From an uncultured Candidatus Saccharibacteria bacterium (GTDB lineage: Bacteria; Patescibacteriota; Minisyncoccia; Phycocordibacterales; Zambryskibacteraceae), in contig CAYGCY010000002.1 of NCBI GenBank assembly GCA_964348525.1, forward strand, positions 9,726-73,725: a stretch of DNA of 64,000 nt, written 5' to 3'. Every line of letters starts with the position of its first letter. Within the stretch, counting starts at the first letter, position 1. Positions 1 through 64,000 of this stretch are shown here, one piece after another. Position numbers and translations under genes: made by a program. Below the pieces are notes generated by a model that saw only the letters and a program-made list of their open reading frames with translations, had not been told where the DNA came from and did no database searches.

Positions 1-741
1 CTGATGTGAACTCATTTCAAGAGAGAATATTCCTACAGGGGTCTGGTGGTCTATAGCCGTACGTCTTGCAATATCCAAGGCAAGCGCGGTTTTACCTACA
101 GACGGCCTTGCAGCAAGAATGATAAGGTCAGAAGGTTGGAAGCCTGCTAAAAGATTATCCAAACCCTTAAAACCGGTAGGAATTCCGCGTATCTCATGGG
201 GGGATTGTGAAAGGGCCTCTAATCTTTCGTAAGCTTCGTGAAGGAGGGGTTTCAAATCTTTAAAATTTTGGTTCAAAGAATATTTTTGTGTTACTTCAAA
301 AATCCTTTTTTCTGCATCATCAAGGAGATTTTCAAGTTCACCCGCTTCATCAAACCCTAGTCTAGTGACATGGTCAGCCGCTTCTATGAGAAGGCGCATC
401 AAATGTTTTTTCTGAATTATTTCCGCATAGTGTCTAGCATTGGCTGCGGTAGGAACACTTTGAGAAATTTCACCCAAATACTGCCTGCCTCCTATTGATT
501 CCAATAAGCCCTTATTTTCTAAGCGTTCAGAAACCGCAATGTGGTCTATTGGTTCGCGCTTATTTAAAAGCTCGAGCATAACTTCAAAAAGTTTTGCATG
601 TCTATCGGAGTAAAAACTGGCAGGGGTTATAAGATCAACTATTTCATATATAACCTCCGGTCTTAAAAATACAGATCCCAAAAGCGCCTTCTCTGCTTCC
701 AGAGATTGAGGGGGGACTCTTACAAATGAAGATTCAGCCAT
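1..741 (-). CDS. dnaB: Replicative DNA helicase DnaB, N-terminal part; the C-terminus lies beyond the window start
   Basis: Minus-strand translation of 100-290 gives RGIPTGFKGLDNLLAGFQPSDLIILAARPSVGKTALALDIARRTAIDHQTPVGIFSLEMSS, a DnaB Walker A region. ATG (complement) at 739-741. Not in the ORF track because it is truncated by the window edge. Confidence 0.7.
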   Translation of the reverse strand, partial: MAESSFVRVPPQSLEAEKALLGSVFLRPEVIYEIVDLITPASFYSDRHAKLFEVMLELLNKREPIDHIAVSERLENKGLLESIGGRQYLGEISQSVPTAANARHYAEIIQKKHLMRLLIEAADHVTRLGFDEAGELENLLDDAEKRIFEVTQKYSLNQNFKDLKPLLHEAYERLEALSQSPHEIRGIPTGFKGLDNLLAGFQPSDLIILAARPSVGKTALALDIARRTAIDHQTPVGIFSLEMSSHQ

Positions 742-790
742 GTGTGAACTATATAACCAGTAGGGAAATCAAAAAAGCCCGATTTTGTGC

Positions 791-2128
791 TTAAATTGTT
801 GATAAATTCTTTAGAACACGAGTTCCGGTGGGTGTGTCAAATATTGAATATCCTTTCGACACAATTTCTTCTCTGATTAAGTCAGATTTAGTGTAATCGT
901 TTTCTGCCCGCGCTCTGTTTCGAAGTTCTAGCATCTCTTCTATTTCTTGGGGAATTTGTTGCACTTCTTTTGCTAGCTTAGAAACCGGTATGCCAAGCAC
1001 TTTTTCAACAAAATCAAGATCTATTTCTTTCATAGATGCTATAGCTTGTGCAGTATTTAAATCGTCGCCCACATATTCCAAAAGGTGCTCATCTTTAGTT
1101 GAGTTACCAACAAGAGCGAATTGGTGCACCCATTTTTCCAAATTCGTTTGAGATGCTTCTACTGAAGTTTTTGAAAAGTCCAATGGTGTTCTGTAGTGAG
1201 TCATTAAGAAAAGCCATCTTAATGAAAGGGGGTGGATTTTCCATTCATTCAAATCCTGCATTCTTACAACATTTCCTTCGGATTTTGCCATTTTTGAATC
1301 ACCGAAATTTACAAATGCGGAGTGCATAAAAAAGTTAGCGAATTTTTTTCCAGTAGCTCCTTCCGATTGAGCTATTTCATTATTGTGATGAATTGGTGCA
1401 AGGTCTATTCCTCCAGTATGAATATCTAAAGTTTCAGTCTTTAGGGTTCGCATAGACATGGCAGAGCACTCTATGTGCCAGCCAGGGAAGCCTTTTCCGT
1501 ATGGAGACTCAAATCCGTATTCGGAATTTTTTTTCCAAAGAGAAAAATCACGCGAGTTTTTTTTGTTGGGGTGGGGGATTGCTTTTAATTCTTCTGCTTT
1601 TGGCAATCCAGGGAGTGCTCCGTAATCAGAGAAATTTTCTGTATCAAAATAAATTCCGTCTTCAGTCTCATACGCCAAGCCCTTTGCCAAAAGTTTTTGT
1701 ATTAAATTCAAATCTTCACTTACATACATAGAGTCAGATGCGCGTGGCATATGGTGAGGAAAAAGAATGTTTAAGGAGGCTAAATCTTTTTTGAATGCTT
1801 CCATGTATTTGGTACCCAAATCGTGCATGGCGTTCATAGTAAAAGGTAGGCCTTCTCTTTTTAGACCCTTTGTCATTTTGTCCTCTCCCTCATCAACATC
1901 GCCCGAAAGATGCCCTATATCGGTAATGTTTATTGTCTGCTCAACGTTGTAGCCCGTATATTCGAGAACTCTTCGCAAGGTATCTGCAAAGACAAAAGAC
2001 CTCATATTCCCAACGTGTACATAGTCATAAACCGTGGGCCCGCAATGGTAGAGAGTAGTCCTTGTATCGTCTAAAGGAGCAAAAACCTCTTTCTGCCCAC
2101 TTAAAGAATTGAAAAATTTTAGATCCAT
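791..2128 (-). CDS. cysS: Cysteinyl-tRNA synthetase
   Basis: Class I HIGH-type motif (HVGN) and KMSKS-type motif (KMAKS). 445 aa. Confidence 0.9.
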   Translation of the reverse strand: MDLKFFNSLSGQKEVFAPLDDTRTTLYHCGPTVYDYVHVGNMRSFVFADTLRRVLEYTGYNVEQTINITDIGHLSGDVDEGEDKMTKGLKREGLPFTMNAMHDLGTKYMEAFKKDLASLNILFPHHMPRASDSMYVSEDLNLIQKLLAKGLAYETEDGIYFDTENFSDYGALPGLPKAEELKAIPHPNKKNSRDFSLWKKNSEYGFESPYGKGFPGWHIECSAMSMRTLKTETLDIHTGGIDLAPIHHNNEIAQSEGATGKKFANFFMHSAFVNFGDSKMAKSEGNVVRMQDLNEWKIHPLSLRWLFLMTHYRTPLDFSKTSVEASQTNLEKWVHQFALVGNSTKDEHLLEYVGDDLNTAQAIASMKEIDLDFVEKVLGIPVSKLAKEVQQIPQEIEEMLELRNRARAENDYTKSDLIREEIVSKGYSIFDTPTGTRVLKNLSTI

Positions 2129-2215
2129 TTTTTGGGATTATTATACCACTCGGTTTTCTTTTAATTTCCCCAATTTTTTCTTCCAGAAATAATTCTTTAT
2201 GAGATAATTTCCCAA

Positions 2216-3481
2216 ATGCGTAACAATGCAAATATCTCAAAAGGTGCTGTTTACATAATTTTAATTCTCGCAGGTTTTTACGTGGGTTTTAACGTAGGAG
2301 AAGGGAAATCTCTTTCAAGGGTTCCTGCGCTATCTAACACAGAAGAGTTCAAACCGGAATCCGCAGATTTTTCTCCATTTTGGAAAGTATGGAATATCTT
2401 GGATGAAAAATTTGTAGCAACAGCATCTTCCACAGATCAAATAAGCAATCAAGAAAAAGTGTGGGGGGCAGCGCAAGGTTTGGCTTCCTCATTTAAAGAT
2501 CCATACACAGTATTCATGCCACCTGTTCAGGCCGAAATTTTCCAAGATGATGTAAGAGGTAATTTCGAAGGAGTGGGGATGGAGGTTGCTGTCAAAGATA
2601 ATGCTCTTATGGTTATAGCGCCCCTCAAGGATACTCCTGCTTACAAAGCTGGAATAAAAGCTGGAGATGTAATTATAAAAATAGATGACAAGGCTATTGT
2701 TGGCTTCACTACAGAAAGAGCAATAGCAATGATTAGAGGCAAAAAAGGAACTCCAGTTAGATTTACCATAATGAGAGTAGGGTCTAAACAGCCAATAGAG
2801 ATAACAGTAGTGAGAGATACTATAAATATTCCAGCAATAAAAACAGAACTAAAGCCAAGTGGGGTGTTTGTTATTGCTTTGTACAGCTTCTCTGCTACTT
2901 CTCCGGATTTATTTAGGAATGCACTAAGAGAATTTATAAACGCACAAACAGACAAGCTCGTAGTGGATTTGCGTGGAAACCCCGGAGGTTATTTGGAAGC
3001 TGCTATAGACATGGCGAGCTGGTTTTTACCACTAGGGAAAAAGGTTGTGGAAGAAGATTTTGGTAAAAAAAGAGAGCCAATAGTATACAAGAGCAAGGGG
3101 TACGATGTTTTCAACGACAAACTAAAGATGGTTATATTAATAGACGGGGGCTCTGCTTCTGCGTCTGAAATTTTGGCAGGAGCTCTCAACGAGCAGGGGA
3201 TTGCCGTCTTGGTAGGACAAAAAAGCTTTGGAAAAGGATCAGTACAGGAGCTTATCCCTATAACCAGCGATACCTCTCTAAAGGTGACTGTAGCAAGATG
3301 GCTCACTCCTAAAGGCAACTCCATATCTTTGTCGGGTGTTATACCAGAATTTAAGGTGGAACTAGATCAAGAAAAGTTTAAGGTAGGCGTTGATACACAA
3401 ATGAAAAAAGCAGAAGAGATACTTTTGGATCAGTCGTTCTGGAATACTAGGTGGCATGACATGGGACTTGATAACCTGTAG
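2216..3481 (+). CDS. ctpA: Carboxyl-terminal processing protease (S41 family) with PDZ domain
   Basis: N-terminal TM anchor, PDZ-like segment, S41 motif GGSASASEILAGAL. Confidence 0.85.
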   Translation: MRNNANISKGAVYIILILAGFYVGFNVGEGKSLSRVPALSNTEEFKPESADFSPFWKVWNILDEKFVATASSTDQISNQEKVWGAAQGLASSFKDPYTVFMPPVQAEIFQDDVRGNFEGVGMEVAVKDNALMVIAPLKDTPAYKAGIKAGDVIIKIDDKAIVGFTTERAIAMIRGKKGTPVRFTIMRVGSKQPIEITVVRDTINIPAIKTELKPSGVFVIALYSFSATSPDLFRNALREFINAQTDKLVVDLRGNPGGYLEAAIDMASWFLPLGKKVVEEDFGKKREPIVYKSKGYDVFNDKLKMVILIDGGSASASEILAGALNEQGIAVLVGQKSFGKGSVQELIPITSDTSLKVTVARWLTPKGNSISLSGVIPEFKVELDQEKFKVGVDTQMKKAEEILLDQSFWNTRWHDMGLDNL

Positions 3482-3492
3482 AATTCGTCCTT

Positions 3493-3936
3493 ATGAGAAT
3501 TATCCTTTTGAAAGACGTCCCCAAGGTGGGAAGAAAATTTGAGGTAAAAGAAGTATCTGATGGATATGCAAATAATTTGTTATTTCCTAGAGGTTTAGCA
3601 GAAATGGCGACTCCACAAGCCCTGGTAAAACTACATAAAGAAATTGAGGCGAGCGTTGAATCAAAAAAAATTGAACTAGATCTTCTTCATAAAAATTTTA
3701 ATACACTAAAAAATACAGAAGTAAAACTTATTAAGCCAGCTAATGAAGAAGGGCATCTTTTTGCAGGAGTAAAAGAAATTGAAATAAAAAATGCTATTGA
3801 AACACAATTAGGAATTACTCTGCCAAAAGATTTTATAGATTTGGAACATCCATTAAAAACTGTGGGGGAACATTCAGTAAACATTAAATCGGGAAATATA
3901 AAAGGAACAATAAAAATAATTATTGAAACCGAATAA
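3493..3936 (+). CDS. rplI: Ribosomal protein L9
   Basis: MRIILLKDVPKVGRKFEVKEVSDGYANNLLFPRGLA, a typical L9 N-terminus. Confidence 0.9.
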   Translation: MRIILLKDVPKVGRKFEVKEVSDGYANNLLFPRGLAEMATPQALVKLHKEIEASVESKKIELDLLHKNFNTLKNTEVKLIKPANEEGHLFAGVKEIEIKNAIETQLGITLPKDFIDLEHPLKTVGEHSVNIKSGNIKGTIKIIIETE

Positions 3937-3941
3937 CAAAG

Positions 3942-3970
3942 CCGGCGCACCCCCGTTCAGGGCGCGCCGG
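3942..3970. terminator. GC-rich hairpin between rplI and a small convergent ORF
   Basis: ccggcgc...gcgccgg 7-bp stem with a 15-nt loop. Weak T-run. Confidence 0.4.
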
Positions 3971-3989
3971 TAAATTTGAGCCTCTAGTG

Positions 3990-4226
3990 CTACCCATGTT
4001 TTTCAACGTGAGAATCGTAGAGTTCTCGTTTGATACGTGCATGACAGCGCGGGCACTCTGTGCAACATGGCGCTACGTGTATGACCTCTTGGGAGCCAAC
4101 ATGACAGGCACAGTTGCAGAGTTCGTCATTTGTGACGACCAGTGCATGGTTTATGTGCCCACATGCATAGCATGTAAACGATGTGCCCAAATCACGTCCG
4201 CACCTCTCACAGCGATTGTGCAACAT
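3990..4226 (-). CDS. Small Cys-rich zinc-ribbon-like protein (GC-rich cassette). Start chosen at the internal ATG with a GGAGGG SD.
   Basis: Four CxxC-type pairs (CERCGRD, CYACGH, CNCACH, CCTECPRCH). SD GGAGGG 7 nt upstream of ATG at 4224-4226. The region is about 50% GC against an AT-rich backbone. An antisense 87-aa ORF on the plus strand is the alternative. Confidence 0.4.
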   Translation of the reverse strand: MLHNRCERCGRDLGTSFTCYACGHINHALVVTNDELCNCACHVGSQEVIHVAPCCTECPRCHARIKRELYDSHVEKHG

Positions 4227-4273
4227 GGCAAAACCCTCCATAGCGGGTAATTTCTATATCAAATTTATCACAC

Positions 4274-4552
4274 CTACTGAGGAATTACATCAAAAACTTT
4301 CTTTGATTTTGATTCACCATTGAAATGAGTTTTACGGGTTGTTCGAAGCTCTAGTTTTCCGGAGGCTAGTGCAAAAAGAGTTCTGTCAGAGCCCATACCT
4401 ACATTTTGTCCTGGGAGAATGTGGGTGCCTCTTTGACGTACCAAAATAGAGCCAGTTTTAACAACGTCTCCTGGGGTTACCTTGATTCCTAGGTATTTAG
4501 GATTTGAATCTCGACCGTTTTTTGTTGTACCTGCGGCTTTCTTATGTGCCAT
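4274..4552 (-). CDS. rpmA: Ribosomal protein L27
   Basis: [24 protein letters not shown], a canonical L27 N-terminus. Confidence 0.9.
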
Positions 4553-4574
4553 ATTGTTTCTATAATATTAGGCA

Positions 4575-4754
4575 ATGAGTATAACCCAGCTTAAGAACTG
4601 GCGCAAGGCTTTAGAGGCCCTTGTTTCTTCAAATAAGAGATTTGTTTATACGGTAGCGTTTTTAGGCTTATCTTTGATTCTAGGCTCATTTTTACTCATA
4701 AATACTATCCTAGAAAGGCCAGATGTCGTTATATACAGAGACCAGCAAGGATAA
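4575..4754 (+). CDS. Possible small membrane peptide (59 aa) upstream of the FtsX-like permease
   Basis: MSITQLKNWRKALEALVSSNKRFVYTVAFLGLSLILGSFLLINTILERPDVVIYRDQQG, with one predicted TM helix. Below the ORF-track size cut-off. No motif support. Confidence 0.2.
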   Translation: MSITQLKNWRKALEALVSSNKRFVYTVAFLGLSLILGSFLLINTILERPDVVIYRDQQG

Positions 4755-4772
4755 ATGATATAAACTTAAAAA

Positions 4773-6074
4773 GTGAGAAGAATTTCTGATAAATTAGCCC
4801 GTTTTAAAACTAGACTTTTAGTAGGGACGTTCCTTGCTTATCGCCAAGTAAGAAGGGCCTCTTTGGCTACAACCCTGCTCATTATTTTTGTCATGATGCT
4901 TACTTTTTTGAACCTTGTCGTAGTGAGAGGGGTATTGGTAGGACTTTTGCAGGGCTCTACTAATGTTTATCAATCAAGGTATTCCGGAGATGTACTTATC
5001 ACAGCTCTACCCAAAAAGAATTTCATAGAAAACAGCTCGTCTGTAATTGAGACAATAGAAAAAATGCCGTGGGTAGAAAAATACTCATACAGGTATGTTG
5101 AGGGAGGAACAATAGAGGCCGGTTATAAATCGAGAGTGAAGCTCACAGATGATCCCAATTCTGCAGCGAGCTCTATTGTTGGGATAGACCCAAAGTTAGA
5201 AAACGAGGCAACGGGGCTGGGGGAAGTAATGATAGAGGGCCAATATTTAACTCCGGACGATGCAGATGGAATATTAATTGGCAGTAATATGCTAAAAAAA
5301 TATTTAGACATAGAAGCGCCGGGAATTTCTCTTTTAGAGAATGTGGAAATAGGGGACAAGGTTCGTCTTACCATTGGGGACAACCGAAAAGAATTTATAG
5401 TAAAAGGATTTCTTAGGGGCAAGGTGGATGCCGTTGATTTTAGGGCCTTTATTTTGGATACCACTTTTAGAAATATCACAAATAGAAAAGATTTTAATGT
5501 AAATGAAATCAGTATCATTTTGAAAAAAGGGGTCGATCCTTATGTCGTAAAAAACGCTCTCCTTCTCTCGGGCATTGGGGAAGTGGGGAGAGTCCAAACT
5601 TGGGATGAATCTTTGCCTAAATTCTTGATAGATATACAAAATACTTTTGGCCTCTTGGGGAATGTGGTTGGCTCCATAGGACTTGTGGTCGCTTCTATTA
5701 CCATTTTTATAGTTATTTTCGTTAATGCAATTACAAGAAGAAAATATATAGGAATATTGAAGGGTATTGGTATTTCTTCAGGTTCAATCGAAATTGCGTA
5801 TGTTATGCAGTCTATCTTTTACGCTTTGCTGGGAATACTGGCGGGCTTTATTATTATTTACGCATTTTTGGTGCCCTTTTTCTTGGCCTACCCCATAAAA
5901 TTTCCATTTAGCGATGGAATACTAGTTGCAGAAGTTCCTAATACCGTGGTGAGAGCGGTGCTTCTTCTTATAGCCACTATTATTGCTGGCTTTATACCGG
6001 CAAGAATTGTTGTGAAGCAAAACACACTTGATGCGATTCTAGGAAGAACCAATAAAAAACAAAAACATGGATAA
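4773..6074 (+). CDS. ABC transporter permease, FtsX/MacB-like
   Basis: N-terminal TM, large periplasmic domain, three C-terminal TM helices. Followed by an ABC ATPase and an HlyD adaptor. Confidence 0.8.
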   Translation: MRRISDKLARFKTRLLVGTFLAYRQVRRASLATTLLIIFVMMLTFLNLVVVRGVLVGLLQGSTNVYQSRYSGDVLITALPKKNFIENSSSVIETIEKMPWVEKYSYRYVEGGTIEAGYKSRVKLTDDPNSAASSIVGIDPKLENEATGLGEVMIEGQYLTPDDADGILIGSNMLKKYLDIEAPGISLLENVEIGDKVRLTIGDNRKEFIVKGFLRGKVDAVDFRAFILDTTFRNITNRKDFNVNEISIILKKGVDPYVVKNALLLSGIGEVGRVQTWDESLPKFLIDIQNTFGLLGNVVGSIGLVVASITIFIVIFVNAITRRKYIGILKGIGISSGSIEIAYVMQSIFYALLGILAGFIIIYAFLVPFFLAYPIKFPFSDGILVAEVPNTVVRAVLLLIATIIAGFIPARIVVKQNTLDAILGRTNKKQKHG

Positions 6075-6765
6075 TAATTTTGTAATAGAATCCAAAAAAT
6101 TAGTAAAGTCTTTCCCGTCAGGGAGTGGTGTCCTTGTTGTGCTTAAGGGTTTAGATTTTTCTGTAAAGAGGGGAGAGTATGTAGCGGTAACGGGGAGGTC
6201 GGGTTCTGGGAAGTCCACCCTTCTTTATTTGCTGGGGCTCCTCGATGAACCTACAGACGGAGAGATTTTAATAGAAAACATTTCTACAAAAAATCTTACT
6301 AATGAAGAGCGAACAAAGATGAGACTAAATGCCTTGGGCTATATATTTCAAGACTACGCGCTCGTTCCTGAATTAACTAGTGTAGAAAATGTTGTGGCCC
6401 CACTTTTAATGCAGGGGTTGGATAAAAATACGGCAATAGAAAAGGCCAAAAAATCTTTAGACAAGATGGGTTTGTCGGGTAGACATGATAATTTACCGAG
6501 CCAGCTTTCAGGCGGAGAACAACAAAGAGTCGCTATTGCGAGAGCTATCGCCCATGAACCAAAAATACTTTTTGCTGATGAGCCCACAGCTAATCTGGAT
6601 CTTGAAACTTCAAATATAGTGTTGGGTATTTTTGATACGTTGCATAAAGAAGGACAAACTATAATAATGGTTACCCACGAGCCAGAGTTTGCTGAAAGAA
6701 CGGAGAGGATTGTCTTGTTATCAGATGGGGTCATAAAGTCTGATGATAAAATAAAAAGAGAATGA
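6067..6765 (+). CDS. ABC transporter ATP-binding protein (MacB/LolD-like)
   Basis: Walker [15 protein letters not shown] signature LSGGEQQRVAIARA, Walker B ILFADEPT. Confidence 0.9.
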   Translation: MDNNFVIESKKLVKSFPSGSGVLVVLKGLDFSVKRGEYVAVTGRSGSGKSTLLYLLGLLDEPTDGEILIENISTKNLTNEERTKMRLNALGYIFQDYALVPELTSVENVVAPLLMQGLDKNTAIEKAKKSLDKMGLSGRHDNLPSQLSGGEQQRVAIARAIAHEPKILFADEPTANLDLETSNIVLGIFDTLHKEGQTIIMVTHEPEFAERTERIVLLSDGVIKSDDKIKRE

Positions 6766-8282
6766 AAGGAGTACTAAATAAAATAAAATATTTCATATTG
6801 AGTCACAAAAAGATTGCTATTTCCGTAGCGCTGGTGGTTTTCTTGGTAGTAATATTTGTAAGCCAAAACGGCAAAAAAGAGCTCACTTACACTGTGGAAA
6901 GGGGTAGTTTGAGCCTTATTATTAAGGCCACCGGCAATTTGAAGGCTTCGGAAAACGCTTCACTTTCATTTGGAAGAAGTGGCACGGTAACGAAAATCAA
7001 TTTTCAGGCGGGAGACAAAGTGAAGGCAGGGGAGGAGATATCCAGTTTGAATTTGAGTTCCTTGTACGCAGATTTAGCCAAATCAAAAAATGCTCTAGCC
7101 GAAACTAGTGTGTCTTCAGTAAAAACCATAAGAGAAACGGGGGATCAGTATTCTATAGAATTAAAGAAAGCCGTGTCTTCTATAACTGACGCTTATAACA
7201 AAGAAGACAACGCCATTAGAAATGATTTGGACAAATATTTTAGAGACCCCAATAAGGCGGGCGCGTATTTTCAATTACCGGGCTACCAGACCTCTTTTGA
7301 TGGGGTAGATTTAACGGGGGTAAATTCAAAGAGGTATCAAGTAGAGCTTGGTTTGGTAAATTTGGAAAAAATAATAAGAGATATTTCTCTCTCAACATCT
7401 CCAAATGATGCATCCAAAATAGACGAAGCCTTTTCTGTGGCTAGAAAAGAATTATCAAAAGCCATCAATCTTCTCGAAATCGTTGCTTCTTTAATAAATG
7501 GCCTGCAAAATTCAAGTTCTTCTGTAGATGCTACTCTCGAGGGGCATAAGAATAATGTTGCGGAGATAAGGGTGACTCTCGCTACCGCCTTGGTCAGTTT
7601 AGACTCTGCAATAGCTACGTGGAATACAGCTCCAAAATATTCAAATGCAGGTTCTTTAGAGAATAGTTTAGTAGCGGAATCACAACTCGAACAAAAAAAG
7701 GCAGACGTACAATCGATAGAAGCGCAAATAAGAGATTCTATTATTTTTAGTCCCTTGAATGGTTTAATTACAAAGAAAAACATTTCAATAGGAGAATCGG
7801 CAACTGCTGGGAAGGAAGCTTTCTTCGTTTTGGCCGACAAAGATTATTACATTGAAGCTAATGTGTCAGAAGTAAATATAGGAAAGGTAGCAATAGGAAA
7901 TACTGTAGACATTACGCTAGACGCCTATCCAGACAAGAAATTTTCAGGAAAAATCACTTATATAGAAAGTTCAGAAACCATTGTAGACGGTGTGGTGAAT
8001 TACAAAATAAAAGTATTTGGAAATATTCCTTCAAGCATTACGAGAAGCGGTTTGACGGCCAATCTGTCCATCCAAGGCGACTCGAGACAAAATGTTCTCA
8101 AGATTCCACTGTATGCTCTTACTAAAGAAGAAAGTGGTTATAAAGCTATAATTAAAAATGGTACCGGTGCTAAAAAAGCGTCTGTAGAAACTGGTTTTAG
8201 AGCTTCAGATGGCTTTGTTGAAGTGCTTTCGGGTTTGAAAGCGGGGGATATCGTGGTTTTGCCGGAGGTAGTGACAAAATAG
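6762..8282 (+). CDS. HlyD-family periplasmic adaptor / membrane fusion protein
   Basis: N-terminal TM, long coiled-coil, C-terminal beta-barrel-like region. Translationally coupled to the upstream ABC ATPase. Confidence 0.7.
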   Translation: MKGVLNKIKYFILSHKKIAISVALVVFLVVIFVSQNGKKELTYTVERGSLSLIIKATGNLKASENASLSFGRSGTVTKINFQAGDKVKAGEEISSLNLSSLYADLAKSKNALAETSVSSVKTIRETGDQYSIELKKAVSSITDAYNKEDNAIRNDLDKYFRDPNKAGAYFQLPGYQTSFDGVDLTGVNSKRYQVELGLVNLEKIIRDISLSTSPNDASKIDEAFSVARKELSKAINLLEIVASLINGLQNSSSSVDATLEGHKNNVAEIRVTLATALVSLDSAIATWNTAPKYSNAGSLENSLVAESQLEQKKADVQSIEAQIRDSIIFSPLNGLITKKNISIGESATAGKEAFFVLADKDYYIEANVSEVNIGKVAIGNTVDITLDAYPDKKFSGKITYIESSETIVDGVVNYKIKVFGNIPSSITRSGLTANLSIQGDSRQNVLKIPLYALTKEESGYKAIIKNGTGAKKASVETGFRASDGFVEVLSGLKAGDIVVLPEVVTK

Positions 8283-8545
8283 TATTTTTATTGTATAAAT
8301 AATGAGCAATAATATGGCTCTGTTTAGCCGTATTAACGCTTTTTTATAAAAAAAGTCCTTGACTTTGGGTAATGAAAATGCTACCATATTAATAACCCAG
8401 TAGAGCTGGGATTTTTATTTGGCATCGCATACGGGCGCCCGAAGTGGGCTACAGAAGTGAATGAAACAGCTAATGCCAATTACCAGTTAATTCAAGGCTT
8501 ATTTTATCTTTAACAACTCTCGGTTTACTCGCAGCTAATGTAAGT

Positions 8546-8950
8546 ATGAGTGCGGCCGCAATGGTCCCAACAGACCACGCGACTATCCCTCAAAAACCGT
8601 CCATAGTCGTCACAAAGAATTTGCCAAAAGCAAAGACAATCAAGGAACAAGTGGAAGCCTATTTCGCAGACATCCCAATGCTCGTAAGAGTAGCGGAGTG
8701 TGAATCTCATTTTCGTCAGTACGATGAAAATGGCGAAGTATTCCGCGGTATGGTTCCTCAAGATGTCGGTGTGATGCAGATCAATGAGAGATATTGGGGT
8801 GAAAATGCCGAGAAACTCGGTATAAATCTCTACACTACTCAAGGAAACATGCAATACGCTAGATATCTTTATGAAAAACAAGGACTTCGCCCATGGAAGG
8901 CATCGTCAGCTTGTTGGACTAAGGGTACGGAACTCGCTATAGCTAAGTAA
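8546..8950 (+). CDS. Lysozyme-like / transglycosylase-like domain protein
   Basis: AECESHF...VGVMQINERYWG resembles the catalytic Glu region of the lytic-transglycosylase/Rpf superfamily. Intermediate GC. Confidence 0.45.
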   Translation: MSAAAMVPTDHATIPQKPSIVVTKNLPKAKTIKEQVEAYFADIPMLVRVAECESHFRQYDENGEVFRGMVPQDVGVMQINERYWGENAEKLGINLYTTQGNMQYARYLYEKQGLRPWKASSACWTKGTELAIAK

Positions 8951-8957
8951 CCTACAA

Positions 8958-8990
8958 ACAAAAACCCGCGCTTAGCGCGGGTTTTTGTTT
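8958..8990. terminator. Bidirectional rho-independent terminator
   Basis: aaaaacccgcgcttagcgcgggtttttgttt: perfect GC stem flanked by A- and T-runs, between convergent genes. Confidence 0.85.
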
Positions 8991-9444
8991 AGACAAATTT
9001 CCCTGTAGTTTTCTTACTCTCTAAAAAGGTAGTTGCGAATATGAGAGTAGTGGTAAGGGCTGAGAATATACAATATAGACACCATGCCTCAATGACAAAT
9101 GCTTGAATATATGTGAAGCGTAAGGATGCAAGAAAACCTATGCCAGAAATTATTTGAAGCGCCCTCAAAATTTTGTGTGAAGAAACATTGTTTTCATCTT
9201 TCTCAAAAAACAAAATAGAGAAGGCAAAAAGTAGTAAGTAATAAACGAGGCCCATATAAGCGACGGGTATACCGAACATATAAGCGTATTCGCTAGTGGT
9301 TACTATGTCGCACCTGAAGCCCGTAACACAGGGTGGTATGACTTTACGGAAGTGCTCTATGGACAAATATAAAGAGTCCAAAAACCCTAAAATCGCCAAA
9401 ACAAAAATTATTATTTGATACTTACTGTGTTTTAGTATTTGCAT
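8989..9444 (-). CDS. Vitamin K epoxide reductase (VKOR)-family membrane protein
   Basis: Four TM helices, loop Cys pair (PPCVTGFRC) and CLYC active-site motif. Co-oriented with a DsbA-like gene. Confidence 0.7.
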   Translation of the reverse strand: MQILKHSKYQIIIFVLAILGFLDSLYLSIEHFRKVIPPCVTGFRCDIVTTSEYAYMFGIPVAYMGLVYYLLLFAFSILFFEKDENNVSSHKILRALQIISGIGFLASLRFTYIQAFVIEAWCLYCIFSALTTTLIFATTFLESKKTTGKFV

Positions 9445-10156
9445 TTGTTAATTCATTTTCTATAACTTTTTGGAACTCTGTTCCATTTTGGGGTAGGGGA
9501 ATCAGTTTGCCATTTATAAACAAGGACGGAGTGCCTGACAATTTCATGGCTCGTGCCTCATCTCGGCCACCTTTTATTTTGTCTTCTAGAGAGGCCAATT
9601 TCAAATCTCCGTTAAATTTGTCTATATTTAAACCAAGTTTAGTTGCGTAACCTAAAAACACAGCTGTGGGGTCGGTTGCATTAACCCACTCGCTTTGATT
9701 TGCGTATAGTAGGTCGAGCATTTCAAAAAATTTGCCCTGCATTCCAGAGGCCTCCGCTACTTTTGCAGATGCCAATGCTCTCGGGTGTATTTCAATAAGA
9801 GGGAAGTGACGGAAGACTATGGCTACTTCACCTTTGTATATTTCGACAGCTTGCTTGAGTAATGCAGAGTATGAGGCGCAGGCAGGGCATTGAAAATCAC
9901 CGTATTCGACTATAACAACTTTTGCATTTCTATTGCCGTACCAATGATCATTTTCTGTAACAGGGTATTTTTGCAAATCAGTAGCATCACCTGTCACAGA
10001 AGAGCTTTTACGAGAAGATAGACCTATAACAATAAGAGAAAGCGCTAGTAAACCAACTAAACCCCACAATAATTTATTTTTCATACTCGTGTAGTATAAC
10101 TTTTTGAATAAACGAAAACCACCTCGGTTTTGAGGTGGTTTATTTCTATTATCCAA
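9422..10156 (-). CDS. DsbA-like thiol:disulfide oxidoreductase (thioredoxin fold)
   Basis: N-terminal TM/signal, CPAC active site (FQCPACASY). Confidence 0.8.
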   Translation of the reverse strand: MDNRNKPPQNRGGFRLFKKLYYTSMKNKLLWGLVGLLALSLIVIGLSSRKSSSVTGDATDLQKYPVTENDHWYGNRNAKVVIVEYGDFQCPACASYSALLKQAVEIYKGEVAIVFRHFPLIEIHPRALASAKVAEASGMQGKFFEMLDLLYANQSEWVNATDPTAVFLGYATKLGLNIDKFNGDLKLASLEDKIKGGRDEARAMKLSGTPSLFINGKLIPLPQNGTEFQKVIENELTNANTKTQ

Positions 10157-10427
10157 ATTCTTTCATTTTCTTGGATAGGGAAACACATCCATCTGCCCAG
10201 ATTTTTTCCGAACTCTCGTCGAGCAGAGTATCAAGGGGCAGGGCGAATTGCTCTTCCATATTGATACCTCTCTTTGCGCATTCGTTTTCGCGAATTTGTC
10301 TTACAAGATCGCGAAGAAACTGCCTTGCTATTTTGGGTTTGGTGCCTCTAAATAGCATTTCATCGGCAGCTAACGACATGTCCAAACCTTCAAGTGTTTC
10401 TCCCAATTCTGCATAACTAATGGACAC
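10149..10427 (-). CDS. Hypothetical acidic protein, first gene of the DsbA-VKOR operon
   Basis: 92 aa, no TM. Overlaps the dsbA start by 8 nt. Confidence 0.4.
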   Translation of the reverse strand: MSISYAELGETLEGLDMSLAADEMLFRGTKPKIARQFLRDLVRQIRENECAKRGINMEEQFALPLDTLLDESSEKIWADGCVSLSKKMKEFG

Positions 10428-11201
10428 GGGCCACTCCTTACTAGGGTAGGTGATAATGATGCTTCTCCGGCGAATATATTATTTATTTTATTGCTTAAAG
10501 CAAGGAATTTTTCTACGCCCACTTAATTGTCTAGTTTAATTTAATGGAAAATAAATTTAGTAAAGCTTTGTTTATCGGCCTTTATTTTATAGGGGGATAG
10601 GGCTTTCTTAGGTTAGATTAAGGTCGCACAATATATCTTTTAGACCTACACCATCTATACAAAAGGGCCAAAGGACTCCCCCATAGCTTTTATTAAAAAA
10701 ACAGGCACTCCGGTATTTAAATTTAGAATTAATTTTATTTGTCAAAAATATTTTTAATATTATTCCCCACGTTTATACTTCACTAAAAATAATAAAACAA
10801 AAAATAATCTCTATTTTTATCTATCTTCTTTAGAGTCCATTCTGTCTGAACCCCTTTGGGGTCTTTATGAGCCCTAAAAGGCCTTAAAGAGGTATATGAC
10901 CCTATGCCAGGATGGGCCAAAGAATGCTCTTTGGAGCTTTTTAAGGAATTCTTCGTTGAGTCAATATTCTTCTACCCTTCTGGAACTTTTTATTTTTTAA
11001 AGCCTGTTTTGCATTGTTGGTAACAAACACAAAGCGAGCTTTGGACATTGAATTGTTTTTGTTTTTATTTATTGCCATATCTTTATTTTACCCATCTAAG
11101 AGCCCTTCCCACCATGAGCCTGTGTTATTAAGTATTAGGTACATCGAGCCGTAAAACGGCAAAAGGATGAAAAATAAAATTTTCTTGTGCATATACTTAC
11201 A

Positions 11202-11453
11202 CTAATTGGTCGGCGGTTTGACCACTCCAGCGGATTGGGTCACTACTTCTAGAAAAAATGGTTTTACATGGTCTGTCCACCAGCTCCACATGATAGAAAA
11301 GAAGTGGCCCACGGTATAAGGGAGTCCATTCGTTTTTAGGCTGTCAATAACGTCAAAATTGTAGGAATATTTGAGAATCAAATAAAGAACGACTAGAAGC
11401 AGAAGAAACGGTATGAATCCCCTTTCGTTTTTAAGATTTAAGTTTTTTAACAT
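11202..11453 (-). CDS. Hypothetical small membrane protein
   Basis: 83 aa with one TM helix. Last gene of the long minus-strand operon. Confidence 0.4.
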   Translation of the reverse strand: MLKNLNLKNERGFIPFLLLLVVLYLILKYSYNFDVIDSLKTNGLPYTVGHFFSIMWSWWTDHVKPFFLEVVTQSAGVVKPPTN

Positions 11454-11467
11454 ACTTTAATACTAAA

Positions 11468-12757
11468 TTAATAAGGCAGATACGCAAGTGGATCAAGATA
11501 TGCATTTAGAGGCGCGAGGGGCACGACCACGTTTTTGCAAAACTTGCTCGAAGTGTAAAAATCAACACGCAATGCATCAGTAATAAATAAACCTAAGTGC
11601 AAATGTGGACCCGTAGAAAATCCAGACCCATAAACTCCAGGCTGACCACCAGAAAAGCCTATTACTTCTCCGGTAGAAACAGTTTGGCCTACAGACACCT
11701 TAGAGCCTGAAAGATGGGAGTAAAGGCTTGAAAGCCCATTTCCGTGCTTCACAAGTATCCACTTTCCGTATGAATAGCAACCTTTTTGGTCATCTGTGTT
11801 CCCCATTGCAGAAACCACCCCGTACAGAACTGATTTTATGGGTGTGCCAACTGAAGCTCTAAAATCCACCCCATTGTGGGTTCCTGATACATATAAGCGC
11901 TTTGCATCAACTGTTTTGCCGAACCTTTGAGTGATTGTGGGAGGAGTGACGGGCCACGATAAAACTCCGGATTTTTGAGAAGGAATTTTGGACGGGTCTA
12001 TAGCGTATTGAAGTGCCGATTCAAATTCGAATTGTTCCTGTTCAATTTGTCTTCCGCGCTCCAAATTCGCTTGAAGTTGCTTTTGATAGGTAGCTTCTTT
12101 GTTTTTGGTCTCTGTTAGAAGCTGGGCTTTAGCTTTTTGTGTGTCTAAAACAATTTTTTGCTGAACCGTTAAATCTGTTTTTAGATCTTCTAGCCCCACT
12201 TTCTTCTTTTTTGATAAATCCTGTTTGTCAGTAAATTCTTCTTTTGCTTCATCCAGAGCCTCCACGTGATTTCTAAGAGAGCTATTGAATTTATTTAAAG
12301 TCTCCACACTGTCCCAAACGTCAGTAAAAGTTTTGCCAGACAATAAATGTTCCAAAATAGAGGTCGTTTCTACTTCAGACAGCGTGTTTAGAGACTGCGC
12401 GATTGCCTCTTCGCTGTTGTTAATTTTTGCTTTTGCATCGGTTATTTTTATTTCTAACTGTTGTATTTCGTATTCAGTTTTAGAAATATTATTTTTCGTT
12501 ACCTTTAAATCGCTTCCCAATTTTTTGGCATTTTTATCTAAAGTGTTTATTGTTGATGTAAGCGTTTTGGCTTCACCCTCTGTTTTGTTGATAGCTTCAG
12601 TGAGTTTCTTATTTTCTTCATCCAGTCTAGCTTTCTCTTCTTTTTTTTGGTCTATAAGTCTTTGCAATTCACTTACTGACAAAGCATTTGTATTTTGTAC
12701 AACCAAAAAAGACAATACAAAAACCGTGAGCAAAATTTTAAAGAAGTGAAATCGCAT
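11468..12757 (-). CDS. Peptidase M23 (LytM-domain) with N-terminal coiled-coil (EnvC-like)
   Basis: Signal peptide, long coiled-coil, C-terminal M23 motifs HNGVDF...HLHLG. Confidence 0.85.
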   Translation of the reverse strand: MRFHFFKILLTVFVLSFLVVQNTNALSVSELQRLIDQKKEEKARLDEENKKLTEAINKTEGEAKTLTSTINTLDKNAKKLGSDLKVTKNNISKTEYEIQQLEIKITDAKAKINNSEEAIAQSLNTLSEVETTSILEHLLSGKTFTDVWDSVETLNKFNSSLRNHVEALDEAKEEFTDKQDLSKKKKVGLEDLKTDLTVQQKIVLDTQKAKAQLLTETKNKEATYQKQLQANLERGRQIEQEQFEFESALQYAIDPSKIPSQKSGVLSWPVTPPTITQRFGKTVDAKRLYVSGTHNGVDFRASVGTPIKSVLYGVVSAMGNTDDQKGCYSYGKWILVKHGNGLSSLYSHLSGSKVSVGQTVSTGEVIGFSGGQPGVYGSGFSTGPHLHLGLFITDALRVDFYTSSKFCKNVVVPLAPLNAYLDPLAYLPY

Positions 12758-14066
12758 TTTGGATTCTTTCCAGAGTTTTTTCTTTACCTAAAATACTTGC
12801 AACCGTAAAAGGGTCTGGAGATTTTTCTTTTCCGGTTAAGGCATAGCGGAGTGGCCACAACACGTTCCCCTTCCCTATTTCCTCCGCGTAGCTCCAGAGT
12901 GCATTTTTTATTGAATCTTTATTCCAACCACCTAATTGCGACAAAAATTCTAAGATTTTTTCTAGGTTTTGTTTGGTTCTTTTTTCTTTATCTTTGGGCC
13001 AATGTAACAGTTCTTTGTCATAAGAAATTTGTTCCTTGAGGTAATCAAATTCTCCATTATTCATCAGTTCGTCCACATCGGAGAACACATCTATTCTTTC
13101 AAAAACCGAATCTAAAAAAGTTTGTTTATCAACAACACAATTCATATCTAATTTTTCTGCAAGTCTAGCCTGAAGAGCAGAATTTAGTTCTTGTTCTGGT
13201 AACAATTTCATGTGTTCTTTGTTCATCCATTTCAATTTTTCCTCATCAAAAATAGCTCCCCCTTTTTGAATTCTCTTTAAATCAAATGCTTCTATAAGCT
13301 CTTTTAAGGTATAAATTTCCTTCTCCGTTCCTGGGTTAAACCCTAAGAAGGTCAGAAAATTAACCATCGTTTCAGGCAGGTAGCCTTTATTCCTGTATTC
13401 ACTTATAGAGGTGGCCCCATGGCGTTTAGAAAGCTTTGACCTATCCTTGCCTAAAAGTAGCGGTAAATGGGCATATATGGGCCTAGGAGCGCCGATTGCC
13501 TCTTGAATGAGTATCTGACGGGGGGTATTCGAAATATGGTCTTCCCCCCTTATTACATGGGTAATTTGAGACAAAAAATCGTCTACAACTACAGCAAAAT
13601 GATAAAGAGGTTCGGTCATTGAACGAGCTATCACAAAGTCCTTAAGCTCTGTGGTGTCGAAGGTAACTTCTTCACGAATTTCATCATGAAAAGTAATTTT
13701 TTTATTTGGATTTCTAAAGCGAATAACCTCCTCCCTTTGCCCCTCTTCTGTTGGGGTTTCTTTTGAAATATAGATTAAATCTTTATCTAAAAGTTTTTGA
13801 AGTTCTGACGAATAAATTTCTGTTCTTTCAGATTGTTTGTACATCTCATCCCATTCGAGTTGTAGCCATTTAAATCCATCTATGATGTTGTCTTCGTATT
13901 CTTTTGTAGAGCGCTCTTTGTCTGTATCTTCTATACGCATTATAAATTTTCCACCATTTTGTTTCGCAAACAAAAAATTATATAAAGCAGTACGCGCTGT
14001 CCCCACGTGCAAATTGCCTGTTGGCGATGGTGCCATTCTAACTACCGGTTTAATACTGTTGCTCAT
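12738..14066 (-). CDS. gltX: Glutamyl-tRNA synthetase
   Basis: HIGH-type motif (HVGT) and KLSKRHG (KMSKS-type). Confidence 0.9.
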   Translation of the reverse strand: MSNSIKPVVRMAPSPTGNLHVGTARTALYNFLFAKQNGGKFIMRIEDTDKERSTKEYEDNIIDGFKWLQLEWDEMYKQSERTEIYSSELQKLLDKDLIYISKETPTEEGQREEVIRFRNPNKKITFHDEIREEVTFDTTELKDFVIARSMTEPLYHFAVVVDDFLSQITHVIRGEDHISNTPRQILIQEAIGAPRPIYAHLPLLLGKDRSKLSKRHGATSISEYRNKGYLPETMVNFLTFLGFNPGTEKEIYTLKELIEAFDLKRIQKGGAIFDEEKLKWMNKEHMKLLPEQELNSALQARLAEKLDMNCVVDKQTFLDSVFERIDVFSDVDELMNNGEFDYLKEQISYDKELLHWPKDKEKRTKQNLEKILEFLSQLGGWNKDSIKNALWSYAEEIGKGNVLWPLRYALTGKEKSPDPFTVASILGKEKTLERIQNAISLL

Positions 14067-15411
14067 TGTTTTGTGTGCCTGCCTGTGCAGAGAGTTCTTC
14101 CTGCAAAAGTTCTTCTGTGGTTTTATCGGCTATCACAACGTTGTCAGGAATAATGTCTTGGGCAATAAATTCCACTTTTGTTTTTGTTGTATCCGGCTCC
14201 TTTTCTTTTTCTGCCTCTCGTATCTGTGCTTCTTTTTTTCTAGCTTCTTTCAAATTTTCTATCTTTTTGTTTCTCTTCCCATGTGTAACCGCAAGTCTTA
14301 AAAGTTCTTCGGCTATTTTTCCTGCTGCATTTGGATAGACAAGTTTTTTGGCAGATTCTTTCATTTTTAGAGCCAATTCTTTGTCTTCAATTATCCTAGT
14401 CACTTCTTCTAAAAGTACATGAGGTTTTAAGTTTTTCTCCTCTAAAACAATACCTGCTCCAGCCTCTGCATAAGCATAAGCATTTCTCATTTGATGATTG
14501 CCGTTTGACTCAGTTATTGGAACGATAATGGACGGCACTCCCCACCAAGCTATTTCAAAAAGTGTTGAGCCGGCTCTGGTAATGACAGCGTTTGCAACTC
14601 CGGCACACATTCTCAAAGATAGCGTGTTTAGGTAATCAAATGGCTTATATCTGTTTTTATGTGGGTTGTCTGAAAGCAGTGTATCTGCTGTGAGGGTTAT
14701 ATTTTTGTAGTGTTCTTTGCCGGTCTGGTGGATTACTTGGAATTTTTTAACTAATTCGGGCAATGCATCCATCAAGGTTTCGTTTATTTTTTGTGAACCC
14801 AAAGATCCGCCCAGAATTAGAATAACCGGAGTTACATCTTCGAGTTTCAGGTATTCCTTTGCACCCGTTGAAAGAGGGTCTCGCAATTCTTCTCTTACGG
14901 GGTGGCCTGTAACCACAATTCTCCCCTCTTCTAGAGCTTTCCCAAAATATTTTGAGGCTTGTGGATATGAAAGCGCAATTTTTTTTGCAAATTTACCTGC
15001 CCACAAATTTGTGCGACCTGGGACAGAATCTGATTCATGAATCATCACAGGAATTCCAAAAACTCTTGCGGCAAATAGAGCGGGTACACTCCCATACCCA
15101 CCCTTACCAAAAACCGCATCAGGAAAGATAGAATAAATTTTGAAAAGTGCTTTTATTAAACCTGCTATTGTTTTGAAAATATCAAAAAAATTGAGTAAAG
15201 AAAAATATCTGCGCATCTTCCCTGCTGTAATAGGTATGTACTCTATGTCATGCTCAAAAAGAACTCCGGAGTTGTAAGGATTGGGAGACATATAAAAGAG
15301 CTCAATTGTGACCAATTTGAGTTTTTTTGTTATTGCTCTTATAGATTGAGCAACTGCGACAATTGGATAAAAGTGTCCGCCTGTCCCTCCTCCTGTTAGT
15401 ACTATACGCAT
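14050..15411 (-). CDS. murG: MurG glycosyltransferase with about 90-aa charged C-terminal extension
   Basis: MRIVLTGGGTGGHFYPIVAVAQ G-loop. 453 aa against the usual 360 or so. Lys/Glu-rich tail. Confidence 0.9.
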   Translation of the reverse strand: MRIVLTGGGTGGHFYPIVAVAQSIRAITKKLKLVTIELFYMSPNPYNSGVLFEHDIEYIPITAGKMRRYFSLLNFFDIFKTIAGLIKALFKIYSIFPDAVFGKGGYGSVPALFAARVFGIPVMIHESDSVPGRTNLWAGKFAKKIALSYPQASKYFGKALEEGRIVVTGHPVREELRDPLSTGAKEYLKLEDVTPVILILGGSLGSQKINETLMDALPELVKKFQVIHQTGKEHYKNITLTADTLLSDNPHKNRYKPFDYLNTLSLRMCAGVANAVITRAGSTLFEIAWWGVPSIIVPITESNGNHQMRNAYAYAEAGAGIVLEEKNLKPHVLLEEVTRIIEDKELALKMKESAKKLVYPNAAGKIAEELLRLAVTHGKRNKKIENLKEARKKEAQIREAEKEKEPDTTKTKVEFIAQDIIPDNVVIADKTTEELLQEELSAQAGTQNNEQQY

Positions 15412-16539
15412 TTAAGCTATTTTTCTAGATACAGATAAAATTATTCCCATTTCTGCCATTACCACTAAAAGCGAGGATGCTCCGTGGCTCACAAAAGGCA
15501 GGGTGATGCCCGTGAGAGGCAGTACCCCAAGCATCGCACCTATATTTATGAATGCTTGAGATATAAGAAGTATAACAATGCCGACCACAAGCAGTCTACC
15601 AAATGTGTCTCCTGTGTGCGCTGCCACTCTTAAGCCACGCATCGAAAACAGAGCAAATATAAGCACTATGGCGCTAGAACCAACAAAGCCGAATTCTTCA
15701 GCAGCAACGGCAAAGATGGAGTCACCTATTGGCTCCGGCAGGTATGTAAATTTTTGAATACTCCTACCAAAACCTCTTCCAGCAAAACCTCCTGACCCTA
15801 TAGCAATAAGGGACTGCCTTGCTTGAAACCCTGAGCTTAATGATTTTTCATTCGGATTAAAAAAGGTATTTATTCTTTCACGCACATAAGGTCTGGTAAA
15901 GGCAAGAGCCGATATTGTAATGAGCCCAATTAAACCAAGAACCAAGATTTCACGCACCCTACCACCGGCAGCGAAGTAAATAGCTATGCAAGCTAGTGCG
16001 GTCACCAAAAAATTATCTGTGTCAGGCTGTAAAAGCAAAACCACACCAACAACCCCTATAACCAACATCAAAGGGATGGTCCCCATTCTAAAAGTTTGAG
16101 CAGAGCCTTTTTTTACTGAATACCAAGCAGCCAAAAAAATAACGGCAGCGAGTTTTAAAAGTTCAGACGGCTGAAATGTAAAGGAACCCAAAGAAATCCA
16201 TCTCACGGCGCCTCCATGTGCAAACCCGAGTCCTGGAACAAACACTAGAAGAGTGAGAACGATGCTTAATAAAATAATCGGCCAAGCGTATTTCTTAAAC
16301 ACATGGTAATCCATTCTTGATATAAAAATACAAGCTAGTGTTCCTAAAAATAATCCAAAGAAAGTCTGCGTGAATGCTATGTTTGAAAATTGATTTCCAT
16401 CTTTGGCGAGAAGCCCGAGGGATGCGGAATTAAAAATAATGAAGCCACAAATTACCAGAATACCTAAAAGAGTGGCTAGATATTTATCTACAGGCCTTCT
16501 TTTGGCGTTAGAAAACATTGCCTTAACCCGCCAGAGCAA
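15412..16539 (-). CDS. ftsW: SEDS-family peptidoglycan glycosyltransferase FtsW/RodA
   Basis: About 10 TM helices. Sits between mraY and murG. Confidence 0.85.
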   Translation of the reverse strand: MLWRVKAMFSNAKRRPVDKYLATLLGILVICGFIIFNSASLGLLAKDGNQFSNIAFTQTFFGLFLGTLACIFISRMDYHVFKKYAWPIILLSIVLTLLVFVPGLGFAHGGAVRWISLGSFTFQPSELLKLAAVIFLAAWYSVKKGSAQTFRMGTIPLMLVIGVVGVVLLLQPDTDNFLVTALACIAIYFAAGGRVREILVLGLIGLITISALAFTRPYVRERINTFFNPNEKSLSSGFQARQSLIAIGSGGFAGRGFGRSIQKFTYLPEPIGDSIFAVAAEEFGFVGSSAIVLIFALFSMRGLRVAAHTGDTFGRLLVVGIVILLISQAFINIGAMLGVLPLTGITLPFVSHGASSLLVVMAEMGIILSVSRKIA

Positions 16540-17593
16540 TAACTACTCCTAAAATTGCAGACACTATTCCTACGACCCAGTAGCGCATTGTCACCTTGTA
16601 TGCTGGCCAACCTATAGCTTGAAAATGGTGGTGGATAGGTGCAACTAAAAATACTTTTTTACCTCTAAACTTTTTAGAAAGTACCTGAATAATGTTCGAA
16701 GCTACTGTTATAACCAGTGGTAACCCAACTATAGGCAGTACAAAAATTCCATAACCACCGCTTATCTTGTCTGTCATAAAAGCAACAATTGCGAGAGCCA
16801 CTGTAAGGCCCATGGTGCCGGTTTCTGACATATAAAATCTTGCTGGAGGAATATTAAACCAGAGAAATGCCAGAATCCCACCGACAACTGCGAGACAAAA
16901 TGCTGACAAATTTATTTGTTGCTGATAAAACGCAATACCTGCATATGCAGAAAAGACTGTAGCAAATATTCCGCCAGACAAACCGTCTATGCCGTCTATC
17001 ACGCCACTTGCATAAATTGCGAGAACCACAGCTATAAAAAAGGGAACGAAGAAAATGCCTAAAGGCAATTCCCCTCCCCATGGCAAACCTATACCACTCA
17101 CTCCGAGTTTGAAATAAAACCAAGAGCCGGCCGTGAGCCCAATTAAAGACACTATAGTTAATCTCTTTTTGAGAGACAGCCCACCAGCCATGTAATCTCC
17201 AGTTCCTCTAGTTTCTAAATAATCATCAAACAAGCCCACTATGCCTCCCAATACCAATGCGAACAAAGGAAGCCAAGTCTGGTTTCGACTCAAAAAATCA
17301 AGCTTGGTCAAAAGATCAGCATCCAAAAATTGAGAAACTAAAGATATTGCCAGTATAGAAATAGCTGTAGATACCCATATTATTATTCCGCCCATTCTTG
17401 GTGTCTTTTTTGATTCGTCTGAATGGAGTTTATTTGAAATGGGAGTGGCAGAGCCGTCTACCGCAACACTCACACTTCTTTTTTTCCACAGCTCATGTTT
17501 GTAAAGAAAATTTGAAACTATAGGAGTAATAGCTACCCCAACAATAAATGAGAAAACGGCTGGTAGAAAAACTTTTACTATGTCTTCAATCAT
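16523..17593 (-). CDS. mraY: Phospho-N-acetylmuramoyl-pentapeptide transferase
   Basis: Multi-TM protein with the DGIDGL motif. Confidence 0.9.
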   Translation of the reverse strand: MIEDIVKVFLPAVFSFIVGVAITPIVSNFLYKHELWKKRSVSVAVDGSATPISNKLHSDESKKTPRMGGIIIWVSTAISILAISLVSQFLDADLLTKLDFLSRNQTWLPLFALVLGGIVGLFDDYLETRGTGDYMAGGLSLKKRLTIVSLIGLTAGSWFYFKLGVSGIGLPWGGELPLGIFFVPFFIAVVLAIYASGVIDGIDGLSGGIFATVFSAYAGIAFYQQQINLSAFCLAVVGGILAFLWFNIPPARFYMSETGTMGLTVALAIVAFMTDKISGGYGIFVLPIVGLPLVITVASNIIQVLSKKFRGKKVFLVAPIHHHFQAIGWPAYKVTMRYWVVGIVSAILGVVIALAG

Positions 17594-17612
17594 TTTTTAT
17601 ATTTTAGCACGC

Positions 17613-18551
17613 CTACTTTGCTTCTGTATTTTGAGCAATAGTGGCCTGTATCAACTTTTTTATATCCTCAAACCTACCCTCTTCCGAAGACCCCAAAACC
17701 ACAACCGCATAAGGGTTCCCCAGTCCAGCATCAAAAGCTATTGCCAAATTACCGCCAGATAAATCAGTAAATCCTGTTTTGCCCCCTATGAGGCCGGGGA
17801 TGAAAGCTAAAGCATCATTTGTGTTTTTTGCACTATGCTTTAATTTATTTTCCGATTCTATTGTTATGTTTTGATACCTTGTGGCAGATATCATTTTAGG
17901 GTCATTCACGACTATGTAAGAGAGCAGTTTGGCAATATCTAATGCAGAGCCGTAAGCCCCAGCATTTATTTCACTTCCATCAAGGCCTGTGGGATTTTCA
18001 AAAAGAAGGCCTTTCAGTCCAATAGCCCGTGCTAGGTTATTCATATTTTCCGGAAATGTCTCTGGTGGAGTAAGCTTTGCTGCGCCAAGAGCTGCAAGTG
18101 CCTCTGAACCGTCGTTTGAGGAGCTCGTGAGAACTAGATCTATAAGGTGCCCCAAATTAAACCTTTCCCCTGGTCTCAAGCCCGAATCCCCCTGAGACCT
18201 GAGATCACTTCTACTTATAATTACCTGCTCGTTGTCTCCTTTGGTGAGTCTTTTTGTGGCAAGGGCCGTCATTAGTTTTGTAATAGAAGCTAGCGGTCTA
18301 AGCGCAAGTTCATCTTTTGCGTAAATAATTTTGCCTGTTTTTATTTCATAAACCACTGCCGAAGAGGCTTCCAAATTTACATTTTCAAAATAGTTTATCT
18401 TTTGTTCAGGTATCTTTTTTTTCTGGGCATTTTGCGAAATAAAAGAACTTCCGATAAGTAGCAAAAACAAAAAGATTATCGTGCCAAGCGTATAAAATAA
18501 TCTCGATTCATCCAAAATCTCTATATTGTGATAAGTTTTGTCGTTATTCAT
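17613..18551 (-). CDS. D-alanyl-D-alanine carboxypeptidase (S11, PBP5/6-like)
   Basis: SxxK (SITK), SxN (SSN) and KTG (GGKTG) motifs. Confidence 0.8.
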   Translation of the reverse strand: MNNDKTYHNIEILDESRLFYTLGTIIFLFLLLIGSSFISQNAQKKKIPEQKINYFENVNLEASSAVVYEIKTGKIIYAKDELALRPLASITKLMTALATKRLTKGDNEQVIISRSDLRSQGDSGLRPGERFNLGHLIDLVLTSSSNDGSEALAALGAAKLTPPETFPENMNNLARAIGLKGLLFENPTGLDGSEINAGAYGSALDIAKLLSYIVVNDPKMISATRYQNITIESENKLKHSAKNTNDALAFIPGLIGGKTGFTDLSGGNLAIAFDAGLGNPYAVVVLGSSEEGRFEDIKKLIQATIAQNTEAK

Positions 18552-19125
18552 TCTGGTTTATTACTGCAGTATCTTCTTCCTGCAAAATATCTGCGAGGCG
18601 ATTATTTAGGTCCGTTGTAAGAGCCCCGTATTCAGGCAGTTCACTCGCACTTTTTATACCAAGAAGTCCTAAAAGTTCTAGGGTGGCCTTATATACATAC
18701 CCGCCTCGCGTCGACTCGGGCCCCTCTCCCCCTCTTTCCATTCTTTCTATCAAGCCCCTAGAAACGAGAGACCTTAAAATATATTGGGACTGAACTCCTC
18801 GTATGAAATCTATTTCTCTTCGAGATACCGGTCCTTTATAAAGCACTATGGTAAGAGTTTCAAGGGAGGCCCTCCCAAGCTCTTTTTCAAGCTCCTCTTT
18901 TCTCATTGCTTCTATAAGAGGAGACACCTCGCTTGAAGTCATAAAAGAAAGCAGACTGCCGTCATCAACCACCACCACTCCCCCCTTCCACTTTTCTTTT
19001 AGTAGACCAATCGTATCTTCTAATTCTTTTGGTGATATTTTTAATACGGATTGAAGTTCTGCTCGTTCTACCGGCTCCGCTTTATAAAATAATATTGCTT
19101 CTATTTTTTGTAAGGTCTCATCCAT
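18544..19125 (-). CDS. scpB: Segregation and condensation protein B
   Basis: Tandem winged-helix pattern. Overlaps scpA. Confidence 0.75.
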   Translation of the reverse strand: MDETLQKIEAILFYKAEPVERAELQSVLKISPKELEDTIGLLKEKWKGGVVVVDDGSLLSFMTSSEVSPLIEAMRKEELEKELGRASLETLTIVLYKGPVSRREIDFIRGVQSQYILRSLVSRGLIERMERGGEGPESTRGGYVYKATLELLGLLGIKSASELPEYGALTTDLNNRLADILQEEDTAVINQNE

Positions 19126-19888
19126 ATGTTGGTGTTGAAATACTCTTCGACTCTAGCAATATATCAGTCGAATGGCTTTCTTGCATAGCCTCAACCACCC
19201 CTCTTTTTACTAGTTCTAGAAGTGCCAAGAAAGTTACTATCAAGTTTTTCTTTTCCTCCTTTGGAATTTGATATTTATGTCCCTGCATTTTTCCTCCGTA
19301 ATCTTTAGTTAGAGAACCAAAAGATGAATTTATGGCTTTTGTCAGGCGATCACCCAAGCTCACTATCATTTGTTCCAAAGAAATCACTTTTGCAATACTT
19401 GCCTTCTCACGCTTTTCTAATTTTGGGATAAGGTTTACGACATTTACAAAAGTTTTGTGCAGATTCTCTATAGAAATGTTTTTAGAAGGAGCAAAAACTA
19501 TTCTGTCGTCTTTTTTTTGTATTGGAAAAAATTCTTGCGATTTACCAAATCTTTCTTTTATGTACCCCTCAAGCTCCCTCACTTTCGCGTACAAAGCAAG
19601 CCTTTTTTCAAGCTCTTTAGCGTCTGCCTCCTCTTCACCGGTCAAAACAAGCCCCGGCAGAAGTGATTTTGATTTTATCAAAAGCAAGGTGGATGCTATC
19701 GAAAGAAATTGAGCTACTTCTCCTAAGGGGAAATTTGTCTGTTTTTCTATAAAAGCTATGAAATCATCAGCTACTTTCGCAAGCGAAATATCGTGAACCA
19801 AAAGCTTTCTTTTTTCAATCAGCTCATAGAGAAGCTCTATAGGGCCTTTAAAATTATGTTCTTCTACTTCTAGTACAAAATCTCCCAT
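19118..19888 (-). CDS. scpA: Segregation and condensation protein A
   Basis: ScpA-like N-terminus ELLYELIEKRKLLVHDISLAKVADDF. Adjacent to scpB. Confidence 0.7.
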   Translation of the reverse strand: MGDFVLEVEEHNFKGPIELLYELIEKRKLLVHDISLAKVADDFIAFIEKQTNFPLGEVAQFLSIASTLLLIKSKSLLPGLVLTGEEEADAKELEKRLALYAKVRELEGYIKERFGKSQEFFPIQKKDDRIVFAPSKNISIENLHKTFVNVVNLIPKLEKREKASIAKVISLEQMIVSLGDRLTKAINSSFGSLTKDYGGKMQGHKYQIPKEEKKNLIVTFLALLELVKRGVVEAMQESHSTDILLESKSISTPTYG

Positions 19889-19894
19889 TTCAAA

Positions 19895-21307
19895 TTATTG
19901 TACTTTCTTAATTTTAAGTTCGTCCAGCTGTTTCTGTGGAATTTCTGATGGAGAATTCATCATTAAATCCCTCCCTTCTCCATTCTTTGGAAAGGCCATT
20001 ACTTCTCTGATGTTCGGCTCATTTTCAAGAAGCATTACCAAACGATCAAGTCCCCAAGCAATCCCACCATGAGGTGGGGTGCCCGAACGAAACGCTTCGA
20101 GCATGTAGAAAAGATTTTTCTCCGCTTCTTCTTTGGGAACACCCATGATTTCATACACCGCAAGTAACGCCTCTGGTTTATGGTTTCTTATGCTCCCTCC
20201 TCCTATTTCATAGCCATTCAGTATGATGTCGTATTGGTTGGTTAAGATGTTCGCTATGTTTTTTTTGTTTAATAAATCGTCAGCGTACTCTGGTTGTGCA
20301 CCTGAAAAAGGATTGTGAGTAAACGTCCAGTCCCCAGTAGCATTTGGGTTGTCGGATTTGTCTGTTTTCTCAAAAAATGGGAAATCTATCACCCAACAAA
20401 AGGCTAATGAGTTTGGATTATTTTTGTCTTCTCTCAAGTCTGGCCTGTCAGTACCATATTTTTCTAGAGCCTCTTTATAAGAGATTCTAGGAAAAGGAAC
20501 CTGCTCGATCTTTTTTTCTGGATAGAGTAGAGAAACCAAAGCGATCAGAAGTTTTTCGTTGAGCTCCATCACATCTTCTCTTTCAACAAAACTCATTTCT
20601 AAATCAAGTTGTGTAAATTCTGGCTGTCTGTCACCGCGTAAATCTTCGTCACGAAAACATTTTGCCATTTGAAAATATCTTTCCATTCCAGATGACATTA
20701 GTAACTGTTTATATTGCTGTGGCGCTTGTGGTAAAGCGTAAAATTTACCTAAATCAAGTCTAGAAGGAACGATAAAATCTCGCGCGCCTTCAGCGGTTGA
20801 TTTTGAAAGTATGGGAGTTTCTATTTCAATAAAATCTTCTTTGTCTAAATAATCGCGGATAAACTTGATTATTTTATGTCTGTTCCTAATGTTTTTCTGC
20901 ATTCTGGAACGGCGCAAATCTATATATCTGTATTTAAGTCGAGCTTCCTCGCCAATTTCTTTGCCATCTGAATCTGTGTCTATAGGCGGAGTTTCAGCTT
21001 TGTTTAGAACATTTATGCTTGTGATTTCTAGTTCTATGTCTCCATTCTCATCACCTTCTTTCACATTTTTTTCAGGTCTTTTGTGAAGAATACCTTTCGC
21101 CTCAATTACCCATTCAGTTCTTAATTCCTTGGCAACAGACATTACTTCCTCGTGATTTGGTAAAGCAACGGCTTGGATTTTTCCACTTCTGTCTCTAATA
21201 TCAAGGAAAATAAGTTTCCCCTGATCGCGTCTCACATCTACCCAGCCAGAGACTGAAACTTCATGTTCAACGGATGCGTGTAAATCTTTTATAAGAGTCC
21301 TTTTCAT
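19895..21307 (-). CDS. aspS: Aspartyl-tRNA synthetase, short form lacking the GAD insertion domain
   Basis: Class II motif 2 FRDEDLRGDRQPEFTQLDLEMSF. 470 aa. Confidence 0.85.
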   Translation of the reverse strand: MKRTLIKDLHASVEHEVSVSGWVDVRRDQGKLIFLDIRDRSGKIQAVALPNHEEVMSVAKELRTEWVIEAKGILHKRPEKNVKEGDENGDIELEITSINVLNKAETPPIDTDSDGKEIGEEARLKYRYIDLRRSRMQKNIRNRHKIIKFIRDYLDKEDFIEIETPILSKSTAEGARDFIVPSRLDLGKFYALPQAPQQYKQLLMSSGMERYFQMAKCFRDEDLRGDRQPEFTQLDLEMSFVEREDVMELNEKLLIALVSLLYPEKKIEQVPFPRISYKEALEKYGTDRPDLREDKNNPNSLAFCWVIDFPFFEKTDKSDNPNATGDWTFTHNPFSGAQPEYADDLLNKKNIANILTNQYDIILNGYEIGGGSIRNHKPEALLAVYEIMGVPKEEAEKNLFYMLEAFRSGTPPHGGIAWGLDRLVMLLENEPNIREVMAFPKNGEGRDLMMNSPSEIPQKQLDELKIKKVQ

Positions 21308-21308
21308 A

Positions 21309-22289
21309 TTATTCGTTGTGTATTAAACCCACTTTTTCTCTGACCTCTTTCATTTTTTCATGTACGATTTGCCTCATGCTCTTTCCTCCCCGCTCAAGAA
21401 TTTTTTGTACTTCTTCGGGTTTATTTTCCCATTCCGTTCTTTTTGCTCGCATAGGTTCTATAAACTTTTTGAGGCTATCTATTAGTATCTCTTTTGATTC
21501 TTTATAGCCAATTTTCCCTTCTTCGTATCTTGCCCTCAAATCTTCAGCCAAAGATGCATCGCTTACTAATGTATGAAGCATAAAAACAGTGTCTTTTTCC
21601 GGATCTTTAGGCTCATCTACCCCTTTTGAATCTGTGGTGATACTCATGACTGCTTTTTCTATTTCTGCATCTGTTGCAAAAAGAGGGATGACATTGTTAT
21701 AGCTTTTACTCATTTTCTGGCCATCTGTACCCAAAATGGTTTGCACAGACTCAATAACAAGTGGCTCTGGTCTTGCAAAAGTTTCTCCAAACAAGTTGTT
21801 GAATTTTTCTGCCACATCCTGTGCGATTTCCACGTGCTGTTTTTGGTCCTTACCTACAGGCACCACTACTGCGTCGTGTACCAAAATGTCTGCCGCCATA
21901 AGGAGCGGGTAGTTGAAGGTACCAACATTTACTTCTTTTCTTTTTGCTTCAGCGTCTTTGAATGCGTGGGCGCGCGAAAGATATGGCATTGTAATAAGGC
22001 ACTCAAATATCCATGCAAGTTCTGTTACGTGAGGAATATCTGATTGTAAAAAAATAGCTACCTTTTCAGGATCAAGTCCGGCCCCTAGATAATCAAGTAC
22101 CAAATCATGGGTTTGCGACGCAAGTTTTTTTGGGTCATGAGTAGTGGTAAGAGCGTGCATGTTAGCTACAAAGAACCTGCACTCGTATTCATTTTGAAGG
22201 TTAATAAACTGCTTTAGGGCGCCGAAATAATTACCTATATGCAATCTACCTGATGGTTGCATCCCAGAAACTAAAATTCCTTTAGACAT
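21309..22289 (-). CDS. trpS: Tryptophanyl-tRNA synthetase
   Basis: HIGH-type motif (HIGN) and KMSKS. Confidence 0.9.
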   Translation of the reverse strand: MSKGILVSGMQPSGRLHIGNYFGALKQFINLQNEYECRFFVANMHALTTTHDPKKLASQTHDLVLDYLGAGLDPEKVAIFLQSDIPHVTELAWIFECLITMPYLSRAHAFKDAEAKRKEVNVGTFNYPLLMAADILVHDAVVVPVGKDQKQHVEIAQDVAEKFNNLFGETFARPEPLVIESVQTILGTDGQKMSKSYNNVIPLFATDAEIEKAVMSITTDSKGVDEPKDPEKDTVFMLHTLVSDASLAEDLRARYEEGKIGYKESKEILIDSLKKFIEPMRAKRTEWENKPEEVQKILERGGKSMRQIVHEKMKEVREKVGLIHNE

Positions 22290-22318
22290 AGAAGGATTAT
22301 AACAAAATTATCCTATCC

Positions 22319-23413
22319 CTATAACCCCTCTTTCTTCAGTTCCTCTATATGTTTTTTAGCGTCCTTTGATAACTTTTTAGGCATCTCTATTTTTACTCGA
22401 AGTAAGATGTCTCCCCTTTTGCCTCTTACATTAACGCCTCTTTCCTTTATTCGAATGACGTCACCAAATTTTATTCCTTCAGGAATTACTACCTTCTCCA
22501 TTCCATCTAAAGTTTGAAAATTTATTTCTGCACCCAAAAGCGCATCGCTCAACTTTACAGAAAAATCTGCTAGAAGATTTGCACCATTTTTAGTAAAAAC
22601 TGGATGAGTGTCCACTTTGACTCCAACATACAAATCTCCCTGCTCCCCTCCCCGTACAGCTTCGCCCATTTTTGAAAGTCTCAACACTTCTCCATCACTT
22701 ATTCCAGCAGGAATTTTTATATTTATTATTTCGTCTTTAGCGAAAACTCCTTTGCCTTTGCAATGGGGGCAGGTTTTCTCTGGAATTTCACCCGAGCCAG
22801 CACATACCGTGCAAATCCGCTCTGTTGCTATTGAACCCAAAATTGACCTGCGCACTTCTCTTACACTTCCTTTTCCTTTACATGTATCACAAGTTTTAAA
22901 TTTGGAACCAGACTCCGCAGTACTGCCATTACATTTTTCGCAGACAACATAATGATTAAGTCTTACTTTTCTCTCTGAGCCAAATACTGATTCTTCAAAC
23001 GGAATTCTGATTTCTACATGAATATCCGCCCCGCGTGACTCTTTTTTATTTCTAAAACCTCCGCCAAAAATATCGCCAAAAATATCACCCAAATCAAACT
23101 CCATACCACCCTGATTAAAGTTAAATCCTCCTTGTCCAAATTGTTGTGCAAATTGAGAAAAATCAAAACCCTGAGCCCCATTAAACCCATTGAAACCTCC
23201 ATTAAATGCCCCACTGCCCATCATGTCGTATTGAGCTCGCTTGTTATCATCTGAGAGCACCGAATATGCCTCGTTTAGCTCTTTGAATTTGTCAGCGTTG
23301 CCAGTTTTTTTATCTGGATGGTATTCATGCGCGAGTTTTCTAAACGCCTTTTTAATATCGTCTTTGGTAGATTTTTTATCTACACCCAATATCTTGTAAT
23401 AATCTTTAGACAT
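22319..23413 (-). CDS. dnaJ: Chaperone DnaJ
   Basis: J-domain with HPD, G/F region, four CxxCxGxG zinc-finger repeats. Confidence 0.9.
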   Translation of the reverse strand: MSKDYYKILGVDKKSTKDDIKKAFRKLAHEYHPDKKTGNADKFKELNEAYSVLSDDNKRAQYDMMGSGAFNGGFNGFNGAQGFDFSQFAQQFGQGGFNFNQGGMEFDLGDIFGDIFGGGFRNKKESRGADIHVEIRIPFEESVFGSERKVRLNHYVVCEKCNGSTAESGSKFKTCDTCKGKGSVREVRRSILGSIATERICTVCAGSGEIPEKTCPHCKGKGVFAKDEIINIKIPAGISDGEVLRLSKMGEAVRGGEQGDLYVGVKVDTHPVFTKNGANLLADFSVKLSDALLGAEINFQTLDGMEKVVIPEGIKFGDVIRIKERGVNVRGKRGDILLRVKIEMPKKLSKDAKKHIEELKKEGL

Positions 23414-23439
23414 ATTTTAGAAATTTAGAAACAAATAAA

Positions 23440-25314
23440 TTATTGTTTCGAATTTTCTGTAGATGATTCTGGTGGGGTCTGAGGCGGAGTTTCAGTGGGA
23501 GGAGTTTGCTGTGTATTCTGTTGCATTGCCTGCCCGACTTTCTGCAGTTCGTCCGACAGCTCTTGAGTGGCTTTCTTTATAGCCTCTGATGTTCCTGTGT
23601 CTTTAACTAACTTAAGTGCAGATATTTTTCCTTCTACACTTGTCTTCACATCGGCGGACACTTTATCTCCGGCATCTTTCAAAGCTTTTTCAGATGCGTA
23701 AATGAGCTGTTCTGCCAAATTACGTGCCTCTGCAACTTCTTTCTTTTGTGCATCTTCAGAGGCGTGCAACTCTGCATCTTTTTTCATTTTTTCTATGTCT
23801 TCTTTAGATAATCCACTCGACGCCTCTATTCTTATAGACTGCTCTTTATTGGTGCCTTTATCTTTTGCTTTTACATTTAATATCCCATTTGCATCAATAT
23901 CAAATGTCACTTCTATTTGTGGCATTCCGCGAGGAGCTGGCGGTATACCATCTAGAATAAATCTGCCCAAGGATTTGTTATCGCCCGCCATTGGTCTTTC
24001 TCCTTGAACTATGTGGATTTCTACGCTCGTCTGGTTGTCTGTTGCAGTAGAAAATACTTGGGAACGAGAAGCTGGGACGGTCGTATTTTTCTCTATGAGT
24101 TTTGTTGCCACCCCGCCCATAGTTTCTATCCCAAAAGAAAGAGGGATAACATCAAGCAACAGTATGTCTTTTACATCCCCAGAAAGTACACCTGCCTGCA
24201 CCGCTGCACCAAGTGCCACTACTTCATCAGGATTGATTGTTCTATTGGGTTCTTTGTTGAAAAACTTTTTTACTGCCTCAATCATGGCAGGCATTCTTGT
24301 TTGCCCTCCTACCAAAATAACCTCGTCTATTTCTCCAACCTTAAATGGAGAAGCTTCCATAGCGCGCTTTGTGATAGACATGGCTCTATCCAAAAATTCT
24401 TGCGCCAATTCTTCTAACTTGGCACGGGTCATCTTTATTAGGAGATGCCTCGGACCAGTAGAATCTGAAGTTAGGAACGGAATATTTACTTCAGTTTCTG
24501 GAGTTGTAGAAAGCTCTATTTTTGCCTTTTCTGCTGCCTCATCGAGTCTCTGGAGAGCCAAAGCATCATTTCTTACATCTATTCCGGATTCTTTTTTAAA
24601 TTCTTCCGCCAGCCAATTAATTATTTTTTGATCTATATCCTTGCCTCCCAAATGTGAGTCGCCGTCTGTAGATTTTACTTCTACCACATCGTCTCCCACT
24701 TCCAAAATAGAAATATCAAATGTACCTCCTCCGAAGTCGAATACTGCTATTTTTTCGTTCTTCTTTTTATTAAAGCCGTATGCGAGCGCCGCTGCTGTGG
24801 GTTCATTTATTATTCTTTTCACATCTAAACCCGCTATTTGGCCCGCATCTTTTGTGGCTTGCCTTTGAGCATCATTAAAATAGGCAGGCACCGTGATAAT
24901 AGCTTCTGTGATTTTTTCTCCCAATTTTGCTTCTGCGTCAGCTTTTAATTTTTGCAAAATCATAGCTGAAATTTCTTCTGGACGAAGTTCTTTATCTCCC
25001 ATCTTTACTAAAACTCCTCCGTTAGAAGACTTTGATACCTCAAAAGGCACTACCGTCTTGTCTTTTTGAACCCCAGGGTCATCAAACAAATGCCCCATAA
25101 ATCTTTTTATGCCAAAAATAGTATTTTTAGGATTAGTGACTGCCTGTCTTTTGGCCAAAAGTCCAGCTAATCTTTCGCCTGTTTTTGAAATAGTGACAAT
25201 AGACGGCGTGGTGCGCACACCCTCTGCGTTTTCTATTATTTTTGGGACACCCGCTTCCATTACGGCAACTGCCGAATAAGTCGTGCCCAAATCTATTCCA
25301 ATTATTTTTGCCAT
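23440..25314 (-). CDS. dnaK: Chaperone DnaK (Hsp70)
   Basis: [14 protein letters not shown] and other Hsp70 signatures. 624 aa. Confidence 0.95.
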
Positions 25315-25376
25315 GTGGTATTTATTAAGCTATTAAGTGCGGATAATATAGGACAAATTCTATAACTTATCAAGGC

Positions 25377-25892
25377 TTATTCGTGGCTATATACAGCCAC
25401 TTTTGCGGGTCTCAAAACTCTATCGTGAAGTAAGTACCCTTTCTCTAGAACCTCTGCCACTTTGTGGTCTAAATCAGGGTCTGTGGTCAGAGTGGTTTTT
25501 ACCGCTTCGTGAAGACTTGGGTTGAATGTCTCATTCTGTGGGTCTATCGCGACTACCCCTATTTTTTTAAGCGCGGAGTTAAGCTGAGAAAGTATAGCAC
25601 TTATATCTTTGTCTGTTGCAGAAGCTATTTCTAGACTATGAATAATAGGAAACAATTCTTTTACAAATAAAGCTCCCGAATACTTTTCTCTCGTCCTCAT
25701 CTCTTCTTCATCTCGTTTTCTCAAATTTATAAAATCAGCTTGAGCTCTCTGCCAACCATCTAAATATTCTTTGGCTTTTTCTTCGGTCTTTTTTAGTTTT
25801 TCTTTCAAACGAGAAACTTGCGACTGAGTATTCCCCTCACCGTCTTCTGGTATAAATTCTTCAATTTCAATCTCTTGGTCGTCTTTTTTCAT
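25377..25892 (-). CDS. grpE: Nucleotide exchange factor GrpE
   Basis: Coiled-coil N-terminus and GrpE C-terminal domain. Operon order grpE-dnaK-dnaJ. Confidence 0.85.
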   Translation of the reverse strand: MKKDDQEIEIEEFIPEDGEGNTQSQVSRLKEKLKKTEEKAKEYLDGWQRAQADFINLRKRDEEEMRTREKYSGALFVKELFPIIHSLEIASATDKDISAILSQLNSALKKIGVVAIDPQNETFNPSLHEAVKTTLTTDPDLDHKVAEVLEKGYLLHDRVLRPAKVAVYSHE

Positions 25893-25915
25893 TATAGTTA
25901 TATATCCTACAGCGG

Positions 25916-25974
25916 AAATATTACTTTCAAAAGCATTGGTAACCTTCTGACGCTTGCTTTTGAAAGCAATATTT
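25916..25974. promoter_or_regulatory. 20-bp near-perfect inverted repeat with 19-nt spacer, 24 nt upstream of grpE: candidate heat-shock operator
   Basis: aaatattactttcaaaagca (25916-25935) against tgcttttgaaagcaatattt (25955-25974), 19/20 complementary. AT-rich, no U-run. Does not match CIRCE, HAIR or the CtsR box. Confidence 0.45.
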
Positions 25975-25986
25975 TCGCGATTGTCC

Positions 25987-26388
25987 CTATCGTTTCGACC
26001 ACTGAGGAGCTTTTCTTGCTTTCTTCAGACCGAATTTTCTTCTTTCTTTCATTCTAGGGTCTCTCTTCAACAGCCCTGCTTTTTTCAAAGATTTTCTCAA
26101 ATCTGTATCCATTATGTTTAGGGCTCGTGCTATGCCATGAGACACTGCGTCTGCTTGAGAAGAAATTCCTCCTCCGAGAACTTTTACAGAAACGCTGACT
26201 GCATTTTCTAAACTTGCATTTTTAAGTGGAGCTAGCACTTTTTCACACAATTCAGCTACAGGAAAATATTCAGACATCTGCTTTCCATTTATTACTATAG
26301 AAAGAGTTGCACTTTTTGAGAGCCTAACGCGTGCCACGCTGGTTTTTCTTCTTCCTACTGCTTCAAAATATTTTTTAGTTTCCGACAT
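25987..26388 (-). CDS. rpsI: Ribosomal protein S9
   Basis: C-terminal KKARKAPQWSKR. Confidence 0.9.
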   Translation of the reverse strand: MSETKKYFEAVGRRKTSVARVRLSKSATLSIVINGKQMSEYFPVAELCEKVLAPLKNASLENAVSVSVKVLGGGISSQADAVSHGIARALNIMDTDLRKSLKKAGLLKRDPRMKERRKFGLKKARKAPQWSKR

Positions 26389-26389
26389 A

Positions 26390-26743
26390 TTATTTCTTTA
26401 CTGTTAGTCTTTTCATTCTTGGGGTTCTCAGCTTGTTTTTAGGAAGCATTCCATCCACTGCCTTTTTTACAGCTTCTTCCACTCCACGACGATCCATTAA
26501 TCTCCCTAAAGACTCTTCTGTAAGACCTCCTGGGTATTGAGAGTGCGCTCTATACATCTTCTCTTTTTTCTTCTTTTCAGTTATCAAAAGTTTTCCTACA
26601 TTCTCTATAACAACAAAAGTTTCGCCTTCTTTGTTGGGTGCATAGTTTACTGAGTCTTTCCCTATAAGAACCTTTGCCGCTTCCGAGGCTATCCTTCCGA
26701 GTCTTTTTCCTTCTGCGTTTATTGTGTAAATCTTTTTTGTCAT
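26390..26743 (-). CDS. rplM: Ribosomal protein L13
   Basis: L13 N-terminus. Sits upstream of rpsI. Confidence 0.9.
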   Translation of the reverse strand: MTKKIYTINAEGKRLGRIASEAAKVLIGKDSVNYAPNKEGETFVVIENVGKLLITEKKKKEKMYRAHSQYPGGLTEESLGRLMDRRGVEEAVKKAVDGMLPKNKLRTPRMKRLTVKK

Positions 26744-26747
26744 GGTT

Positions 26748-27095
26748 TTATACGAATTCTATATAAGCCCTGTATGATCCGTCTTGCAAACGTCTTACAG
26801 TCTTTATAATCCTTGTGTATCCACCTTTTCTATCTTTATATTGTGGGGCCAATTTTTCAATAAGTTTTTTTGCTTGTTTCTCGCCTATCTCCCCTATTAA
26901 GAATCTGCGCGACGCAAGAGTGCCCACTTTGGCTCGTGTTACTAATCTTTCTACATAAGGTCTTACTTCTTTTGCCTTTGCTTCTGAAGTTTCGATGCGT
27001 CCACGCAACACCAAAGAATGCGCCAAACCCTTCAAGAGTGCATTTCTCTGATTTTTGTCTCTCCCTAATGTTCTTTTATTCTTGTGATGACGCAT
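26748..27095 (-). CDS. rplQ: Ribosomal protein L17
   Basis: MRHHKNKRTLGRDKNQRNALLKGLA. Confidence 0.9.
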   Translation of the reverse strand: MRHHKNKRTLGRDKNQRNALLKGLAHSLVLRGRIETSEAKAKEVRPYVERLVTRAKVGTLASRRFLIGEIGEKQAKKLIEKLAPQYKDRKGGYTRIIKTVRRLQDGSYRAYIEFV

Positions 27096-27116
27096 GATAT
27101 TTTCTATTTTTGTGTT

Positions 27117-28076
27117 TTAGTCCTTGAGAGTGATACCGAATTCGCTTAATGCTTTTCTGATTTCTTGAATTCCTTTTGCACCTAATCCGTCTACTTCCAA
27201 AAGGTCTTTCTCTCTTTTTCTAGCAAGACCGCCGACTGTTCTTATGTTTGCATTAGACAGCGCGTTCATAGTGCGAGCAGAAAGTCCAACGCTTTCCATT
27301 CTTGTTTTCAATACATCTGCATCTGGTTCTTTTTCTGATACCTGAGCACTTTCAGAAACTTCTCTTATTGGCAATGGTTCCTCTTCTTTGAAGCCTATTA
27401 TTGCTTTCAACTGATTTATCATTATTTCTATAGATTTCTCCAACGCTTCTTTCGGAGTTATGGTGCCATCGGTTTCTATAAATAATCTCAACCTATTGAA
27501 GTCTGTTCTGTCGCCTACACGCATTTGCTCTACTTCATAGCTTGCTCTTCGTATAGGGGCAAAAATGGCATCGAGAGCCAATGCGCCTACATCCATTTTT
27601 GTTTTTTGGATGACCTCTCTAGACATATAGCCAATTCCTCTTTCTACAGTTATTTCTATATCTATAGATGTTTTACCATCAGCCAAAGTGCATATTTCCT
27701 GTTCTGGATTCAATATTTCTATTTGTCCTGGGAACTCAATATCTCCTGCGGTTAAAGTCTTTGGGCCTTTCGCTTTTAGAGTCATCTTCTGAGCTTCATT
27801 TGAAGACATTCTTATTCTTATTTTCTTTAAATTTAAAAGAATGGTTATCACATCCTCTTTTATTCCAGAAATAGTAGAGAATTCATGCTCAACTCCGTCT
27901 ATTTTTATTTGAGTGATAGCAGCTCCTGGAAGAGACGACAAAATAATCCTTCTCAAAGAATTTCCAAGTGTGTGACCATAGCCCGGATACAATCCGTCTA
28001 TTTCATACATCCCTGAAAACCCTTCTTCAGTTACTATCTTTGGTTTTGATGGTAAAACAATTGATATATCATTCAT
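27117..28076 (-). CDS. rpoA: DNA-directed RNA polymerase alpha subunit
   Basis: 319 aa between rpsD and rplQ. Alpha NTD/CTD pattern. Confidence 0.9.
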   Translation of the reverse strand: MNDISIVLPSKPKIVTEEGFSGMYEIDGLYPGYGHTLGNSLRRIILSSLPGAAITQIKIDGVEHEFSTISGIKEDVITILLNLKKIRIRMSSNEAQKMTLKAKGPKTLTAGDIEFPGQIEILNPEQEICTLADGKTSIDIEITVERGIGYMSREVIQKTKMDVGALALDAIFAPIRRASYEVEQMRVGDRTDFNRLRLFIETDGTITPKEALEKSIEIMINQLKAIIGFKEEEPLPIREVSESAQVSEKEPDADVLKTRMESVGLSARTMNALSNANIRTVGGLARKREKDLLEVDGLGAKGIQEIRKALSEFGITLKD

Positions 28077-28093
28077 GGTAATTTTTGTTATTT

Positions 28094-28705
28094 TTATCTT
28101 GCGTAATACTCAAGCACTGCATTTAAATCAAACATCGTCTCCGCTTGGCTGATTTCAGGAACTGCCGTGACAAGCGCTTCCATCTTTTCTGGATCTGTCT
28201 TTAACCACTGAGGTGGAGTATAAGTTTTATTTTTTTCTACCAAATCAGCAAACATTGGTGAGCTAGAGCTTTGTGGACGAATTTGTACCTTGTCCCCGAC
28301 ATAAACATTAAACGATGGTATGGTTACTTTTTTGCCATTGACCAAGATGTGGCCATGAGAAACTGCCTGTTTTGATGCTGTACGGGTAGGTCTAAATCCA
28401 GCTCTGTACACAACATTGTCCAATCTGCTTTCAAGTTTTGCATACAATCTGCTCTGTCCGTGAGAGTCTTTTTTCTCTAAAACCTCTTTCACATATTTCG
28501 CAAATTGTTTTTCTGTTATTAGGTATGTGTATCTAGCTTTCTGCTTTTCTAAAAGTTGCATACCGAAGTTGGATTTTGGTCTTTGAGGAACTTTCCCAGC
28601 TCTTTCTTTTTTGGAAAGATTAAGAGCATATTTTTGAGTTTGAGTTTTCTCAAAAATAGGTGCCCCAAGTCTTCTCGCTATTTTATATTTTGGTCCTAAT
28701 TTCAT
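28094..28705 (-). CDS. rpsD: Ribosomal protein S4
   Basis: MKLGPKYKIARRLG N-terminus. Confidence 0.9.
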   Translation of the reverse strand: MKLGPKYKIARRLGAPIFEKTQTQKYALNLSKKERAGKVPQRPKSNFGMQLLEKQKARYTYLITEKQFAKYVKEVLEKKDSHGQSRLYAKLESRLDNVVYRAGFRPTRTASKQAVSHGHILVNGKKVTIPSFNVYVGDKVQIRPQSSSSPMFADLVEKNKTYTPPQWLKTDPEKMEALVTAVPEISQAETMFDLNAVLEYYAR

Positions 28706-28707
28706 AT

Positions 28708-29136
28708 TTATACTCTTCTTGGTTTTTTAGGTTTTGGGCCATTATGCGGAACTGGAGTCATGTCACGAATCGTCCCCAAAATAACTCCTTTCGTCAAAAA
28801 CCCTCTTATAGACGACTCTCTTCCAGAGCCTACTCCCTTTACTACTACATCAACCTTCTTTATTCCTATATTCTGAGCATTTTGTGCCAAAAGCTCGCCC
28901 ACCTTAGCGGCTGCAAAGGGTGTTCCTTTTTTTGCCCCCTTAAATCCAAGTGAGCCAGAAGAAGACCAAGCGAGAGTATTGCCCTTCGAATCTGTAAGCG
29001 TAAGCTTTGTATTGTTATAAGTAGACTCTACATATAACTTCCCTGATTCAGTTCTTTTTTTAGACGAAGAAGCAGGTGCAGTCTTTGCACCCTCACCTTC
29101 CTGTGATTCTGTTTTTACTATTCGTTTTTTACCCAT
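28708..29136 (-). CDS. rpsK: Ribosomal protein S11
   Basis: S11 C-terminal PHNGPKPKKPRRV. Confidence 0.9.
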   Translation of the reverse strand: MGKKRIVKTESQEGEGAKTAPASSSKKRTESGKLYVESTYNNTKLTLTDSKGNTLAWSSSGSLGFKGAKKGTPFAAAKVGELLAQNAQNIGIKKVDVVVKGVGSGRESSIRGFLTKGVILGTIRDMTPVPHNGPKPKKPRRV

Positions 29137-29259
29137 TGGCTATCCGGAACTCAATCGGTTTCTAGCGTATCTAGCCCCAAAACTTGACTTGAATACCAAA
29201 ATTCTCGTATATAAATGCGAGAAGAATATTGTATAGGAACATTAAAATTTTGGCAAGTG

Positions 29260-29640
29260 TTATTTCTTTTCTACTGCCTTTCTCCCTGTACCCATGGTCT
29301 TTCTGACGTTGCCCCTGCGTGTCCTCGAATTTGTCTTTGTTCTCTGTCCTCGTACAGGTAGCACTCTAGCATGCCTAGTACCCCTATACGCCTTTATATC
29401 CTTTAAGCGCTTAATATTACCCGCTACTTGGCGCTTTAAATCCCCCTCTACTGTAAAAGATTCTACTAGCGATCGAACTTTGTTTTCAGATTCTACAGAT
29501 AGACTGGCTGGACGAGCGCCGTAATCAACCCCCGCTTTTTTCAATATTTCTTGCGCCCTAGATCGGCCTATACCATAAATAACGGTAAGCCCTATTTCTA
29601 GTCTTTTCTCTTCTGGAATTGTGATACCGAGTATACGCAT
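29260..29640 (-). CDS. rpsM: Ribosomal protein S13
   Basis: MRILGITIPEEKRLEIGLTVIYGIG. Confidence 0.9.
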   Translation of the reverse strand: MRILGITIPEEKRLEIGLTVIYGIGRSRAQEILKKAGVDYGARPASLSVESENKVRSLVESFTVEGDLKRQVAGNIKRLKDIKAYRGTRHARVLPVRGQRTKTNSRTRRGNVRKTMGTGRKAVEKK

Positions 29641-29642
29641 TT

Positions 29643-29759
29643 TTATCCTTGTCTTTGTTTATGACGGGCATTTGCCTTGCAAATAACATACACCACCCCT
29701 CGACGGCGTACGGTTTGGCACTTTTCACACATTTTCTTTACGGAAGATTTTACTTTCAT
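29643..29759 (-). CDS. rpmJ: Ribosomal protein L36 (38 aa), missed by the ORF track
   Basis: Minus-strand translation [38 protein letters not shown]. Sits between infA and rpsM. Confidence 0.85.
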
Positions 29760-29799
29760 AAGAGACCAAATACTAAACTATATAGCTAAATATGTCTAG

Positions 29800-30021
29800 C
29801 TAGAGTCTTTTTACAATCCTCCCCTTTCCTCCATATTCGTCTTTTTCTATTTCTACTCTATCGCCCACCAAAATCCTTATTCTATGAAGTCTCATTTTCC
29901 CAGACAAAAAAGTAAGCATCTCTGCTTCATTTTCGCCGTCTTTATAAGAAACCCTGAAAAGGGTGTTTGGTAAGGCTTCTATTACGGTTCCTATAATCTT
30001 CTCTTTTTGCTGATGTGCCAT
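29800..30021 (-). CDS. infA: Translation initiation factor IF-1
   Basis: S1-like fold KEKIIGTVIEALPNTLFRV. Confidence 0.9.
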   Translation of the reverse strand: MAHQQKEKIIGTVIEALPNTLFRVSYKDGENEAEMLTFLSGKMRLHRIRILVGDRVEIEKDEYGGKGRIVKRL

Positions 30022-30042
30022 TCAGTTAGTAGTTTTATATAT

Positions 30043-31374
30043 TTATTGCTCCAGTTTGTTCACTACTATAGTAAAGTCTTTGGCCATTACGGGCAACTTT
30101 GATACCCATGGGGGCAAGAGGCTTACTTTCATCTGATCTATTGCTGGGAATGTCTCTTTCACGGTTTGTAAATCTGTTTTTTGTTTTCCGCTTAATGCTG
30201 TTATTAGCTCTTCATTTTTTATATCTCCTACAAATACCAGGTCTCCTTTTATACTAAATTGCATACTTTGGTCTCGTGTGGGGTCAAATTTTGAGCCATC
30301 TTTCAGCGCGAAGACAAGGCTATCTGCGTTTGAAAGAGTTACTGGAATATCTTTTAATTCAGAAGATTGGCTAGCTAAAAATTGTCCGAGCACTATTCTG
30401 TCTGAAATAACCGCCGTTATAGAGCCATTTATATTTATCTTTACAGAACTTCCGGATGGTTCACTTTGATCGGCTGGGGCAAAAGAAAACTTTTCTAATC
30501 CAGAAAGAATTATCATAGACGACGGTATCTGGCTTTTGGCTGATTTTATAAGCTCTGCCTTTAGGGCATTTTCTATTTCTGTTTCTGCTACCACCCTGTC
30601 CGCTTCAGCCACTTTTTTCATCATCCCAACAAAACCGCCAGACATAGGAGTCTTTGAGCGCGCGTACATTGTTTTGTATTTAGGGTCATTCTTAAAGCCT
30701 GGGATAGTGAAATCGGTTAGGCCTATATTGTATTTTTCTCCTATATCATCGGCATAAACCACAGCCTCAATGCTTCCGGGTATTTTCTTGCCGTCTACAG
30801 TTTTTTGCCCTGGTACCACAACAGAATCTGAAATTCTGAATATTAAGCCTTCTGGGCTCTCAAAGCGCGTATTTTTTATTAGTCTTTGACTAGCTGTGCC
30901 GGCGTCATTGTAAATAACTATCGTACCGCTAGCTTTTCTTTGAACCTCCTCTTCGCCATTAGCCTTCACGGTTTTTCCTCCAGTTTTGGTAATTGTAACT
31001 ACTTGGAAAGGAAGAGAATTACTTGGCTCTTTTCCACTCGCTACTGAGTCCACTTTGTAACCATTAAAAATATCTGTGAAATTAGCTTTCACTACTCTTG
31101 GAGTTATTTCTATACGCGCCCCAGACATGAAAGACATCACCACAAGCGCTATAGCAAGGATCCCTACCACCCCACCTATCCACCACCAAACTTTTTTGGT
31201 ACCACCAAAATTTGGCATAGAAAATTTCATTGACCTCTTTGGGGGTCTTGGGAGTACTGGCCCAGAATCACGCATTAAAGTAGGGGTCTCTCTCCTGCCC
31301 TTTGGTAGAGGTACATTTCGTATTGATCTGCCACCATTGGGAGGCACCATATCCTGAAGTACATTTTTAGTCAT
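30043..31374 (-). CDS. Hypothetical membrane-anchored protein (Pro-rich cytoplasmic N-terminus, one TM, large extracytoplasmic domain)
   Basis: 443 aa with no recognisable motif. Lies where secY/adk/map usually precede infA. Confidence 0.5.
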   Translation of the reverse strand: MTKNVLQDMVPPNGGRSIRNVPLPKGRRETPTLMRDSGPVLPRPPKRSMKFSMPNFGGTKKVWWWIGGVVGILAIALVVMSFMSGARIEITPRVVKANFTDIFNGYKVDSVASGKEPSNSLPFQVVTITKTGGKTVKANGEEEVQRKASGTIVIYNDAGTASQRLIKNTRFESPEGLIFRISDSVVVPGQKTVDGKKIPGSIEAVVYADDIGEKYNIGLTDFTIPGFKNDPKYKTMYARSKTPMSGGFVGMMKKVAEADRVVAETEIENALKAELIKSAKSQIPSSMIILSGLEKFSFAPADQSEPSGSSVKININGSITAVISDRIVLGQFLASQSSELKDIPVTLSNADSLVFALKDGSKFDPTRDQSMQFSIKGDLVFVGDIKNEELITALSGKQKTDLQTVKETFPAIDQMKVSLLPPWVSKLPVMAKDFTIVVNKLEQ

Positions 31375-31448
31375 TTATAAAATGATTATACCTCTATGCC
31401 GAAGCATAAACAATAACTGTGTTGTTGAAAAAGTGTATTAGGAAAAAT

Positions 31449-33254
31449 TTATTCAAGCACTGCTTTTATCCTGCGAATACCTTGCGCCACAGCTTCTTCT
31501 TTCTGGATTTTAAATGTGCCCAAATCTCCTGTATTTGCGACATGAGGTCCACCACAGAATTCTTTTGAAAATGCATGCTCTAAATCACTGCCAATAAAAT
31601 AAACAGAAACCTCGTCTCCATATTTTTCGCTAAACAGATGCCGTGCCCCAATCTTCATCGCCTCTTCTTTTGGCAAAATAATATTCTGGACGGGCAACTT
31701 TTCAGCAATTTTCTCATTCACAATGTTCTCCACTTTTTGCTTTTCCTCCTCTGTCATTTTTTGTGAATGGGCAAAATCAAAGCGCAACCTTTCTGGAGTG
31801 ATATTTGAACCCTTCTGTCCAACATGCTCTCCTAGCACCCTTTTTAAGGCTTCGTGAAGCAAGTGTGTGGCCGTGTGGTATTTGGTCTCCATTTCGCCGT
31901 GGCCTGCAAGCCCACCTTTAAACTTTTGTTCCGCCCCCGCGCGAGACAGTTCTTGATGGGCTTTAAATTTCTCCTGAAACTCTTTTTCATTTATTTCTCT
32001 TCCATTTTCTTTTGCTAGCTCTTTTGTAAGTTCAAAAGGAAACCCGTAGGAAGTAAATAAAACGAAAGGGTCTTCTCCCTTTTCAAAATGCTTGAGACCG
32101 GCTTCGAGGGTTTCTTTAAATTTATTTATCTCCTCAGTTATGACTTGTTTTATTAAATTCGCGTCAAAATCATAGTGATTTTTATAAATGACATGACCAA
32201 TAACAATTTCAGCAACAATAACTAGTTCTGACAAATCTGCTTTTATTTTCTTTGTATGAATGTATGCCCTACGAAGTAAGCGCCGTAAAATGTAGCCTCT
32301 GTCTGTATTTGATGGCACAACCCCATCATTTATCATAAATACCGCGGTACGTATGTGGTCAACGATAATTCTTGAAGAACGACCCGCCTTAGAATCGAAC
32401 TCCCGCAATGGCAATAGTAGTGGCGCAAAAATGTCTGTGTCATATGCGGTTTTCTTGCCCTGCATCACAGAGGTTAACCTTTCAAGCCCAGCCCCCGTAT
32501 CAACATTTTTATTAGCTAGTTTTCCAATAACTTTCCCATCTTTTTTCTCATATTCCATAAAAACATCATTCCAAATTTCTACAACAGTCTCATCCTTTAC
32601 TGCTTTCAAAAATTCTTCTTTAGATAAATTTCCCAGCCCATTTTCTGTAAGGTCATAAAACATTTCTGTATCTGGGCCACACGGGCCATCGTCTCCCGCA
32701 CTCCAAAAATTATCTTCGGCTCCCAAAAAATAAATTCTATTTTCTGCAATACCATTTTTCATCCAAATGCCCGCTGATTCAGTATCTTTTGGCGCATTTT
32801 CATCGCCCTCAAAACAAGTTATATAGAGCCTGTTTAAATCTAAACCAAAACCTTCTTCTTTTGAGGTTAAAAGCTCAACGCTCCACTTAATAGCATCCTC
32901 TTTAAAATAATCTCCAAGAGACCAATTGCCGAGCATTTCAAAAAAGGTTAGGTGCCTATTGTCGCCAACATCATCAATGTCTCCGGTGCGAATACATTTT
33001 TGAATATCAACCAACCTTTTTCCTTTTGGGTGCTCCTTGCCCAAAAGATATGGAATGAGGGGTTGCATCCCTGCACTATTAAAAAGCGTTTTCTGTGTAG
33101 CAGAAACTTCACTCGGTATAAGAGAAGCGGATGGGATTTCGATATGTCCCCTTTTAACAAAAAAATCTATGAATCTGCGCCTTATTTCTGCTGACTCCAT
33201 AGCAAAAATATAACATATTAGCGCTTTAAAACGAGCCTTGTTTGCACCATTCAC
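31449..33254 (-). CDS. alaS: Alanyl-tRNA synthetase, short form (catalytic + editing domains, no C-Ala domain)
   Basis: Class II AlaRS core. Editing-domain HxxxH (HTATHLLHEALKRVLG). 601 aa against about 870. Confidence 0.85.
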   Translation of the reverse strand: MNGANKARFKALICYIFAMESAEIRRRFIDFFVKRGHIEIPSASLIPSEVSATQKTLFNSAGMQPLIPYLLGKEHPKGKRLVDIQKCIRTGDIDDVGDNRHLTFFEMLGNWSLGDYFKEDAIKWSVELLTSKEEGFGLDLNRLYITCFEGDENAPKDTESAGIWMKNGIAENRIYFLGAEDNFWSAGDDGPCGPDTEMFYDLTENGLGNLSKEEFLKAVKDETVVEIWNDVFMEYEKKDGKVIGKLANKNVDTGAGLERLTSVMQGKKTAYDTDIFAPLLLPLREFDSKAGRSSRIIVDHIRTAVFMINDGVVPSNTDRGYILRRLLRRAYIHTKKIKADLSELVIVAEIVIGHVIYKNHYDFDANLIKQVITEEINKFKETLEAGLKHFEKGEDPFVLFTSYGFPFELTKELAKENGREINEKEFQEKFKAHQELSRAGAEQKFKGGLAGHGEMETKYHTATHLLHEALKRVLGEHVGQKGSNITPERLRFDFAHSQKMTEEEKQKVENIVNEKIAEKLPVQNIILPKEEAMKIGARHLFSEKYGDEVSVYFIGSDLEHAFSKEFCGGPHVANTGDLGTFKIQKEEAVAQGIRRIKAVLE

Positions 33255-33308
33255 GAATAAATTTTTCCAGCGAAAAATTTTGCTGTCTCTCAGTTTTTTA
33301 AAGTAAAG

Positions 33309-33405
33309 AGCCCCGTGAGATACCAGAGGACGAGTGGTGTTTGCCTTTTAGGAGCGCGGTATATCTCTCCGTGAAGGCAAATACCCGAGTCCTTATCTCA
33401 CGGGG
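33309..33405. repeat. Long imperfect hairpin with conserved apical loop (element copy 1) in the udg-alaS intergenic region
   Basis: Nested stems gccccgtgagata/tatctcacggggt and ggtgtttgcctt/aaggcaaatacc. Apical loop ttaggagcgcggtatatctctccgtga is shared with the copy at 61401-61426. Confidence 0.5.
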
Positions 33406-33465
33406 TCTTGACTTACCTATGCTGAAAAACTTCCGAGACGAACAGTATAAATAAGACTCGTTTTG

Positions 33466-34059
33466 CTAGATAAGGGTTTTTAGAACAGCAAAATCATTTA
33501 CGAGCTCTGGTTTTTTGCTTTGGGTATAGATAGCAACTGCCGGGTGATATAAAGGCACAATTTTTATTGCGCCAAATGACGCATCTGCATCTATTACTCT
33601 GCCGTGAAGCTCTGAAATTGGCAGTTCATTTTCTAAACAATCAAATTTATCCAAAATATACTTCATTGAAAACCGCCCGAGTGGAGCAATAACTTTTGGT
33701 CTAATTATTTCTAATTGTCTATCCAAATATGGCCCGTATGATTTTATTTCCTCTTCAGTTGGGTCACGATTTTCAGGTGGTCTATCTTTCACAATGTTAG
33801 TTATGTAAACATCTTCTCTTGAAATGTCCGCGCTCGCTAAAAGCTCGTCTAATATTTTCCCAGCTCGCCCCACAAACGGCCTTCCTGTTTTTGCTTCATT
33901 TTTTCCAGGGGCTTCGCCAATAAACATTATTTTCGCGCTATGACTTCCCTCTCCTATCACAGGAAAATTGTGTTCCTCGGTTCTATATTTATACAAAGGA
34001 AGCGACTCATCTTCCAATAAGTCTTCTTTTACTTTCTTCATTTCTGGATCTATATTCAT
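33466..34059 (-). CDS. Uracil-DNA glycosylase, family 4
   Basis: GEAPGKNEAKTGRPFVGRAGKILDELL motif. Confidence 0.85.
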   Translation of the reverse strand: MNIDPEMKKVKEDLLEDESLPLYKYRTEEHNFPVIGEGSHSAKIMFIGEAPGKNEAKTGRPFVGRAGKILDELLASADISREDVYITNIVKDRPPENRDPTEEEIKSYGPYLDRQLEIIRPKVIAPLGRFSMKYILDKFDCLENELPISELHGRVIDADASFGAIKIVPLYHPAVAIYTQSKKPELVNDFAVLKTLI

Positions 34060-34754
34060 TTCAAAATCTCAGTCAATGTGTACACCCAGTCTTCATTCAA
34101 GGGGTTTTCTTTCTTTTTGGTTTCCAAAAACCATTCTAAGTATTCCCTATCCTTTTTTAATATATCTTCAACCAATTCGCCTTTGTATTTTCCAAAAGAA
34201 AAACGCCTGATGAGACTAGGCCTTCCAGATATTTCTATCATTTCCTCCAAAGAAACATCTTTTAAGAAAAATTCAAAAAGTTTTTCAAGCACAGCTACAT
34301 CTCCACGAGCATCGTGCGCCTGACCCTCTGCATCTAAATCATAGGCATACCTCAAATACTGCAACTTGTGATTTGTAAGTTTTGCCTCCTTATCCAAGTG
34401 TCTAGCAACCTTTAAAGTACAAATATATTTTTGCGGTACCAAGCCTTCTGATGCAATAACTCCCATATCAAAAAGAGCATTATGGGCAACCATTATTGAA
34501 CCCTGTGCAAATAACTCCTCTAGACGCTTCTTCATTTCGCTTTCTACAAAAAGAGGTTTATCCGCAACCATCGCCCGAGTGATGTGATGAACACTTGTCG
34601 CTTCAAAAGACAGCTCTATACCTTCCGGTGGTTTAAAAAGCTCCGTGCCTTCTTCACCTGTTTTCCAGACTTTATAAGATATTTGCACAAGGCGGTCTTT
34701 ATCCGTAAGGCCTGTGGTTTCTGTATCTAAAAAAATAATTGGTTTTTCGTGCAT
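34056..34754 (-). CDS. DnaQ-like 3'-5' exonuclease (DEDDh)
   Basis: Exo I FLDTETTGL and Exo III HNALFD motifs. Confidence 0.75.
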   Translation of the reverse strand: MHEKPIIFLDTETTGLTDKDRLVQISYKVWKTGEEGTELFKPPEGIELSFEATSVHHITRAMVADKPLFVESEMKKRLEELFAQGSIMVAHNALFDMGVIASEGLVPQKYICTLKVARHLDKEAKLTNHKLQYLRYAYDLDAEGQAHDARGDVAVLEKLFEFFLKDVSLEEMIEISGRPSLIRRFSFGKYKGELVEDILKKDREYLEWFLETKKKENPLNEDWVYTLTEILK

Positions 34755-34757
34755 AGG

Positions 34758-35585
34758 TTACAAACTGCTTACTTCGTGTAAGACATGTTTAATTTTTTCA
34801 TCATTTAATCCAATAGACTTCAATATTCCCTGATTAGTTAGCAACGAATCGGCAAAAACCACGCCTTGTTCTAATAAAGAATGCTTCTGTGTCTCATTAA
34901 GTAGGCTCAGGCATGTAATAGGGAGTGTCTTCGTTTCCAAAATCAAATCATGCAAATTGCCTTGCTCTGGATAGTTCCACCCGACAAGTTTTAATTTGGT
35001 GCATTCTGCGTACTGTATGGCGGTTGTAGTAAATTTAGTATTTGTTACGAGCCAGCCTTCAGTTACTTTTCTGTTGGACCCATCGTAATTAAAAGTAGTA
35101 TTTTTCAAATCATCTATACGCGCCTTAACATACAAAACAACTTTTAAATCGGACTTGATTCCCAATTCGTTATGAAATTTAGCCTCCACCGCTATTAAAT
35201 CTTTTTCATTCCACGCAACTACGTCAACCTCATGAGGTACACATTCACCCAACATTATTTCGTCTGTTTTGGTTTGAAAGCCTTTTCTGTTTAGGATTTC
35301 TGCCACATATTTTTCAAACGGAAATCCAGACGGTCCAAGATCCATAACCGCTCTTTTTAAAACATACCTCTTGGCAGAGGAAGGCGACATTTTATGAAGA
35401 TGCTCAAAAGCCTTTTTATATATCTCTACCGTTTTTGTGTTCTCTGCTAATTCCCCCACAACTTCAGCAACTATCACTTCTGCATTTTGCGCATTGGCAC
35501 CGGCTCTAATAAGAGAGTTGCGAAGCTTGTTTTCATCAAAAAGCTCTCTTTCACCGCTAGCTTTTAAAACATAAATAGGCGTCAT
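34758..35585 (-). CDS. ATP-cone domain fused to a PD-(D/E)xK (Mrr-like) nuclease-fold domain
   Basis: N-terminal ATP-cone-like IYVLKASGERELFDENKLRNSL, then VDVVAWNEKDLIAVEAKF (D...E.K). Confidence 0.55.
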   Translation of the reverse strand: MTPIYVLKASGERELFDENKLRNSLIRAGANAQNAEVIVAEVVGELAENTKTVEIYKKAFEHLHKMSPSSAKRYVLKRAVMDLGPSGFPFEKYVAEILNRKGFQTKTDEIMLGECVPHEVDVVAWNEKDLIAVEAKFHNELGIKSDLKVVLYVKARIDDLKNTTFNYDGSNRKVTEGWLVTNTKFTTTAIQYAECTKLKLVGWNYPEQGNLHDLILETKTLPITCLSLLNETQKHSLLEQGVVFADSLLTNQGILKSIGLNDEKIKHVLHEVSSL

Positions 35586-35600
35586 ACAGAAAGTATAACA

Positions 35601-36662
35601 TTAGCTAAGTATTGCCCCACCCATGACTTTTTGGCCTTTATAAAAAACCACTGATTGACCTTCCGCTATAGGGGTAGGGCTTTTTACAGAGACATACCAA
35701 TTGCCTGTTTTTTTGAAAAGTTCGGTTTTTTGCTTTTTTTGTCGATATCTAAATCTTGCATCAAAAAGACCCCCATTAAGAAGACGGGTATCTTCATTGA
35801 AAGAAACTTTTGTAAGCTTGAATGTATATTCATTAGATAAATCTTTTTGAGATCCAACAGTCAGAGTGTTGTTTTTCACATCTTTTTTTAATACATACAT
35901 CGGCTCATCATTTACACCTTTTTTTGTGATGTTAAAACCGTGTCTCTCCCCTTCAGTGTAGAACCATACTCCGTCGTGGGTTCCTATTATTCCCCCTTTG
36001 ATATTTTTTACTTTCCCTTTTTTGGTTGTTATGTTTATTTTCAAATATTTCTTTAAATCAAGAGGGCCAAGAAAACATATGCCTTGACTGTCTTTTTTAT
36101 CTGCTACTGGAATACCTGCTTTTTTTGCTATTGCCCTAACTTCTTGTTTTGTAAGATTTTCAAGCGGAAAAATTATTTGTTCTAATTTTTCATTAGATAC
36201 TGCCCACAAAAAATAGGTCTGGTCTTTTTCTTTGTCTTTCGGCTCGCTTAACACGGTCTTTCCGTCTTCTATGTTTATACACGCATAGTGTCCCGTTGCC
36301 ACAAAATCAGCATCAAGTTTTTTAGCGATTTGAAAAAGAGTTTCGAATTTAACAAATTTATTGCACAAAATATCTGGATTGGGAGTCCTTCCGGCTTTAT
36401 ATTCTCTTATCATTTCATCGGCTACATATTTTTTGTAGAGTTTTTTTGCGTCTACTGTATACAAAGGTATATCTAGAGATGAAGCCACTCTCATGGCATC
36501 ACGCCTCTCTTCTTTTTCAGGACAATAAAATCCCTCTGGGTGCCATGTTTCTATAAATACTCCCACAACATCAAAACCTCTTTTTTTGAGCAAATATGCG
36601 GAAACAGAGGAATCCACTCCTCCAGACATGCCTACTATTGCCCTCGGTTTTTTATTTTTCAC
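35601..36662 (-). CDS. mnmA: tRNA-specific 2-thiouridylase
   Basis: PP-loop SGGVDSS. 353 aa. Confidence 0.9.
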   Translation of the reverse strand: MKNKKPRAIVGMSGGVDSSVSAYLLKKRGFDVVGVFIETWHPEGFYCPEKEERRDAMRVASSLDIPLYTVDAKKLYKKYVADEMIREYKAGRTPNPDILCNKFVKFETLFQIAKKLDADFVATGHYACINIEDGKTVLSEPKDKEKDQTYFLWAVSNEKLEQIIFPLENLTKQEVRAIAKKAGIPVADKKDSQGICFLGPLDLKKYLKINITTKKGKVKNIKGGIIGTHDGVWFYTEGERHGFNITKKGVNDEPMYVLKKDVKNNTLTVGSQKDLSNEYTFKLTKVSFNEDTRLLNGGLFDARFRYRQKKQKTELFKKTGNWYVSVKSPTPIAEGQSVVFYKGQKVMGGAILS

Positions 36663-36721
36663 ACTTTGATATTACCAGAAAGCTCTATTTTAGGGCTTAT
36701 TTGGGATACAAGATAAAATAC

Positions 36722-36751
36722 TTGACAAACGTTTAACTAGTGTTATATAAT
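36722..36751 (+). promoter_or_regulatory. Near-consensus sigma70-type promoter (TTGACA, about 16-18 nt, TATATAAT)
   Basis: ttgaca at 36722-36727, tatataat at 36744-36751, upstream of a small membrane ORF. Confidence 0.5.
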
Positions 36752-36781
36752 AGAAAAAGACCCCTAACCTTGGTAAATCAA

Positions 36782-37057
36782 ATGCCAATCGTTCTAATCT
36801 TGCTCGGTGCATTGTTTTTCGTTGTCGGCTCCAATGAGATCGTTGGTGGCTCTCAGAACCCAATGGACCTCATTGTGGTAGCTGTCGGAATCTGTTTCTG
36901 GGCAATCGGCCTTCTCATCCACGTCATCACAATAGTCGTGGAAAAACAGACGAACCGACAGATCAAGGCTGTATTCCGCATCTCGAACCCCCTTTTCTCT
37001 GAGGTGGAGCTCGAGGAGTTGTGGAATGCAAGAAAGGAAAAGTTCCTCAACCCGTAA
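36782..37057 (+). CDS. Small two-TM membrane protein (GC-rich cassette)
   Basis: MPIVLILLGALFFVV.... Start moved to the ATG downstream of the promoter -10 box. About 50% GC with G/C-ending codons. Followed by a strong terminator. Confidence 0.45.
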   Translation: MPIVLILLGALFFVVGSNEIVGGSQNPMDLIVVAVGICFWAIGLLIHVITIVVEKQTNRQIKAVFRISNPLFSEVELEELWNARKEKFLNP

Positions 37058-37058
37058 C

Positions 37059-37096
37059 CCGCCCGCAGAGCCCCCGCGCTCTCGCGGGCGGTTCTG
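37059..37096. terminator. GC-rich bidirectional terminator hairpin
   Basis: ccgcccgcagagcccccgcgctctcgcgggcgg followed by a T-rich run. Confidence 0.7.
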
Positions 37097-37104
37097 TTAT
37101 AAAA

Positions 37105-38124
37105 TTATTTTCCTAGATATTTTTCTCTATTTATCTGATGTTCTTCAAAAGTTTTAGCGAAATACATATGCCCAGCTTTGTCTGAAAGAAAATACAGATA
37201 ATTTGTTTTCGCCGGATAAAGAGTTGCTTTTATAGACTCAAGCCCCGGATTCCCTATTGGGGTAGGAGGTAAACCCGTATGGACGTACGTGTTGTATGGA
37301 GAATCTATTTTCAAATCATCAGTCGTTAACTGAAAAGTACCTTTGCCATTTATGTATATGAACGTGGCATCTGCTTGAAGCGCCATACCCATATCGAGGC
37401 GTTTCCATAATACTTGCGCCACTTTTGCTCTATCTTCAGGAAATATGGTTTCTCTCTCCACGATTGAAGCCATTTTTATAATATCTGCCTCACTTCGTTT
37501 GGTCTTTTTTATATCAATCTCTAGTGGTTCTATATGTTTTTTAAAATTGTTTGTCATTATCTCTATGACGTCTTTTTCTGTCATATTTGGGTCAAAAAAA
37601 TAAGTATCTGGAAATAAATACCCTTCGGGGGCTGTAGCCAAAAATGTTCTGAAATTAAATCTTGGAAAATCTCTGAATTTATTTAGTATTTCTTTTTTTG
37701 ACAAGCCTTCTTGAATTGTAATTTTCAAAGACGATAAAGAGTAGGTGCCTTTGTTTATCCTTTTGGCTATTCGGCATGCTCCCAGAGGTTTTTCGAAATT
37801 ATAGACCCCGGCCTTTGATTCTAGGTGTCCAAAAAGATAACTGCATAGTTTGAATGGGAGCTCATTTCTTATAAGCCCTTTTTCTCGAAGGCTCAATGAG
37901 ATTTCTCCCAAACTTGCTCCTTTTGGCACATCAAAATACTTTGGAAAAGTGGTAGTGGAATTTGGTATTGAAAAAAGTAAAAGAAAACTAAAAAAGATTA
38001 TAAAAAGCACTCCGAAAAATTCGTACCGGAGAATATTCTTCTTTAATGTTTCGGCATCCATTTTTACGCGCTTATATAGGAAGATTAGCAGGAGCTTCAC
38101 TTTTCTTGGAAAGAATACGTTCAA
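37105..38124 (-). CDS. mltG: Endolytic murein transglycosylase MltG (YceG family)
   Basis: N-terminal TM, YceG-like C-terminal LPPTPIGNPG. Confidence 0.85.
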   Translation of the reverse strand: MNVFFPRKVKLLLIFLYKRVKMDAETLKKNILRYEFFGVLFIIFFSFLLLFSIPNSTTTFPKYFDVPKGASLGEISLSLREKGLIRNELPFKLCSYLFGHLESKAGVYNFEKPLGACRIAKRINKGTYSLSSLKITIQEGLSKKEILNKFRDFPRFNFRTFLATAPEGYLFPDTYFFDPNMTEKDVIEIMTNNFKKHIEPLEIDIKKTKRSEADIIKMASIVERETIFPEDRAKVAQVLWKRLDMGMALQADATFIYINGKGTFQLTTDDLKIDSPYNTYVHTGLPPTPIGNPGLESIKATLYPAKTNYLYFLSDKAGHMYFAKTFEEHQINREKYLGK

Positions 38125-39325
38125 ATGTGGGGGTCTTGGAGACTTCTCCAGGGAAATGGAAAATGGTTGCCAGCTCTTCGGTGGTCAACACAAAGGGTTT
38201 ACCATGAAAATTTTTGTAAGGAATATTAAAGAAAGACCTTTTTTTATACGCTTCGAGCAATTTTCTTTTATTAATATGCTCTTTTTTCTTACCAAAATCT
38301 TGCCAAGCATAATCGTAAGTGGGGCCCCATCCTTTTTTGAACCCATTGAGAGTTAATGAGTTGAAAGACCCAAGAGAGCCAATAATTCCTCCCAGTCCGC
38401 CTGAATTAAAGACATCCTTCGGCGCTACATAGATTAATCTAATCATGGTATCAAAAGCGTTTTTAGAAATACTTCTCTCAATAGCAAGTATGGTGTCTTT
38501 TTCTGCAGAAGAAATTCTTCCGTAATCAGTTTTTATTTCGTTGCCATCTTTATCTTTGCCCCCAGCAAAAATACTATCTTTTACTATTTTTTTTATTTCA
38601 TCTTTAGCAGCTTTTTTCCAATCTTCCTTCTTTTTGAAAATCCTACCCTCGAGGGCTTTTTCTGTTTTGTGCGCTTGTACAAGAATCTGCACCCAGCCCT
38701 GCTCTTGCGGCTTGAGACTTCCTAAAAATTCTATGAGCGGGGTTATAGGATCTATTTTAAATTCTTCTTTAGGGTCTCTATCTAAACCATAATCTACATA
38801 AGTTTTTATTGGATATGGGTCCGGCTTTGTAAGTGTGAGCTGGGCTCCATTTAAACCAATGGACTCTTGGTCATAAACTACCGGAAGTGAATAATCCTCC
38901 GCCTCATATATTTCTATGTTCGGATATTGGGAATAAAGCTGGGCTTCAATAGAATTTTTTGAAGATTTCTGACACCAGATAAAAAATTTAACATTGCCAC
39001 CAAGAGAAACAATTTCGAGAGAAAACCACGGTCTAACGCTCCCCTTCAAAAATACTGAAATGAAATTTCCAGATGAAGATTGATAAAGAGAATTCAAAAA
39101 TATTTCCATAGCCACAGGAGATTTAGTTATGTCTCGAGGAATTCTAATCTCTAAAAGAACAGTTTCCTTTTCGGCAATAAATTTTGTATGGACATATTTC
39201 ATCCATGTCTCATAAAAAACTGTTCCTAGTACTAATGGGAGCCATACTGTCCAGAAAGACCACAAAGCGCTAAAAGCACTTAACAGTCTTTCAAGAAATG
39301 ATGCATTTGAAAAAAGTTCACTCAT
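38072..39325 (-). CDS. Hypothetical protein with N-terminal TM
   Basis: 417 aa, no recognised motif. Overlaps mltG by 53 nt. Confidence 0.45.
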   Translation of the reverse strand: MSELFSNASFLERLLSAFSALWSFWTVWLPLVLGTVFYETWMKYVHTKFIAEKETVLLEIRIPRDITKSPVAMEIFLNSLYQSSSGNFISVFLKGSVRPWFSLEIVSLGGNVKFFIWCQKSSKNSIEAQLYSQYPNIEIYEAEDYSLPVVYDQESIGLNGAQLTLTKPDPYPIKTYVDYGLDRDPKEEFKIDPITPLIEFLGSLKPQEQGWVQILVQAHKTEKALEGRIFKKKEDWKKAAKDEIKKIVKDSIFAGGKDKDGNEIKTDYGRISSAEKDTILAIERSISKNAFDTMIRLIYVAPKDVFNSGGLGGIIGSLGSFNSLTLNGFKKGWGPTYDYAWQDFGKKKEHINKRKLLEAYKKRSFFNIPYKNFHGKPFVLTTEELATIFHFPGEVSKTPTFERILSKKSEAPANLPI

Positions 39326-39343
39326 TTACTTTCAAATTATAAC

Positions 39344-39374
39344 AAAAAATCCCCGTATATACGGGGATTTTTTG
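39344..39374. terminator. Bidirectional rho-independent terminator
   Basis: aaaaaatccccgtatatacggggattttttgtt. Confidence 0.8.
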
Positions 39375-40439
39375 TTATTTGTTACCTAGGAAGTGGTATT
39401 TACCCTCTTTGTCTCTTTTAAAGAATTTTGGGTTCTGAAGATTAACCAATATAGTATTTTCTTTTACGTATCTTTCCTTCAAAACTTTCTCGATTATTTT
39501 ATCCTTTGGAAGTGGTCCGCTCTTTTCAATGATAGACACTATTACATCTTTTACCACCCCTGGAGCATATCCCCACTCTTTTAGAGCATAGAGCCCTCTA
39601 CCTACCAACACAAAACGAGCATCTTTAATCAGTTCGTTGTGAGTAGTAGCAACGTGTGCGCGCTTATTGAAATATGTAGTAATAGCTTTGGCAACATCTC
39701 TAAAGTGGATGGGCGACCCGTGCTTGCGTATAACAAGATATGCATAATCTCTGATGCCTTTTGCCTTTACATTTGAAGAAGAAGTTTTGCCCCATTCTCC
39801 TAGAGGGTTTTTCCCTACTTTGTGAGAAAGGTTGAGCCAACGCCTTATTATTTCGTCCTGTTTGTATTCGTCTGAAACATCTTTTACATATTCCAAAAAC
39901 TTTTTTACTAGTTCTGATTCTGGCACAAGCTCACTGTCGTCTAGAGACACATAGAGTTTTTCCAAAGCAGAATGCACATTTTTAGCGAGATTTTCATCTA
40001 TATGCCATCTGTGTCTAAACTGTTCGTCTTCTTTTTCCTTTGTGAAATGCTCACCTAAAACTAATAGGAAATGTATAAAATTTTGACTTGACTGGTCGCT
40101 ACCAAGCTCATCTAAAAGCTCTTGATGAACTATTATTCCGCCAAGTTTTCTCAAAACATTTTTTAGTTCTTCAAATACTTCGGATTGTTTTGTATATTCC
40201 TTTGATTTACGGATATTGTTTAGAGAATATTCGTCTATCTGACGAACTCTTTCACGAGTGATCCCATACTTTTTGCCTATGGCTTCAAGGGTCATTGGTT
40301 TTGTCTCTCCACCTAACCCATATCGCTTTGTAACGATGTCTCTCGCCCTCAACGGCAATACCGAAAGAAGCTGTTTAGTGACCTGTTTTGGCTTGAAATT
40401 TAGCTTTATTTGAGCCTTTTTTGCTGTTTTTGATGACAT
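39375..40439 (-). CDS. Sigma-70 region-4-like HTH protein with C-terminal HARE-HTH-like domain
   Basis: N-terminal LTLEAIGKKYGITRERVRQIDEYSLNNIRK (sigma region 4.2-like). C-terminal GRGLYALKEWGY resembles HARE-HTH / RpoE-delta. Confidence 0.5.
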   Translation of the reverse strand: MSSKTAKKAQIKLNFKPKQVTKQLLSVLPLRARDIVTKRYGLGGETKPMTLEAIGKKYGITRERVRQIDEYSLNNIRKSKEYTKQSEVFEELKNVLRKLGGIIVHQELLDELGSDQSSQNFIHFLLVLGEHFTKEKEDEQFRHRWHIDENLAKNVHSALEKLYVSLDDSELVPESELVKKFLEYVKDVSDEYKQDEIIRRWLNLSHKVGKNPLGEWGKTSSSNVKAKGIRDYAYLVIRKHGSPIHFRDVAKAITTYFNKRAHVATTHNELIKDARFVLVGRGLYALKEWGYAPGVVKDVIVSIIEKSGPLPKDKIIEKVLKERYVKENTILVNLQNPKFFKRDKEGKYHFLGNK

Positions 40440-40519
40440 ATTGTGTAATTAATACCTATGCTTTTTATCATTATTAGGTAAAAAGGTCAAGCGGTATCAA
40501 AACTGGGGATAATTTTTGC

Positions 40520-42799
40520 CTAAATTATCAGATTTATTATCCTTCCCGGAACATAAATTCGCCTCTTTACTGGGCTAGAAATATATTTTTTCAATTCCTC
40601 ATTTTTCTCTATCTTTGAGGCTATTTCTTCCTCTGTATCTGTATTTTTTATATCTATCACCCCTCTAAATTTCCCATTTATTTGGACAGAAATTTTCACA
40701 ACACTGCTTTCTGAGACTTTTTGAGCAATAGGCCACTCTGATTGGTGTATTGATCCTTTCATACCAATTTTCTGCCAAAGCTCTTCGGCTATGTGTGGCG
40801 CAAAAGGGGCGAGCACTTGCAAGAATCTTGCGAAATTTTTCTGAGGAATCTCTTTTTCTTTTTCTAATGCATTCGCGCAAATCATTAATTGAGATATTGC
40901 AGTATTGAAAGACATTTCTTCAATATCATTACCAACTTTTTCAATTGTTTTCTCAAAAACACTTGAACTAGTCATTGATGACATTTCAATATTTTTTACC
41001 TTTTCAGCAAGTACGAAAACTCTTTCCAAAAATCTCCTCGGACCCACGATGCCATCCTGTGACCAACTAACTGCCTGCTCAAATGGACCAATAAACATTT
41101 CATATAGGCGCAATGTGTCTGCTCCGAATTTTTTTACTATGTCGTCTGGGTTTATCACATTCCCCCTAGATTTGCTCATTTTTTCTCCACCGGAAGCTAA
41201 AATCATTCCGTGAGAAGTTCTTTTTGTGTAGGGCTCAGATGTTGGGACTAACTTTTGATCATATAAAAATTTATTCCAAAAACGAGAGTAAAGGAGGTGA
41301 AGCGTGGTGTGCTCCATCCCTCCGTTATACCAGTCAACAGGTTGCCAATATTTTAATTTCTCAATATCTGCAAATAATTTAGAATTCTTGGGGTCTATAT
41401 AACGTAAGAAATACCAGCTTGAACCCGCCCAGTTTGGCATTGTGTCGGTCTCCCTTTTCGCGAAACCTTTACATTGCGGACACTTCACATTTACCCATTT
41501 AGAAACGCTCGCTAGTGGTGACTCCCCCGTATCTGTATAGGTATACTTTTTAACTTTAGGAAGTTTTACAGGTAAATCTTTTTCTGGTACTGGCACCGTT
41601 CCACATTTATCACAATGTATTACTGGAATTGGCTCTCCCCAATATCGCTGTCTTGAAAAAACCCAATCACGAAGTTTAAAACGAGTAATTTTTTTGCCAA
41701 AATCTTCAAAACCTGCTTTTTCGTAATCTTTAACAATTGGTAAGTTGTATTTTTGGGCAAATTCATTATCTCGCGCATCATCAGATGGCACAGCCATAAT
41801 TGCTCCTGTGCCGTAATGAGGTAAAACATAATCTGCAATCCATATCGGAACTTCTTCTTTGTTGGCAGGATTGATTGCTTTTACTCCTTTTAATTCAACC
41901 CCTGTTTTTTGCTTCCCTTCTGATGTTCTTTCTATTTCTGTCTTCTTTCTAGATTGAGCAATATAATTTTCAACCTCTTCCCTGTTTGTAATTGCTAAAC
42001 TTTTAACAAGCTCATGCTCCGGCGCCAGTACCATATATGTCGCGCCAAAAATAGTATCTGGGCGAGTAGTGAAAACTTTTATTTTTAATTCATTATTCTT
42101 TATTCCAAATTCTATTTCTGCACCTTCGCTTTTTCCTATCCAATTTCTTTGTTGAATTTTTACTCGTTCTGGATAATCCAACGTCTCTAAATCATCGTGC
42201 AGGCGCTCTGCGTATTTTGTGATGGCAAGCATCCATTGTTCCTTTTCTCTTTTTTCTACCGGTGTACCGCACCTTTCACATTTCCCATCAACTACCTCTT
42301 CATTTGCTAAACCGATTTTGTCTTGTGGACACCAGTTAATTTCCGATTTTGCTTTGTATGCAAGTCCGTGTTTAAGAAGTTGCAGAAAAATCCACTGTGT
42401 CCATTTGAAATATTTTGGATCTGTCGTATTTACTTCGCGCGACCAGTCAAAAGAAAGCCCTAGGGACTGCATCTGTTTTCTGAAATTTTTTATATTCTTC
42501 TTTGTGGTTACTTCGGGATGTATGCCTGTTTTTACGGCATAGCTTTCCGCGGGAAGACCGAAGGCGTCCCAGCCCATTGGATAAAGCACGTTTTTGCCCT
42601 CCATTCGCCTCTTACGAGCCACTACATCAAGAGCTGTATAGCTTCGTACATGCCCCACATGAAGACCATCGCCGGACGGATACGGGAACTCAACAAGGAT
42701 GTAGCTTTTGTCCCCTGATTCCTTGGCTCTATATAGTTTTTTAGAATCCCAATACTTTTGCCACTTTTTCTCTATTTTTAACGGGTCGTATTTACTCAT
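40520..42799 (-). CDS. leuS: Leucyl-tRNA synthetase
   Basis: HIGH-type motif (HVGH) and KMSKS. 759 aa. Confidence 0.9.
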   Translation of the reverse strand: MSKYDPLKIEKKWQKYWDSKKLYRAKESGDKSYILVEFPYPSGDGLHVGHVRSYTALDVVARKRRMEGKNVLYPMGWDAFGLPAESYAVKTGIHPEVTTKKNIKNFRKQMQSLGLSFDWSREVNTTDPKYFKWTQWIFLQLLKHGLAYKAKSEINWCPQDKIGLANEEVVDGKCERCGTPVEKREKEQWMLAITKYAERLHDDLETLDYPERVKIQQRNWIGKSEGAEIEFGIKNNELKIKVFTTRPDTIFGATYMVLAPEHELVKSLAITNREEVENYIAQSRKKTEIERTSEGKQKTGVELKGVKAINPANKEEVPIWIADYVLPHYGTGAIMAVPSDDARDNEFAQKYNLPIVKDYEKAGFEDFGKKITRFKLRDWVFSRQRYWGEPIPVIHCDKCGTVPVPEKDLPVKLPKVKKYTYTDTGESPLASVSKWVNVKCPQCKGFAKRETDTMPNWAGSSWYFLRYIDPKNSKLFADIEKLKYWQPVDWYNGGMEHTTLHLLYSRFWNKFLYDQKLVPTSEPYTKRTSHGMILASGGEKMSKSRGNVINPDDIVKKFGADTLRLYEMFIGPFEQAVSWSQDGIVGPRRFLERVFVLAEKVKNIEMSSMTSSSVFEKTIEKVGNDIEEMSFNTAISQLMICANALEKEKEIPQKNFARFLQVLAPFAPHIAEELWQKIGMKGSIHQSEWPIAQKVSESSVVKISVQINGKFRGVIDIKNTDTEEEIASKIEKNEELKKYISSPVKRRIYVPGRIINLII

Positions 42800-42994
42800 T
42801 CATTAAAATATACCATTTTCCTTCGAACTTTTAAGCGAGCTAATAGTTTCGCCGAACATTGCGGAATCGAGTCAGCATGGTGAGTCAGGACCCTGAGCGT
42901 AGCGAGGGGCTCTTTACTCTGACGAGATGAGCATAGCAAAAACCCTCGCTGGGGGTTTTATGCGCGTTCGCCGACACTATTAGCGAGCAAACCT

Positions 42995-43525
42995 TTAATC
43001 GCGAAACTTTTTGAATGCCACCCACACAAGAATTGCTAAGGCTATGCCGAGAATTATTACTTTTATAGAATCATCTGCTGAACCCCAATAACGCATTGAA
43101 GCAACAATAAATGAAAGCACACCAGCGAGTGAGAGCGACTGGCCTATTGTCATATTACCTTTAAAGAAGTTTCCTCCAGCCACACAGAGCGCTCCAAGAA
43201 TTACTAGCGTCACAAAAACATTTCTGTCATATGTTTTTTGCGCAGAGTCATAATCCTGCCTGCAAGTGAATTGCAAATCACAAAAGCCCGTTGCTTCTGT
43301 TTTTTGTGGAGCGTAATAATTGTTTTCATTCCACTGACCACCCTTTGATACACAAGAATTTTTCGTATTTGCTTCTACTATCTGTTCAGTATTTGGGCAA
43401 AATTTTACGAAATCTGGCTGTTTGTAAATAAGAGAAAGTGCGTAATTAAAGAAAAGATTTATAACTATTACCATTCCAATAATAAGAGACCAACGAAGTA
43501 TTTTTGATGTATTATTTGGTTCCAT
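42995..43525 (-). CDS. Hypothetical membrane protein with Cys-containing extracytoplasmic loop
   Basis: 176 aa, N- and C-terminal TM helices. Confidence 0.45.
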   Translation of the reverse strand: MEPNNTSKILRWSLIIGMVIVINLFFNYALSLIYKQPDFVKFCPNTEQIVEANTKNSCVSKGGQWNENNYYAPQKTEATGFCDLQFTCRQDYDSAQKTYDRNVFVTLVILGALCVAGGNFFKGNMTIGQSLSLAGVLSFIVASMRYWGSADDSIKVIILGIALAILVWVAFKKFRD

Positions 43526-43575
43526 TCTGCTATATTAACACGAGACAAACATTGGCCCAAAGGAGGTGATGAAAG

Positions 43576-43695
43576 ATGGCCCGAAAGGTAATTTGCCGCA
43601 GGTGTCACCACGGCTCGCTTTTCTGCCGTTGTGCCCGCTTCAATCCGAAACCCTTAGTCCGCCGCCCTCGCAAGAGAGCGAGAAAAGCGAACTAG
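43576..43695 (+). CDS. Small basic zinc-ribbon-like peptide (39 aa), GC-rich cassette
   Basis: Perfect SD AGGAGGTGA 8-9 nt upstream. MARKVICRRCHHGSLFCRCARFNPKPLVRRPRKRARKAN. Preferred over the overlapping 79-aa frame in the ORF track. Confidence 0.35.
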   Translation: MARKVICRRCHHGSLFCRCARFNPKPLVRRPRKRARKAN

Positions 43696-43708
43696 CAGTG
43701 AGCTTACA

Positions 43709-43746
43709 GGGCACAAGCAAGAAATTGCGTGTGTCCTTTGTTTTAT
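43709..43746 (+). terminator. Hairpin + T-run terminator for the small peptide gene
   Basis: gggcacaagcaagaaattgcgtgtgtcc followed by tttgttttat. Confidence 0.45.
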
Positions 43747-44741
43747 ATCCTAAACTCTATTACATCCCCATCTTTCACTATATATTCCTTTCCTTCCACC
43801 CTTAACTTCCCTTTTTCTCGTGCATTGGCATATGAGCCAGACGAAACTAAATCTTCATAAGAAACCACCTCTGCGCGAATAAATTTATCTTTAAAATCTG
43901 TATGAATTGCTGTTCCTGCAACGGGCGCTGTTGAACCTTTTTCAATAGTCCACGCACGAGTTTCGTCTTTCCCTGTTGTAAAGTAAGTCTCTAGCCCAAG
44001 GAGCTCATAGCTTTTCTTTATTAATTCATCAAAACCGGTACCAAATACCGAATCAATTTCAACATAAAGCCCCGGCACTCTGTCTTTAATATCTGAAATA
44101 TTTTCAGCGGCCGCTGAAGTATTCAGCACATACAAAATTGGCTTCATAGTAAGTAAATTCATCCCTTTTATAATCTCTTTCTCCTCTTTACTTAAGTAAA
44201 GTGTACTTGCGAGCTTCCCTTCGAGTAAAACAGTTTCAACCTTTTTTAGAACGGCTTCTTCGGCAATTGCTAATTTATTTCCCGCCTTAACATCTTTTTG
44301 TAAATTTGAAAGACGCTTTGAAACACTTTGTTCATCTGCGAGTACTAATTCCAAATTGATTACTTCAATATCTGAAAGTGGGTCAATTTTCCCAGCCACG
44401 TGAATAATATCGTCATCTTTAAAAACACGAACGACCTCCGCAATTGCGTCCACCTCGCGAATGTTTGTAAGAAATTTATTTCCAAGACCTTCGCCATCGG
44501 CCGCACCCTTCACGAGGCCTGCAATATCCACGAATTCAATTACTGCTGGGATTGTTTTTTCTGATTGAGAGATTTCAGTAAGTTTCGCCAAGCGCTCATC
44601 AGGTACAGGGACAATGCCTACCGATGGGTCAATAGTACAAAAAGGATAATTTTCTGCCGGTACACTTTTTTTAGTAAGCGCGTTAAAAAGAGTTGATTTA
44701 CCAACATTTGGTAGGCCTACAATTCCGATGCTTAATTTCAC
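43743..44741 (-). CDS. ychF: Ribosome-binding ATPase YchF (Obg-family GTPase)
   Basis: G1 [10 protein letters not shown]-terminal TGS-like domain. Confidence 0.9.
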
Positions 44742-44790
44742 TCGGTAAGAATACCCAAAAAATAGACACCTGTAAAACTCTCTCCAACTT

Positions 44791-45675
44791 TTATTTAGCC
44801 GTTTCTAGTTCTTTTTTCTGGTGAGCTAAAAAAGTGTAAATAATCGCAGATACGAATAGCAAAACCCCTCCGACTGATTGAAGTATGGTAAACCTTTCTC
44901 CTCCTAGCCAATATGAGAAAAAGGCGGCAAAACCCGGCTGAAGGGATAATAGAATGGCAGCAGTAATTTCTGACGAATGTTTCAAGGAGACCATTTGAAC
45001 AAAAAACACTGAAAGTGTGGGCAGTATTCCCAAAAATACTAGTGGTCCAATTTGTGACGAAGGCACATAAATATTGAACTTTCCAATAACTAAAGCGTAA
45101 ATCAAGCTAAGCACAGCCACTACAGTAAATTGTTGAAAACACACAGTAATGGGATCGAGCTCTTTTTTTGAGTAATGTCCGACCAGTACTAGGTGAACGG
45201 AGGTTGAGATGGCGGACAAAAATATCAATAGGTCACCAAAACCTACATTATTCAAACTTCCAGTCAAAAGATAAAGACCGAAAACAGACAAAGCAATAAC
45301 TGGCAACAAAAATAATTTGAGACGCTTTTTAAATATAAAATAATTTATAAGTGGAACAAAGACAAAAAACATGCCACTTATAAAACCTGTATTTATCGCG
45401 GATGTATATTTCAAGCCTACGGCTATCAAAATAAATACTAGCCACAGAAAAAAACCCAGAATTATTCCGGGCTTTATGTTCTCGAAGGGGTTTTTCTTAA
45501 GGTAAAGTAAATAAACATATAAAGGTATTGCCGCAATCAGAAACCTAAAAGCGGTTAGCATCGAAGCGTCAACAAAGGTGGAAGTCTGTTTGGTTACGAT
45601 GTAGTGAGTGCCAAGCATGACTGAACAATACAGAAGACCAAAAATCGATAAATAGTTTTTTGTTTTTTCTGTCAT
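44791..45675 (-). CDS. EamA/DMT-family transporter
   Basis: About 10 TM helices in a duplicated EamA pattern. Confidence 0.7.
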   Translation of the reverse strand: MTEKTKNYLSIFGLLYCSVMLGTHYIVTKQTSTFVDASMLTAFRFLIAAIPLYVYLLYLKKNPFENIKPGIILGFFLWLVFILIAVGLKYTSAINTGFISGMFFVFVPLINYFIFKKRLKLFLLPVIALSVFGLYLLTGSLNNVGFGDLLIFLSAISTSVHLVLVGHYSKKELDPITVCFQQFTVVAVLSLIYALVIGKFNIYVPSSQIGPLVFLGILPTLSVFFVQMVSLKHSSEITAAILLSLQPGFAAFFSYWLGGERFTILQSVGGVLLFVSAIIYTFLAHQKKELETAK

Positions 45676-45737
45676 ATCAGTAGTTAATGGTTAACATAAT
45701 TATACCACAAATTTATTGGCCTGTGCGCAAGATGGGT

Positions 45738-46520
45738 TTAAAGCGCTTTAAATATCTTGGTGGATAACGCTTTGTTGCTACCAATTATGAATCTCATTGT
45801 GCTCTTTTGTCCGACTGCAATTCTCTTCATTTTTGGGTATTCAATACAACCACTTTCTTTGGCTATTAGAAACCCTGGACTAAAGTCATAAATCAGACTG
45901 TCTCTAGAGGCCACAGCGTCAATTTTGCCCTCTGCTAATAAACAGAAATCTAGATTGGGTGACCAGTTATTCATAACCCTGCCAAATTGAGAGTTGTAAG
46001 CCCAGTCAAAGAATTTTCTTTTTTCTTTCCATTTTGCACTATGAGAAAAATTTATCGAAATATATGAAGATTTTCTGTTTGAATCAAACTTTAGCCTTTT
46101 TTTGTTAAGAAAAGCTCCTTTTCCTTTTTCCGCAAAATACATTTTGTTTAAAACTGGGTTATATACAACAGATGAAACAACTTCTCCTTTATGCAAACAA
46201 GCAAGCGATACTGAAAAATGTGGTAGGCCAAGCAGAAAATTACTACTTCCATCAAGTGGGTCAACTATAATCGTGTCCAGTGATTTTTTATCTATGAATC
46301 CCCTCTCCTCACTTAAAATATTTATTTTAGGGAGTTTAGTGGTTAGAATTTTGATAATCGCTTCTTCAGAATCTGTGTCTGCTTTGGAAAATACATCGTA
46401 GTTGTCTTTGCCTTTATTTAATTCCTTTACGGCACTATTTTCAAAAGCTTTTTTTAGTATCTTCCCAGCTTCATACCCCGCTTGAATCATAACGTTGAGT
46501 GTAGATTTATTTTTTGTCAT
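45738..46520 (-). CDS. Inositol monophosphatase-family phosphatase (SuhB/CysQ-like)
   Basis: DPLDGSSNF and WSPNLD...EGKIDA motifs. Confidence 0.8.
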   Translation of the reverse strand: MTKNKSTLNVMIQAGYEAGKILKKAFENSAVKELNKGKDNYDVFSKADTDSEEAIIKILTTKLPKINILSEERGFIDKKSLDTIIVDPLDGSSNFLLGLPHFSVSLACLHKGEVVSSVVYNPVLNKMYFAEKGKGAFLNKKRLKFDSNRKSSYISINFSHSAKWKEKRKFFDWAYNSQFGRVMNNWSPNLDFCLLAEGKIDAVASRDSLIYDFSPGFLIAKESGCIEYPKMKRIAVGQKSTMRFIIGSNKALSTKIFKAL

Positions 46521-46564
46521 ATTTTATATAAAGTTGAAACCTCATTATATTCTACCGCTAATTA

Positions 46565-46604
46565 CACAAAGGGCTGGTTGCGGTTCAAAACCGCAACCAG
46601 CCCT
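46565..46604 (-). terminator. Perfect hairpin terminator after the P-loop kinase gene
   Basis: gggctggttgcggttcaaaaccgcaaccagccc with T-run on the minus strand. Confidence 0.75.
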
Positions 46605-46610
46605 TATTGG

Positions 46611-47153
46611 TCAGCCCTTAGCTAGCCTCAACACTTCGACCACCAGAGAGTCGATGCTTGAACCGTCTTCGTTGTACACGACAGTATGATTCTTCGTACC
46701 TTCCGGAAATTCCTCGAATGCTTCCGCACACATGTTGTGAATCTTCGTGGCGATTTCCGGTGTATGGAGAAGATGTCCTTCCCGTGGAGCCGAAAGACGC
46801 GCTACAGCAGTTTCCGGTGCCGAACGCACCTCAACCCACTGCACATCAACTTTCTGCTCGGCACAGAAAGCTTCCATCTGTGAGCGGACTGAGTGATATG
46901 GATAAACTTCATCCATGATCACAATCGAAGCCCCACTATCAAACTTGTAAAGGGCTTCTTTCAGTGCGTCCTGACAATAAAGCGACCTCACTTCTGGGGG
47001 GTCGACTTCGTCAGTCACCTTTTTTGGGTCAGCCCTGATTCGTTTGTGATGGTCAACATCAACGCGCGTTGCCCACCCCAACTCGTGCATCCGCTTACAA
47101 ATCGTCGTTTTGCCTGAGCCAGGCAAACCGGCCAGCAGTATGAGCGTGTTCAC
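46611..47153 (-). CDS. P-loop kinase / AAA_33-like NTPase (GC-rich island)
   Basis: Walker A GLPGSGKTT, Walker B IVIMDEV. GTG start with AAGGAGA SD. About 52% GC. Confidence 0.6.
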   Translation of the reverse strand: MNTLILLAGLPGSGKTTICKRMHELGWATRVDVDHHKRIRADPKKVTDEVDPPEVRSLYCQDALKEALYKFDSGASIVIMDEVYPYHSVRSQMEAFCAEQKVDVQWVEVRSAPETAVARLSAPREGHLLHTPEIATKIHNMCAEAFEEFPEGTKNHTVVYNEDGSSIDSLVVEVLRLAKG

Positions 47154-47253
47154 CTGTATCTCCTTGCCAAGGTAACAAAAATGGCCTCCAACCGAAGACC
47201 AATCTAGTTATGAACTTACCATATATATAAAGCTTAATCAATTCACTTCAAAT

Positions 47254-47290
47254 TAAAAAAAGGGCGTAACTATTGCAATAGTTACGCCCT
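47254..47290 (-). terminator. Hairpin terminator downstream of tRNA-Tyr
   Basis: gggcgtaactattgcaatagttacgccc with T-run on the minus strand. Confidence 0.75.
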
Positions 47291-47316
47291 CTGACCCAGC
47301 CAACAACCAAAACGAC

Positions 47317-47402
47317 TGGTGGGTAGGAGAGGATTCGAACCTCTGTAGGCTCACGCCAACTGATTTACAGTCAGTCCCCTTTAACCGCTCGGGCACCTAC
47401 CC
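47317..47402 (-). tRNA. tRNA-Tyr (GTA), type II with long variable arm, CCA encoded
   Basis: GGGTAGGTGCCCGAGCGGTTAAAGGGGACTGACTGTAAATCAGT...GGTTCGAATCCTCTCCTACCCACCA. Perfect 7-bp acceptor stem. Starts 5 nt after the tyrS stop. Confidence 0.85.
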
Positions 47403-47406
47403 CTAG

Positions 47407-48675
47407 TTATTCAACAACAACTTTGTGGTAAGTCTTCTTCCCTTTTCTCAAAAGAACCGTGGAGTCGTCCGTCACAAACTGACTCAACGAGACTCCGGTA
47501 TCCGTTACGGCCTTGTTGCCGATGTAAATACCGCCGGCTCTCACGAGCTTTGCCGCTTCTGTTTTTGACGTGGAGAAGCCCACCCTAACGAGAACTTCGG
47601 TGAGCTTCAACCCGTCTATTTCAGACTTGGTGAAAGTGGTACTCGGAACATGCGACAGGTCCCCACCTTCAGCACCAAACAACCCTCTTGATGAAGCTTG
47701 GGCTTTTTTCGCCTCTTCTTCACCGTGAGTGATTTTGGTTGCCTCAAAAGCGAGGGCCTCCTTTGCTCCTCGCAAATGGTGTCCGCCTTGTTCGCAGAGC
47801 TTGGCGATTTCTTCCAATGGCAGAAAGGTGAAGAGTTTCAGGAACTTTTCCACATCTCTGTCATCGGAATTAATCCAGTACTGGTAGTACTCGAAGGGCG
47901 AAGTCTTCGCCGCATCAAGCCAAATCGCACCAGACTCCGTCTTGCCCATCTTCTGTCCACGCGCAGTGGTGAGAAGCGGGAACGTCAAGCCGTGGGAATT
48001 TCCTTGCGTCACTTTCTTGATGAGGTCGATGCCCGCAAGGATGTTGCTCCACTGGTCGTCACCACCCATTTGCACCGTACACCCGTGCTTTTCGTACAAG
48101 ACGAGGAAATCATACGCCTGAAGCAACTGGTAGTTGAACTCAATGAAGGACAAGCCTTCATCTCTGTCCAGTCTCATCCTGTATGCTTCAGCGCGAATCA
48201 TCTCGTTCACCTTGAAGAATCGCCCGACGTCCCTCAAAAACTCGATGTAGTTGAGGGGTAACAACCAGTCCGCATTGTTCAAAAACAATCCAACGCCGTC
48301 ACCGAAAGACAAGTACCTCTTGAGTTGCTCCAAAAGAAGACGACCGTTTTTCGCGATGTCTTCTTTTGAAAGCATTTGTCTCATCTGCGTCTTCCCGCTC
48401 GGATCCCCAATCATGGTGGTTCCACCACCAATGATTGCAATGGGCATGTGACCAGCCCTTTGCAGATGGGTCATTGCCATAATCGGCAACAGATGTCCAA
48501 CGTGCATGCTGTCTGCAGTTGGATCGAAGCCGACATAGAACGTGACCTTCCCCGTGTCTAACAGGGATTCAAGCGACAAGGTCTTCACCAGCGTGTGCCG
48601 GTCAAAAACCTCGACAGGCGCTGTCTCCTGCTTGATGAAACCCCTGCCCTTCAGTTCTTCGTATACGTGTGACAT
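47407..48675 (-). CDS. tyrS: Tyrosyl-tRNA synthetase (compositionally atypical, about 52% GC)
   Basis: HIGH-type motif (HVGH) and KMGKT (KMSKS-type), C-terminal S4-like domain. GC far above the other aaRS genes here. Confidence 0.9.
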   Translation of the reverse strand: MSHVYEELKGRGFIKQETAPVEVFDRHTLVKTLSLESLLDTGKVTFYVGFDPTADSMHVGHLLPIMAMTHLQRAGHMPIAIIGGGTTMIGDPSGKTQMRQMLSKEDIAKNGRLLLEQLKRYLSFGDGVGLFLNNADWLLPLNYIEFLRDVGRFFKVNEMIRAEAYRMRLDRDEGLSFIEFNYQLLQAYDFLVLYEKHGCTVQMGGDDQWSNILAGIDLIKKVTQGNSHGLTFPLLTTARGQKMGKTESGAIWLDAAKTSPFEYYQYWINSDDRDVEKFLKLFTFLPLEEIAKLCEQGGHHLRGAKEALAFEATKITHGEEEAKKAQASSRGLFGAEGGDLSHVPSTTFTKSEIDGLKLTEVLVRVGFSTSKTEAAKLVRAGGIYIGNKAVTDTGVSLSQFVTDDSTVLLRKGKKTYHKVVVE

Positions 48676-48843
48676 TTGACTATCCTCTTATAGCTGGTTA
48701 ATGAACTATAGTCTTTGTGACTAGCACACTAACTCTTTATTCAGTAAATCACGAAATCTGCACTAAAGCAACCATTTTATTTGACAATTGTTTATAAATT
48801 TGGCAATATCCCAGTTTAGAAACCCTTACACGGAGCAACTCAA

Positions 48844-49020
48844 TGTTTCGCTATATGATGTTCTACCTAGCCGGCCACAAGGACAGAAAGGCATACCAGC
48901 CCGAATTTGATGCCCGTGACGATACCGAAGCACTCCGAATTGCCACGGATAAACTGGCTGATGTGCGTTTGGCTGGAGGCGACCCTTCGGACTTCAGACT
49001 TTTCAAGGAAATCAAGTAAC
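48844..49020 (+). CDS. Small hypothetical protein (58 aa), GC-rich
   Basis: SD ACGGAG. MFRYMMFYLAGHKDRKAYQPEFDARDDTEALRIATDKLADVRLAGGDPSDFRLFKEIK. Followed by terminator 49029-49056. Confidence 0.35.
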
Positions 49021-49028
49021 TAGCACAG

Positions 49029-49056
49029 CAAGCCGCCCCAAAGGGGCGGCTTTCAC
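49029..49056 (+). terminator. Hairpin terminator
   Basis: agccgccccaaaggggcggcttt. Confidence 0.6.
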
Positions 49057-49128
49057 ATTCAAAAATATGAACGATTGAAAAAAAATTTAAAATATTGTAG
49101 AACTAATGCCCCTCTACCGGAGAACGAC

Positions 49129-49386
49129 ATGGGAGTTACGCAGTACCCTCGTGAGCTTGCGGTTGCGATGTCGAAGCCCAAACATCTGCAGTTCTTTCAT
49201 TCTTTGTCTATCGTAGAGAGACAAAGAATTCGTGGCTTGGCAGGAGGAGTACACAAGTGCGGGTGCAGTTACTTTCACGAGCAACTCGGCACCGCCTGCG
49301 AGCACGACATTGCCACATTTCTGGCACTACCCATCACGAAGCGCAAGACCATCCTGCGTTCGTCCGCCCACCACCTCAGAACTTGA
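49129..49386 (+). CDS. Small hypothetical Cys/His-containing protein (85 aa), GC-rich
   Basis: SD CGGAGAA. MGVTQYPRELAVAMSKPKHLQ...HKCGCSYFHEQLGTACEHD. Start chosen at the internal Met with SD. Confidence 0.35.
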   Translation: MGVTQYPRELAVAMSKPKHLQFFHSLSIVERQRIRGLAGGVHKCGCSYFHEQLGTACEHDIATFLALPITKRKTILRSSAHHLRT

Positions 49387-49402
49387 GGTGGTGGTTTTTT
49401 TA
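49368..49402 (+). terminator. Hairpin + T8 terminator
   Basis: cccaccacctcagaacttgaggtggtggttttttta. Confidence 0.8.
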
Positions 49403-50044
49403 TTTCCCTCTCTTTCCTAACCGGTAAACCCGTCTCTTCATTGTATCTCTTCTCCAAACACCAAAGTGTTTCAAGTAACCAAATTGTCTAACCCTGATTG
49501 GTCTAAACCCTGAAAACCACAAAATTCCTTTTCTAATTTCATTAGTAGTATCCCCAAATATAATCCTTTGTATTAAAGGTACCGAGTCTGAAGTTACAAA
49601 TATGCTTGCGCTTTTCCCCTTCAATAATTTTTGCCAAAGCTGACCCTTAGCTATAAATCTATAGGCAAACCCCGACAGCCATGTTCTATCAAAAAGACCT
49701 TTTAACAATGCGGGCATTGTGGACCACCAAGATGGATAGAAAATAACGAAATGGTCACACCATCTAATATTTTCTTGAAAGGAAACTAAATCTGGTTCAA
49801 GCTCTTGTGCCACTTTATAGCCTTTGTGAAGAATTGGGTCAAACTGCATTTCTCCCACATTTTGCCTTCGTACATCATGCCCCGCCTCCATCGCTCCTTT
49901 TTCATACTCACTAGCAAGTGTTCCATTAAATGAATCGGTATCTGGGTGCCCTAGCAAAATAAAAATTTTCTTAGATTTGGTCTTAAAAAACATTGCCAAA
50001 TTATACCCTACAGACTGCTCACTTTTTGCCTTGAGACAGGACAA
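49400..50044 (-). CDS. Flavodoxin-like fold NAD(P)H dehydrogenase (quinone) family protein
   Basis: KIFILLGHPDTDSFNGTLASEY, Flavodoxin_2-like. Probable start at an internal Met. Confidence 0.65.
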   Translation of the reverse strand: MSCLKAKSEQSVGYNLAMFFKTKSKKIFILLGHPDTDSFNGTLASEYEKGAMEAGHDVRRQNVGEMQFDPILHKGYKVAQELEPDLVSFQENIRWCDHFVIFYPSWWSTMPALLKGLFDRTWLSGFAYRFIAKGQLWQKLLKGKSASIFVTSDSVPLIQRIIFGDTTNEIRKGILWFSGFRPIRVRQFGYLKHFGVWRRDTMKRRVYRLGKRGK

Positions 50045-50108
50045 AGACCCTATGGTATACTTGCCTTTGTCCGATTTATATTGTTAACAAAGTAAAATAA
50101 TCAAAATT

Positions 50109-50366
50109 ATGGTTAGAAAAGCTAATCCAGCACTATTGAAGCCTATGAATCTGTCTGCAGAACTTGAGGCTGTAGTGGGAAAAGGTCCTATGTCTCGAGG
50201 TTCAGTAGTAAAAGGTATGTGGGACTACATCAAGAAACACAACCTTCAGAATCCTTCAAACAAGAGAAACATCTTGGCTGATGAGAAACTAAAGCCTTTG
50301 TTCGGAGGCAAAAGCGAAGTGACTATGTTTGAGATGACTAAACTCGTTTCAGGCCACTTGAGCTAA
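50109..50366 (+). CDS. SWIB/MDM2-domain protein
   Basis: LSAELEAVVGKGPMSRGSVVKGMWDYIKKHNLQNPSNKRNILADEKLKPLFGG. Confidence 0.8.
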   Translation: MVRKANPALLKPMNLSAELEAVVGKGPMSRGSVVKGMWDYIKKHNLQNPSNKRNILADEKLKPLFGGKSEVTMFEMTKLVSGHLS

Positions 50367-50406
50367 ATTTCCTTGGGCGTCCGACGGGACAGCTCTCGTG
50401 AAATAA

Positions 50407-50446
50407 ACAAAAAACCGTTCACTAGCTAGTGAACGGTTTTTTGTAT
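50407..50446 (+). terminator. Perfect hairpin terminator
   Basis: aaaaaaccgttcactagctagtgaacggtttttt. Confidence 0.8.
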
Positions 50447-50447
50447 T

Positions 50448-50518
50448 GTGGACCTATCGGGAATCGCACCCGAGCTTCGTCAATGCGAATGACGCGTCGT
50501 GCTACTAGACTATAGGCC
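50448..50518 (-). tRNA. tRNA-Ala-like (anticodon CGC), non-canonical D- and T-loops
   Basis: Cloverleaf with G3:U70, A73, anticodon loop UUCGCAU. 3-bp D-stem without G18/G19. T-loop UGCGAUU (G at position 55). Confidence 0.45.
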
Positions 50519-50530
50519 CATTTCTCTTCG

Positions 50531-50601
50531 GTGGACTCACGGGGAATCGGACCCCGACCTCATCCATGCCATGGATGCGTAATACCATTTTACTATGAGC
50601 C
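50531..50601 (-). tRNA. tRNA-Ala (GGC)
   Basis: G3:U70, A73, anticodon loop AUGGCAU. D-loop has GG. T-loop UCCGAUU. Confidence 0.55.
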
Positions 50602-50673
50602 CGTCGTACTGGTATTTTACGGAAAATAACCACAGCTTCAAATAAGATTATTTTTAGGATAAGATGTTGTCTT

Positions 50674-50821
50674 CGGACCTTTAGCTTAGTTGTAGCGTCT
50701 CGTGAAAAGCAACCAGCTGTAGGGTTTCGTAAAATGTTGCTCATGCACGGGCCTTGGCTTAGTTGTAGCGTCTCGTGAAAAGCAACTGACTTCAGAGTTT
50801 TGTAAAATATTGTTCGTGTAC
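50674..50821 (+). repeat. Two tandem about 74-nt degenerate tRNA-like units sharing the 5' 28 nt of the downstream tRNA-Ala
   Basis: Units at 50674-50747 and 50748-50821 begin GG(A/G)CCTT(T)(A/G)GCTTAGTTGTAGCGTCTCGTG like the tRNA-Ala 5' half, but do not fold into a cloverleaf. Confidence 0.4.
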
Positions 50822-50897
50822 GGGCCCTTAGCTTAGCTGGTAGAGCGCCTCATTTGCAATGAGGAGGTCAGCGGTTCGAATCCGCTAGGGTCCACCA
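50822..50897 (+). tRNA. tRNA-Ala (TGC), CCA encoded
   Basis: GGGCCCTTAGCTTAGCTGGTAGAGCGCCTCATTTGCAATGAGGAGGTCAGCGGTTCGAATCCGCTAGGGTCCACCA. G3:U70, A73. Confidence 0.85.
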
Positions 50898-50962
50898 TAC
50901 GCTTTACATATAAATATATTCTCTTATCATCTTCAATTAGCGCTCTTTCAAATGAGGTGTTT

Positions 50963-51223
50963 ATGGGAAAATTCATAGCAGGTGTCTTACTTGCTGGAGG
51001 TTTGTTGTTGGTTGGAACAGTCTGGGCACAAAGCCAGACCGACTCGCTCAACAGCAACCCAGCGAGGGAATACTACTTCTTGGCCACCAGTCGTAGCCAC
51101 TTCAATGGGATTAGAACTGCTGTCGTAGTGGGGCCATTTCTAAGCTTGAGCGAATGCTCAGAAATGGGCGCAATCACCACAGGAAAAGGGTTCTCAGCAA
51201 CCAAGTGCTGGATTGGGCGCTAG
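50963..51223 (+). CDS. Small secreted protein (signal peptide, 2 Cys), GC-rich
   Basis: SD GAGGTG. MGKFIAGVLLAGGLLLVGTVWAQ signal peptide. Followed by terminator 51237-51276. Confidence 0.4.
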   Translation: MGKFIAGVLLAGGLLLVGTVWAQSQTDSLNSNPAREYYFLATSRSHFNGIRTAVVVGPFLSLSECSEMGAITTGKGFSATKCWIGR

Positions 51224-51236
51224 CCATTCGCAGGCC

Positions 51237-51276
51237 AAAACGACACAGTTATCTCTAGCTGTGTCGTTTTCTTATT
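51237..51276. terminator. Perfect hairpin bidirectional terminator
   Basis: aaaacgacacagttatctctagctgtgtcgttttcttattt. Confidence 0.8.
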
Positions 51277-52252
51277 TAATTTGAGAAATATTTATAATAT
51301 GTTCAATAAACTGCTCTGGTGTTCCGCCTACAGCATGAAGACCTTTATAAAACAGCGAATTATTATTTAATGCGGGCAAAGAATTAACTTCCAAAAACAT
51401 CACTCCCCTTTTCGGATGAATTATAAAGTCAGAGCGAGAATAAGGGCCAAGATTTAATTTGTCATGCACTTTTTTGGCGGTATTAGCCACAAGCTCTTTT
51501 ATTTTTTGGCTAATGCGCGCAGGTGTGCGAACAACAGGTTCTTTTTGATATTTATCTTCAAAAGTGAAAATACCTCCGTGAGAAATTTCTACAGGCATAA
51601 AGGCATACAAAGGTTCTCCTCTGAAACCACGTACCACTCCGCAGGTAATTTCTACTCCCGGAATATATTCCTCAACAACTACTTTGTCTGAAAAATGAAA
51701 AGCTTTTTCTAGGGCGTTTTCCAATTCCTGTGGAGTTTTAGCAACAGAAATTCCAAAAGATGAGCCTGAATCTGCCGGTTTTATAATGGCTGGCATTGGC
51801 ACATTTCTAAAGGTTTCCGAAATAACTTCTGGTCCGAAATCGTCTATTTTTACCATTTGATGAAAGGGTGATTTGATGCCGTGCTCCTTTAAAAATTCTT
51901 TTGCCGTGTGTTTGTTTTGACTAAGAGTGCCCGCAAATGCAGATGGGCCGGTATGAGGAATTTTCAACGAATCAAGAATACGCGAAACATACCCACCCTC
52001 TCCGAACGGTCCGTGCAAAGCGTTTATAACCAGATCCATTTTTGTAACTATGTCTTCAGATTTGCGAGGCAGACCATTCAAATGCCATACCCCCTTTAAA
52101 TCAATGAGAATATCAAATGCCTCGTATTTGTCTCCAAAACTTTCACGAAGAATTTTAAGGATTGAGGCGCCAGTTTCGAGAGACACATAGTACTCATGTG
52201 AGGGCCCACCTCGAAGCACTCCTATGCGAGTTTTTTCTAGTCTAAATGACAT
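51272..52252 (-). CDS. ddl: D-alanine--D-alanine ligase
   Basis: ATP-grasp fold, N-terminal IGVLRGGPSHEY. 326 aa. Confidence 0.9.
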   Translation of the reverse strand: MSFRLEKTRIGVLRGGPSHEYYVSLETGASILKILRESFGDKYEAFDILIDLKGVWHLNGLPRKSEDIVTKMDLVINALHGPFGEGGYVSRILDSLKIPHTGPSAFAGTLSQNKHTAKEFLKEHGIKSPFHQMVKIDDFGPEVISETFRNVPMPAIIKPADSGSSFGISVAKTPQELENALEKAFHFSDKVVVEEYIPGVEITCGVVRGFRGEPLYAFMPVEISHGGIFTFEDKYQKEPVVRTPARISQKIKELVANTAKKVHDKLNLGPYSRSDFIIHPKRGVMFLEVNSLPALNNNSLFYKGLHAVGGTPEQFIEHIINISQIK

Positions 52253-52286
52253 TGAAAATATTATAGCCCATCAGAAACTATAAAAT

Positions 52287-53507
52287 TTATAATTTCCTAA
52301 GACTCCTGTGGTAGCCGATGGCAAAACGATGCGCCTCGCTATTGGCGAGGAGAATTTCCTGTTTTCTTCCTTTTACCACTTCATTATTCCCTATTACATC
52401 TTTTGCTTTGTGCTTTTCATCCTTTACCACGGAACATGCTTCTATATTTAGACCAGCACTTTCTAAAACTGTCTTTGCAGTGTTTATTTGTGCAGTGGAA
52501 CCATCCACTACTATCAAGTCGGGCATTGTCCATTCAGTGTGCTTAAAGCGCCTAGTTAAGATTTCTTTCAAATTGACTGTGTCATTTACCCTGTCCTTAC
52601 CTGCTCCACGAATCTTGAATTTTCTATAATCATTTTTTTTGGCTTCACCGTCTTCTACTACCGTCATTACGCCTACTGTATTAGTGCCGGAAATATGGGC
52701 GACATCGTATGCCTCAATACGAAAAGCTTTAGACCGTTGGCTCGAAGCTATTAGTTGTTCGTGTTTTAGGAGAGAAACATCGCGGATATGCTCTAAAGCA
52801 AATATTTGTTTCTTGATTATTTGCGCCTTTTCAAAATTTTTGGCTTTAGCTAGAGACATCATTTCTTTTTTAAGAGAATTGACCAACATTCTTTTTTTAC
52901 CAGAAAAAAATAAAGAAATGTGCCTTATGGTTTTTGCGTATTCATTTTTTGATATTTTACCTATACACACTCCAGGGCAAAGACCGATTTGATAATTAAA
53001 ACATCCTCGCTTTGCATTTAATTCACACCTATCTCTATACGGAAACATTTTTCTAATTATTTTTAATGCTTCTTTTAATTGGCTCCCGTTAGTAAAGGGG
53101 CCGAAAACAGCTTTAGGCTTTAAGCTAGAGGCTTTAAGTTTCAACTCTCGCTCACGAACAATTAAAACCTTTGGGAAAACTTCTTTCGTAATTACAACGT
53201 AGTTAAAACTTTTATCATCTTTGTCCCTACTATTTCCGCTCGGCTGTAAACGCTTTATTTCTGCCGCTTCCAAAATCAATGCCTCCAAAACTGAATCGGT
53301 TGTTTTATAGGAAATAGAATCTGCAGACACAATCATTGATACAATTTTCGAACCACGCGTTAAGAGAAGGTCATTAGAAAAATAACTTTTCACCCTGTCT
53401 TTCAAGGATGTGGCTTTCCCTACATACAAAACTTCCCTACCTTTTTTGAAGTAGTAAACCCCTGGGCTATCGGGAAATTTGTATTTTTTAAAATCTTGAC
53501 TAACCAT
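52287..53507 (-). CDS. uvrC: Excinuclease ABC subunit C, short form (406 aa)
   Basis: N-terminal GIY-YIG (GVYYFKKGREVLYVGKATSLKDRVKSYF). C-terminal HhH region appears absent. Confidence 0.8.
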   Translation of the reverse strand: MVSQDFKKYKFPDSPGVYYFKKGREVLYVGKATSLKDRVKSYFSNDLLLTRGSKIVSMIVSADSISYKTTDSVLEALILEAAEIKRLQPSGNSRDKDDKSFNYVVITKEVFPKVLIVRERELKLKASSLKPKAVFGPFTNGSQLKEALKIIRKMFPYRDRCELNAKRGCFNYQIGLCPGVCIGKISKNEYAKTIRHISLFFSGKKRMLVNSLKKEMMSLAKAKNFEKAQIIKKQIFALEHIRDVSLLKHEQLIASSQRSKAFRIEAYDVAHISGTNTVGVMTVVEDGEAKKNDYRKFKIRGAGKDRVNDTVNLKEILTRRFKHTEWTMPDLIVVDGSTAQINTAKTVLESAGLNIEACSVVKDEKHKAKDVIGNNEVVKGRKQEILLANSEAHRFAIGYHRSLRKL

Positions 53508-53566
53508 TTTTTAGATTGTAGTGTAATAAAAGAACAAGCACAAGTCGCCACACCTTCGGAGGACAC

Positions 53567-53830
53567 ATGAGTATCTTTGGGCACGACGCTTTGGAGCCTG
53601 CTCCCGCAAGCCGGTCTGGTGGGCCAACACCTCCGGAGGTGTTTGAGGGTCCAAGCGGACTTATCGGCTCGAGTATGGCAGACCTTTGTGGACAAGACAC
53701 AGGCGCTCCTCCAGCACACACGGGGGCACCTTGCCACGACTGGAGTGCCCCGCCACAGACCAAGGCTGGTTGTGATTGCCACGGCATTCCCAATTGCCCA
53801 GCTTCACACCCACCCGAATTCGGATGCTGA
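53567..53830 (+). CDS. Small Cys/Pro/His-rich protein (87 aa), GC-rich
   Basis: SD GGAGG 4 nt upstream. C-terminal CHDWSAPPQTKAGCDCHGIPNCPASHPPEFGC. Strong terminator follows. Confidence 0.4.
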   Translation: MSIFGHDALEPAPASRSGGPTPPEVFEGPSGLIGSSMADLCGQDTGAPPAHTGAPCHDWSAPPQTKAGCDCHGIPNCPASHPPEFGC

Positions 53831-53836
53831 CACCTA

Positions 53837-53877
53837 CCCCGCGAGATGTATCCACATCTCGCGGGGTTTTCTTTTTC
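53837..53877 (+). terminator. Strong rho-independent terminator
   Basis: ccccgcgagatgtatccacatctcgcggggttttcttttt. Confidence 0.85.
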
Positions 53878-53923
53878 CCTATTCGGAGTTATAAATTCAA
53901 AAGACTCGCACAAGGAGATTGCC

Positions 53924-54124
53924 ATGAGTATCAGTGGTGAGGAAATGGAAGTAATGGGCAGAGCCTCGATACTTCTGGACAAGCTCAAGAAAAGGGGCTT
54001 GGACCCTGAAGAATTTGACGAACTGCGTCGGCTTCAATCCATGTGCCCACACAATTCACGGCCTGTGGACTTCATGCACAACGGAGAAGATTGCGAAGCT
54101 TGTGGCATGCACCTCGGTACATAA
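53924..54124 (+). CDS. Small Cys-containing protein (66 aa), GC-rich
   Basis: SD AAGGAG. MSISGEEMEVMGRASILLDKLKKRGLDPEEFDELRRLQSMCPHNSRPVDFMHNGEDCEACGMHLGT. Confidence 0.4.
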   Translation: MSISGEEMEVMGRASILLDKLKKRGLDPEEFDELRRLQSMCPHNSRPVDFMHNGEDCEACGMHLGT

Positions 54125-54150
54125 AGGGGCCCCTGTGGCCCCTTTTGTTT
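54123..54150. terminator. Bidirectional terminator hairpin
   Basis: aaaggggcccctgtggccccttttgttt. Confidence 0.75.
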
Positions 54151-56758
54151 ACTTGTTTTTCTTTAGCGCTTTTTTCAAATATCTGCCCGTGTGAGTATCT
54201 GTAGTAGCCACGTTTTCAGGAGTACCTTTTGCTACTATTCGTCCCCCGCCTATTCCTCCCTCTGGCCCAACGTCTATTACCCAGTCAGCATTTTTTATAA
54301 TATCTAGATTGTGTTCAATGACCATCACGGTATTACCTTTGTCTACTAATTTTTGGATAATCTCTATGAGTTTTTTTACATCGTCATAGTGCAAGCCTAT
54401 AGTCGGTTCGTCTAAAAGATAAATAGTTTTTTGAAGATGAGGTCTATACAGCTCAGAAGATATTTTTACACGTTGAGCTTCTCCTCCAGACAAAGTGGTA
54501 GCTGATTGTCCTAATCCCAAATACCCAAGCCCCACCTCATTGAGTGTTTTCAAACGATCATAAATAGAAGGAATATCTTCAAAGAATTGAAGTGCCTCTT
54601 CTACTGTCATTTTTAGAATGTCGTAAATGTTTTTATGTTTGTATTTAACCTCCAATGTTTCTTTCGTAAATCTTTTTCCTTGGCACACATCACATGGCAC
54701 ATAAACTGTTGGCAAAAAATGCATCTCAACAGCAATCTCGCCATTACCTTGGCAGGTTTCGCAACGCCCACCTTTTACATTGAAAGAGAATCTGTTTGCT
54801 CTCCAACCACGAGCTCGAGCTTCCTCCGTTTCTGCAAATAGGTCGCGCACAAATGTCCAAGCGCCTGTATATGTGGCTGGGTTAGATCTCGGAGTTCGAC
54901 CAATTGGCGATTGGTCTATCAAAATAGAGCGCCCGAGATACTCGGTACCAGAAAACGATTCGCAATTATAAGTTTCCGCGGTGCGGTATTTTCTGTCGAA
55001 ACGAGCTTGCAGATTTTTGTGCACTACTTCGTACATAAGTGTAGATTTGCCGGAACCAGAAACACCAGTAACCACATTCAACCTGCCTAGAGGTATTTCG
55101 ACATTAACATTTTTTAAATTAAAAATATTCGCATTCTTAATCACAATCTTTCCTCTCTCTTCTGTACGACGCACTTTTGGAGTGTCTATCGCCTCTTCTC
55201 CTCTCAAATAAGAAAGAGTTCTCGACCCAGAATCATTTCTTTTTGCGGTAAGTAAATTCTCTAAATAATCCGCTACTATAATTTCTCCCCCATGTACTCC
55301 GGCTTTCGGCCCGATATCAATTAAATAGTCCGATGAGAAAATAGTGTCTTCATCATGCTCCACTACTACAATAGTGTTACCTAAATCTCGAAGCGAAAGA
55401 AGTGTTTTTATAAGCCGGTCATTGTCTCTTGAGTGCAAGCCTATAGTAGGTTCATCGAGCACATAAAGGGCCCCCACGAGCCCAGAACCGAGCTGGGAGG
55501 CGAGTCTAATTCTTTGCGCTTCTCCACCCGAAAGCGTGTGGGCACGTCTGTTTAGGCTCAAATATTCGATGCCGACATTTAGCATGAATTCAAGTCTAGA
55601 AGAGATTTCTTTTACTATCACAGTAGAAATACTTTTCTCTCGTTCTGTTAATTTTGCTTTTGAAATAAACTCAAAAGCATCTTCAATACTTTGCGAAGTA
55701 AACTCCACAATATTTTTACCGTCTACAAAAATATGAAGAGCTTCTTCGCGAAGACGGGCTCCTTTACATTTTGGGCATGGGTCATCACTAAAAAAATGTT
55801 TAGTCCCTAAGCCGTTGCATTCAGGACATGCACCATATGGAGAGTTGAAAGAAAAAAGTCTTGGCTCAATCTCAGGATATGAGTAACCATCGTGAGGGCA
55901 TGAAAATCTAGAAGACATAAGAATGTCATCTTTTTCGCCGAAAGACAAAACGACCAGCCCTTCAGACTCTTGAATAGATTTTTCAATTGCGTCAGACAGT
56001 CTTTCTCCGGCATCTTTTTTTGAATCCTTTAATTTAAAATCTGTTAGAGATATTGAGTCAATCAAAACATCTATTGAATGCTTTTTGTTTTTATCTAGAA
56101 TTATTTGCTCACGAAGCTTCTTTTTTGTGCCGTCCACACGAACCTCAGAAAAACCTTTTCCCGATAAGTCGTATAAAAGCTGGTAATACTCACCTTTTCT
56201 TCCACGCACCACGGGCGCATAAACTTCGACAAAACCCATTTCGTGAACGAGCTTCCCTTTTTTATTTGTTTTTTTGCCAAGCTTATTTGCTCTTTCTGTG
56301 ATTTTACTCAGCGCAAATTTTTTTATTTCATCAAAAGAGAGTTTGGAAATTTCTCTACCACAAACCAAACAATGTGGATGGCCAATGCGTGCATACAGAA
56401 TTCTCAAATAATCATAAATTTCTGTAATAGTGGCAACAGTTGAGCGAGGATTGTTTGAACGCGATTTTTGGTCTATTGAAATTGCGGGCGAAAGACCTGT
56501 GATTTCGTCTACATCCGGCTTCTGCATTGTGTTTAAAAACTGCCTTGCATATGAAGAAAGCGATTCAACATATCTGCGCTGACCTTCTGCGAAAATGGTG
56601 TCAAAAGCCAAGGATGATTTTCCAGAGCCAGATAGACCCGTAAAAACTACCATTTTATTCCGTGGCATCTTTACGCTGATATTTTTCAAATTATGAGTGC
56701 GGGCGCCTTTTACTGTAAGCCACTCTTGATTTTTGTTGTTTTCAGAGGTTTTTGACAT
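54149..56758 (-). CDS. uvrA: Excinuclease ABC subunit A
   Basis: Two ABC cassettes with Walker [11 protein letters not shown] and [10 protein letters not shown], zinc fingers, LSGGE signatures. Confidence 0.95.
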
Positions 56759-56827
56759 AACAAGATTAGCCCTGCGGTTGGTCCACAGGGTTGAGCACGG
56801 GCAGATTCTAGCACAATAACCCCATCA

Positions 56828-56856
56828 TTGACAAACACATGATTTAGTGTGAATAT
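56828..56856 (+). promoter_or_regulatory. Possible promoter (TTGACA -35, weak -10)
   Basis: ttgaca at 56828-56833. gaatat/tatagc about 17-19 nt downstream. Confidence 0.3.
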
Positions 56857-56892
56857 AGCTGTAGTTGTACAAACAAGACCTATGGAGGCCAT

Positions 56893-57246
56893 ATGGCTTT
56901 TGGATTAAGACAGATCACGAAGGGGTCCTGCCGTGCGATTGACCGAAGAATGTTCCCCCACCTGAAGGGCGGTCGTCTTATTGTTAAGGTAGTTCCAAAC
57001 GATGAGTTACCTGCCGAATTGCGTGGTCTGTTAAAGAATGGTGGACTCTTACTGATGGAAGAGGCTCGCATCACGCCAGATTGGGTAGAGTTCATCAAAA
57101 ATAACCCCGAAAGAGCATATATTGACTACGAGAAACGCAAGATACGACACGTGGTTCTGGCGTGTGGGCCAACCCATGGTTCGGCGATATCATTTTTGCT
57201 AGACTTGGGTCTTACAGATGCCCACCTTGAGCCCATTATTGACTGA
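56893..57246 (+). CDS. Hypothetical protein (117 aa), GC-rich cassette
   Basis: SD GGAGG 4 nt upstream. No recognised motif. Terminator follows. Confidence 0.45.
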   Translation: MAFGLRQITKGSCRAIDRRMFPHLKGGRLIVKVVPNDELPAELRGLLKNGGLLLMEEARITPDWVEFIKNNPERAYIDYEKRKIRHVVLACGPTHGSAISFLLDLGLTDAHLEPIID

Positions 57247-57257
57247 GTAAGCTTAGG

Positions 57258-57290
57258 ACCCCGCACCACAAGGTTGCGGGGTTTTGTTTA
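57258..57290 (+). terminator. Hairpin + T-run terminator
   Basis: accccgcaccacaaggttgcggggttttgttt. Confidence 0.8.
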
Positions 57291-57369
57291 TAAACAGATT
57301 ACCATCTGTACTTGACAAAAGTAGTACAGTATGATTTCATATTGAAATAACCCCTGACAGGAGAAGCCC

Positions 57370-57531
57370 GTGCTTACAGTGGCAAGTGTTCTTTTTTGGA
57401 TTGGAGTTCTTTTCATCGTGATAAACGTCATGGTGACCTTTAGCAATTCGAAGGACACCAAGAACTCCTCGATTTCACTCCCATTCATGTTTCTGCTTGC
57501 TGCGGCGGTAGCCAAGTTCCTGAACATGTAG
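57370..57531 (+). CDS. Small two-TM peptide (53 aa), GTG start
   Basis: SD AGGAGAAG. VLTVASVLFWIGVLFIVINVMVTF...LPFMFLLAAAVAKFLNM. Terminator follows. Confidence 0.3.
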   Translation: MLTVASVLFWIGVLFIVINVMVTFSNSKDTKNSSISLPFMFLLAAAVAKFLNM

Positions 57532-57537
57532 ACAACA

Positions 57538-57575
57538 CCCACGAACTCCCACCGAGTATCGTGGGTTTTCGTTTA
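57538..57575. terminator. Hairpin + T-run terminator (also abuts the uvrB stop)
   Basis: cccacgaactcccaccgagtatcgtgggttttcgttt. Confidence 0.7.
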
Positions 57576-59630
57576 TATAATTTTCTTTTTTCTTTTTGGT
57601 TTTTCTGCTTTTTCCTGTGCACGCATTTTTTCGTAAAGCTGTCGTATCTCGTCCCTTAGTATCGCTGCGGTTTCAAAATCGAGAATTTTTACTGCCCCAT
57701 TCATTTGTCTCTCTTTTTCTGCTATTAGTTTTTTAGGATTTTTTATAAATTGAGCTTCATCTATCTTCATCAAATCTCCCACAGCTTGTCCATGTTCACG
57801 CTGTAAAGTATCTGTAATATCATGAATGGCTTTCATGATTGTTTTAGGAGTAATGCCGTGCTTTGTGTTGTACGCAAGCTGGATGGCGCGTCTGCGATTT
57901 GTTTCCCCTATTGCACGCTCTAATGAGCCTGTCATTTTATCGGCATATACAAAAACTTTTCCGTCCACATTTCTAGCGGCACGACCGATTATTTGAATGA
58001 GTGCGGTTTCTGAACGTAAGAAGCCTTCTTTATCCGCATCTAAAATTCCAATAAATGTAACCTCTGGCAAATCCAAACCCTCGCGAAGCAAATTCACGCC
58101 CACCAAACAATCAAAAGCTCCTTTTCTAAACTCTGTCAAAATTTCAATTCTCTCAATTGTTTTAATATCACTATGCAAATATTTTGCCTTCACTCCCCTC
58201 TCTGTTAAATATTCAGCCAAATCTTCTGCCATTTTTTTCGTTAGTGTTGTAGCAATCACACGCCCCTTTTTTTCAATCATTGAAACGGCTTCATCAATAA
58301 AATCTTTTATCTGGCCCCCATAATTCCCCTTTGGAGTAACAGGGCGCACTGTTATTTCAGGATCAATAAGTCCTGTGGGGCGAATTACCTGCTCTACTAT
58401 CGCCTCTGATTCTTTTTTCTCATAAGGCCCCGGCGTTGCGGATGTATAAAGCGTCTGCCCCACTCTCTCTAAAAATTCCTCATATTTAAGGGGGCGATTA
58501 TCCTTTGCACTAGGCAATCTAAAGCCGTGTTCTACCAAAGTATTTTTTCGACTTTGGTCGCCTGCATACATACCATTTAACTGTGGCACTGTTACATGCG
58601 ATTCATCAATTACTGTAAGAAACTGCGGTTTGCCGTTTTTGTCTTTTGGAAAATATGAGAGGAGCGAGTCTGGTGGCACGCCTTCATCACGACCGTCAAA
58701 ATGACGGGAATAATTTTCAATACCGTTTACATATCCAATCTCACGAATCAGCGCGAGGTCGTATGTAGTACGACGCTTCAATCTTTCAGCTTCAAGAAGT
58801 TTTCCTTCTGCTTCAAATTTTGTAAGTTGAATATCTAATTCTTTTTTAATTTTTACTAATGCTTTTTCAGCTGCGCCTTCGCCTGCTATATAGTGCTTTG
58901 CCGGAAATAAAAAATATGTCTCTAGTGTCCCCAAAAGAGAGCGCGAAGTGGCGTCGTATTTTGTAATTTCATAAATCACCCCGCTCTCAAAACCCACTCG
59001 GTAAATAACTTTTTCTGAAACAGGCATTATTTCAAATGCATTGCCGACTACTCTAAATTGACCAGCAGATAAATCACCATTAGTGCGCGAGTAATGAATG
59101 TTAATCAACTTGCGAATAAAATCAGTGCGGTTCTCTTTTTGCCCAACTGCAATTTTTAGATGCACTTTTTCATACTCAACTGGAGAGCCTAGTCCATAAA
59201 TACAAGACACGCTGGCCACTATAATGACATCTTTACGAGTCAGAAGTGCTTGAGTGGACGCATGACGCAAGCGATCAATTTCCGCATTTATTTGTGCTTC
59301 TTTTTCTATATAAGTGTCAGTCACAGGAACATACGCTTCTGGCTGATAGTAGTCATAGTAGGAAACAAAATAATGCACTGCATTTTCTGGAAAAAATTCA
59401 CGATATTCCTGTGCGAGCTGGGCTGCAAGGGTTTTGTTGTGTGCAATGACGAGCGTGGGCATCCCTAAATTTTGAATAATATTTGCTACTGTGAATGTTT
59501 TTCCAGAGCCTGTCACGCCCAAAAGGGTTTGTTTGCCTAGACCTTTTTTGAACCCATCTGTAAGGGCCTCAATCGCCTTCGGCTGGTCTCCCGCCGGAGA
59601 GTATCCGCTTTTAAGTTTGAACATAGTCAC
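57573..59630 (-). CDS. uvrB: Excinuclease ABC subunit B
   Basis: Helicase motifs GVTGSGKT and DESH. Likely true start at ATG 59624 (MFKLKSGYSPAGDQP). Confidence 0.95.
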   Translation of the reverse strand: MTMFKLKSGYSPAGDQPKAIEALTDGFKKGLGKQTLLGVTGSGKTFTVANIIQNLGMPTLVIAHNKTLAAQLAQEYREFFPENAVHYFVSYYDYYQPEAYVPVTDTYIEKEAQINAEIDRLRHASTQALLTRKDVIIVASVSCIYGLGSPVEYEKVHLKIAVGQKENRTDFIRKLINIHYSRTNGDLSAGQFRVVGNAFEIMPVSEKVIYRVGFESGVIYEITKYDATSRSLLGTLETYFLFPAKHYIAGEGAAEKALVKIKKELDIQLTKFEAEGKLLEAERLKRRTTYDLALIREIGYVNGIENYSRHFDGRDEGVPPDSLLSYFPKDKNGKPQFLTVIDESHVTVPQLNGMYAGDQSRKNTLVEHGFRLPSAKDNRPLKYEEFLERVGQTLYTSATPGPYEKKESEAIVEQVIRPTGLIDPEITVRPVTPKGNYGGQIKDFIDEAVSMIEKKGRVIATTLTKKMAEDLAEYLTERGVKAKYLHSDIKTIERIEILTEFRKGAFDCLVGVNLLREGLDLPEVTFIGILDADKEGFLRSETALIQIIGRAARNVDGKVFVYADKMTGSLERAIGETNRRRAIQLAYNTKHGITPKTIMKAIHDITDTLQREHGQAVGDLMKIDEAQFIKNPKKLIAEKERQMNGAVKILDFETAAILRDEIRQLYEKMRAQEKAEKPKRKKKII

Positions 59631-59648
59631 TCGAATGTATATTACACA

Positions 59649-59676
59649 AACAAAAGCCCGCGCAAAGCGCGGGCCA
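59649..59676 (-). terminator. Hairpin + T-run immediately upstream of the uvrB start (tgt terminator / attenuator)
   Basis: gcccgcgcaaagcgcgggc with T-run on the minus strand, only about 16 nt before the uvrB ATG. Confidence 0.6.
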
Positions 59677-59828
59677 ATATCACTAACTCCATAAGGAGAT
59701 TATTTTCTCTGTCCTGGGGCCAAATACTCCCCAGGACTGGCTCCGTGAAATCCCCGTTCTTACCGAGCCCTCGGAACGGTTAAGCCCGCAAAACCGAACT
59801 GCATCAGAACGCGAGCTTCGCTACTATA

Positions 59829-61028
59829 TCATCGACTTAAATATTTATCCAAAAAAGAATTTTTTAATTCTTCAAATTTGTCCTCCAAAATTGCTTGTCT
59901 GATTTGCTCCATTAGACTAGTAATAAATCTCACATTATGGGTAGTCCCGAGAATTGGCCCGAGCATCTCATCGCTTCTGTATAAATGATTCAAATAGCTT
60001 TTAGTAAAATTTTTGCAAACAGAGCAATCGCATTCTTCGTCAAGTGTTGAAAAGTCATTCTTGTATTCAGCATTTTTTATATTTATTTTCCCTGTGTGGG
60101 TATACAAAGTGCCCGACCTACCATTTCTAGTGGGAGCCACGCAGTCAAAAGTATCTACCCCATTTTCTACACCTAAAAATAAATCCTCTGGTTCGCCAAT
60201 CCCTAAAAGATGCTTTGGCTTGTCTTCCGGCAATTCTTCATTAACCCATCTCACGGCGTTGTGTAAATCGTTTTTATCAAAAGAGCCCCCGATGCCGAAA
60301 CCATCAAAATTTAGACTGGATAAATATTTTGCGCTTTTCCTACGCAATTCTTCATCACGCCCCCCTTGTATCACACCAAAAAGTGCTTGAGCTTGGCTTG
60401 TCTGCGCCTCATTGTGATAATCAAGGGATCTTCGGGCCCATGCGTGCGTGCGCAGAAGAGCTTCTTCTTGGTACTTCCTATCCTCAGTTGGCGAGGTACA
60501 CTCATCAAAAGCAAAAATAATATCGGCGCCAATTGCGTGCTGAATTTCAATTGATTTTTCTGGAGTGAAATAGTGAATTGAGCCGTCTAAATGTGATTTA
60601 AAAGACACCCCATCAGCACCTATTTTTGCAAGAGGTATGACAGGGTCTGAAATAGCTCTCTCCGGAATCATTTTGGAAGGGTCTTTTTCAGCTATAACTT
60701 TTGAAATGCCTTTTCCGAATGCTGTGCCAAGAGAAAAAACCTGGAAACCACCGGAGTCTGTCATGGTGGGCCCGTCATAGCCCATGAATTTATTTAATCC
60801 TCCTGCTGTTTTTATTATTTCAATACCCGGTTGTAAATATAAGTGATAGGCATTAGCCAATACTGACTGAATTCCGAGATTTTCAAATTGGTCTGGCAAA
60901 ATTCCTTTTACCGTAGCTTTAGTTCCCACAGCAATAAATGCAGGCGTTTTGATGTCGCCGTGAGGCGTACTCAAAACGCCTGCTCTTCCTAATTTTCCTG
61001 TTATTTTTTTCTCAATCTTAAATTTCAT
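59829..61028 (-). CDS. tgt: Queuine tRNA-ribosyltransferase
   Basis: TIM-barrel TGT. Zinc site CDCSVCKNFTKSYLNHL. Confidence 0.9.
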   Translation of the reverse strand: MKFKIEKKITGKLGRAGVLSTPHGDIKTPAFIAVGTKATVKGILPDQFENLGIQSVLANAYHLYLQPGIEIIKTAGGLNKFMGYDGPTMTDSGGFQVFSLGTAFGKGISKVIAEKDPSKMIPERAISDPVIPLAKIGADGVSFKSHLDGSIHYFTPEKSIEIQHAIGADIIFAFDECTSPTEDRKYQEEALLRTHAWARRSLDYHNEAQTSQAQALFGVIQGGRDEELRRKSAKYLSSLNFDGFGIGGSFDKNDLHNAVRWVNEELPEDKPKHLLGIGEPEDLFLGVENGVDTFDCVAPTRNGRSGTLYTHTGKINIKNAEYKNDFSTLDEECDCSVCKNFTKSYLNHLYRSDEMLGPILGTTHNVRFITSLMEQIRQAILEDKFEELKNSFLDKYLSR

Positions 61029-61077
61029 TTATGTAACACTATCAGAAATTATTGTTTAGATTCTATAATCAAATATT

Positions 61078-61106
61078 TGACATCATGCAATAAATTTTAT
61101 ATAAAC
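61078..61106 (+). promoter_or_regulatory. Consensus-like sigma70 promoter (TTGACA, 17 nt, TATAAA)
   Basis: ttgaca at 61078-61083, tataaa at 61101-61106. SD AGGAG before ATG 61147. Confidence 0.5.
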
Positions 61107-61146
61107 AACAAAGAGTACCTATCAACTAGAATAGGAGTGCCAAACA

Positions 61147-61302
61147 ATGAGACCTTTCTGTTTAGCAATGGCCTTGGCTATGGCCTTTTCAGTAGTTGTG
61201 TTCACCGACCCACTTAAATCAACTGGAACACTTGCTGGTGGCCTCGCTGGCATAATTTATGCTGTGCTCTATGTTGGTATAGCCATCAAAGAAAAGAAGT
61301 AG
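61147..61302 (+). CDS. Small two-TM peptide (51 aa)
   Basis: MRPFCLAMALAMAFSVVVFTDPLKSTGTLAGGLAGIIYAVLYVGIAIKEKK, with own promoter, SD and terminator. Confidence 0.35.
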   Translation: MRPFCLAMALAMAFSVVVFTDPLKSTGTLAGGLAGIIYAVLYVGIAIKEKK

Positions 61303-61318
61303 CCCAAACCGCACACAT

Positions 61319-61362
61319 GAGCGCCACGTGATACATCACGTGGCGCTTTTCGTTTGTTTTTT
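61319..61362 (+). terminator. Hairpin + long T-run terminator
   Basis: agcgccacgtgatacatcacgtggcgcttttcgtttgtttttt. Confidence 0.8.
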
Positions 61363-61377
61363 CTCCTACCGCTTCCA

Positions 61378-61449
61378 ATTAAGTAAATTAAAAGGCTCGT
61401 TTAGGAGCGAGGTTTATCTCTCCGTGACGAGCCTTTTAATTTACTTAAT
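61378..61449. repeat. Hairpin element copy 2: 23-bp perfect stem with the conserved 26-nt apical loop
   Basis: attaagtaaattaaaaggctcgt / acgagccttttaatttacttaat. Loop ttaggagcgaggtttatctctccgtg, about 90% identical to the loop at 33347-33372. Confidence 0.5.
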
Positions 61450-61455
61450 ACTGTC

Positions 61456-62022
61456 TTATTTTACTTTCACCAATTCCACCTCAAACAAAAGTGTTGAGTT
61501 TGGAGGAATGCTTCCTGCTTGTTGGTCACCATACCCAAGCTTTGGAGGAATAACTATCTTTCTTACAGAACCTTCCTTCATTCCAGTCACGCCTATATCA
61601 AATCCCTGTATTACTTTTCCCGAACCAATAGTGAAAACTAACGGCTCACCGCGCACTCTCGATGAGTCAAATTTGGTGCCATTTGTCAGCACTCCCTCAT
61701 AGTGCACAGCAACGGTATCACCGGCTCGTGCTTCCCTACCTGTGCCTACCTTTACATCTATAATACCTACCTGATTATCTGGAATGTTTTGAATGTTTTC
61801 TATATTGTCTGTGCTCATATTTGGTTGGTTACTTTCTTCTGTAGTTGGTAATGCGAAATTAATGCTTGAAGTATTCTGCGTGGCATCACTTACAGGCTGT
61901 TTTGCCTGAATCTCTGAAAACCTGCTAACTATAGGAGACCAAACTCCCTGCCAAAAAACATAACCAATAACTACTAAAGAAACTGATATAGCAACCCAAG
62001 TGCGTGAATGTATATTTTGCAT
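61456..62022 (-). CDS. FKBP-type peptidyl-prolyl cis-trans isomerase, membrane-anchored
   Basis: N-terminal TM. FKBP domain VAVHYEGVLTNGTKFDSS...LLFEVELVKV. Confidence 0.85.
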   Translation of the reverse strand: MQNIHSRTWVAISVSLVVIGYVFWQGVWSPIVSRFSEIQAKQPVSDATQNTSSINFALPTTEESNQPNMSTDNIENIQNIPDNQVGIIDVKVGTGREARAGDTVAVHYEGVLTNGTKFDSSRVRGEPLVFTIGSGKVIQGFDIGVTGMKEGSVRKIVIPPKLGYGDQQAGSIPPNSTLLFEVELVKVK

Positions 62023-62106
62023 GTGAATATTCTAACCCAAGACTTTTTATTTTCTAATGTGGCTGTGAATTGCTCTACCTTCACTTTCACATATATACTA
62101 TGAAGA

Positions 62107-62823
62107 ATGAAAGACGACACAAAAGATTTGCTTACTCTGAAAGAGATGCATGAAAACTCTCAGGCGAGAGTGGAAGAGATTTCAAAAGAATTTACAGATG
62201 GGTTTAAGTTTTTGGAACATTTTGGAAGAAGCGTGAGTTTTTTCGGTTCTGCTCGCACTAAAGAGAATTTTGTTGATTATCAAACCGCAAGAAATCTGGC
62301 TAGCAAAATAGCCAAGGATTTGGGGTATGCGGTAATTACAGGGGGAGGCCCCGGAATAATGGAGGCGGCTAATAGGGGTGCAAAAGAAGCTGGAGGAAAA
62401 TCAGTTGGCCTTACCATAAGACTTCCACAAGCTCAGACTACCAATCCTTATCTAACTCACCACTTAGATTTTTATTACTTTTTTGCAAGAAAAGTGTGTC
62501 TCACTTTTGCTTCTGAGGCTTTCGTATTTTTCCCAGGAGGCTACGGAACACTCGACGAGCTTTTTGAAGTGCTAACACTCATACAATCTAGAAAAATTGA
62601 AGGCGTTCCTGTATTTTTGATAGGAAGCGACTACTGGAAAGACATCGACGCTCATATAAAAAGCTCCCTGCTAGGAAAACAAATGATTGATGCGGAGGAT
62701 GTTTCCATATACACAATCACGGATGACTTGGACGAAATAGTGAGAACCATAAGAGGGTTAAAGGTGCGTGAGTGGCTTCCTTTTGACCACAACGGAGGGT
62801 TGCCAAATGTGAGTCAGGAATAA
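62107..62823 (+). CDS. LOG-family protein (cytokinin riboside 5'-monophosphate phosphoribohydrolase-like)
   Basis: GGGPGIMEAANRGA and PGGYGTLDELFEVL motifs. Confidence 0.85.
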   Translation: MKDDTKDLLTLKEMHENSQARVEEISKEFTDGFKFLEHFGRSVSFFGSARTKENFVDYQTARNLASKIAKDLGYAVITGGGPGIMEAANRGAKEAGGKSVGLTIRLPQAQTTNPYLTHHLDFYYFFARKVCLTFASEAFVFFPGGYGTLDELFEVLTLIQSRKIEGVPVFLIGSDYWKDIDAHIKSSLLGKQMIDAEDVSIYTITDDLDEIVRTIRGLKVREWLPFDHNGGLPNVSQE

Positions 62824-62834
62824 ACAGACAAATG

Positions 62835-62870
62835 AAATGGCTGGTCGCGCGTAGCGCGACCAGCCATTTT
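62835..62870. terminator. Perfect hairpin bidirectional terminator
   Basis: aaatggctggtcgcgcgtagcgcgaccagccatttt. Confidence 0.85.
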
Positions 62871-62876
62871 CCCTTC

Positions 62877-63500
62877 TTACCCTACAAAGACATCGTCATG
62901 CCCCATCAAGGTGGTGAGGCCCGTGGGCATCTTCGGAGTGGCGGAACGATCACCGACACGACGGACAGTGAACCCCGTCCTGTGCCAAGTGATAATTCTT
63001 CCCTCGTCAGAATGTGAGCCTGCAGGCTTCACGGTAATCGAATCACCGATTCGCATGATTTGCAGAATTTCCTCCACCTCGAACTCGTGCCCGTTAATCT
63101 TCTGACGAGCAAGACCTTTGAGGAGAGGCCTCTGCACTTTCTCCGAGCGCCTGATTGGCGCGTGTCGGAAAAACGAGCCGCCCTTCTTGTCATTCAAAGG
63201 CACAATCCCGTTTGGGTTGGCACTCGAAACGAGGAGAAGGGCTCGACGTTCATGCATTTCAGGAACTTCGAGAACAACCGTGTGGTCGTCGAGCTTCCTT
63301 GCAGAAGCCTCAATGACCATGTCGTTTTCCATCGTGGGAGAACTCTCGGTGCTCACAACAAGCCTCGCCGGCTGATCGCCAGGCTTCACGCTGTAGTCAC
63401 CAAGCACTCGCTCGAAGCGGGTTACCTTAATGCCGTACACCACTTCCCCGACCTCGTGACCAGCTGGGTCATGCTTGAGGCAAAAACTAAAACAGAGCAA
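62877..63500 (-). CDS. Hypothetical protein, GC-rich, start uncertain (TTG at 63500 or internal Met at 63332)
   Basis: 207-aa ORF with protein-like composition (D/E/K/G/V-rich). The opposite-strand 158-aa ORF looks like an antisense artefact. No motif recognised. Confidence 0.35.
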   Translation of the reverse strand: MLCFSFCLKHDPAGHEVGEVVYGIKVTRFERVLGDYSVKPGDQPARLVVSTESSPTMENDMVIEASARKLDDHTVVLEVPEMHERRALLLVSSANPNGIVPLNDKKGGSFFRHAPIRRSEKVQRPLLKGLARQKINGHEFEVEEILQIMRIGDSITVKPAGSHSDEGRIITWHRTGFTVRRVGDRSATPKMPTGLTTLMGHDDVFVG

Positions 63501-63616
63501 ACCTTACTCCTTTTCCTGTGGGTTTTGAAGGATTGAAATGTTCAATCCATTTGGGAGTATAACATAATTTTAAAGTTATGTAAATTAGATAATTTTATGT
63601 TATATTAGAGCCATAT

Positions 63617-64000
63617 TATGAAGAAATTAGTAAATATTTTAGACAAAATAGAAGACAAGGTTCGTGGAACGCTTTCTCGCCATCCCCTCATATATGCGCT
63701 CGCTGGGGCTGTCGGTATAGTCATGCTATGGAGAGGTATTTGGCACACTGCAGATGAGATACCATTCTTAAGCGGGCCCGTTTCTATTGTGATAGGCCTA
63801 ACTATTCTTTTGATTACAGGAATTTTCGTATCCTCTTTCGTGGGCAACAGGCTCATACTTACAGGTCTTCGGGGTGAGAAAAAATTTACAGACAAAACCA
63901 TAGAAGAAATAGAAGACGAAGAAAAGGAAATAGAAAGAGACGAACGAAAAATTGAAAAGACCCTAGAAAAAATCCAGCAAGATATTAGTGAAATAAAAAA
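63617..64000 (+). CDS. Hypothetical membrane protein, partial (continues beyond the window)
   Basis: MKKLVNILDKIEDKVRGTLSRHPLIYALAGAVGIVMLWRG..., two TM helices then a charged coiled-coil-like tail. No stop before the window end. Confidence 0.45.

Follow-up and report, generated by a model that had tools for sequence, protein, structure and literature searches.

We favour, with moderate confidence, the reading that nine GC-rich segments in the window (the whole 64,000-nucleotide stretch analysed here) make up the compartment of a Paceibacteria (CPR) chromosome that houses accessory genes, whose units reside between core operons. The window belongs to a metagenome contig of Patescibacteria (Paceibacteria/Parcubacteria), from an uncultured, ultra-small bacterium with an AT-rich genome, and has 40.0% GC as a whole. 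All nine segments, which the first-pass annotation had singled out as GC-rich within an AT-rich core, are indeed elevated, up to 0.47-0.63 in 150-bp windows. They comprise about 14 ORFs and one tRNA, labelled C1 to C9 in the following list.

3931-4241, minus strand: C1 unit, between rplI and rpmA
3990-4226, minus strand: C1 ORF, 78 aa, Cys/His-rich, with a GGAGGG SD; terminator hairpin 3941-3970 plus T-run
36722-37095, plus strand: C2 unit, between mnmA and mltG/yceG
36722-36727 and 36746-36751, plus strand: C2 promoter sequence, TTGACA, 18 nt, TATAAT
36782-37057, plus strand: C2 putative ORF, 91 aa, two hydrophobic helices by eye; GC-rich hairpin at about 37058-37092
43560-43746, plus strand: C3 unit, between a 176-aa membrane protein gene and ychF
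43576-43695, plus strand: C3 putative ORF, 39 aa, basic, CxxC..CxC; SD AAGGAGGTG; hairpin at about 43708-43739
46569-47153, minus strand: C4a, P-loop kinase (AAA_33), ORF 46611-47153, 180 aa (Pfam PF13671, E 2.5e-10); terminator 46569-46605 with a perfect 17-bp stem
47259-48675, minus strand: C4b, tyrosyl-tRNA synthetase (TyrRS), 47407-48675, 422 aa (Pfam PF00579, E 4.6e-84)
47317-47402, minus strand: tRNA-Tyr(GTA), 4 nt past TyrRS (ARAGORN and Rfam); terminator 47259-47292
48772-49071, plus strand: C4c unit, promoter TTGACA (48781-48786), 17 nt, CAATAT
48843-49019, plus strand: C4c putative ORF, 58 aa; hairpin 49028-49050
49129-49394, plus strand: C4d, ORF 49129-49386, 85 aa from an internal ATG, GGAG SD, Cys/His-containing; terminator 49368-49394
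50963-51270, plus strand: C5 unit, between tRNA-Ala(UGC) and ddl
50963-51223, plus strand: C5 putative ORF, 86 aa, signal-peptide-like N-terminus; terminator 51237-51270
53567-53867, plus strand: C6d, ORF 53567-53830, 87 aa, Pro/Gly/Ala-rich with a Cys-rich C-terminus; terminator 53836-53867
53924-54145, plus strand: C6a, ORF 53924-54124, 66 aa, C..CxxC; terminator 54123-54145, shared convergently with uvrA
56828-57290, plus strand: C7a unit, between uvrA and uvrB, promoter-like TTGACA, 17 nt, GAATAT
56893-57246, plus strand: C7a putative ORF, 117 aa; hairpin at about 57258-57290
57370-57565, plus strand: C7b putative ORF, 57370-57531, 53 aa, hydrophobic, uncalled in the source record; terminator 57548-57565
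61078-61348, plus strand: C8 unit, between tgt and the FKBP gene, promoter TTGACA, 17 nt, TATAAA
61147-61302, plus strand: C8 ORF, 51 aa, membrane peptide; terminator 61319-61348
62835-63584, minus strand: C9 unit, between a LOG-family gene and a 130-aa/DoxX pair
63556-63584, minus strand: C9 promoter, TTTACA, 17 nt, TG-TATACT
62877-63500, minus strand: C9 ORF, 207 aa (188 aa if translation starts at an internal Met); terminator 62835-62869, 16-bp stem

The backbone ORFs (n = 53) have a mean GC3 of 0.327 (sd 0.035, range 0.18-0.43), whereas 13 of the 14 segment ORFs reach 0.49-0.65 (z 4.7-9.3). Comparison of GC3 with the backbone, proposed earlier as a check, gave a significant difference (binomial p 1.6e-3 to 1e-35; Mann-Whitney p 6e-9), and a GC3 of at least 0.49 was found in just 0.4% of 60-codon backbone chunks. 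Individual values are 0.49 for C1 (z 4.8) and C7a, 0.54 for C4a, 0.56 for C4c, C4d and C5 (z 6.8 for C5), 0.59 for the in-frame C2 ORF, 0.61 for C7b and C9 (z 8.2 for C9), 0.62 for TyrRS (z 8.5) and 0.65 for C3 (z 9.3). In C6d the GC comes mainly from codon positions 1 and 2 (0.65/0.66; amino-acid composition), with a GC3 of 0.50. C8 had also been counted as a codon-usage outlier, but it is not one (GC3 0.40, z 2.2). GC at four-fold sites is 0.52 in segment ORFs against 0.34 in the backbone. By these two measures, the composition and codon usage of the segments depart from the host norm, as expected of genomic islands. The edges are step-like, the 20 codons of flanking core genes that face a cassette keeping a GC3 of about 0.30; intra-operon spacers have a GC of 0.30. 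Transcription-linked deamination skew was tested as a cause of the segment GC, with a negative outcome, and we know of no gene-scale mechanism able to hold GC up.

Judging from their signals, the units are probably transcribed separately, each comprising one gene or at most two or three, with its own SD or promoter and a hairpin terminator. SD-like motifs lie 5-10 nt 5' of the start in 13 of the 14 ORFs, C2 being the exception, and a strong hairpin follows directly 3' of the stop in 12; the C4d hairpin overlaps its own stop, and TyrRS reads into tRNA-Tyr, which bears a separate hairpin. Terminator-like sites are in excess at 46-64 kb (32 observed, 18.1 ± 3.7 expected). Generic promoter-like sites show no enrichment (29 observed, 29.8 expected); near-consensus -35/-10 pairs were found at C2, C4c, C7a, C8 and C9. 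The earlier description of the units as self-contained, deviant in composition and placed precisely between conserved genes is borne out. The units appear to combine a promoter, an ORF and a terminator of their own, as phage morons do. Ten of the 14 are oriented against the neighbouring core genes, and C6d is divergent from uvrC. Placement exactly at gene junctions was verified by Pfam for all six gene pairs that had been named (L9 and L27, MnmA and YceG, the 176-aa protein and YchF, UvrC and UvrA, UvrA and UvrB, TGT and FKBP), the neighbours of the units being rplI, rpmA, mnmA, uvrABC, tgt and ddl. tRNA genes lie beside two segments, tRNA-Tyr adjoining C4 and tRNA-Ala adjoining C5, both without repeats. 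The 2.8-kb segment at 46565-49402, previously listed as a mini-cassette, holds TyrRS, tRNA-Tyr, the kinase and two small units; TyrRS, tRNA-Tyr and the kinase form a housekeeping block.

The coding evidence consists of the substitution pattern in C6d and C6a, the protein families of C9, C1, C4d, C6d and C6a, and the Pfam matches of TyrRS and the kinase. C6d has same-slot orthologues in two sibling loci, with 72% (tBLASTN) or 77% (codon alignment) identity in L038 and 42-48% in L169. C6a has a 65% orthologue in L038, a 66-aa form as cluster representative and a 49% relative (P0266). Relative to L038, 38 of the 65 differences in C6d and 35 of the 66 in C6a fall at third codon positions, and the indels are in frame. 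This substitution pattern, together with the in-frame indels, indicates that C6d and C6a are genuine genes. Small conserved families exist for C9, C1 and C4d. C1 belongs to a 14-protein family with an invariant CxCxCH..H..CCxxCPxC..H motif, and its AF2 model (pLDDT 79) found no match in the PDB. The C9 family alignment has 65 invariant columns, and its model is all-beta (pLDDT 65), with no match in a fold search. C4d has a 95% homologue in the near-identical L164, just a weak match in L161-163 and a 49% relative of 85 aa (P0265). Against 1.84e9 cluster representatives, C3 and C7b had no relatives, C4c had none outside its own cluster, and C2 matched only itself and one partial 57% relative; the sole known relatives of C5 and C7a are cluster mates of 95% and 93% identity, respectively. 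These data indicate that the units encode real, fast-evolving, lineage-restricted proteins, one kind of them zinc-binding; at the level of sequence, membrane and secreted kinds are suggested as well.

A GC-rich patch in an AT-rich genome is frequently an RNA gene; here, two of the segments have four tRNAs within or beside them. The segments might be structured RNA genes with accidental ORFs, or else products of chimeric assembly, but we give this next to no credence. Rfam returned only the four tRNAs in the window, at both gathering and E <= 1 thresholds, and this result and the codon-periodic substitution in C6 largely rule out structured RNA genes. L171, which derives from a different sample, shares 100% identity along 1,730 bp spanning C9 and its flanks, and the identical mosaic occurs in L164, L038, L169 and L172. 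The junctions are thus repeated by independent assemblies, with cluster members from NCBI, ENA and Logan, which rules out chimerism at the tested junctions; the first-pass annotation had considered chimerism less likely.

Sibling DNA covers the window beyond about 43.5 kb and includes neither C1 nor C2. The TyrRS-tRNA-Tyr-kinase block, C4d, C6d, C6a and C9 occupy identical slots in siblings, where the copies of the block, C4d and C9 are equally GC-rich and those of C6d and C6a are clearly above the sibling backbone; for C6 in L038 the four-fold-site contrast is small (0.36 vs 0.29, n = 72). The order SWIB, flavodoxin, small genes, TyrRS, tRNA-Tyr, kinase, InositolP, EamA, YchF was found in L161-L164, and L165-L167 keep its core of TyrRS, kinase, InositolP and EamA. 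C4a orthologues adjoin TyrRS in all seven of these loci (L164, L161-163, L165, L166 and L167), and the linkage and GC-richness of TyrRS are repeated in five sibling loci. Sibling TyrRS and kinase genes have a GC3 of 0.47-0.62, against 0.24-0.37 for the flanks. Their synonymous divergence matches that of the flanks (0.16/0.10 vs 0.15-0.23; 0.46 vs 0.45-0.46). GC-to-AT substitutions were not in excess (28 vs 38), although polarisation with a nearly saturated outgroup makes this a weak test. C9 in L172 occupies the same slot at 53% identity, with a GC3 of 0.57 against a backbone of 0.16-0.32; the two copies differ at 0.64 of third positions, and their GC/AT states are independent (31/30/27/17). 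Because the traceable units are GC-rich in siblings even though synonymous sites are saturated in the deeper comparisons, their composition seems to be maintained and not to be the fading mark of import, that is, an equilibrium GC3 of about 0.5-0.6 against 0.2-0.35. As far as sequence comparison can tell, the traceable units are long-term residents inherited in place and not recent foreign insertions, an argument that, for C9 and TyrRS, presumes single ancient acquisitions. The presence of small genes of the same composition in relatives, which had been set against the idea of acquisition, is what we found for the TyrRS-tRNA-Tyr-kinase block, C6d, C6a and C9.

Other slots turn over, whole units being gained, lost or swapped for unrelated GC-rich DNA. 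The 300-bp C4c unit is missing from L164, where alignment shows 23 nt in its place between flanks of about 97% identity. The C3 slot in L161 holds unrelated DNA (GC 0.48). Between UvrB and UvrA, L169 has an unrelated 202-aa GC-rich gene instead of C7a, and L170 has 135 bp without a called gene; the C8 slot of L170 encodes an unrelated 63-aa membrane peptide. A 1.6-kb GC-rich insert separates EamA from YchF in L161/L162 only, and the contents of the flavodoxin-to-YchF slot also vary among siblings. C4c, C3, C7 and the EamA-YchF insert are therefore sporadic among relatives, and the TyrRS block, C4d, C6d, C6a and C9 are conserved. No target duplication was found at the C4c indel or the EamA-YchF insert.

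The annotation had proposed repeated acquisition of foreign or selfish modules. Such recent, moron- or islet-like acquisition, with the GC as an unameliorated donor signature, would account for the deviant composition with step boundaries, the autonomous promoter and terminator anatomy, the C4c difference between siblings of about 97% identity and the insert confined to L161/L162, and islands have been reported in Patescibacteria (PMC12455944). However, we regard it as unlikely. All units that could be followed into more distant siblings keep their slot and their GC-richness there, in the deeper comparisons past synonymous saturation; five were already seen to predate species splits, and the C6 and C9 slots are filled in all siblings seen, with no moron-type empty junction. 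The donors are invisible, most of the proteins lacking any relative among the cluster representatives. No cassette ORF carries an integrase, recombinase, transposase or mobility domain; no flanking repeats, att-like sites or repeat family common to the segments were found in the window; and the units have no PHROG or IMG/VR match, nor do ten cassette proteins match PADLOC at E <= 0.01. The proposal therefore survives only in the weak sense that slots differ between siblings, since the traceable units are resident and nothing selfish was found; those units are better explained by the alternative it offered, a lineage-specific class of small proteins with codon usage of its own. Among the relatives, L166 alone carries a large serine recombinase, adjoining GC-rich cargo beside TyrRS, which could be counted in favour of acquisition.

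Somewhat less probable still is continuing import from GC-richer relatives, in which homologous recombination in the flanks re-delivers slot-bound genes and refreshes their composition. Gene order is common across Paceibacteria of 33-58% GC, and close relatives sharing the synteny have a high GC over their whole length (L167, 53%; L170, 46%). EamA places L161 equally near L166 and the window and TyrRS does not, a slight incongruence that would fit such import. On the other hand, no GC-rich recombination tracts extend into flanking core genes, and the distance matrix of TyrRS is broadly congruent with those of the flanks (rho 0.79-0.80). Between the window and L164, the block has diverged at synonymous sites just as far as the backbone, and the L170 junction genes have no homology to C6d, C7a or C8.

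In AT-rich Paceibacteria loci, 28% of orphan ORFs and 6% of family members lie more than 0.12 above backbone GC3, a survey that spurious ORFs, longer in GC-rich DNA, can inflate; a quarter of inter-gene gaps there are more than 5 points GC-richer. The orphan shift is reversed in GC-rich loci, orphans drifting to intermediate GC in both kinds of genome, which would also speak for continuing import. GC-rich, stop-poor spacers could instead yield chance ORFs, some of them now genuine small proteins and the rest ORFs by annotation alone. Compatible with this are the ORFs that overlap in multiple frames within the segments, the low-complexity C6d, six ORFs without a relative beyond their own 90% cluster (1.84e9 representatives), and non-homologous GC-rich sibling fillers, some of them geneless (L169 gaps 0.48-0.55; L161 0.48). 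We nonetheless consider de novo origin improbable as a general explanation: it leaves the GC-richness of the spacers unaccounted for, intra-operon spacers being AT-rich, TyrRS, the kinase, C9 and C1 plainly belong to old families, and a well-placed SD and terminator accompany the ORFs.

The units resemble several known systems in part. Phage morons were reportedly treated by Juhala et al. in 2000. Morons are transcription units in their own right that have been added, in lambdoid and other prophages, between conserved genes (PMC3594210); like the units, they have one ORF, their own promoter and terminator and a deviant base composition, and they lie between genes that adjoin in a related genome, as is the case for C4c (against L164) and, conversely, for the EamA-YchF insert. 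Unlike morons, the units lie on a bacterial chromosome between housekeeping operons, without phage genes, and several are kept in place over deep divergence, one block having a tRNA synthetase and its tRNA. Patescibacteria are reported to carry many islands and transferred genes, mostly from intra-phylum exchange (PMC12455944), which share with the units atypical composition, variable presence, many hypothetical proteins and, at two segments, neighbouring tRNAs. However, the units measure 0.2-2.8 kb instead of >10 kb, lack integrases, direct repeats and mobility genes, and are GC-richer than the host, with a composition that persists and does not ameliorate. The core is usually GC-richer than the rest of the genome, exceptions being mostly intracellular bacteria (PMC5303225). 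Accessory and orphan genes deviate in GC and vary more here as well, but the sign is reversed in this and other AT-rich Paceibacteria and flips back in GC-rich relatives. Integron cassettes are likewise small single-ORF units able to differ among related genomes; the units, in contrast, are scattered with their own promoters, and no attC, IntI or array was found, the hairpins being simple terminators with T-runs, unrelated in sequence.

Under the accessory-compartment reading, new units would come from an accessory pool of intermediate GC that spans the Paceibacteria, and would enter at operon boundaries through illegitimate recombination that needs no dedicated machinery. Some may also emerge de novo in stop-poor GC-rich spacer DNA, and some of those that entered would then have been kept for long periods. 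A further possibility, which we put forward tentatively, is a gene-by-gene equilibrium in AT-rich Paceibacteria, whereby a vertically inherited set of units, including the TyrRS-tRNA-Tyr operon and lineage-specific small proteins, holds a GC3 of about 0.55-0.6 indefinitely against neighbours of about 0.3. If true, this would imply either that selection acts on the GC or the mRNA properties of precisely these genes, or that repair or conversion is biased within the limits of the transcription unit, and it would go against the standard view, in which resident DNA ameliorates towards the composition of its host.

The first-pass annotation described nine segments as GC-rich with deviant codon usage, and the computed figures bear this out with one exception. 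The window has a GC content of 40.0%, and the listed segments reach 0.47-0.63 in 150-bp windows. The GC3 of the backbone (the core-gene ORFs) is 0.327 ± 0.035 (n = 53 ORFs), whereas the segment ORFs have values of 0.49-0.65 (z 4.7-9.3 versus backbone, Mann-Whitney p 6e-9); a GC3 of 0.49 was reached by just 0.4% of backbone chunks of 60 codons each. At four-fold sites the GC content is 0.52 in the segments versus 0.34 in the backbone. The exception is C8, between tgt and the FKBP gene, which is GC-elevated but no codon-usage outlier (z 2.2). For C6d, between uvrC and uvrA, the GC-richness comes mainly from codon positions 1 and 2. The description as mini-cassettes does not hold at 46.5-49.4 kb, which is a 2.8-kb block. 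A 1.3-kb stretch without a long ORF (window 10157-11467, GC 0.365, no Rfam match at the gathering threshold) is unlike the GC-rich slots, the gaps between core operons.

The 20 core-gene codons facing a segment have a GC3 of 0.30, giving step-like transitions. Regional GC-biased conversion was considered as a source of the contrast, but no GC3 gradient runs into the flanking genes, and the step boundaries argue against it. Transcription-linked deamination was rejected as well, the four-fold sites of the backbone being strand-symmetric (A 0.33, T 0.34, C 0.17, G 0.16).

The core-gene junctions named earlier were confirmed with Pfam. The proposal that each unit is self-contained holds at the sequence level. 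A GGAG-type SD lies 5-10 nt upstream of 13 of the 14 ORFs, the exception being C2 (between mnmA and mltG), and a strong GC-rich hairpin directly follows 12 of them. In the other two cases, the hairpin of C4d, a small unit of the 2.8-kb block, overlaps the stop codon, and the tyrosyl-tRNA synthetase (TyrRS) unit continues into tRNA-Tyr, with a separate hairpin for the tRNA. Terminator-like sites number 32, versus 18.1 ± 3.7 expected. Near-consensus promoters are legible at C2, C4c, C7a, C8 and C9, but a generic promoter scan found no enrichment of promoter-like sites.

A structured-RNA reading of the segments was rejected. Rfam returned nothing but four tRNAs (gathering threshold for the whole window, E <= 1 for 42.7-64 kb), and the differences in C6 are codon-periodic. 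The uvrC-uvrA slot of the related locus L038, whose UvrA is 86% identical, carries both small genes, C6d and C6a, as intact ORFs; third positions account for 38/65 and 35/66 of the differences, and every indel within the ORFs is a multiple of three. The HMM check proposed in the first-pass annotation found few relatives. An exhaustive HMMER search with 12 small proteins as one joined query against 1.84e9 cluster representatives gave just 27 matches, self clusters included. Small families were seen for C9 (two relatives, 53% and 44%; 65 invariant columns), C6d (two relatives), C6a (one), C4d (one) and C1; C2 had one partial relative, and C3, C4c, C5, C7a, C7b and C8 had none outside their own 90% clusters. 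The small ORFs matched nothing in Pfam, PHROGs, PADLOC or NCBIfam. The largest family is that of C1, between rplI and rpmA, with about 15 related small Cys/His proteins:

3990-4226, minus strand: C1, unannotated small-protein family with the invariant motif C-x-C-x-C-H-x7/8-H-x3-C-C-x2-C-P-x-C-x3-I-x7-H

The AF2 model of C1 (pLDDT 79) gave zinc-finger matches only, all non-significant. One C1 relative adjoins recR and is not GC-rich there. Judged from sequence, the segments hold genes, neither RNAs nor artefacts; for C2, C3, C4c, C5, C7a and C7b the coding function is putative.

Protein searches and contig look-ups yielded sibling DNA for the part of the window beyond about 43.5 kb, downstream of C1 and C2. 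Every UvrA relative belongs to the Patescibacteria (Paceibacteria/Parcubacteria, Zambryskibacteria- or Taylorbacteria-like), which makes the organism an uncultured, ultra-small CPR bacterium. In UvrA scans of GTDB and JGI the closest sibling was at most 76% identical, save the 4.1-kb L038 (86%). A TyrRS search provided siblings of graded distance for the 2.8-kb block, which holds two small units besides TyrRS, tRNA-Tyr(GTA) and a P-loop kinase (AAA_33):

47317-48675, minus strand: TyrRS (422 aa, PF00579, E 5e-84) and tRNA-Tyr(GTA)

Only 4 nt separate the TyrRS stop codon from the tRNA, and one terminator is common to both; TyrRS and its cognate tRNA are apparently cotranscribed. They stay linked in L161, L162, L164, L165 and L166, with sibling TyrRS identities spanning 73-96%, and the two are presumably the TyrRS and tRNA-Tyr of the cell. 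Other Paceibacteria have a different TyrRS type near uvrA, 36-39% identical.

L161-L164 keep the gene order SWIB, flavodoxin-like gene, small genes, TyrRS, tRNA-Tyr, kinase, inositol monophosphatase, EamA and YchF, and L165-L167 keep the core of it, from TyrRS and the kinase to inositol monophosphatase and EamA. Where L161 and L162 seem to differ, in the kinase and ahead of TyrRS, only the start-codon calls do so; the content is the same. GC3 is 0.47-0.62 for TyrRS and the kinase throughout the AT-rich siblings, versus 0.24-0.37 in the adjoining core genes. In L167, where the whole genome has 53% GC, the block is compositionally unremarkable. At identical residues, third-position divergence from L164 is 0.16/0.10 (TyrRS/kinase) versus 0.15-0.23 in the flanks, and from L161 it is 0.46 versus 0.45-0.46; the TyrRS distance matrix tracks the flank matrices (rho 0.79-0.80). 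A rough polarisation of the block substitutions gave no GC-to-AT excess (28 vs 38), a weak test with the outgroup near saturation. Beside the block, the SWIB/MDM2-domain protein (window 50109-50366, 85 aa) is 84-89% conserved in siblings; this domain is uncommon in bacteria. Three tRNA-Ala isoacceptors (CGC, GGC, UGC) are clustered at 50448-50897, as in L167, and a 73-nt sequence duplicated in tandem (50681-50826, copies 84% identical) reaches into the 5' end of tRNA-Ala(UGC).

The clearest case of residence with maintained GC, as read from the alignments, is C9, beside the LOG-family gene. Its orthologue in L172 (53% identity) occupies the same slot, flanked by a 131-aa gene and the LOG gene, with a GC3 of 0.57 versus 0.16-0.32 around it. 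The third-position difference at conserved residues is 0.64, and the GC/AT states of these positions are statistically independent between the orthologues (31/30/27/17), suggesting that the high GC3 is an equilibrium reached separately in each lineage rather than a shared relic. Repeated re-import could also keep the units GC-rich, but it would need same-slot insertion leaving the flanks unmarked. C6d occupies the same slot in L038 and L169. The synteny comparison thus finds the TyrRS block, C6d, C6a and C9 in place in siblings. The first-pass annotation had proposed repeated acquisition of small foreign or selfish modules, while allowing that the presence of all the small genes with like composition in related genomes would speak against this; the traceable units are present in that way, which for them counts against the proposal.

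An assembly artefact is countered by L171, from another run, which matches the window at 100% identity for 1,730 bp spanning C9 and both flanks, and by a like mosaic of GC-rich units between AT-rich genes in L164, L038, L169 and L172. The GC-richest gene seen on the contig lies just past window position 64000 (L168, the window's own contig, 37-2088), a 683-aa Band_7/SPFH gene with a GC3 of 0.72; the gene order there is repeated in the independent assembly L171. The contig is k141_2260231 (157,812 bp) of ENA assembly ERZ27247837, and L168 corresponds to its reverse complement starting at window position 44149.

Other slots turn over. C4c (300 bp: predicted promoter, 58-aa ORF and hairpin) is absent from L164, where flanks about 97% identical enclose 23 unrelated or remnant bases and no target duplication. 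Downstream of ychF, the window has C3 and L161 has unrelated DNA (GC 0.48). The uvrB-uvrA slot holds C7a and C7b in the window, an unrelated 202-aa gene (GC3 0.61) in L169, and in L170 a mere 135 bp in which no gene is called; the L170 slot occupants have no homology to C6d, C7a or C8. Between EamA and YchF, a 49-bp spacer in the window and L164 corresponds to 1.6 kb in L161/L162, encoding proteins of 394 aa (GC3 0.47) and 55 aa (GC3 0.54). From the flavodoxin-like gene to ychF, L169 encodes a sigma factor and a histidine kinase where the window has the TyrRS block. Slots of L169 without called genes are still GC-rich (0.48-0.55).

No shared repeats, att-like sites or target duplications were found in the segments, and no recombinase in the window. 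Among the small ORFs, PHROG and PADLOC gave no matches, and IMG/VR scans with C9, C7a and C6d returned no viral relatives. In a relative, a feature missing from the stored gene calls was found:

L166, 7027-9656: large serine recombinase (Resolvase, Recombinase and Zn_ribbon_recom domains)

Lying just upstream of TyrRS, it adjoins an ORF with a GC3 of 0.83 and a divergent second gene of tRNA-Tyr(GTA) type, and looks like an integrated element; across the wider group, integrative elements therefore do reach this locus. Acquisition of selfish modules is partly supported, with the turnover of slots in its favour, but the traced units are resident and lack mobility, viral or PADLOC matches. The alternative raised in the first-pass annotation, a lineage-specific small-protein class with distinct codon usage, fits better.

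A wider survey took in about 130 Paceibacteria loci with AT-rich backbones. Of the gaps of 150-1,500 bp separating their large genes, one quarter exceed the backbone GC by more than 5 points; in GC-rich backbones, 1-2% of such gaps are GC-richer and one third AT-richer. In the AT-rich loci, a GC3 more than 0.12 above the backbone was found in 28% of ORFs without homologues in other loci versus 6% of family members, percentages possibly inflated by spurious ORFs, and the orphan shift is reversed in GC-rich loci. Irrespective of the composition of the host, accessory DNA in this group therefore leans to intermediate GC. A P-loop family resembling adenylate kinase (about 208 aa; L004, L012, L030, L039/L101, L044, L064), about 1.5-4 kb from uvrA, echoes the window's AAA_33 kinase; it is GC3-rich in five of the six AT-rich loci carrying it (mean excess 0.20). 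Patescibacteria are reported to have many islands and transferred genes, exchanged mostly inside the phylum (PMC12455944), and one Parcubacteria genus is reported to have large internal GC differences (PMC11188291). The core is usually GC-richer than the remaining genome, with exceptions mainly in intracellular bacteria (PMC5303225).

The best-supported reading is that the segments form an accessory compartment of the genome, made up of small transcription units, predicted to be autonomous, that sit at operon boundaries. In this reading, several units are long-standing residents whose divergence follows that of the core while their composition stays separate, and others are gained, lost or replaced. 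Units would enter without dedicated machinery, and may be supplied from a phylum-wide pool or by de novo emergence. They resemble islets and morons in being accessory units, and their compositional contrast is unusually persistent and reversed.

Compositional oddity is commonly taken as a sign of recent horizontal transfer, and island predictors rely on that. Here the oddity persists in same-slot orthologues through synonymous saturation, the presumed cellular TyrRS and tRNA included. If this is general, composition-based estimates of horizontal transfer for Patescibacteria would be inflated, and the GC of single transcription units would be set by something besides genome-wide mutation bias. 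In addition, the units point to a stock of small proteins restricted to this lineage, including a new Cys/His-rich family (C1, putatively zinc-binding) and candidate membrane and secreted peptides, and the operon-boundary slots offer a tractable setting in which to measure how genes are gained, lost and possibly born in reduced genomes.

What the first reader, a model, noticed from the sequence alone, without database searches (positions are those of the whole stretch)
33309..33405. Structured hairpin element with a conserved apical loop in the alaS leader (copy 1 of 2)
A roughly 97-nt nested hairpin has a 13-bp outer stem, GGAC/GUCC, and a 12-bp stem. Its apical loop UUAGGAGCGCGGUAUAUCUCUCCGUGA recurs at 61401-61426 atop an unrelated 23-bp stem. 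The loop is conserved while the stems differ, which points to a functional RNA or protein-binding motif. A new ncRNA, riboregulator or terminator class is possible, rather than simple duplication. It lies between the udg stop and the alaS start on the minus strand, so it could also regulate alaS.
Basis: seen in the sequence. Interest (0 to 1): 0.6.

Follow-up and report, generated by a model that had tools for sequence, protein, structure and literature searches.

The report
Conserved 28-nt cap on terminator palindromes
A nearly invariant 28-base mini-hairpin sits exactly at the centre of otherwise ordinary palindromic terminator hairpins at several unrelated places in a narrow group of Minisyncoccia (CPR) bacteria; it comes and goes between near-identical strains, so it looks like a tiny propagating hairpin module and not an alaS regulator.

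Summary
The 28-nt unit T-TTAGGAGCG[C/A]GGT[A/T]TA[T/C]CTCTCCGTG-A occurs at window 33347-33374 and 61400-61427, where none is expected by chance. Each copy is the apex of a long hairpin. I found 10 copies at about 6 independent loci, in the window genome, one Minisyncoccia MAG and several groundwater assemblies. Each lies at the exact dyad of a perfect palindrome of the A-tract/GC/T-tract type that this genome uses as terminators. The stems differ and covary (11 of 12 pairs). The cap is 93-100% identical even where coding DNA is only 68-80% identical.

It is not an alaS leader. It lies upstream of a conserved extended -10 promoter that sits 6 nt before the alaS ATG. It is absent in relatives whose UDG is 99% identical. 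In a relative whose AlaRS is 97% identical, the cap is split at its own apex by a further hairpin of about 120 nt. Site 1 is itself nested in the apex of another conserved hairpin.

Best reading (about 0.5): a very small hairpin module, like REP or SDR elements, that spreads by insertion or replacement at palindrome apexes and is recognised by an unknown factor. There is no Rfam, phage or plasmid match and no transposase in the window.

The parts
33347..33374 (+). Cap copy 1: the 28-nt conserved unit TTTAGGAGCGCGGTATATCTCTCCGTGA. It has a closing T-A pair, a 3x3 internal loop, the mini-helix GGAGCG/CTCTCC at 33351-33370 with a C.T mismatch, and an 8-nt apex. On the transcribed (-) strand it reads UCAC-GGAGAG-AUAUACCG-CGCUCC-UAAA.
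33336..33385 (.). Inner stem GGTGTTTGCCT / AGGCAAATACC around cap 1. Together with GGAC/GTCC (33328-33331 and 33389-33392), its base (CTCGGGTATT ... ACC.CTCG on the - strand) is homologous to the base of the 'Y' hairpin that occupies this spacer in relatives.
33311..33405 (.). Layer-1 stem CCCCGTGAGATA (33311-33322) / TATCTCACGGGG (33394-33405), which encloses the above. On the - strand it is followed by CUCUUUACUUU, which is terminator-like.
33279..33443 (-). 'X-element': a conserved imperfect hairpin with halves at 33443-33406 and 33310-33279. The whole site-1 hairpin is nested in its apex. The same element, with a plain GCTC-ATTA-GAGC apex, occurs in L008/L009 at a different locus.
33228..33464 (-). 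Outermost inverted repeat AAAACGAGTCTTATTTATAC (33464-33445) / GTGCAAACAAGGCTCGTTTT (33247-33228). It is probably the ancestral udg terminator palindrome, and all the other layers sit inside it.
33207..33215 (-). Extended -10 box TGTTATATT, 6 nt upstream of the alaS ATG at 33200. It is conserved in relatives and places the hairpin upstream of the alaS promoter, which would give a leaderless mRNA (inferred).
61400..61427 (+). Cap copy 2: TTTAGGAGCGAGGTTTATCTCTCCGTGA.
61378..61449 (.). Site-2 hairpin: perfect 22-bp arms ATTAAGTAAATTAAAAGGCTCG / CGAGCCTTTTAATTTACTTAAT around cap 2. It begins 6 nt after the FKBP stop codon on the - strand. On that strand the 3' arm reads CGAGCC-UUUUAAUUUACUU, so it is the FKBP terminator.

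Best explanation
The 28-nt unit is a very small, sequence-constrained hairpin module that sits at the exact dyad (apex) of the perfect-palindrome intrinsic terminators typical of this genome.

Shown:
- It recurs almost unchanged at unrelated intergenic sites in a narrow Minisyncoccia lineage.
- Its flanks are always complementary right up to its ends.
- It is present, absent, replaced or interrupted at orthologous sites in near-identical strains.
- Hairpin modules in these genomes nest inside one another's apexes.

Inferred:
- Copies arise at the DNA level, by insertion or short-tract replacement at the single-stranded apex of an extruded or folded palindrome. This could be cut-and-fill, or gene conversion between similar terminator arms.
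- This is analogous to REP elements and to the cyanobacterial 'small dispersed repeats'.
- The near-invariant sequence and the conserved C.U mismatch reflect recognition of the folded hairpin by an unidentified trans-acting protein.
- When transcribed, the module simply extends the terminator hairpin of the upstream gene.
- It does not regulate alaS.
For: 1. Ten copies were found at about 6 independent loci: window (2), MAG JBAQOA01 (2), ORMF01 contigs (5), and Logan L026 (1, interrupted).
2. Every copy is flanked directly by complementary arms. Removing the cap leaves a zero-spacer perfect palindrome, the native terminator style. The window has 8 such palindromes against 0 in 20 shuffles, and 3 of them have spacer 0.
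3. Filled and empty sites can be compared. The FKBP terminator in L010/L011 is AAAAAATGGCTC-TATT-GAGCCATTTTTT, while the window has TTAAAAGGCTCG-[cap]-CGAGCCTTTTAA. The X-element apex is plain in L008 and filled in the window.
4. The udg-alaS spacer turns over quickly among relatives with 84-99% identical UDG.
5. Window and L005 are 92% identical and their flanks match for more than 40 nt on each side. Yet the stem is replaced and the cap differs at 2 positions. Window site 2 has the same cap variant as L004b, which is at another locus.
6. Nesting is recursive. In L026 the cap is split at its 8-nt apex by an insert of about 120 nt with perfect 15-bp terminal inverted repeats.
7. Both orientations occur in tandem in L004, and one of the two has different 4-nt flanks around the identical 20-nt mini-hairpin.
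8. Distribution is narrow. There are no copies in about 100 kb of syntenic DNA from relatives with 81-89% UDG identity. There are none in viral contigs, phages or plasmids.
9. Three assemblies carry the same allele, so these are not assembly artefacts.
10. Precedents exist: very small mobile repeats that insert into a palindrome (HIP1), as cited in PMC5861425, and REP/REPIN elements (PMC3116915).
Against: - No enzyme was identified. All window ORFs that were scanned are housekeeping genes.
- Copy number is low: 2 in 64 kb here, and 2 exact matches in a whole MAG.
- There are no target-site duplications and no conserved terminal inverted repeats.
- The FKBP-site copy is kept at 27/28 identity between genomes whose flanking coding DNA is 68-80% identical. 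A copy inherited passively would not be expected to stay this conserved, so a host function or continuing conversion is needed to explain it.
- Orientation is biased: 6 of 7 independent copies have the same orientation relative to the neighbouring genes. This fits an RNA function equally well.
- No empty and filled pair comes from otherwise identical sequence, so exact insertion junctions are inferred, not observed.
Confidence: 0.5

Rival explanations
1. The cap is a host-selected structured RNA module. It would be a protein-binding (or RNA-binding) apical element on the 3'-terminal terminator hairpins of several mRNAs, for example for 3'-end protection, processing or modulated termination. 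Purifying selection would conserve it while the stems drift with compensatory changes.
For: - The cap is 93-100% identical across loci and genomes, while the stems covary: 11 of 12 pairs show double changes.
- At the orthologous FKBP site, window and MAG share 27/28 cap positions against 68-80% identity in the neighbouring genes.
- Six of 7 independent copies have the same orientation relative to transcription. The perfect inverted arms should allow flipping, yet orientation is kept.
- Copies start 0-40 nt after stop codons and are followed by U-tracts.
- The mini-helix has a conserved mismatch and invariant 3x3 internal-loop bases, as expected for a recognition surface.
Against: - The cap is dispensable at the udg-alaS site in relatives with 99% identical UDG.
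- It is interrupted at its apex in L026.
- The stem is replaced wholesale between strains that are 92% identical.
- One copy is inverted and has different flanks.
- There is no covariation inside the mini-helix, because it never varies.
- Non-Watson-Crick pairs do not favour one strand (about 4 against 2).
- No Rfam family matches, and no expression data are available.
Confidence: 0.3
2. The cap is a DNA-level protein-binding site presented on a cruciform or hairpin. Candidates are a site-specific recombinase or Xer-like 11-6-11 site, a nicking (HUH) origin-like loop, or a nucleoid or segregation protein site.
For: - The length is 28 bp, with a partial dyad GGAG(N12)CTCC around a central GGTATA. 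This layout loosely recalls 11-6-11 recombinase sites (the comparison with dif is from memory).
- A conserved loop on variable stems is also the anatomy of HUH nick sites (general knowledge).
- The stems are perfect Watson-Crick pairs, and palindromes with zero spacer point to DNA-level symmetry.
Against: - I saw no resemblance to the dif consensus arms. That comparison was from memory and was not tested computationally.
- There are several copies per genome, at gene ends.
- No recombinase, relaxase or Rep gene is nearby.
- The arms match only 6 of 11 positions.
- The apex can be interrupted.
Confidence: 0.1
3. The element is an alaS leader riboregulator or attenuator.
For: It lies between udg and alaS on the coding strand side. 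A different conserved hairpin ('Y') does precede alaS, leuS, mnmA and grpE in relatives.
Against: - The hairpin is upstream of the conserved extended -10 box, which lies 6 nt before the ATG.
- It is absent or replaced in close relatives.
- The same cap follows FKBP, map and RNase J genes elsewhere.
- There is no T-box or other Rfam hit.
Confidence: 0.03

Closest known systems
Cyanobacterial small dispersed repeats (SDR; Elhai et al. 2008, Genome Res 18:1484, as cited in PMC5861425 and PMC3116915)
   Same: Both are very small units. SDR5 inserts inside a palindrome (HIP1), as stated in PMC5861425. Nested insertions and confinement to one lineage are also from my recollection of the 2008 abstract.
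   Different: The sequences are unrelated and the phylum is different. Copy number here is low (2 per 64 kb), not hundreds. The target here is the dyad of long terminator palindromes, not an 8-mer. No mobility mechanism is known for either.
REP / REPIN elements mobilised by RAYT (Y1 HUH) transposases (PMC3116915)
   Same: Both are short imperfect palindromes with a conserved mismatch and conserved flanking tetranucleotides. Both are extragenic and lie at gene 3' ends, occur in either orientation and in tandem inverted pairs, and can act as terminators or stabilisers.
   Different: In REP/REPIN elements the conserved sequence forms the stem. Here the long stems are locus-specific and only the apex is conserved. 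There is no GTAG motif, no RAYT gene was seen, and copy number is far lower.
Intrinsic (Rho-independent), bidirectional terminators
   Same: Position is immediately after stop codons. A GC-richer stem is followed by a U-tract, and an A-tract/T-tract symmetry gives a hairpin on both strands. This is the same architecture as the plain terminators of this genome.
   Different: Plain terminators here have loops of 0-4 nt. These carry a 26-nt structured, sequence-invariant apex.
Intervening sequences (IVS) in bacterial 23S rRNA helices (own knowledge)
   Same: Both are extended hairpins that replace the apical loop of a pre-existing helix, are distributed sporadically among close strains, and are of unknown origin.
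   Different: IVSs are in rRNA, are 90-150 nt long and are excised by RNase III. Here the hosts are intergenic terminators and another non-coding hairpin.
MITEs
   Same: Both are small, non-coding, hairpin-forming and polymorphic for presence or absence.
   Different: MITEs conserve their terminal inverted repeats and create direct target duplications. Here the ends differ between copies, the centre is conserved, and there is no target duplication.

Membership tests
Intrinsic terminator | GC-rich stem followed directly by a U-tract, located after a stop codon | tested here: met
   Site 2, L001, L002, L003a, L004b and L005 have 6-8 GC-richer bp followed by U-rich tails such as CGAGCC-UUUUAAUUUACUU. 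They lie 0-40 nt after stop codons. At site 1 the cap's own stem (33336-33346 with 33375-33385) is not followed by a U-tract; there the U-rich tails follow only the enclosing layer-1 stem and the outermost repeat.
Intrinsic terminator | Short loop (3-8 nt) | tested here: not met
   The loop is 26 nt. The consensus scanner does not call the full hairpins. Plain terminators of the window have spacers of 0-4 nt.
REP/REPIN-RAYT | Conserved imperfect palindrome forming the stem, with a 5' GTAG-type tetranucleotide | tested here: not met
   Only the 20-nt mini-hairpin and its 4-nt flanks (TTTA / GTGA) are conserved. There is no GTAG, and the long stems are locus-specific.
REP/REPIN-RAYT | Tens to hundreds of copies per genome and a cognate RAYT gene | tested here: inconclusive
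   There are 2 copies in 64 kb, and 2 exact matches in one MAG. No Y1 transposase is among the window ORFs. Whole genomes could not be searched.
MITE | Conserved terminal inverted repeats plus direct target-site duplication | tested here: not met
   The arms differ between copies, and the flanks are inverted, not direct.
Small dispersed repeats (SDR-like very small mobile elements) | A unit of less than about 30 nt with a hairpin fold, found inside palindromes, with nested insertions and a lineage-restricted distribution | tested here: met
   The unit is 28 nt with a mini-helix. It always lies at a palindrome dyad. Nesting is seen in L026 and in the X apex. It is restricted to a narrow clade. 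Sequence homology to SDRs was not tested, and mobility itself is inferred.
Riboswitch / T-box / ribosomal-leader type cis-regulator of alaS | Located in the 5' UTR of the regulated gene and conserved with it | tested here: not met
   It lies upstream of the extended -10 box, which is 6 nt before the ATG. It is absent in relatives with 99% identical UDG. Rfam gives no hit.
CRISPR repeat | Direct repeats of 28-37 nt in arrays with spacers | tested here: not met
   Only two copies are in the window, 28 kb apart, each inside a palindrome. The loose resemblance to type I-F repeats (TCAC...stem...CTAA) is from memory only.
Xer/dif-type recombination site | An 11-6-11 site with conserved XerD-arm consensus, one per replicon | not tested
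   The length and a weak dyad fit (6 of 11 positions). Several copies per genome and no resemblance to the remembered dif consensus argue against it. No computational comparison was made.

The most novel reading that the evidence does not exclude
A previously undescribed class of ultra-small (about 28 nt) hairpin elements in CPR bacteria. They would insert precisely at the dyad of palindromic terminators, and into the apical loops of one another and of other non-coding hairpins, building nested 'Russian-doll' hairpins. This implies an apex-targeting DNA (or RNA-templated) mobility mechanism with an unknown enzyme in organisms with minimal genomes.
Probability: 0.3. Interest if true: 0.75.

Novelty: new variant of a known kind. 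Interest (0 to 1): 0.5.

Why it matters
If the apex-insertion reading holds, these would be among the smallest propagating elements known. They would also be the first described in the reduced genomes of Patescibacteria, where repeats and mobile DNA are scarce. The element would then mark a structure-specific process, cleavage or repair at hairpin apexes, that reshapes intergenic regions between strains with 97-99% identical proteins.

If the RNA reading holds instead, it defines a new protein-binding cap on mRNA 3' ends in an uncultured phylum.

Either way there are practical consequences:
- The region should not be annotated as an alaS leader.
- The palindromes are likely to break short-read assemblies at these spots: four contigs end inside them and a fifth starts at the edge of one.

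Tried and rejected
- Rfam, at gathering and permissive thresholds, on the window, on site 1 and on the L008 spacer. Only tRNAs and noise were found.
- Two pattern scans of viral contigs, and phage and plasmid BLAST. Nothing was found.
- One metagenome hit, L006, is a chance match: it is GC-rich and has no stem.
- Covariance model R1 over 210 kb of window plus relatives. No diverged copies beyond those already known.
- K-turn, loop-E/sarcin-ricin, UAA/GAN, 11-nt receptor, bulge-helix-bulge, tRNA microhelix, T-box and PyrR/TRAP-type sites. I compared these by eye and from memory, and none fits the 3x3 internal loop and mini-helix.
- A mini-ORF or a Shine-Dalgarno plus start codon inside the loop. 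There is no start codon at a usable distance.
- A promoter inside the loop. TATATC lacks the final T, and the scanner found none.
- A strand call from G.U against C.A pairs. The count is 4 against 2, and the window's site-1 mismatch is a perfect pair in L026, so this is uninformative.
- A search for a transposase, integrase or HUH gene in the window. All 47 window ORFs scanned are housekeeping or hypothetical.
- IF-1 and FKBP exact-protein look-ups, to get more strain alleles of site 1. The contigs were too short to reach the udg-alaS spacer; FKBP gave the same allele as L005.
- Elhai et al. 2008 could not be read because it is not held.

Full report
**1. Observation.**

The motif TTAGGAGCG[N]GGT[N]TATCTCTCCGTGA occurs twice in the window, at 33348-33374 and 61401-61427 on the + strand. 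None is expected in 100 dinucleotide-preserving shuffles. Both regions fold into very stable hairpins on either strand (z = -8.3 to -9.9).

The conserved unit is really 28 nt, because a T before and an A after it are also invariant and can pair. Inside it, GGAGCG pairs with CUCUCC around an 8-nt apex, with a conserved C.U mismatch.

Site 1 is nested (coordinates):
- cap: 33347-33374
- inner stem: 33336-33346 with 33375-33385
- GGAC/GTCC: 33328-33331 with 33389-33392
- 12-bp stem CCCCGTGAGATA: 33311-33322 with 33394-33405

Site 2 is a perfect 22-bp stem (61378-61399 with 61428-61449) around the cap.

**2. More copies.**

One scan of one genome per GTDB species found two more copies, both in a single Minisyncoccia MAG, JBAQOA01 (L001, L002). 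One metagenome scan found three ORMF01 contigs with true copies and one chance hit, L006.

K-mer and covariance-model searches added three more:
- a truncated copy at the end of L003;
- an inverted variant in L004, with the identical 20-nt mini-hairpin but flanks GC/AAA in place of TTTA/GTGA, in tandem with the normal copy;
- an interrupted copy in L026.

That makes ten copies at about six independent loci. They lie after udg, FKBP, map and RNase J genes, and before alaS, tgt, ndk and a pilO-neighbour gene.

No copy was found in about 100 kb of syntenic sequence from relatives with 81-89% UDG identity. None was found in viral contigs, phages or plasmids. No Rfam family matches.

**3. Anatomy shared by all copies.**

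The cap is flanked directly by complementary arms with the layout A-tract, 6-8 GC-richer bp, cap, complement, T-tract. In the 12 pairs next to the cap, 97.5% of cells are paired and 11 of 12 pairs show changes on both sides. None of 500 shuffles, and no slid register, reaches this. The mini-helix never varies, so it carries no covariation evidence.

The arms are the native terminator style of this genome. The window has 8 perfect palindromes with arms of at least 13 nt and spacers of 0-4 nt, against 0 in 20 shuffles. Most have A/T-tract flanks, and 3 have spacer 0. Deleting the cap from any copy leaves exactly such a zero-spacer palindrome.

The copies start 0-40 nt after stop codons. Except at site 1, each capped stem is followed directly by a U-rich tail. 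At site 1 the cap's own stem has none, and the U-rich tails follow the enclosing layer-1 stem and the outermost repeat. They are therefore terminator hairpins with an unusual, invariant apex.

**4. It is not an alaS leader.**

The alaS ATG is at 33200 on the - strand. Six nt upstream lies TGTTATATT (33215-33207), an extended -10 box. It is conserved as TG(C/T)TATATT(T4)G(N)TATG in L012, L016, L022, L025 and L026. This implies a leaderless alaS mRNA (inference), and it puts the hairpin upstream of the promoter.

The udg-alaS spacer is hypervariable:

| Relative | Identity to window | Content of the spacer |
|---|---|---|
| L012, L013 | UDG 99% | A different hairpin, 'Y' |
| L016, L017 | UDG 89% | The same 'Y' hairpin |
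| L018 | UDG 84% | 10-nt spacer |
| L022 (MAG JBAQOA01) | UDG 85% | Small ORF plus a plain terminator |
| L014, L015 | UDG 96% | Same 5' sequence as the window; contigs stop exactly where the window's nested insert begins |

**5. Evidence for insertion or replacement at hairpin apexes.**

(a) FKBP terminator. L010/L011 have ATATCAAAAAATGGCTC-TATT-GAGCCATTTTTTGATAT. The window has TTAAAAGGCTCG-[cap]-CGAGCCTTTTAA. L002 has TTAAAAAAGCTTTG-[cap]-CAAAGCTTTTTTAA.

(b) Window against L005, L036 and L037. These are 92% identical overall, and the flanks are identical for more than 40 nt on each side. The shared outer arm is TTAAAAGGC...GCYTTTTAA. The inner part is TCG in the window and AAAGTGCCTCA in L005, and the caps differ at 2 positions. 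The same L005 allele is present in three independent assemblies. Cap variants do not follow loci: window site 2 equals L004b, and window site 1 equals L001, L005 and L004a.

(c) Site 1 lies in the apex of a larger conserved imperfect hairpin, the 'X-element' (33279-33310 and 33406-33443). In L008/L009 the same element occurs at another locus with a plain GCTC-ATTA-GAGC apex.

(d) The base of the site-1 inner hairpin (CTCGGGTATT...ACC.CTCG) is homologous to the base of the Y hairpin of L012. The apical part of a Y-type hairpin was therefore replaced by TGCCT-[cap]-AGGCA.

(e) In L026 (AlaRS 97% identical) the cap itself is split inside its 8-nt apex. It reads TCACGGAGAGAT | about 120 nt with perfect 15-bp terminal inverted repeats CCCCCACACTAAACA/TGTTTAGTGTGGGGG | TATACCGCGCTCCTAAA. 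X and the CCCCGTGAGATA layer are absent there.

(f) The whole window spacer lies inside an outermost repeat, AAAACGAG(Y)CTTATTT.../...AAGGCTCGTTTT (33464-33445 and 33247-33228). This looks like the original udg terminator.

Hairpin modules in these genomes thus nest recursively in one another's apexes, and they are exchanged between strains whose proteins are 97-99% identical.

**6. Constraint.**

Between the window and MAG JBAQOA01 the neighbouring genes are 68-80% identical at the DNA level. The FKBP-site caps share 27/28 positions, and all caps share at least 26/28. Either purifying selection or continuing copying from a constrained source is needed to explain this. In both cases some trans-acting factor must read the sequence.

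Six of seven independent copies have the same orientation relative to the neighbouring genes, so the transcribed loop reads UCAC-GGAGAG-AUAUACCG-CGCUCC-UAAA. The exception is the second hairpin of the L004 tandem. By my own two-sided binomial calculation this gives p of about 0.125, which is only suggestive.

G.U against C.A counts in the stems (about 4 against 2) do not identify the folded strand. The window's site-1 mismatch is a perfect pair in L026.

**7. Interpretation.**

Best supported (about 0.5): a very small hairpin module that propagates at the DNA level into the dyad of palindromic terminators, either by insertion or by short-tract replacement or gene conversion between similar arms. 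When transcribed it simply caps the terminator.

The closest analogues are the cyanobacterial small dispersed repeats, for which a palindrome (HIP1) is reported as an insertion site (PMC5861425), and REP/REPIN elements (PMC3116915). It differs from both in three ways. Only the apex is conserved, copy number is low, and no enzyme is known.

The main rival (about 0.3) is a host-selected protein-binding RNA cap on mRNA 3' ends. The two readings are not exclusive, because REP elements are both mobile and functional in RNA. A DNA-level binding or recombination site (about 0.1) and an alaS riboregulator (about 0.03) are less likely. No transposase, integrase or HUH gene is in the window.

**8. Limits.**

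- No expression data are available.
- Exact insertion junctions are inferred from non-identical relatives.
- The leaderless promoter is inferred from conservation.
- My description of SDR properties beyond the cited sentences rests on memory of the 2008 abstract.

Noticed in passing
window 25912-25978 (- strand); also L012 1533-1591, L016 10604-10656, L014 664-722, L018 726-774 and 7255-7303, L025 ~2395-2450: 'Y-element'. This is a separate conserved hairpin with a 21-nt invariant loop, GAGCGAC(R)AAAGGTCACCAAT, and conserved flanks CTCGG / CCTCGCTCTAA. Its stems covary: 11 of 24 pairs have compensatory changes. In the six copies whose downstream gene was checked (alaS twice, leuS, mnmA twice, and grpE in the window) it is in sense orientation and lies 10-25 nt upstream of an extended -10 box. 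The gene downstream of the L025 copy was not resolved. Rfam at the gathering threshold over the whole window reports nothing at the window copy; the copies in the loci were not scanned. It is a candidate promoter-proximal or regulatory RNA or DNA element.
   Followed up: partly
window 33279-33310 + 33406-33443 (- strand), plus small hairpin 33261-33278; L008 5202-5282; L009 862-942; 5' half in L014/L015 contig ends: 'X-element'. This is an imperfect hairpin of about 85 nt, about 90% identical between genomes whose FKBP proteins are only 61% identical, and found at different loci (udg-alaS here, FKBP-tgt in L008). It is followed by a small hairpin with the same GCUG loop but covarying stems (UUUUUC/GAAAAA against CCCCGUC/GACGGGG). 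There is no Rfam hit. It may be an unknown ncRNA or another mobile hairpin.
   Followed up: partly
window 8956-8990, 39339-39378, 46569-46605, 47261-47290, 50407-50444, 53836-53867, 61320-61347, 62835-62869: Intergenic terminators here are perfect palindromes with arms of 13-20 nt. Three have no spacer at all, so even the would-be loop bases are self-complementary. There are 8 in the window against 0 in 20 shuffles. Full central symmetry is not needed for an RNA hairpin, so it hints at a DNA-level process that generates or maintains palindromes.
   Followed up: partly
window 33198-33215 (- strand); L012 ~1610-1627; L016 ~10678-10696; L022 ~10940-10960: A conserved TG(N)TATATT extended -10 box lies 6-7 nt before the ATG of alaS, and similar boxes precede mnmA, leuS and grpE. 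This suggests leaderless mRNAs are common in this lineage.
   Followed up: partly
L026 31-150: 'Z' insert. This is a hairpin-forming insert of about 120 nt with perfect 15-bp terminal inverted repeats, CCCCCACACTAAACA / TGTTTAGTGTGGGGG, and it splits the cap at its apex. In cap orientation both it and the cap end in ...GTGA. No other copy exists in the held sequences.
   Followed up: partly
L005 396-438 (same as L035 and L036); L003 57-235: Further strain-specific palindromes lie next to cap copies. One is a perfect 19-bp-arm palindrome, TGTACAAGGTGGAACCTCG-tacgc-, that is absent from the window allele. The other is a segment of about 180 nt bounded by a perfect 20-bp inverted repeat, TACAGTAGGCCAATTTTGAA, lying between two cap hairpins.
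   Followed up: no
window 61147-61302 (+), terminator 61320-61347: A small hydrophobic ORF (51 aa) with its own GC-rich terminator, convergent with FKBP. The terminator, and a small ORF in the same position, recur in L005 and L008, but the C-terminus differs. There is no Pfam hit.
   Followed up: no
window 10417-11201: An AT-rich stretch of about 785 nt with no ORF longer than 50 aa and no Rfam hit. It is the largest non-coding gap in the window.
   Followed up: no
L003 (ends in a cap), L014/L015 (end at the X apex), L037 (ends in the 3' arm); L026 (starts at the hairpin base): Four short-read contigs end inside these nested palindromes, and L026 begins at the first base of the hairpin's 5' arm. 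The elements appear to break assemblies and are probably under-represented in MAGs.
   Followed up: no

Follow-up and report, generated by a model that had tools for sequence, protein, structure and literature searches.

Free-standing GIY-YIG homing endonuclease genes occur next to tRNA genes, as in the case of SegB of phage T4. In E. coli, the tyrT repeats, which are ~178 bp long and lie 3′ of the tRNA, carry the tRNA 3′ end and are co-transcribed with the tRNA. The processing of the tyrT transcript releases the rtT RNA (bioRxiv 10.1101/2024.07.17.603846). It is known that partial copies of tRNA genes can be wrongly annotated as tRNA genes or as pseudogenes (PMC9897764). With regard to tRNA structure, the nucleotides G18, G19, U55 and C56 are a near-universal feature of the elbow, but they are no strict criterion for tRNA membership (PMC7912444). 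The staphylococcal non-proteinogenic (NP) tRNA-Gly, for example, has UGC in place of UUC at T-loop positions 54-56 and has no G18/G19 (PMC7826273, PMC4574755). The EF-Tu affinity of a staphylococcal NP tRNA was calculated as -9.5 kcal/mol, compared to a class mean of -10.8 kcal/mol, and measured chimeras gave -9.6 and -9.7 kcal/mol (PMC3239215, Table 4). According to PMC7826273, S. aureus and S. epidermidis are the only species in which NP tRNAs of the staphylococcal type have been detected to date.

Here, we examined a divergent cluster of three tRNA-Ala genes, flanked by a SWIB-domain gene and by ddl, on the chromosome of a small, uncultivated bacterium of the Patescibacteria (Minisyncoccia), of which the whole stretch of 64,000 nucleotides that was analysed is referred to as the window. 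Our explanation, which we consider reasonably probable as a whole, is that all three are genuine tRNA-Ala genes, that the minus-strand pair takes part in decoding and that two tandem units in front of the plus-strand gene are the scars of recurrent insertion or duplication at a tRNA 5′ end. The features of the locus are as follows, with coordinates given as positions in the window.

50407..50444, no strand assigned: perfect palindrome with arms of 19+19 nt, with an A-run and a T-run on its flanks (repeat finder, 100% complementary)
50448..50519, minus strand: tRNA-Ala(CGC) with a variant elbow, CCA not encoded (ARAGORN; Rfam, 54.5 bits)
50530..50602, minus strand: tRNA-Ala(GGC) with the T-loop UCCGAUU and a canonical D-loop (ARAGORN; Rfam, 58.8 bits)
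50614..50641, minus strand: promoter-like TTGAAG-16-TAAAAT, 11 nt upstream of tRNA-Ala(GGC) (promoter scan, consensus match alone)
50637..50665, plus strand: weaker promoter-like TTCAAA-17-TAAGAT, 9 nt upstream of unit 1 (read from the sequence)
50675..50748, plus strand: tandem unit 1, 74 nt (TRF, repeat finder, alignment)
50749..50821, plus strand: tandem unit 2, 73 nt, built like unit 1 and abutting G1 of the intact tRNA (TRF, repeat finder, alignment)
50822..50897, plus strand: tRNA-Ala(TGC), canonical, CCA encoded (ARAGORN; Rfam, 71.4 bits)

Short-read assemblies break at this locus, and the Logan contigs of ERR3094302 end at window positions ~50436 and ~50867.

A sequence-only reading of this DNA had proposed three tRNA-Ala genes with G3:U70 and A73 within 450 bp, and this was borne out. 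ARAGORN and the Rfam model RF00005 (gathering score 29) call all three, including both minus-strand candidates, and the alanine identity elements G3:U70 and A73 are present in each gene, both in the sequence and in the Rfam alignments. The same reading had described minus-strand T-loops with G or C at position 55, which the Rfam alignments confirm. In tRNA-Ala(GGC), the T-loop UCCGAUU (C55) is combined with a normal D-loop, AAUGGUA, in which G18 and G19 are present, and in tRNA-Ala(CGC), the T-loop UGCGAUU (G55) is combined with the D-loop AGUAGCA. The latter gene had been called CGC-like and said to lack G18/G19; it is a tRNA-Ala with a plain CGC anticodon, and its GG doublet is indeed missing, but the alignment places an A in the G18 column and a G in the G19 column, so that G19 is probably kept. 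Apart from a U13/C22 mismatch in tRNA-Ala(CGC), all stems of the minus-strand pair are intact. The plus-strand tRNA-Ala(TGC) has all four of the elbow nucleotides G18, G19, U55 and C56, from which the GGC and CGC tRNAs deviate, and its canonical T-loop, UUCGAAU, is also found in the tRNA-Tyr at 47317-47402. The variant T-loops UCC and UGC have natural precedents: the T-arm 15-mer of tRNA-Ala(GGC) is present in at least 38 ARAGORN-called tRNAs of many isotypes on viral contigs, and the UGC T-loop is known from alphaproteobacterial permuted tmRNAs and from one phage tRNA-Met with a GG-less D-loop. A tmRNA or T-box at the locus itself was also considered and is unsupported by ARAGORN and Rfam; no tmRNA was called there by ARAGORN or found in Rfam at the gathering score.

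The minus-strand promoter-like site would drive the GGC-CGC pair. The palindrome at 50407..50444, for which the terminator scan reports 17 pairs on the minus strand, is likely a bidirectional intrinsic terminator ending both the SWIB gene on the plus strand and the tRNA pair on the minus strand. The GGC and CGC genes would hence form a small operon, served by a promoter-like site of its own and by the bidirectional terminator that it shares with SWIB. In L036, the sister lineage of the window in the Ddl tree (relatives are given as L numbers), tRNA-Ala(CGC) is 96% identical and both G55 and the AGUAGCA D-loop are unchanged, while pair 49:65, which is U-A in the window, is C-G, a compensatory change in the T-stem. 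The context of this gene differs in L036. tRNA-Ala(GGC) was absent from all other loci compared (blastn).

The EF-Tu affinity was calculated with the additive T-stem model of PMC3239215 (Table 2), using pairs 49:65, 50:64 and 51:63 and a reference of -10.1 kcal/mol; the class standard deviation in this model is ~0.5 kcal/mol. The predicted values are -10.1 kcal/mol for both tRNA-Ala(TGC) and tRNA-Ala(GGC) (bacterial class mean of -10.0 in each case) and -10.5 kcal/mol for tRNA-Ala(CGC) (-10.3 for its L036 counterpart, with a bacterial class mean of -10.3), showing that the predicted affinity of the GGC and CGC tRNAs is normal. Among 1105 alanine codons in 46 window ORFs, GCC and GCT make up 47% and GCG 18%, and ARAGORN found no second GGC or CGC tRNA gene within the 64-kb window. 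Since the charging and EF-Tu features of the minus-strand pair look normal and its anticodons are not those of the TGC gene, we read GGC and CGC as functional decoders whose elbow is alternative or relaxed, and as neither pseudogenes nor cell-wall tRNAs like those of Staphylococcus. The departures would be limited to the elbow, with U55 replaced by C in GGC, and U55 by G together with G18 by A in CGC, the other features needed for charging and EF-Tu delivery remaining normal.

Other explanations of the minus-strand pair were weighed against this. The two elbow-variant tRNAs could be non-proteinogenic alanine donors for peptidoglycan cross-bridges or lipid alanylation, as the staphylococcal tRNA-Gly is for Fem transferases. 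The UGC T-loop and the missing GG doublet of the CGC tRNA are hallmarks of the S. aureus NP tRNA-Gly (PMC7826273, PMC4574755), ddl is close (~0.7-0.8 kb from the minus-strand genes in the window, and with its stop 6 nt from the CGC gene in L036) and murG, ftsW, mraY and a D-Ala-D-Ala carboxypeptidase gene are also in the window. However, the staphylococcal tRNAs bind EF-Tu ~1.3 kcal/mol more weakly, compared to the normal affinity predicted here, the GGC tRNA retains G18 and G19, and no canonical gene in view duplicates the GGC and CGC anticodons, while GCC, GCU and GCG codons are common. Moreover, a Pfam scan of 52 window ORFs (51 of the 55 ORFs of at least 150 aa and one small ORF) found no FemAB, MurM, MprF or aminoacyl-PG synthase domain. 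A role in the cell wall was rejected as the best explanation on the T-stem calculation and this domain scan, and we consider it highly improbable. We regard it as very unlikely that the pair was gained horizontally, from a phage or another mobile element, at a site flanked by the SWIB terminator and the promoter of tRNA-Ala(TGC). Such a gain would fit with the lack of the pair in every relative in which the junction between SWIB and tRNA-Ala was seen (L005, L008, L010, L011, L016, L040 and L253), the other context of the CGC gene in L036, the occurrence of C55 and G55 T-arms on viral contigs and a pairwise identity of just 67-71% among the three tRNA-Ala genes. Nevertheless, there is no close phage homologue (two partial matches at E ~1e-3 in blastn against 50,697 phage records), a GGC 20-mer has no match on viral contigs, no mobile-element genes are adjacent and the CGC gene, being common to sister genomes, has been resident for some time. 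The decay of tRNA genes that had been suggested is not supported for the minus-strand copies, given their good tRNA scores, stems intact save for the one 13:22 mismatch, intact alanine identity elements, the presence of a promoter-like site and a terminator, and the conservation of the CGC gene with a compensatory T-stem change. Decaying duplicates would explain the altered near-universal U55 and G18 and the scores of 54.5 and 58.8 bits compared to 71.4 for TGC, yet we find this barely credible.

The plus-strand tRNA-Ala(TGC), which is 93-96% identical to a gene adjoining SWIB, ddl or both in the nine relative lineages in which it was seen (blastn), is preceded by the two tandem units. These had been noticed as repeats of ~74 nt and are recovered by TRF (period 73, 2.2 copies, 81% matches, score 221, over 50674-50836) as well as by the repeat finder (two 73-nt copies, 84% identity). 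The window contains precisely two copies of the 25-mer GTTGTAGCGTCTCGTGAAAAGCAAC, where shuffles expect 0. Following head to tail at a constant period, to an extent not expected by chance, the units qualify as a tandem segmental duplication. Each starts with a degenerate version of roughly the initial 30 nt of tRNA-Ala(TGC), has a conserved core spanning nt 1-39, up to ...GCAAC, and ends with 35 nt that resemble the promoter-proximal spacer upstream of unit 1. The core (~39 nt) consists of the first 18 nt of the tRNA and TAGCGTYTCGTGAAANCAAC. Of the ~28 nt that the units had been said to copy from the tRNA, nt 1-18 stand (78-89% identity to tRNA-Ala(TGC)), but from ~nt 19 to 43 the resemblance is marginal (52-58%, compared to 45±6% in shuffles). 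At position 16, the units have T and the tRNA-Ala(TGC) of the window has C.

As had been claimed, the units do not fold as cloverleaves: ARAGORN calls nothing there, and in Rfam searched at E<=10 neither RF00005 nor any other credible match covers them. The further suggestion of a structured tRNA-derived regulatory RNA is so far unsupported. No consensus structure emerges from RNAalifold (-0.75 kcal/mol, 0 compensatory pairs), the fold z-scores are near zero (-1.2 to +1.4 for single units and -0.48 for the whole window leader, with an unremarkable overall range of -2.3 to +1.4 for single units and whole leaders) and the complementarity of the unit core to the tRNA is no better than that of shuffles (RNAduplex). 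A structured RNA was rejected on these grounds. The units were also considered as internal promoters, with a TAAAAT 13 nt before each following copy, but this was rejected as there is no acceptable -35 hexamer and no counterpart in L011.

Given their position downstream of the plus-strand promoter-like site and upstream of the tRNA, the units probably make up a long 5′ leader of tRNA-Ala(TGC). They would be co-transcribed as a leader of ~150 nt, which RNase P may remove by cutting at G1 of the intact tRNA. In the predicted minimum-energy fold, GGGCC copies in the leader pair with the 3′ acceptor strand, which could lead to misfolding of the 230-nt precursor. The promoter-like site scores 8/12, which is under the threshold of the promoter scan, and the -35 hexamers of this site and of the minus-strand site overlap. 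The spacing of a -10 hexamer, 9 nt and G1 is common to unit 1, to a tRNA fragment in L005 and to the intact tRNAs of L016 and L037, and the tRNA-Ala promoters of relatives read TAAAAT, 9 nt and G1. Unit 1 is found exactly at the ancestral tRNA start relative to the promoter, which argues that material bringing a new 5′ end entered the body of the old gene, by insertion or by duplication.

Relatives had been named as the place in which to look for the units, with a divided outcome. Two units are present in L011, the basal lineage of the clade in the Ddl tree, at the same place, downstream of TTGCTT-N18-TATAAT, and the window and L011 each keep exactly two with a period of 73-74 nt. The units are absent in seven related lineages in which the 5′ flank of tRNA-Ala(TGC) was seen (L008/L009, L010, L016, L037, L040, L251 and L253), and L005 has a broken fragment, in which a 44-nt double hairpin interrupts nt 1-19 of the tRNA. 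Between the window and L011, the 5′ 38-39 nt of the units are 82-85% identical, compared to 42-50% for the 3′ 35 nt (47.8±3.9 in shuffles); across the deepest split of the clade, unit nt 19-39 keep an identity of ~90%, while the remainder of the unit is randomised. The proposal that the locus is a hotspot of duplication and of insertion or rearrangement holds up, as 5′ fragments are found in L005, L011 and L251, an 8.5-kb island with a serine recombinase is located at tRNA-Ala(TGC) in L008/L009 and the orientation of this tRNA is reversed in some relatives. In L251, two 5′ fragments (nt 1-11 and nt 1 to ~30) are each followed by a GIY-YIG ORF, of which the second ends inside the intact tRNA-Ala(TGC), and one of these ORFs has a weak match to a group I intron endonuclease family. 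Neither the window nor L011 has an endonuclease or integrase gene in the vicinity of the units. As regards an att-site, the units of the window abut each other and the tRNA, with spacers of 35 nt and no integrase or recombinase ORF nearby.

A duplication of the 5′ end thus recurs at tRNA-Ala(TGC) in relatives and in one case brackets GIY-YIG genes, which makes scars of a recurrent duplication or insertion process at this 5′ end the most likely reading of the units, rather than a new kind of RNA. They would have arisen as tandem partial duplications of ~35 nt of the upstream spacer together with about the first 30-38 nt of tRNA-Ala(TGC). A pure scar does not account for the ~90% identity of unit nt 19-39 across the deepest split, and the conserved 39-nt core implies some constraint on the units. 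There are two further readings. In one, which we consider possible but unlikely, the core is a functional element kept in two copies by selection, such as a protein-binding DNA site, a leader element for tRNA-Ala maturation or expression, or the recognition sequence or homology arm of an ORF-less derivative of an endonuclease cassette. In its favour, the conservation between the window and L011 is confined to the 5′ part of the unit, both genomes keep exactly two copies although L011 is basal, and T16 in the units compared to C16 in the tRNA implies that the adjacent gene is not simply overwriting them. Against it stand the lack of a consensus structure or of any special tRNA complementarity, the unremarkable z-scores of single units, the patchy distribution among lineages and the lack of further copies on the viral and metagenome contigs scanned, where the three viral-contig and two JGI metagenome matches to the core are all due to chance and lie inside coding sequence. 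In the other reading, which we regard as quite unlikely, the units are a homing footprint. By analogy with L251, small GIY-YIG cassettes carrying a replacement 5′ end would enter the stretch from promoter to tRNA, with the conserved tRNA sequence serving as both homology arms and the cassette riding on the tRNA promoter. The 39-nt core would correspond to an arm plus the recognition sequence, and the units to ORF-less but still constrained derivatives. In neither the window nor L011 does a GIY-YIG ORF lie between unit and tRNA, and the copies are 35 nt apart.

If the elbow-variant tRNAs do decode, they would be natural bacterial elongators without U55/Psi55, one of them also without G18, in a lineage whose translation apparatus is reduced and atypical. 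This would bear on how far the ribosome, RNase P, TruB and EF-Tu need a canonical elbow, and such variants could serve as templates for engineered orthogonal tRNAs. The 5′-end duplications, for their part, mark tRNA-Ala(TGC) as a recombination or insertion hotspot in Minisyncoccia and carry a practical warning, as short-read assemblies break and partial copies may be mis-annotated. Only in the conserved 39-nt core could a function still be hidden.

Among the systems described so far, the staphylococcal NP tRNA-Gly (NP1-3, the donors for FmhB/FemA/FemB) are extra isoacceptors in a peptidoglycan-walled cell, with a UGC T-loop and no G18/G19, so that Psi55 cannot form. Of the minus-strand pair, the CGC tRNA resembles them in its elbow (UGC, and AG for GG), but the GGC tRNA does not (UCC, with GG kept), and, unlike the staphylococcal tRNAs, the pair has normal predicted EF-Tu binding and anticodons unique in view, with no Fem-type gene seen. 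The units are like att-site tRNA fragments in that a partial copy adjoins an intact tRNA and the locus takes up islands in relatives (PMC9897764; L008/L009). In contrast to such fragments, they are copies of the 5′ end, lie upstream, are in tandem with a 73-nt period, have no element or integrase between them and share a core that is conserved between distant genomes. Like the repeats of the E. coli tyrT operon, they are tandem repeats with a piece of a tRNA, but they are 73 nt long, lie 5′ of the tRNA and contain the tRNA 5′ end. The small GIY-YIG ORFs of L251, directly upstream of tRNA-Ala(TGC) and each after a 5′ tRNA fragment, recall free-standing GIY-YIG homing endonucleases. The window and L011 differ from these and from group I intron endonuclease cases in being without an endonuclease ORF, the link between units and cassettes being one of analogy. 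Finally, the CGC gene shares an identical T-arm 18-mer, CUCGGGUGCGAUUCCCGA, containing G55, with the tRNA-like domain of alphaproteobacterial permuted tmRNA, which likewise lacks a canonical D-loop partner and accepts alanine. Unlike the permuted tmRNA, the CGC gene of the window encodes a full cloverleaf, including an anticodon arm with CGC.

Four tRNA genes were called in the window by ARAGORN, three of which are tRNA-Ala genes inside 450 bp, and these three were also matched by the Rfam tRNA model (gathering score 29). The features of the locus, in window positions, are as follows.

50407-50444: perfect 38-nt palindrome between the SWIB gene and tRNA-Ala(CGC), scoring as a terminator
50448-50519, minus strand: tRNA-Ala(CGC), 54.5 bits with the Rfam model
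50530-50602, minus strand: tRNA-Ala(GGC), 58.8 bits
50641..50614, minus strand: promoter-like TTGAAG-16-TAAAAT, 11 nt upstream of tRNA-Ala(GGC), scan match
50637-50665, plus strand: weaker promoter-like TTCAAA-17-TAAGAT, 9 nt before unit 1, read from the sequence
50675-50748: unit 1, 5′ of tRNA-Ala(TGC)
50749-50821: unit 2, where the unit array ends exactly at G1 of tRNA-Ala(TGC)
50822-50897, plus strand: tRNA-Ala(TGC), 71.4 bits

The Rfam alignments show G3:U70 and A73 in all three tRNA-Ala genes, as the sequence-only reading had it, and the three genes are real. They also confirm the unusual T-loops that it reported on the minus strand: tRNA-Ala(GGC) has the T-loop UCCGAUU (C55) with a normal D-loop, and tRNA-Ala(CGC) has the T-loop UGCGAUU (G55), the D-loop AGUAGCA and a 13:22 mismatch. 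The claim that one copy lacks G18/G19 holds for the CGC tRNA only at the G18 position, which is an A, whereas G19 is probably retained. The elbow is canonical in tRNA-Ala(TGC) and the nearby tRNA-Tyr. Overall, we consider it fairly probable that the locus comprises three real tRNA-Ala genes, two of them probable decoders with a variant elbow, and units that are 5′ partial duplications with a conserved core.

The adjacent ORFs are housekeeping genes (TyrRS, a flavodoxin-like reductase, an 85-aa SWIB-domain protein, ddl, uvrC and uvrA), with murG, ftsW, mraY, several aminoacyl-tRNA synthetases and ribosomal genes farther off in the window. The Ddl homologues that come with a source name are assigned to Minisyncoccia, Paceibacterota or Patescibacteria, indicating that the window is chromosomal DNA from a bacterium of the Candidate Phyla Radiation (CPR). 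The alanyl-tRNA synthetase ORF (31449-33254, minus strand) has only 601 aa, with the catalytic domain and the second additional domain, which ends at residue 601; it seems shorter than a typical bacterial AlaRS. The plus-strand promoter-like site was noted by eye and scores under the promoter scan threshold. Its -35-like hexamer TTCAAA overlaps the minus-strand TTGAAG nearly fully (50636-50642), and the divergent tRNA units on the two strands may be in competition for RNA polymerase. The independent Logan short-read contigs L001 and L004 (sample ERR3094302), encoding identical SWIB and Ddl proteins, end at window ~50436 (the terminator palindrome) and ~50867 (inside tRNA-Ala(TGC)), and the tRNA/repeat region between these ends is unassembled in the ERR3094302 Logan contigs.

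Tandem Repeats Finder detected a 73-nt period (2.2 copies, 81% matches, 50674-50836), and neither ARAGORN nor Rfam (E ≤ 10) gave a tRNA signal over the units, in line with the earlier description of two tandem units without a cloverleaf before the TGC gene. A core of 25 nt is present in exactly two copies in the 64 kb, against zero expected by chance. The units had been said to copy the first ~28 nt of the tRNA; this stands for nt 1-18, a copy of the acceptor strand and D-arm at 78-89% identity, whereas the next ~20 nt match tRNA positions 19-43 only marginally (52-58% vs 45±6% in shuffles). The final 35 nt are like the spacer upstream of unit 1 (TAAAAT/TAAGAT then GTTG...). The proposed tRNA gene duplication is thus borne out in a partial form: the units, not themselves tRNAs, duplicate part of the tRNA-Ala(TGC) 5′ region and are most simply described as a putative tandem duplication of the segment from ~-35 to ~+38 of the tRNA gene. 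They would be transcribed as a ~150-nt leader, which RNase P would remove from the tRNA-Ala(TGC) precursor; the predicted precursor fold allows pairing between a leader copy and the 3′ acceptor strand of the tRNA.

Relatives' ddl/SWIB loci were gathered via Ddl and the flavodoxin-like protein, covering every close relative reachable in this way. In a Ddl neighbour-joining tree, L011 is the basal lineage and the others form the groups (L010,(L037,L013/L040)) and ((window,L036),(L005,(L008,L016))). The units recur in L011, which has two at the same position, downstream of TTGCTT-N18-TATAAT, but are absent in L008/L009, L010, L016, L037, L040, L251 and L253; scans of viral and metagenome contigs gave chance matches only. 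Between the window and L011, the first 38-39 nt of the units are 82-85% identical, including the non-tRNA sequence TAGCGTYTCGTGAAANCAAC, and the other 35 nt are 42-50% identical, the same as shuffles (47.8±3.9). This suggests that the core is under some constraint or derives from a conserved source. Units 1 and 2 inside each genome share 92% (5′ part) and 69-72% (3′ part). T16 is found in the units and in all relatives' tRNAs, and C16 in the window tRNA-Ala(TGC). The 39-nt core is unexpectedly conserved and is the puzzling part of the units. A structured form of the tRNA-derived regulatory RNA suggested earlier finds no support: the fold z-scores of the units lie between -1.2 and +1.4, RNAalifold gave no consensus structure, and complementarity between the core and the tRNA is unremarkable.

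A canonical tRNA-Ala(TGC), 93-96% identical to that of the window, lies beside SWIB, ddl or both in nine relative lineages. Its orientation relative to ddl in L005 (11109-11182), L016 (6789-6864) and L037 (4348-4375) is opposite to that in the window, L008, L010 and L011. The flanks vary as well, with DUF4153 and NUDIX genes in L011 and, in L008 (2094-10202) and L009 of the same species, an ~8.5-kb island between ddl and the tRNA, which encodes a 1015-aa KAP-family NTPase, zinc-ribbon proteins and a 508-aa large serine recombinase. At its 3′ end, the recombinase gene overlaps the 3′ end of tRNA-Ala(TGC), and the island is probably an integrative element with this tRNA as its attachment site. 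The suspected insertion hotspot is thereby supported, and by these comparisons the locus is a rearrangement hotspot. In L253, a tRNA-Val(CAC) lies divergently upstream of tRNA-Ala(TGC), like the window's GGC/CGC pair.

Other 5′ scars were found in L005 and in the more distant relative L251. In L005, the promoter-proximal position is occupied by tRNA nt 1-19, split by a 44-nt double hairpin (11038-11081, TCCCGAC...GTCGGGA twice), and the intact tRNA follows 18 nt on. A -10-like hexamer with 9-nt spacing is common to unit 1, this fragment and the intact tRNAs of L016 and L037, suggesting that the promoter-proximal copy marks the ancestral tRNA start and that the intact gene lies downstream of inserted or duplicated material. 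The L251 series (3548-4221, minus strand) runs, in tRNA orientation, from fragment 1-11 through an 86-aa GIY-YIG ORF between inverted repeats (CCCCTCACATGA / TCATGTGAGGGG), a fragment 1 to ~30 split by a 36-nt GC-rich palindrome (~3878-3913, CCCGCCCGA...TCGGGCGGG) and an 81-aa GIY-YIG ORF, which has its stop codon at tRNA nt 13-15, to the intact tRNA. In both loci, the GC-rich palindromic mini-insertions lie inside vestigial 5′ fragments, not intact genes. Hence, small endonuclease genes can occupy the promoter-tRNA gap, with a duplicated 5′ end bracketing each of them, and the arrangement looks like a way for a homing endonuclease gene to insert at a tRNA without an intron. The window units contain no ORF, and a link between them and such GIY-YIG cassettes is hypothetical and drawn by analogy. 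In the compared sequences, the units belong to a recurrent pattern at the tRNA-Ala(TGC) hotspot in the clade.

In related sequence totalling 335 kb, T-arms without U55 are confined to the window and L036, a 3.8-kb contig where, of the tRNA-Ala genes, CGC alone is visible. This sister gene, 6 nt past the ddl stop, is 96% identical to the window's, with the same G55 and AGUAGCA D-loop, and differs in one variable-loop base and a compensatory 49:65 change (U-A in the window, C-G in L036). The unchanged elbow and the compensatory T-stem pair are what one would expect of a gene under structural selection rather than of a pseudogene, which speaks against the proposed decay of the minus-strand tRNAs. 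On viral contigs, the C55 15-mer falls within tRNAs called by ARAGORN in at least 38 cases, and most of these tRNAs retain the GG. The permuted tmRNAs of alphaproteobacteria have the G55 18-mer as their T-arm, and it also occurs in a phage tRNA-Met T-arm, the D-loop of that tRNA being likewise without GG; G at 55 is thus also found in at least some tmRNA tRNA-like domains. The permuted (two-piece) tmRNA genes with the identical 18-mer are on L017-L032 (IMG/VR; e.g. L018 4284-4680) and have alphaproteobacterial-type tags (ANDNFAP...ALAA). No close phage homologue of the window CGC or GGC tRNA was found.

The UGC T-loop (for UUC) of tRNA-Ala(CGC) is shared with the staphylococcal non-proteogenic tRNA-Gly, which is without G18/G19 and binds EF-Tu weakly owing to A49-U65, U50-A64 and A51-U63 (PMC7826273, PMC4574755), so that a similar role might be considered for the CGC and GGC tRNAs. 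By the additive T-stem model of Schrader and Uhlenbeck (PMC3239215, Table 2), however, the predicted ΔG is -10.1 kcal/mol for both the TGC and GGC tRNAs (bacterial class means -10.0) and -10.5 kcal/mol for CGC (L036: -10.3; class mean -10.3), with a class standard deviation of ~0.5; hence, none of the three is predicted to be a weak EF-Tu binder, in contrast to the staphylococcal tRNA-Gly. Moreover, no Fem/MurM/MprF domain was found among the 52 window ORFs scanned with Pfam, and decoders with GGC and CGC anticodons are useful, since GCC and GCT make up 47% and GCG 18% of the Ala codons in the window. A staphylococcal-type role is therefore disfavoured, and the CGC and GGC tRNAs are most likely working isoacceptors, functional decoders with an alternative elbow. 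In summary, variant-elbow tRNAs and tRNA gene fragments, the kinds of element met here, are both already known.
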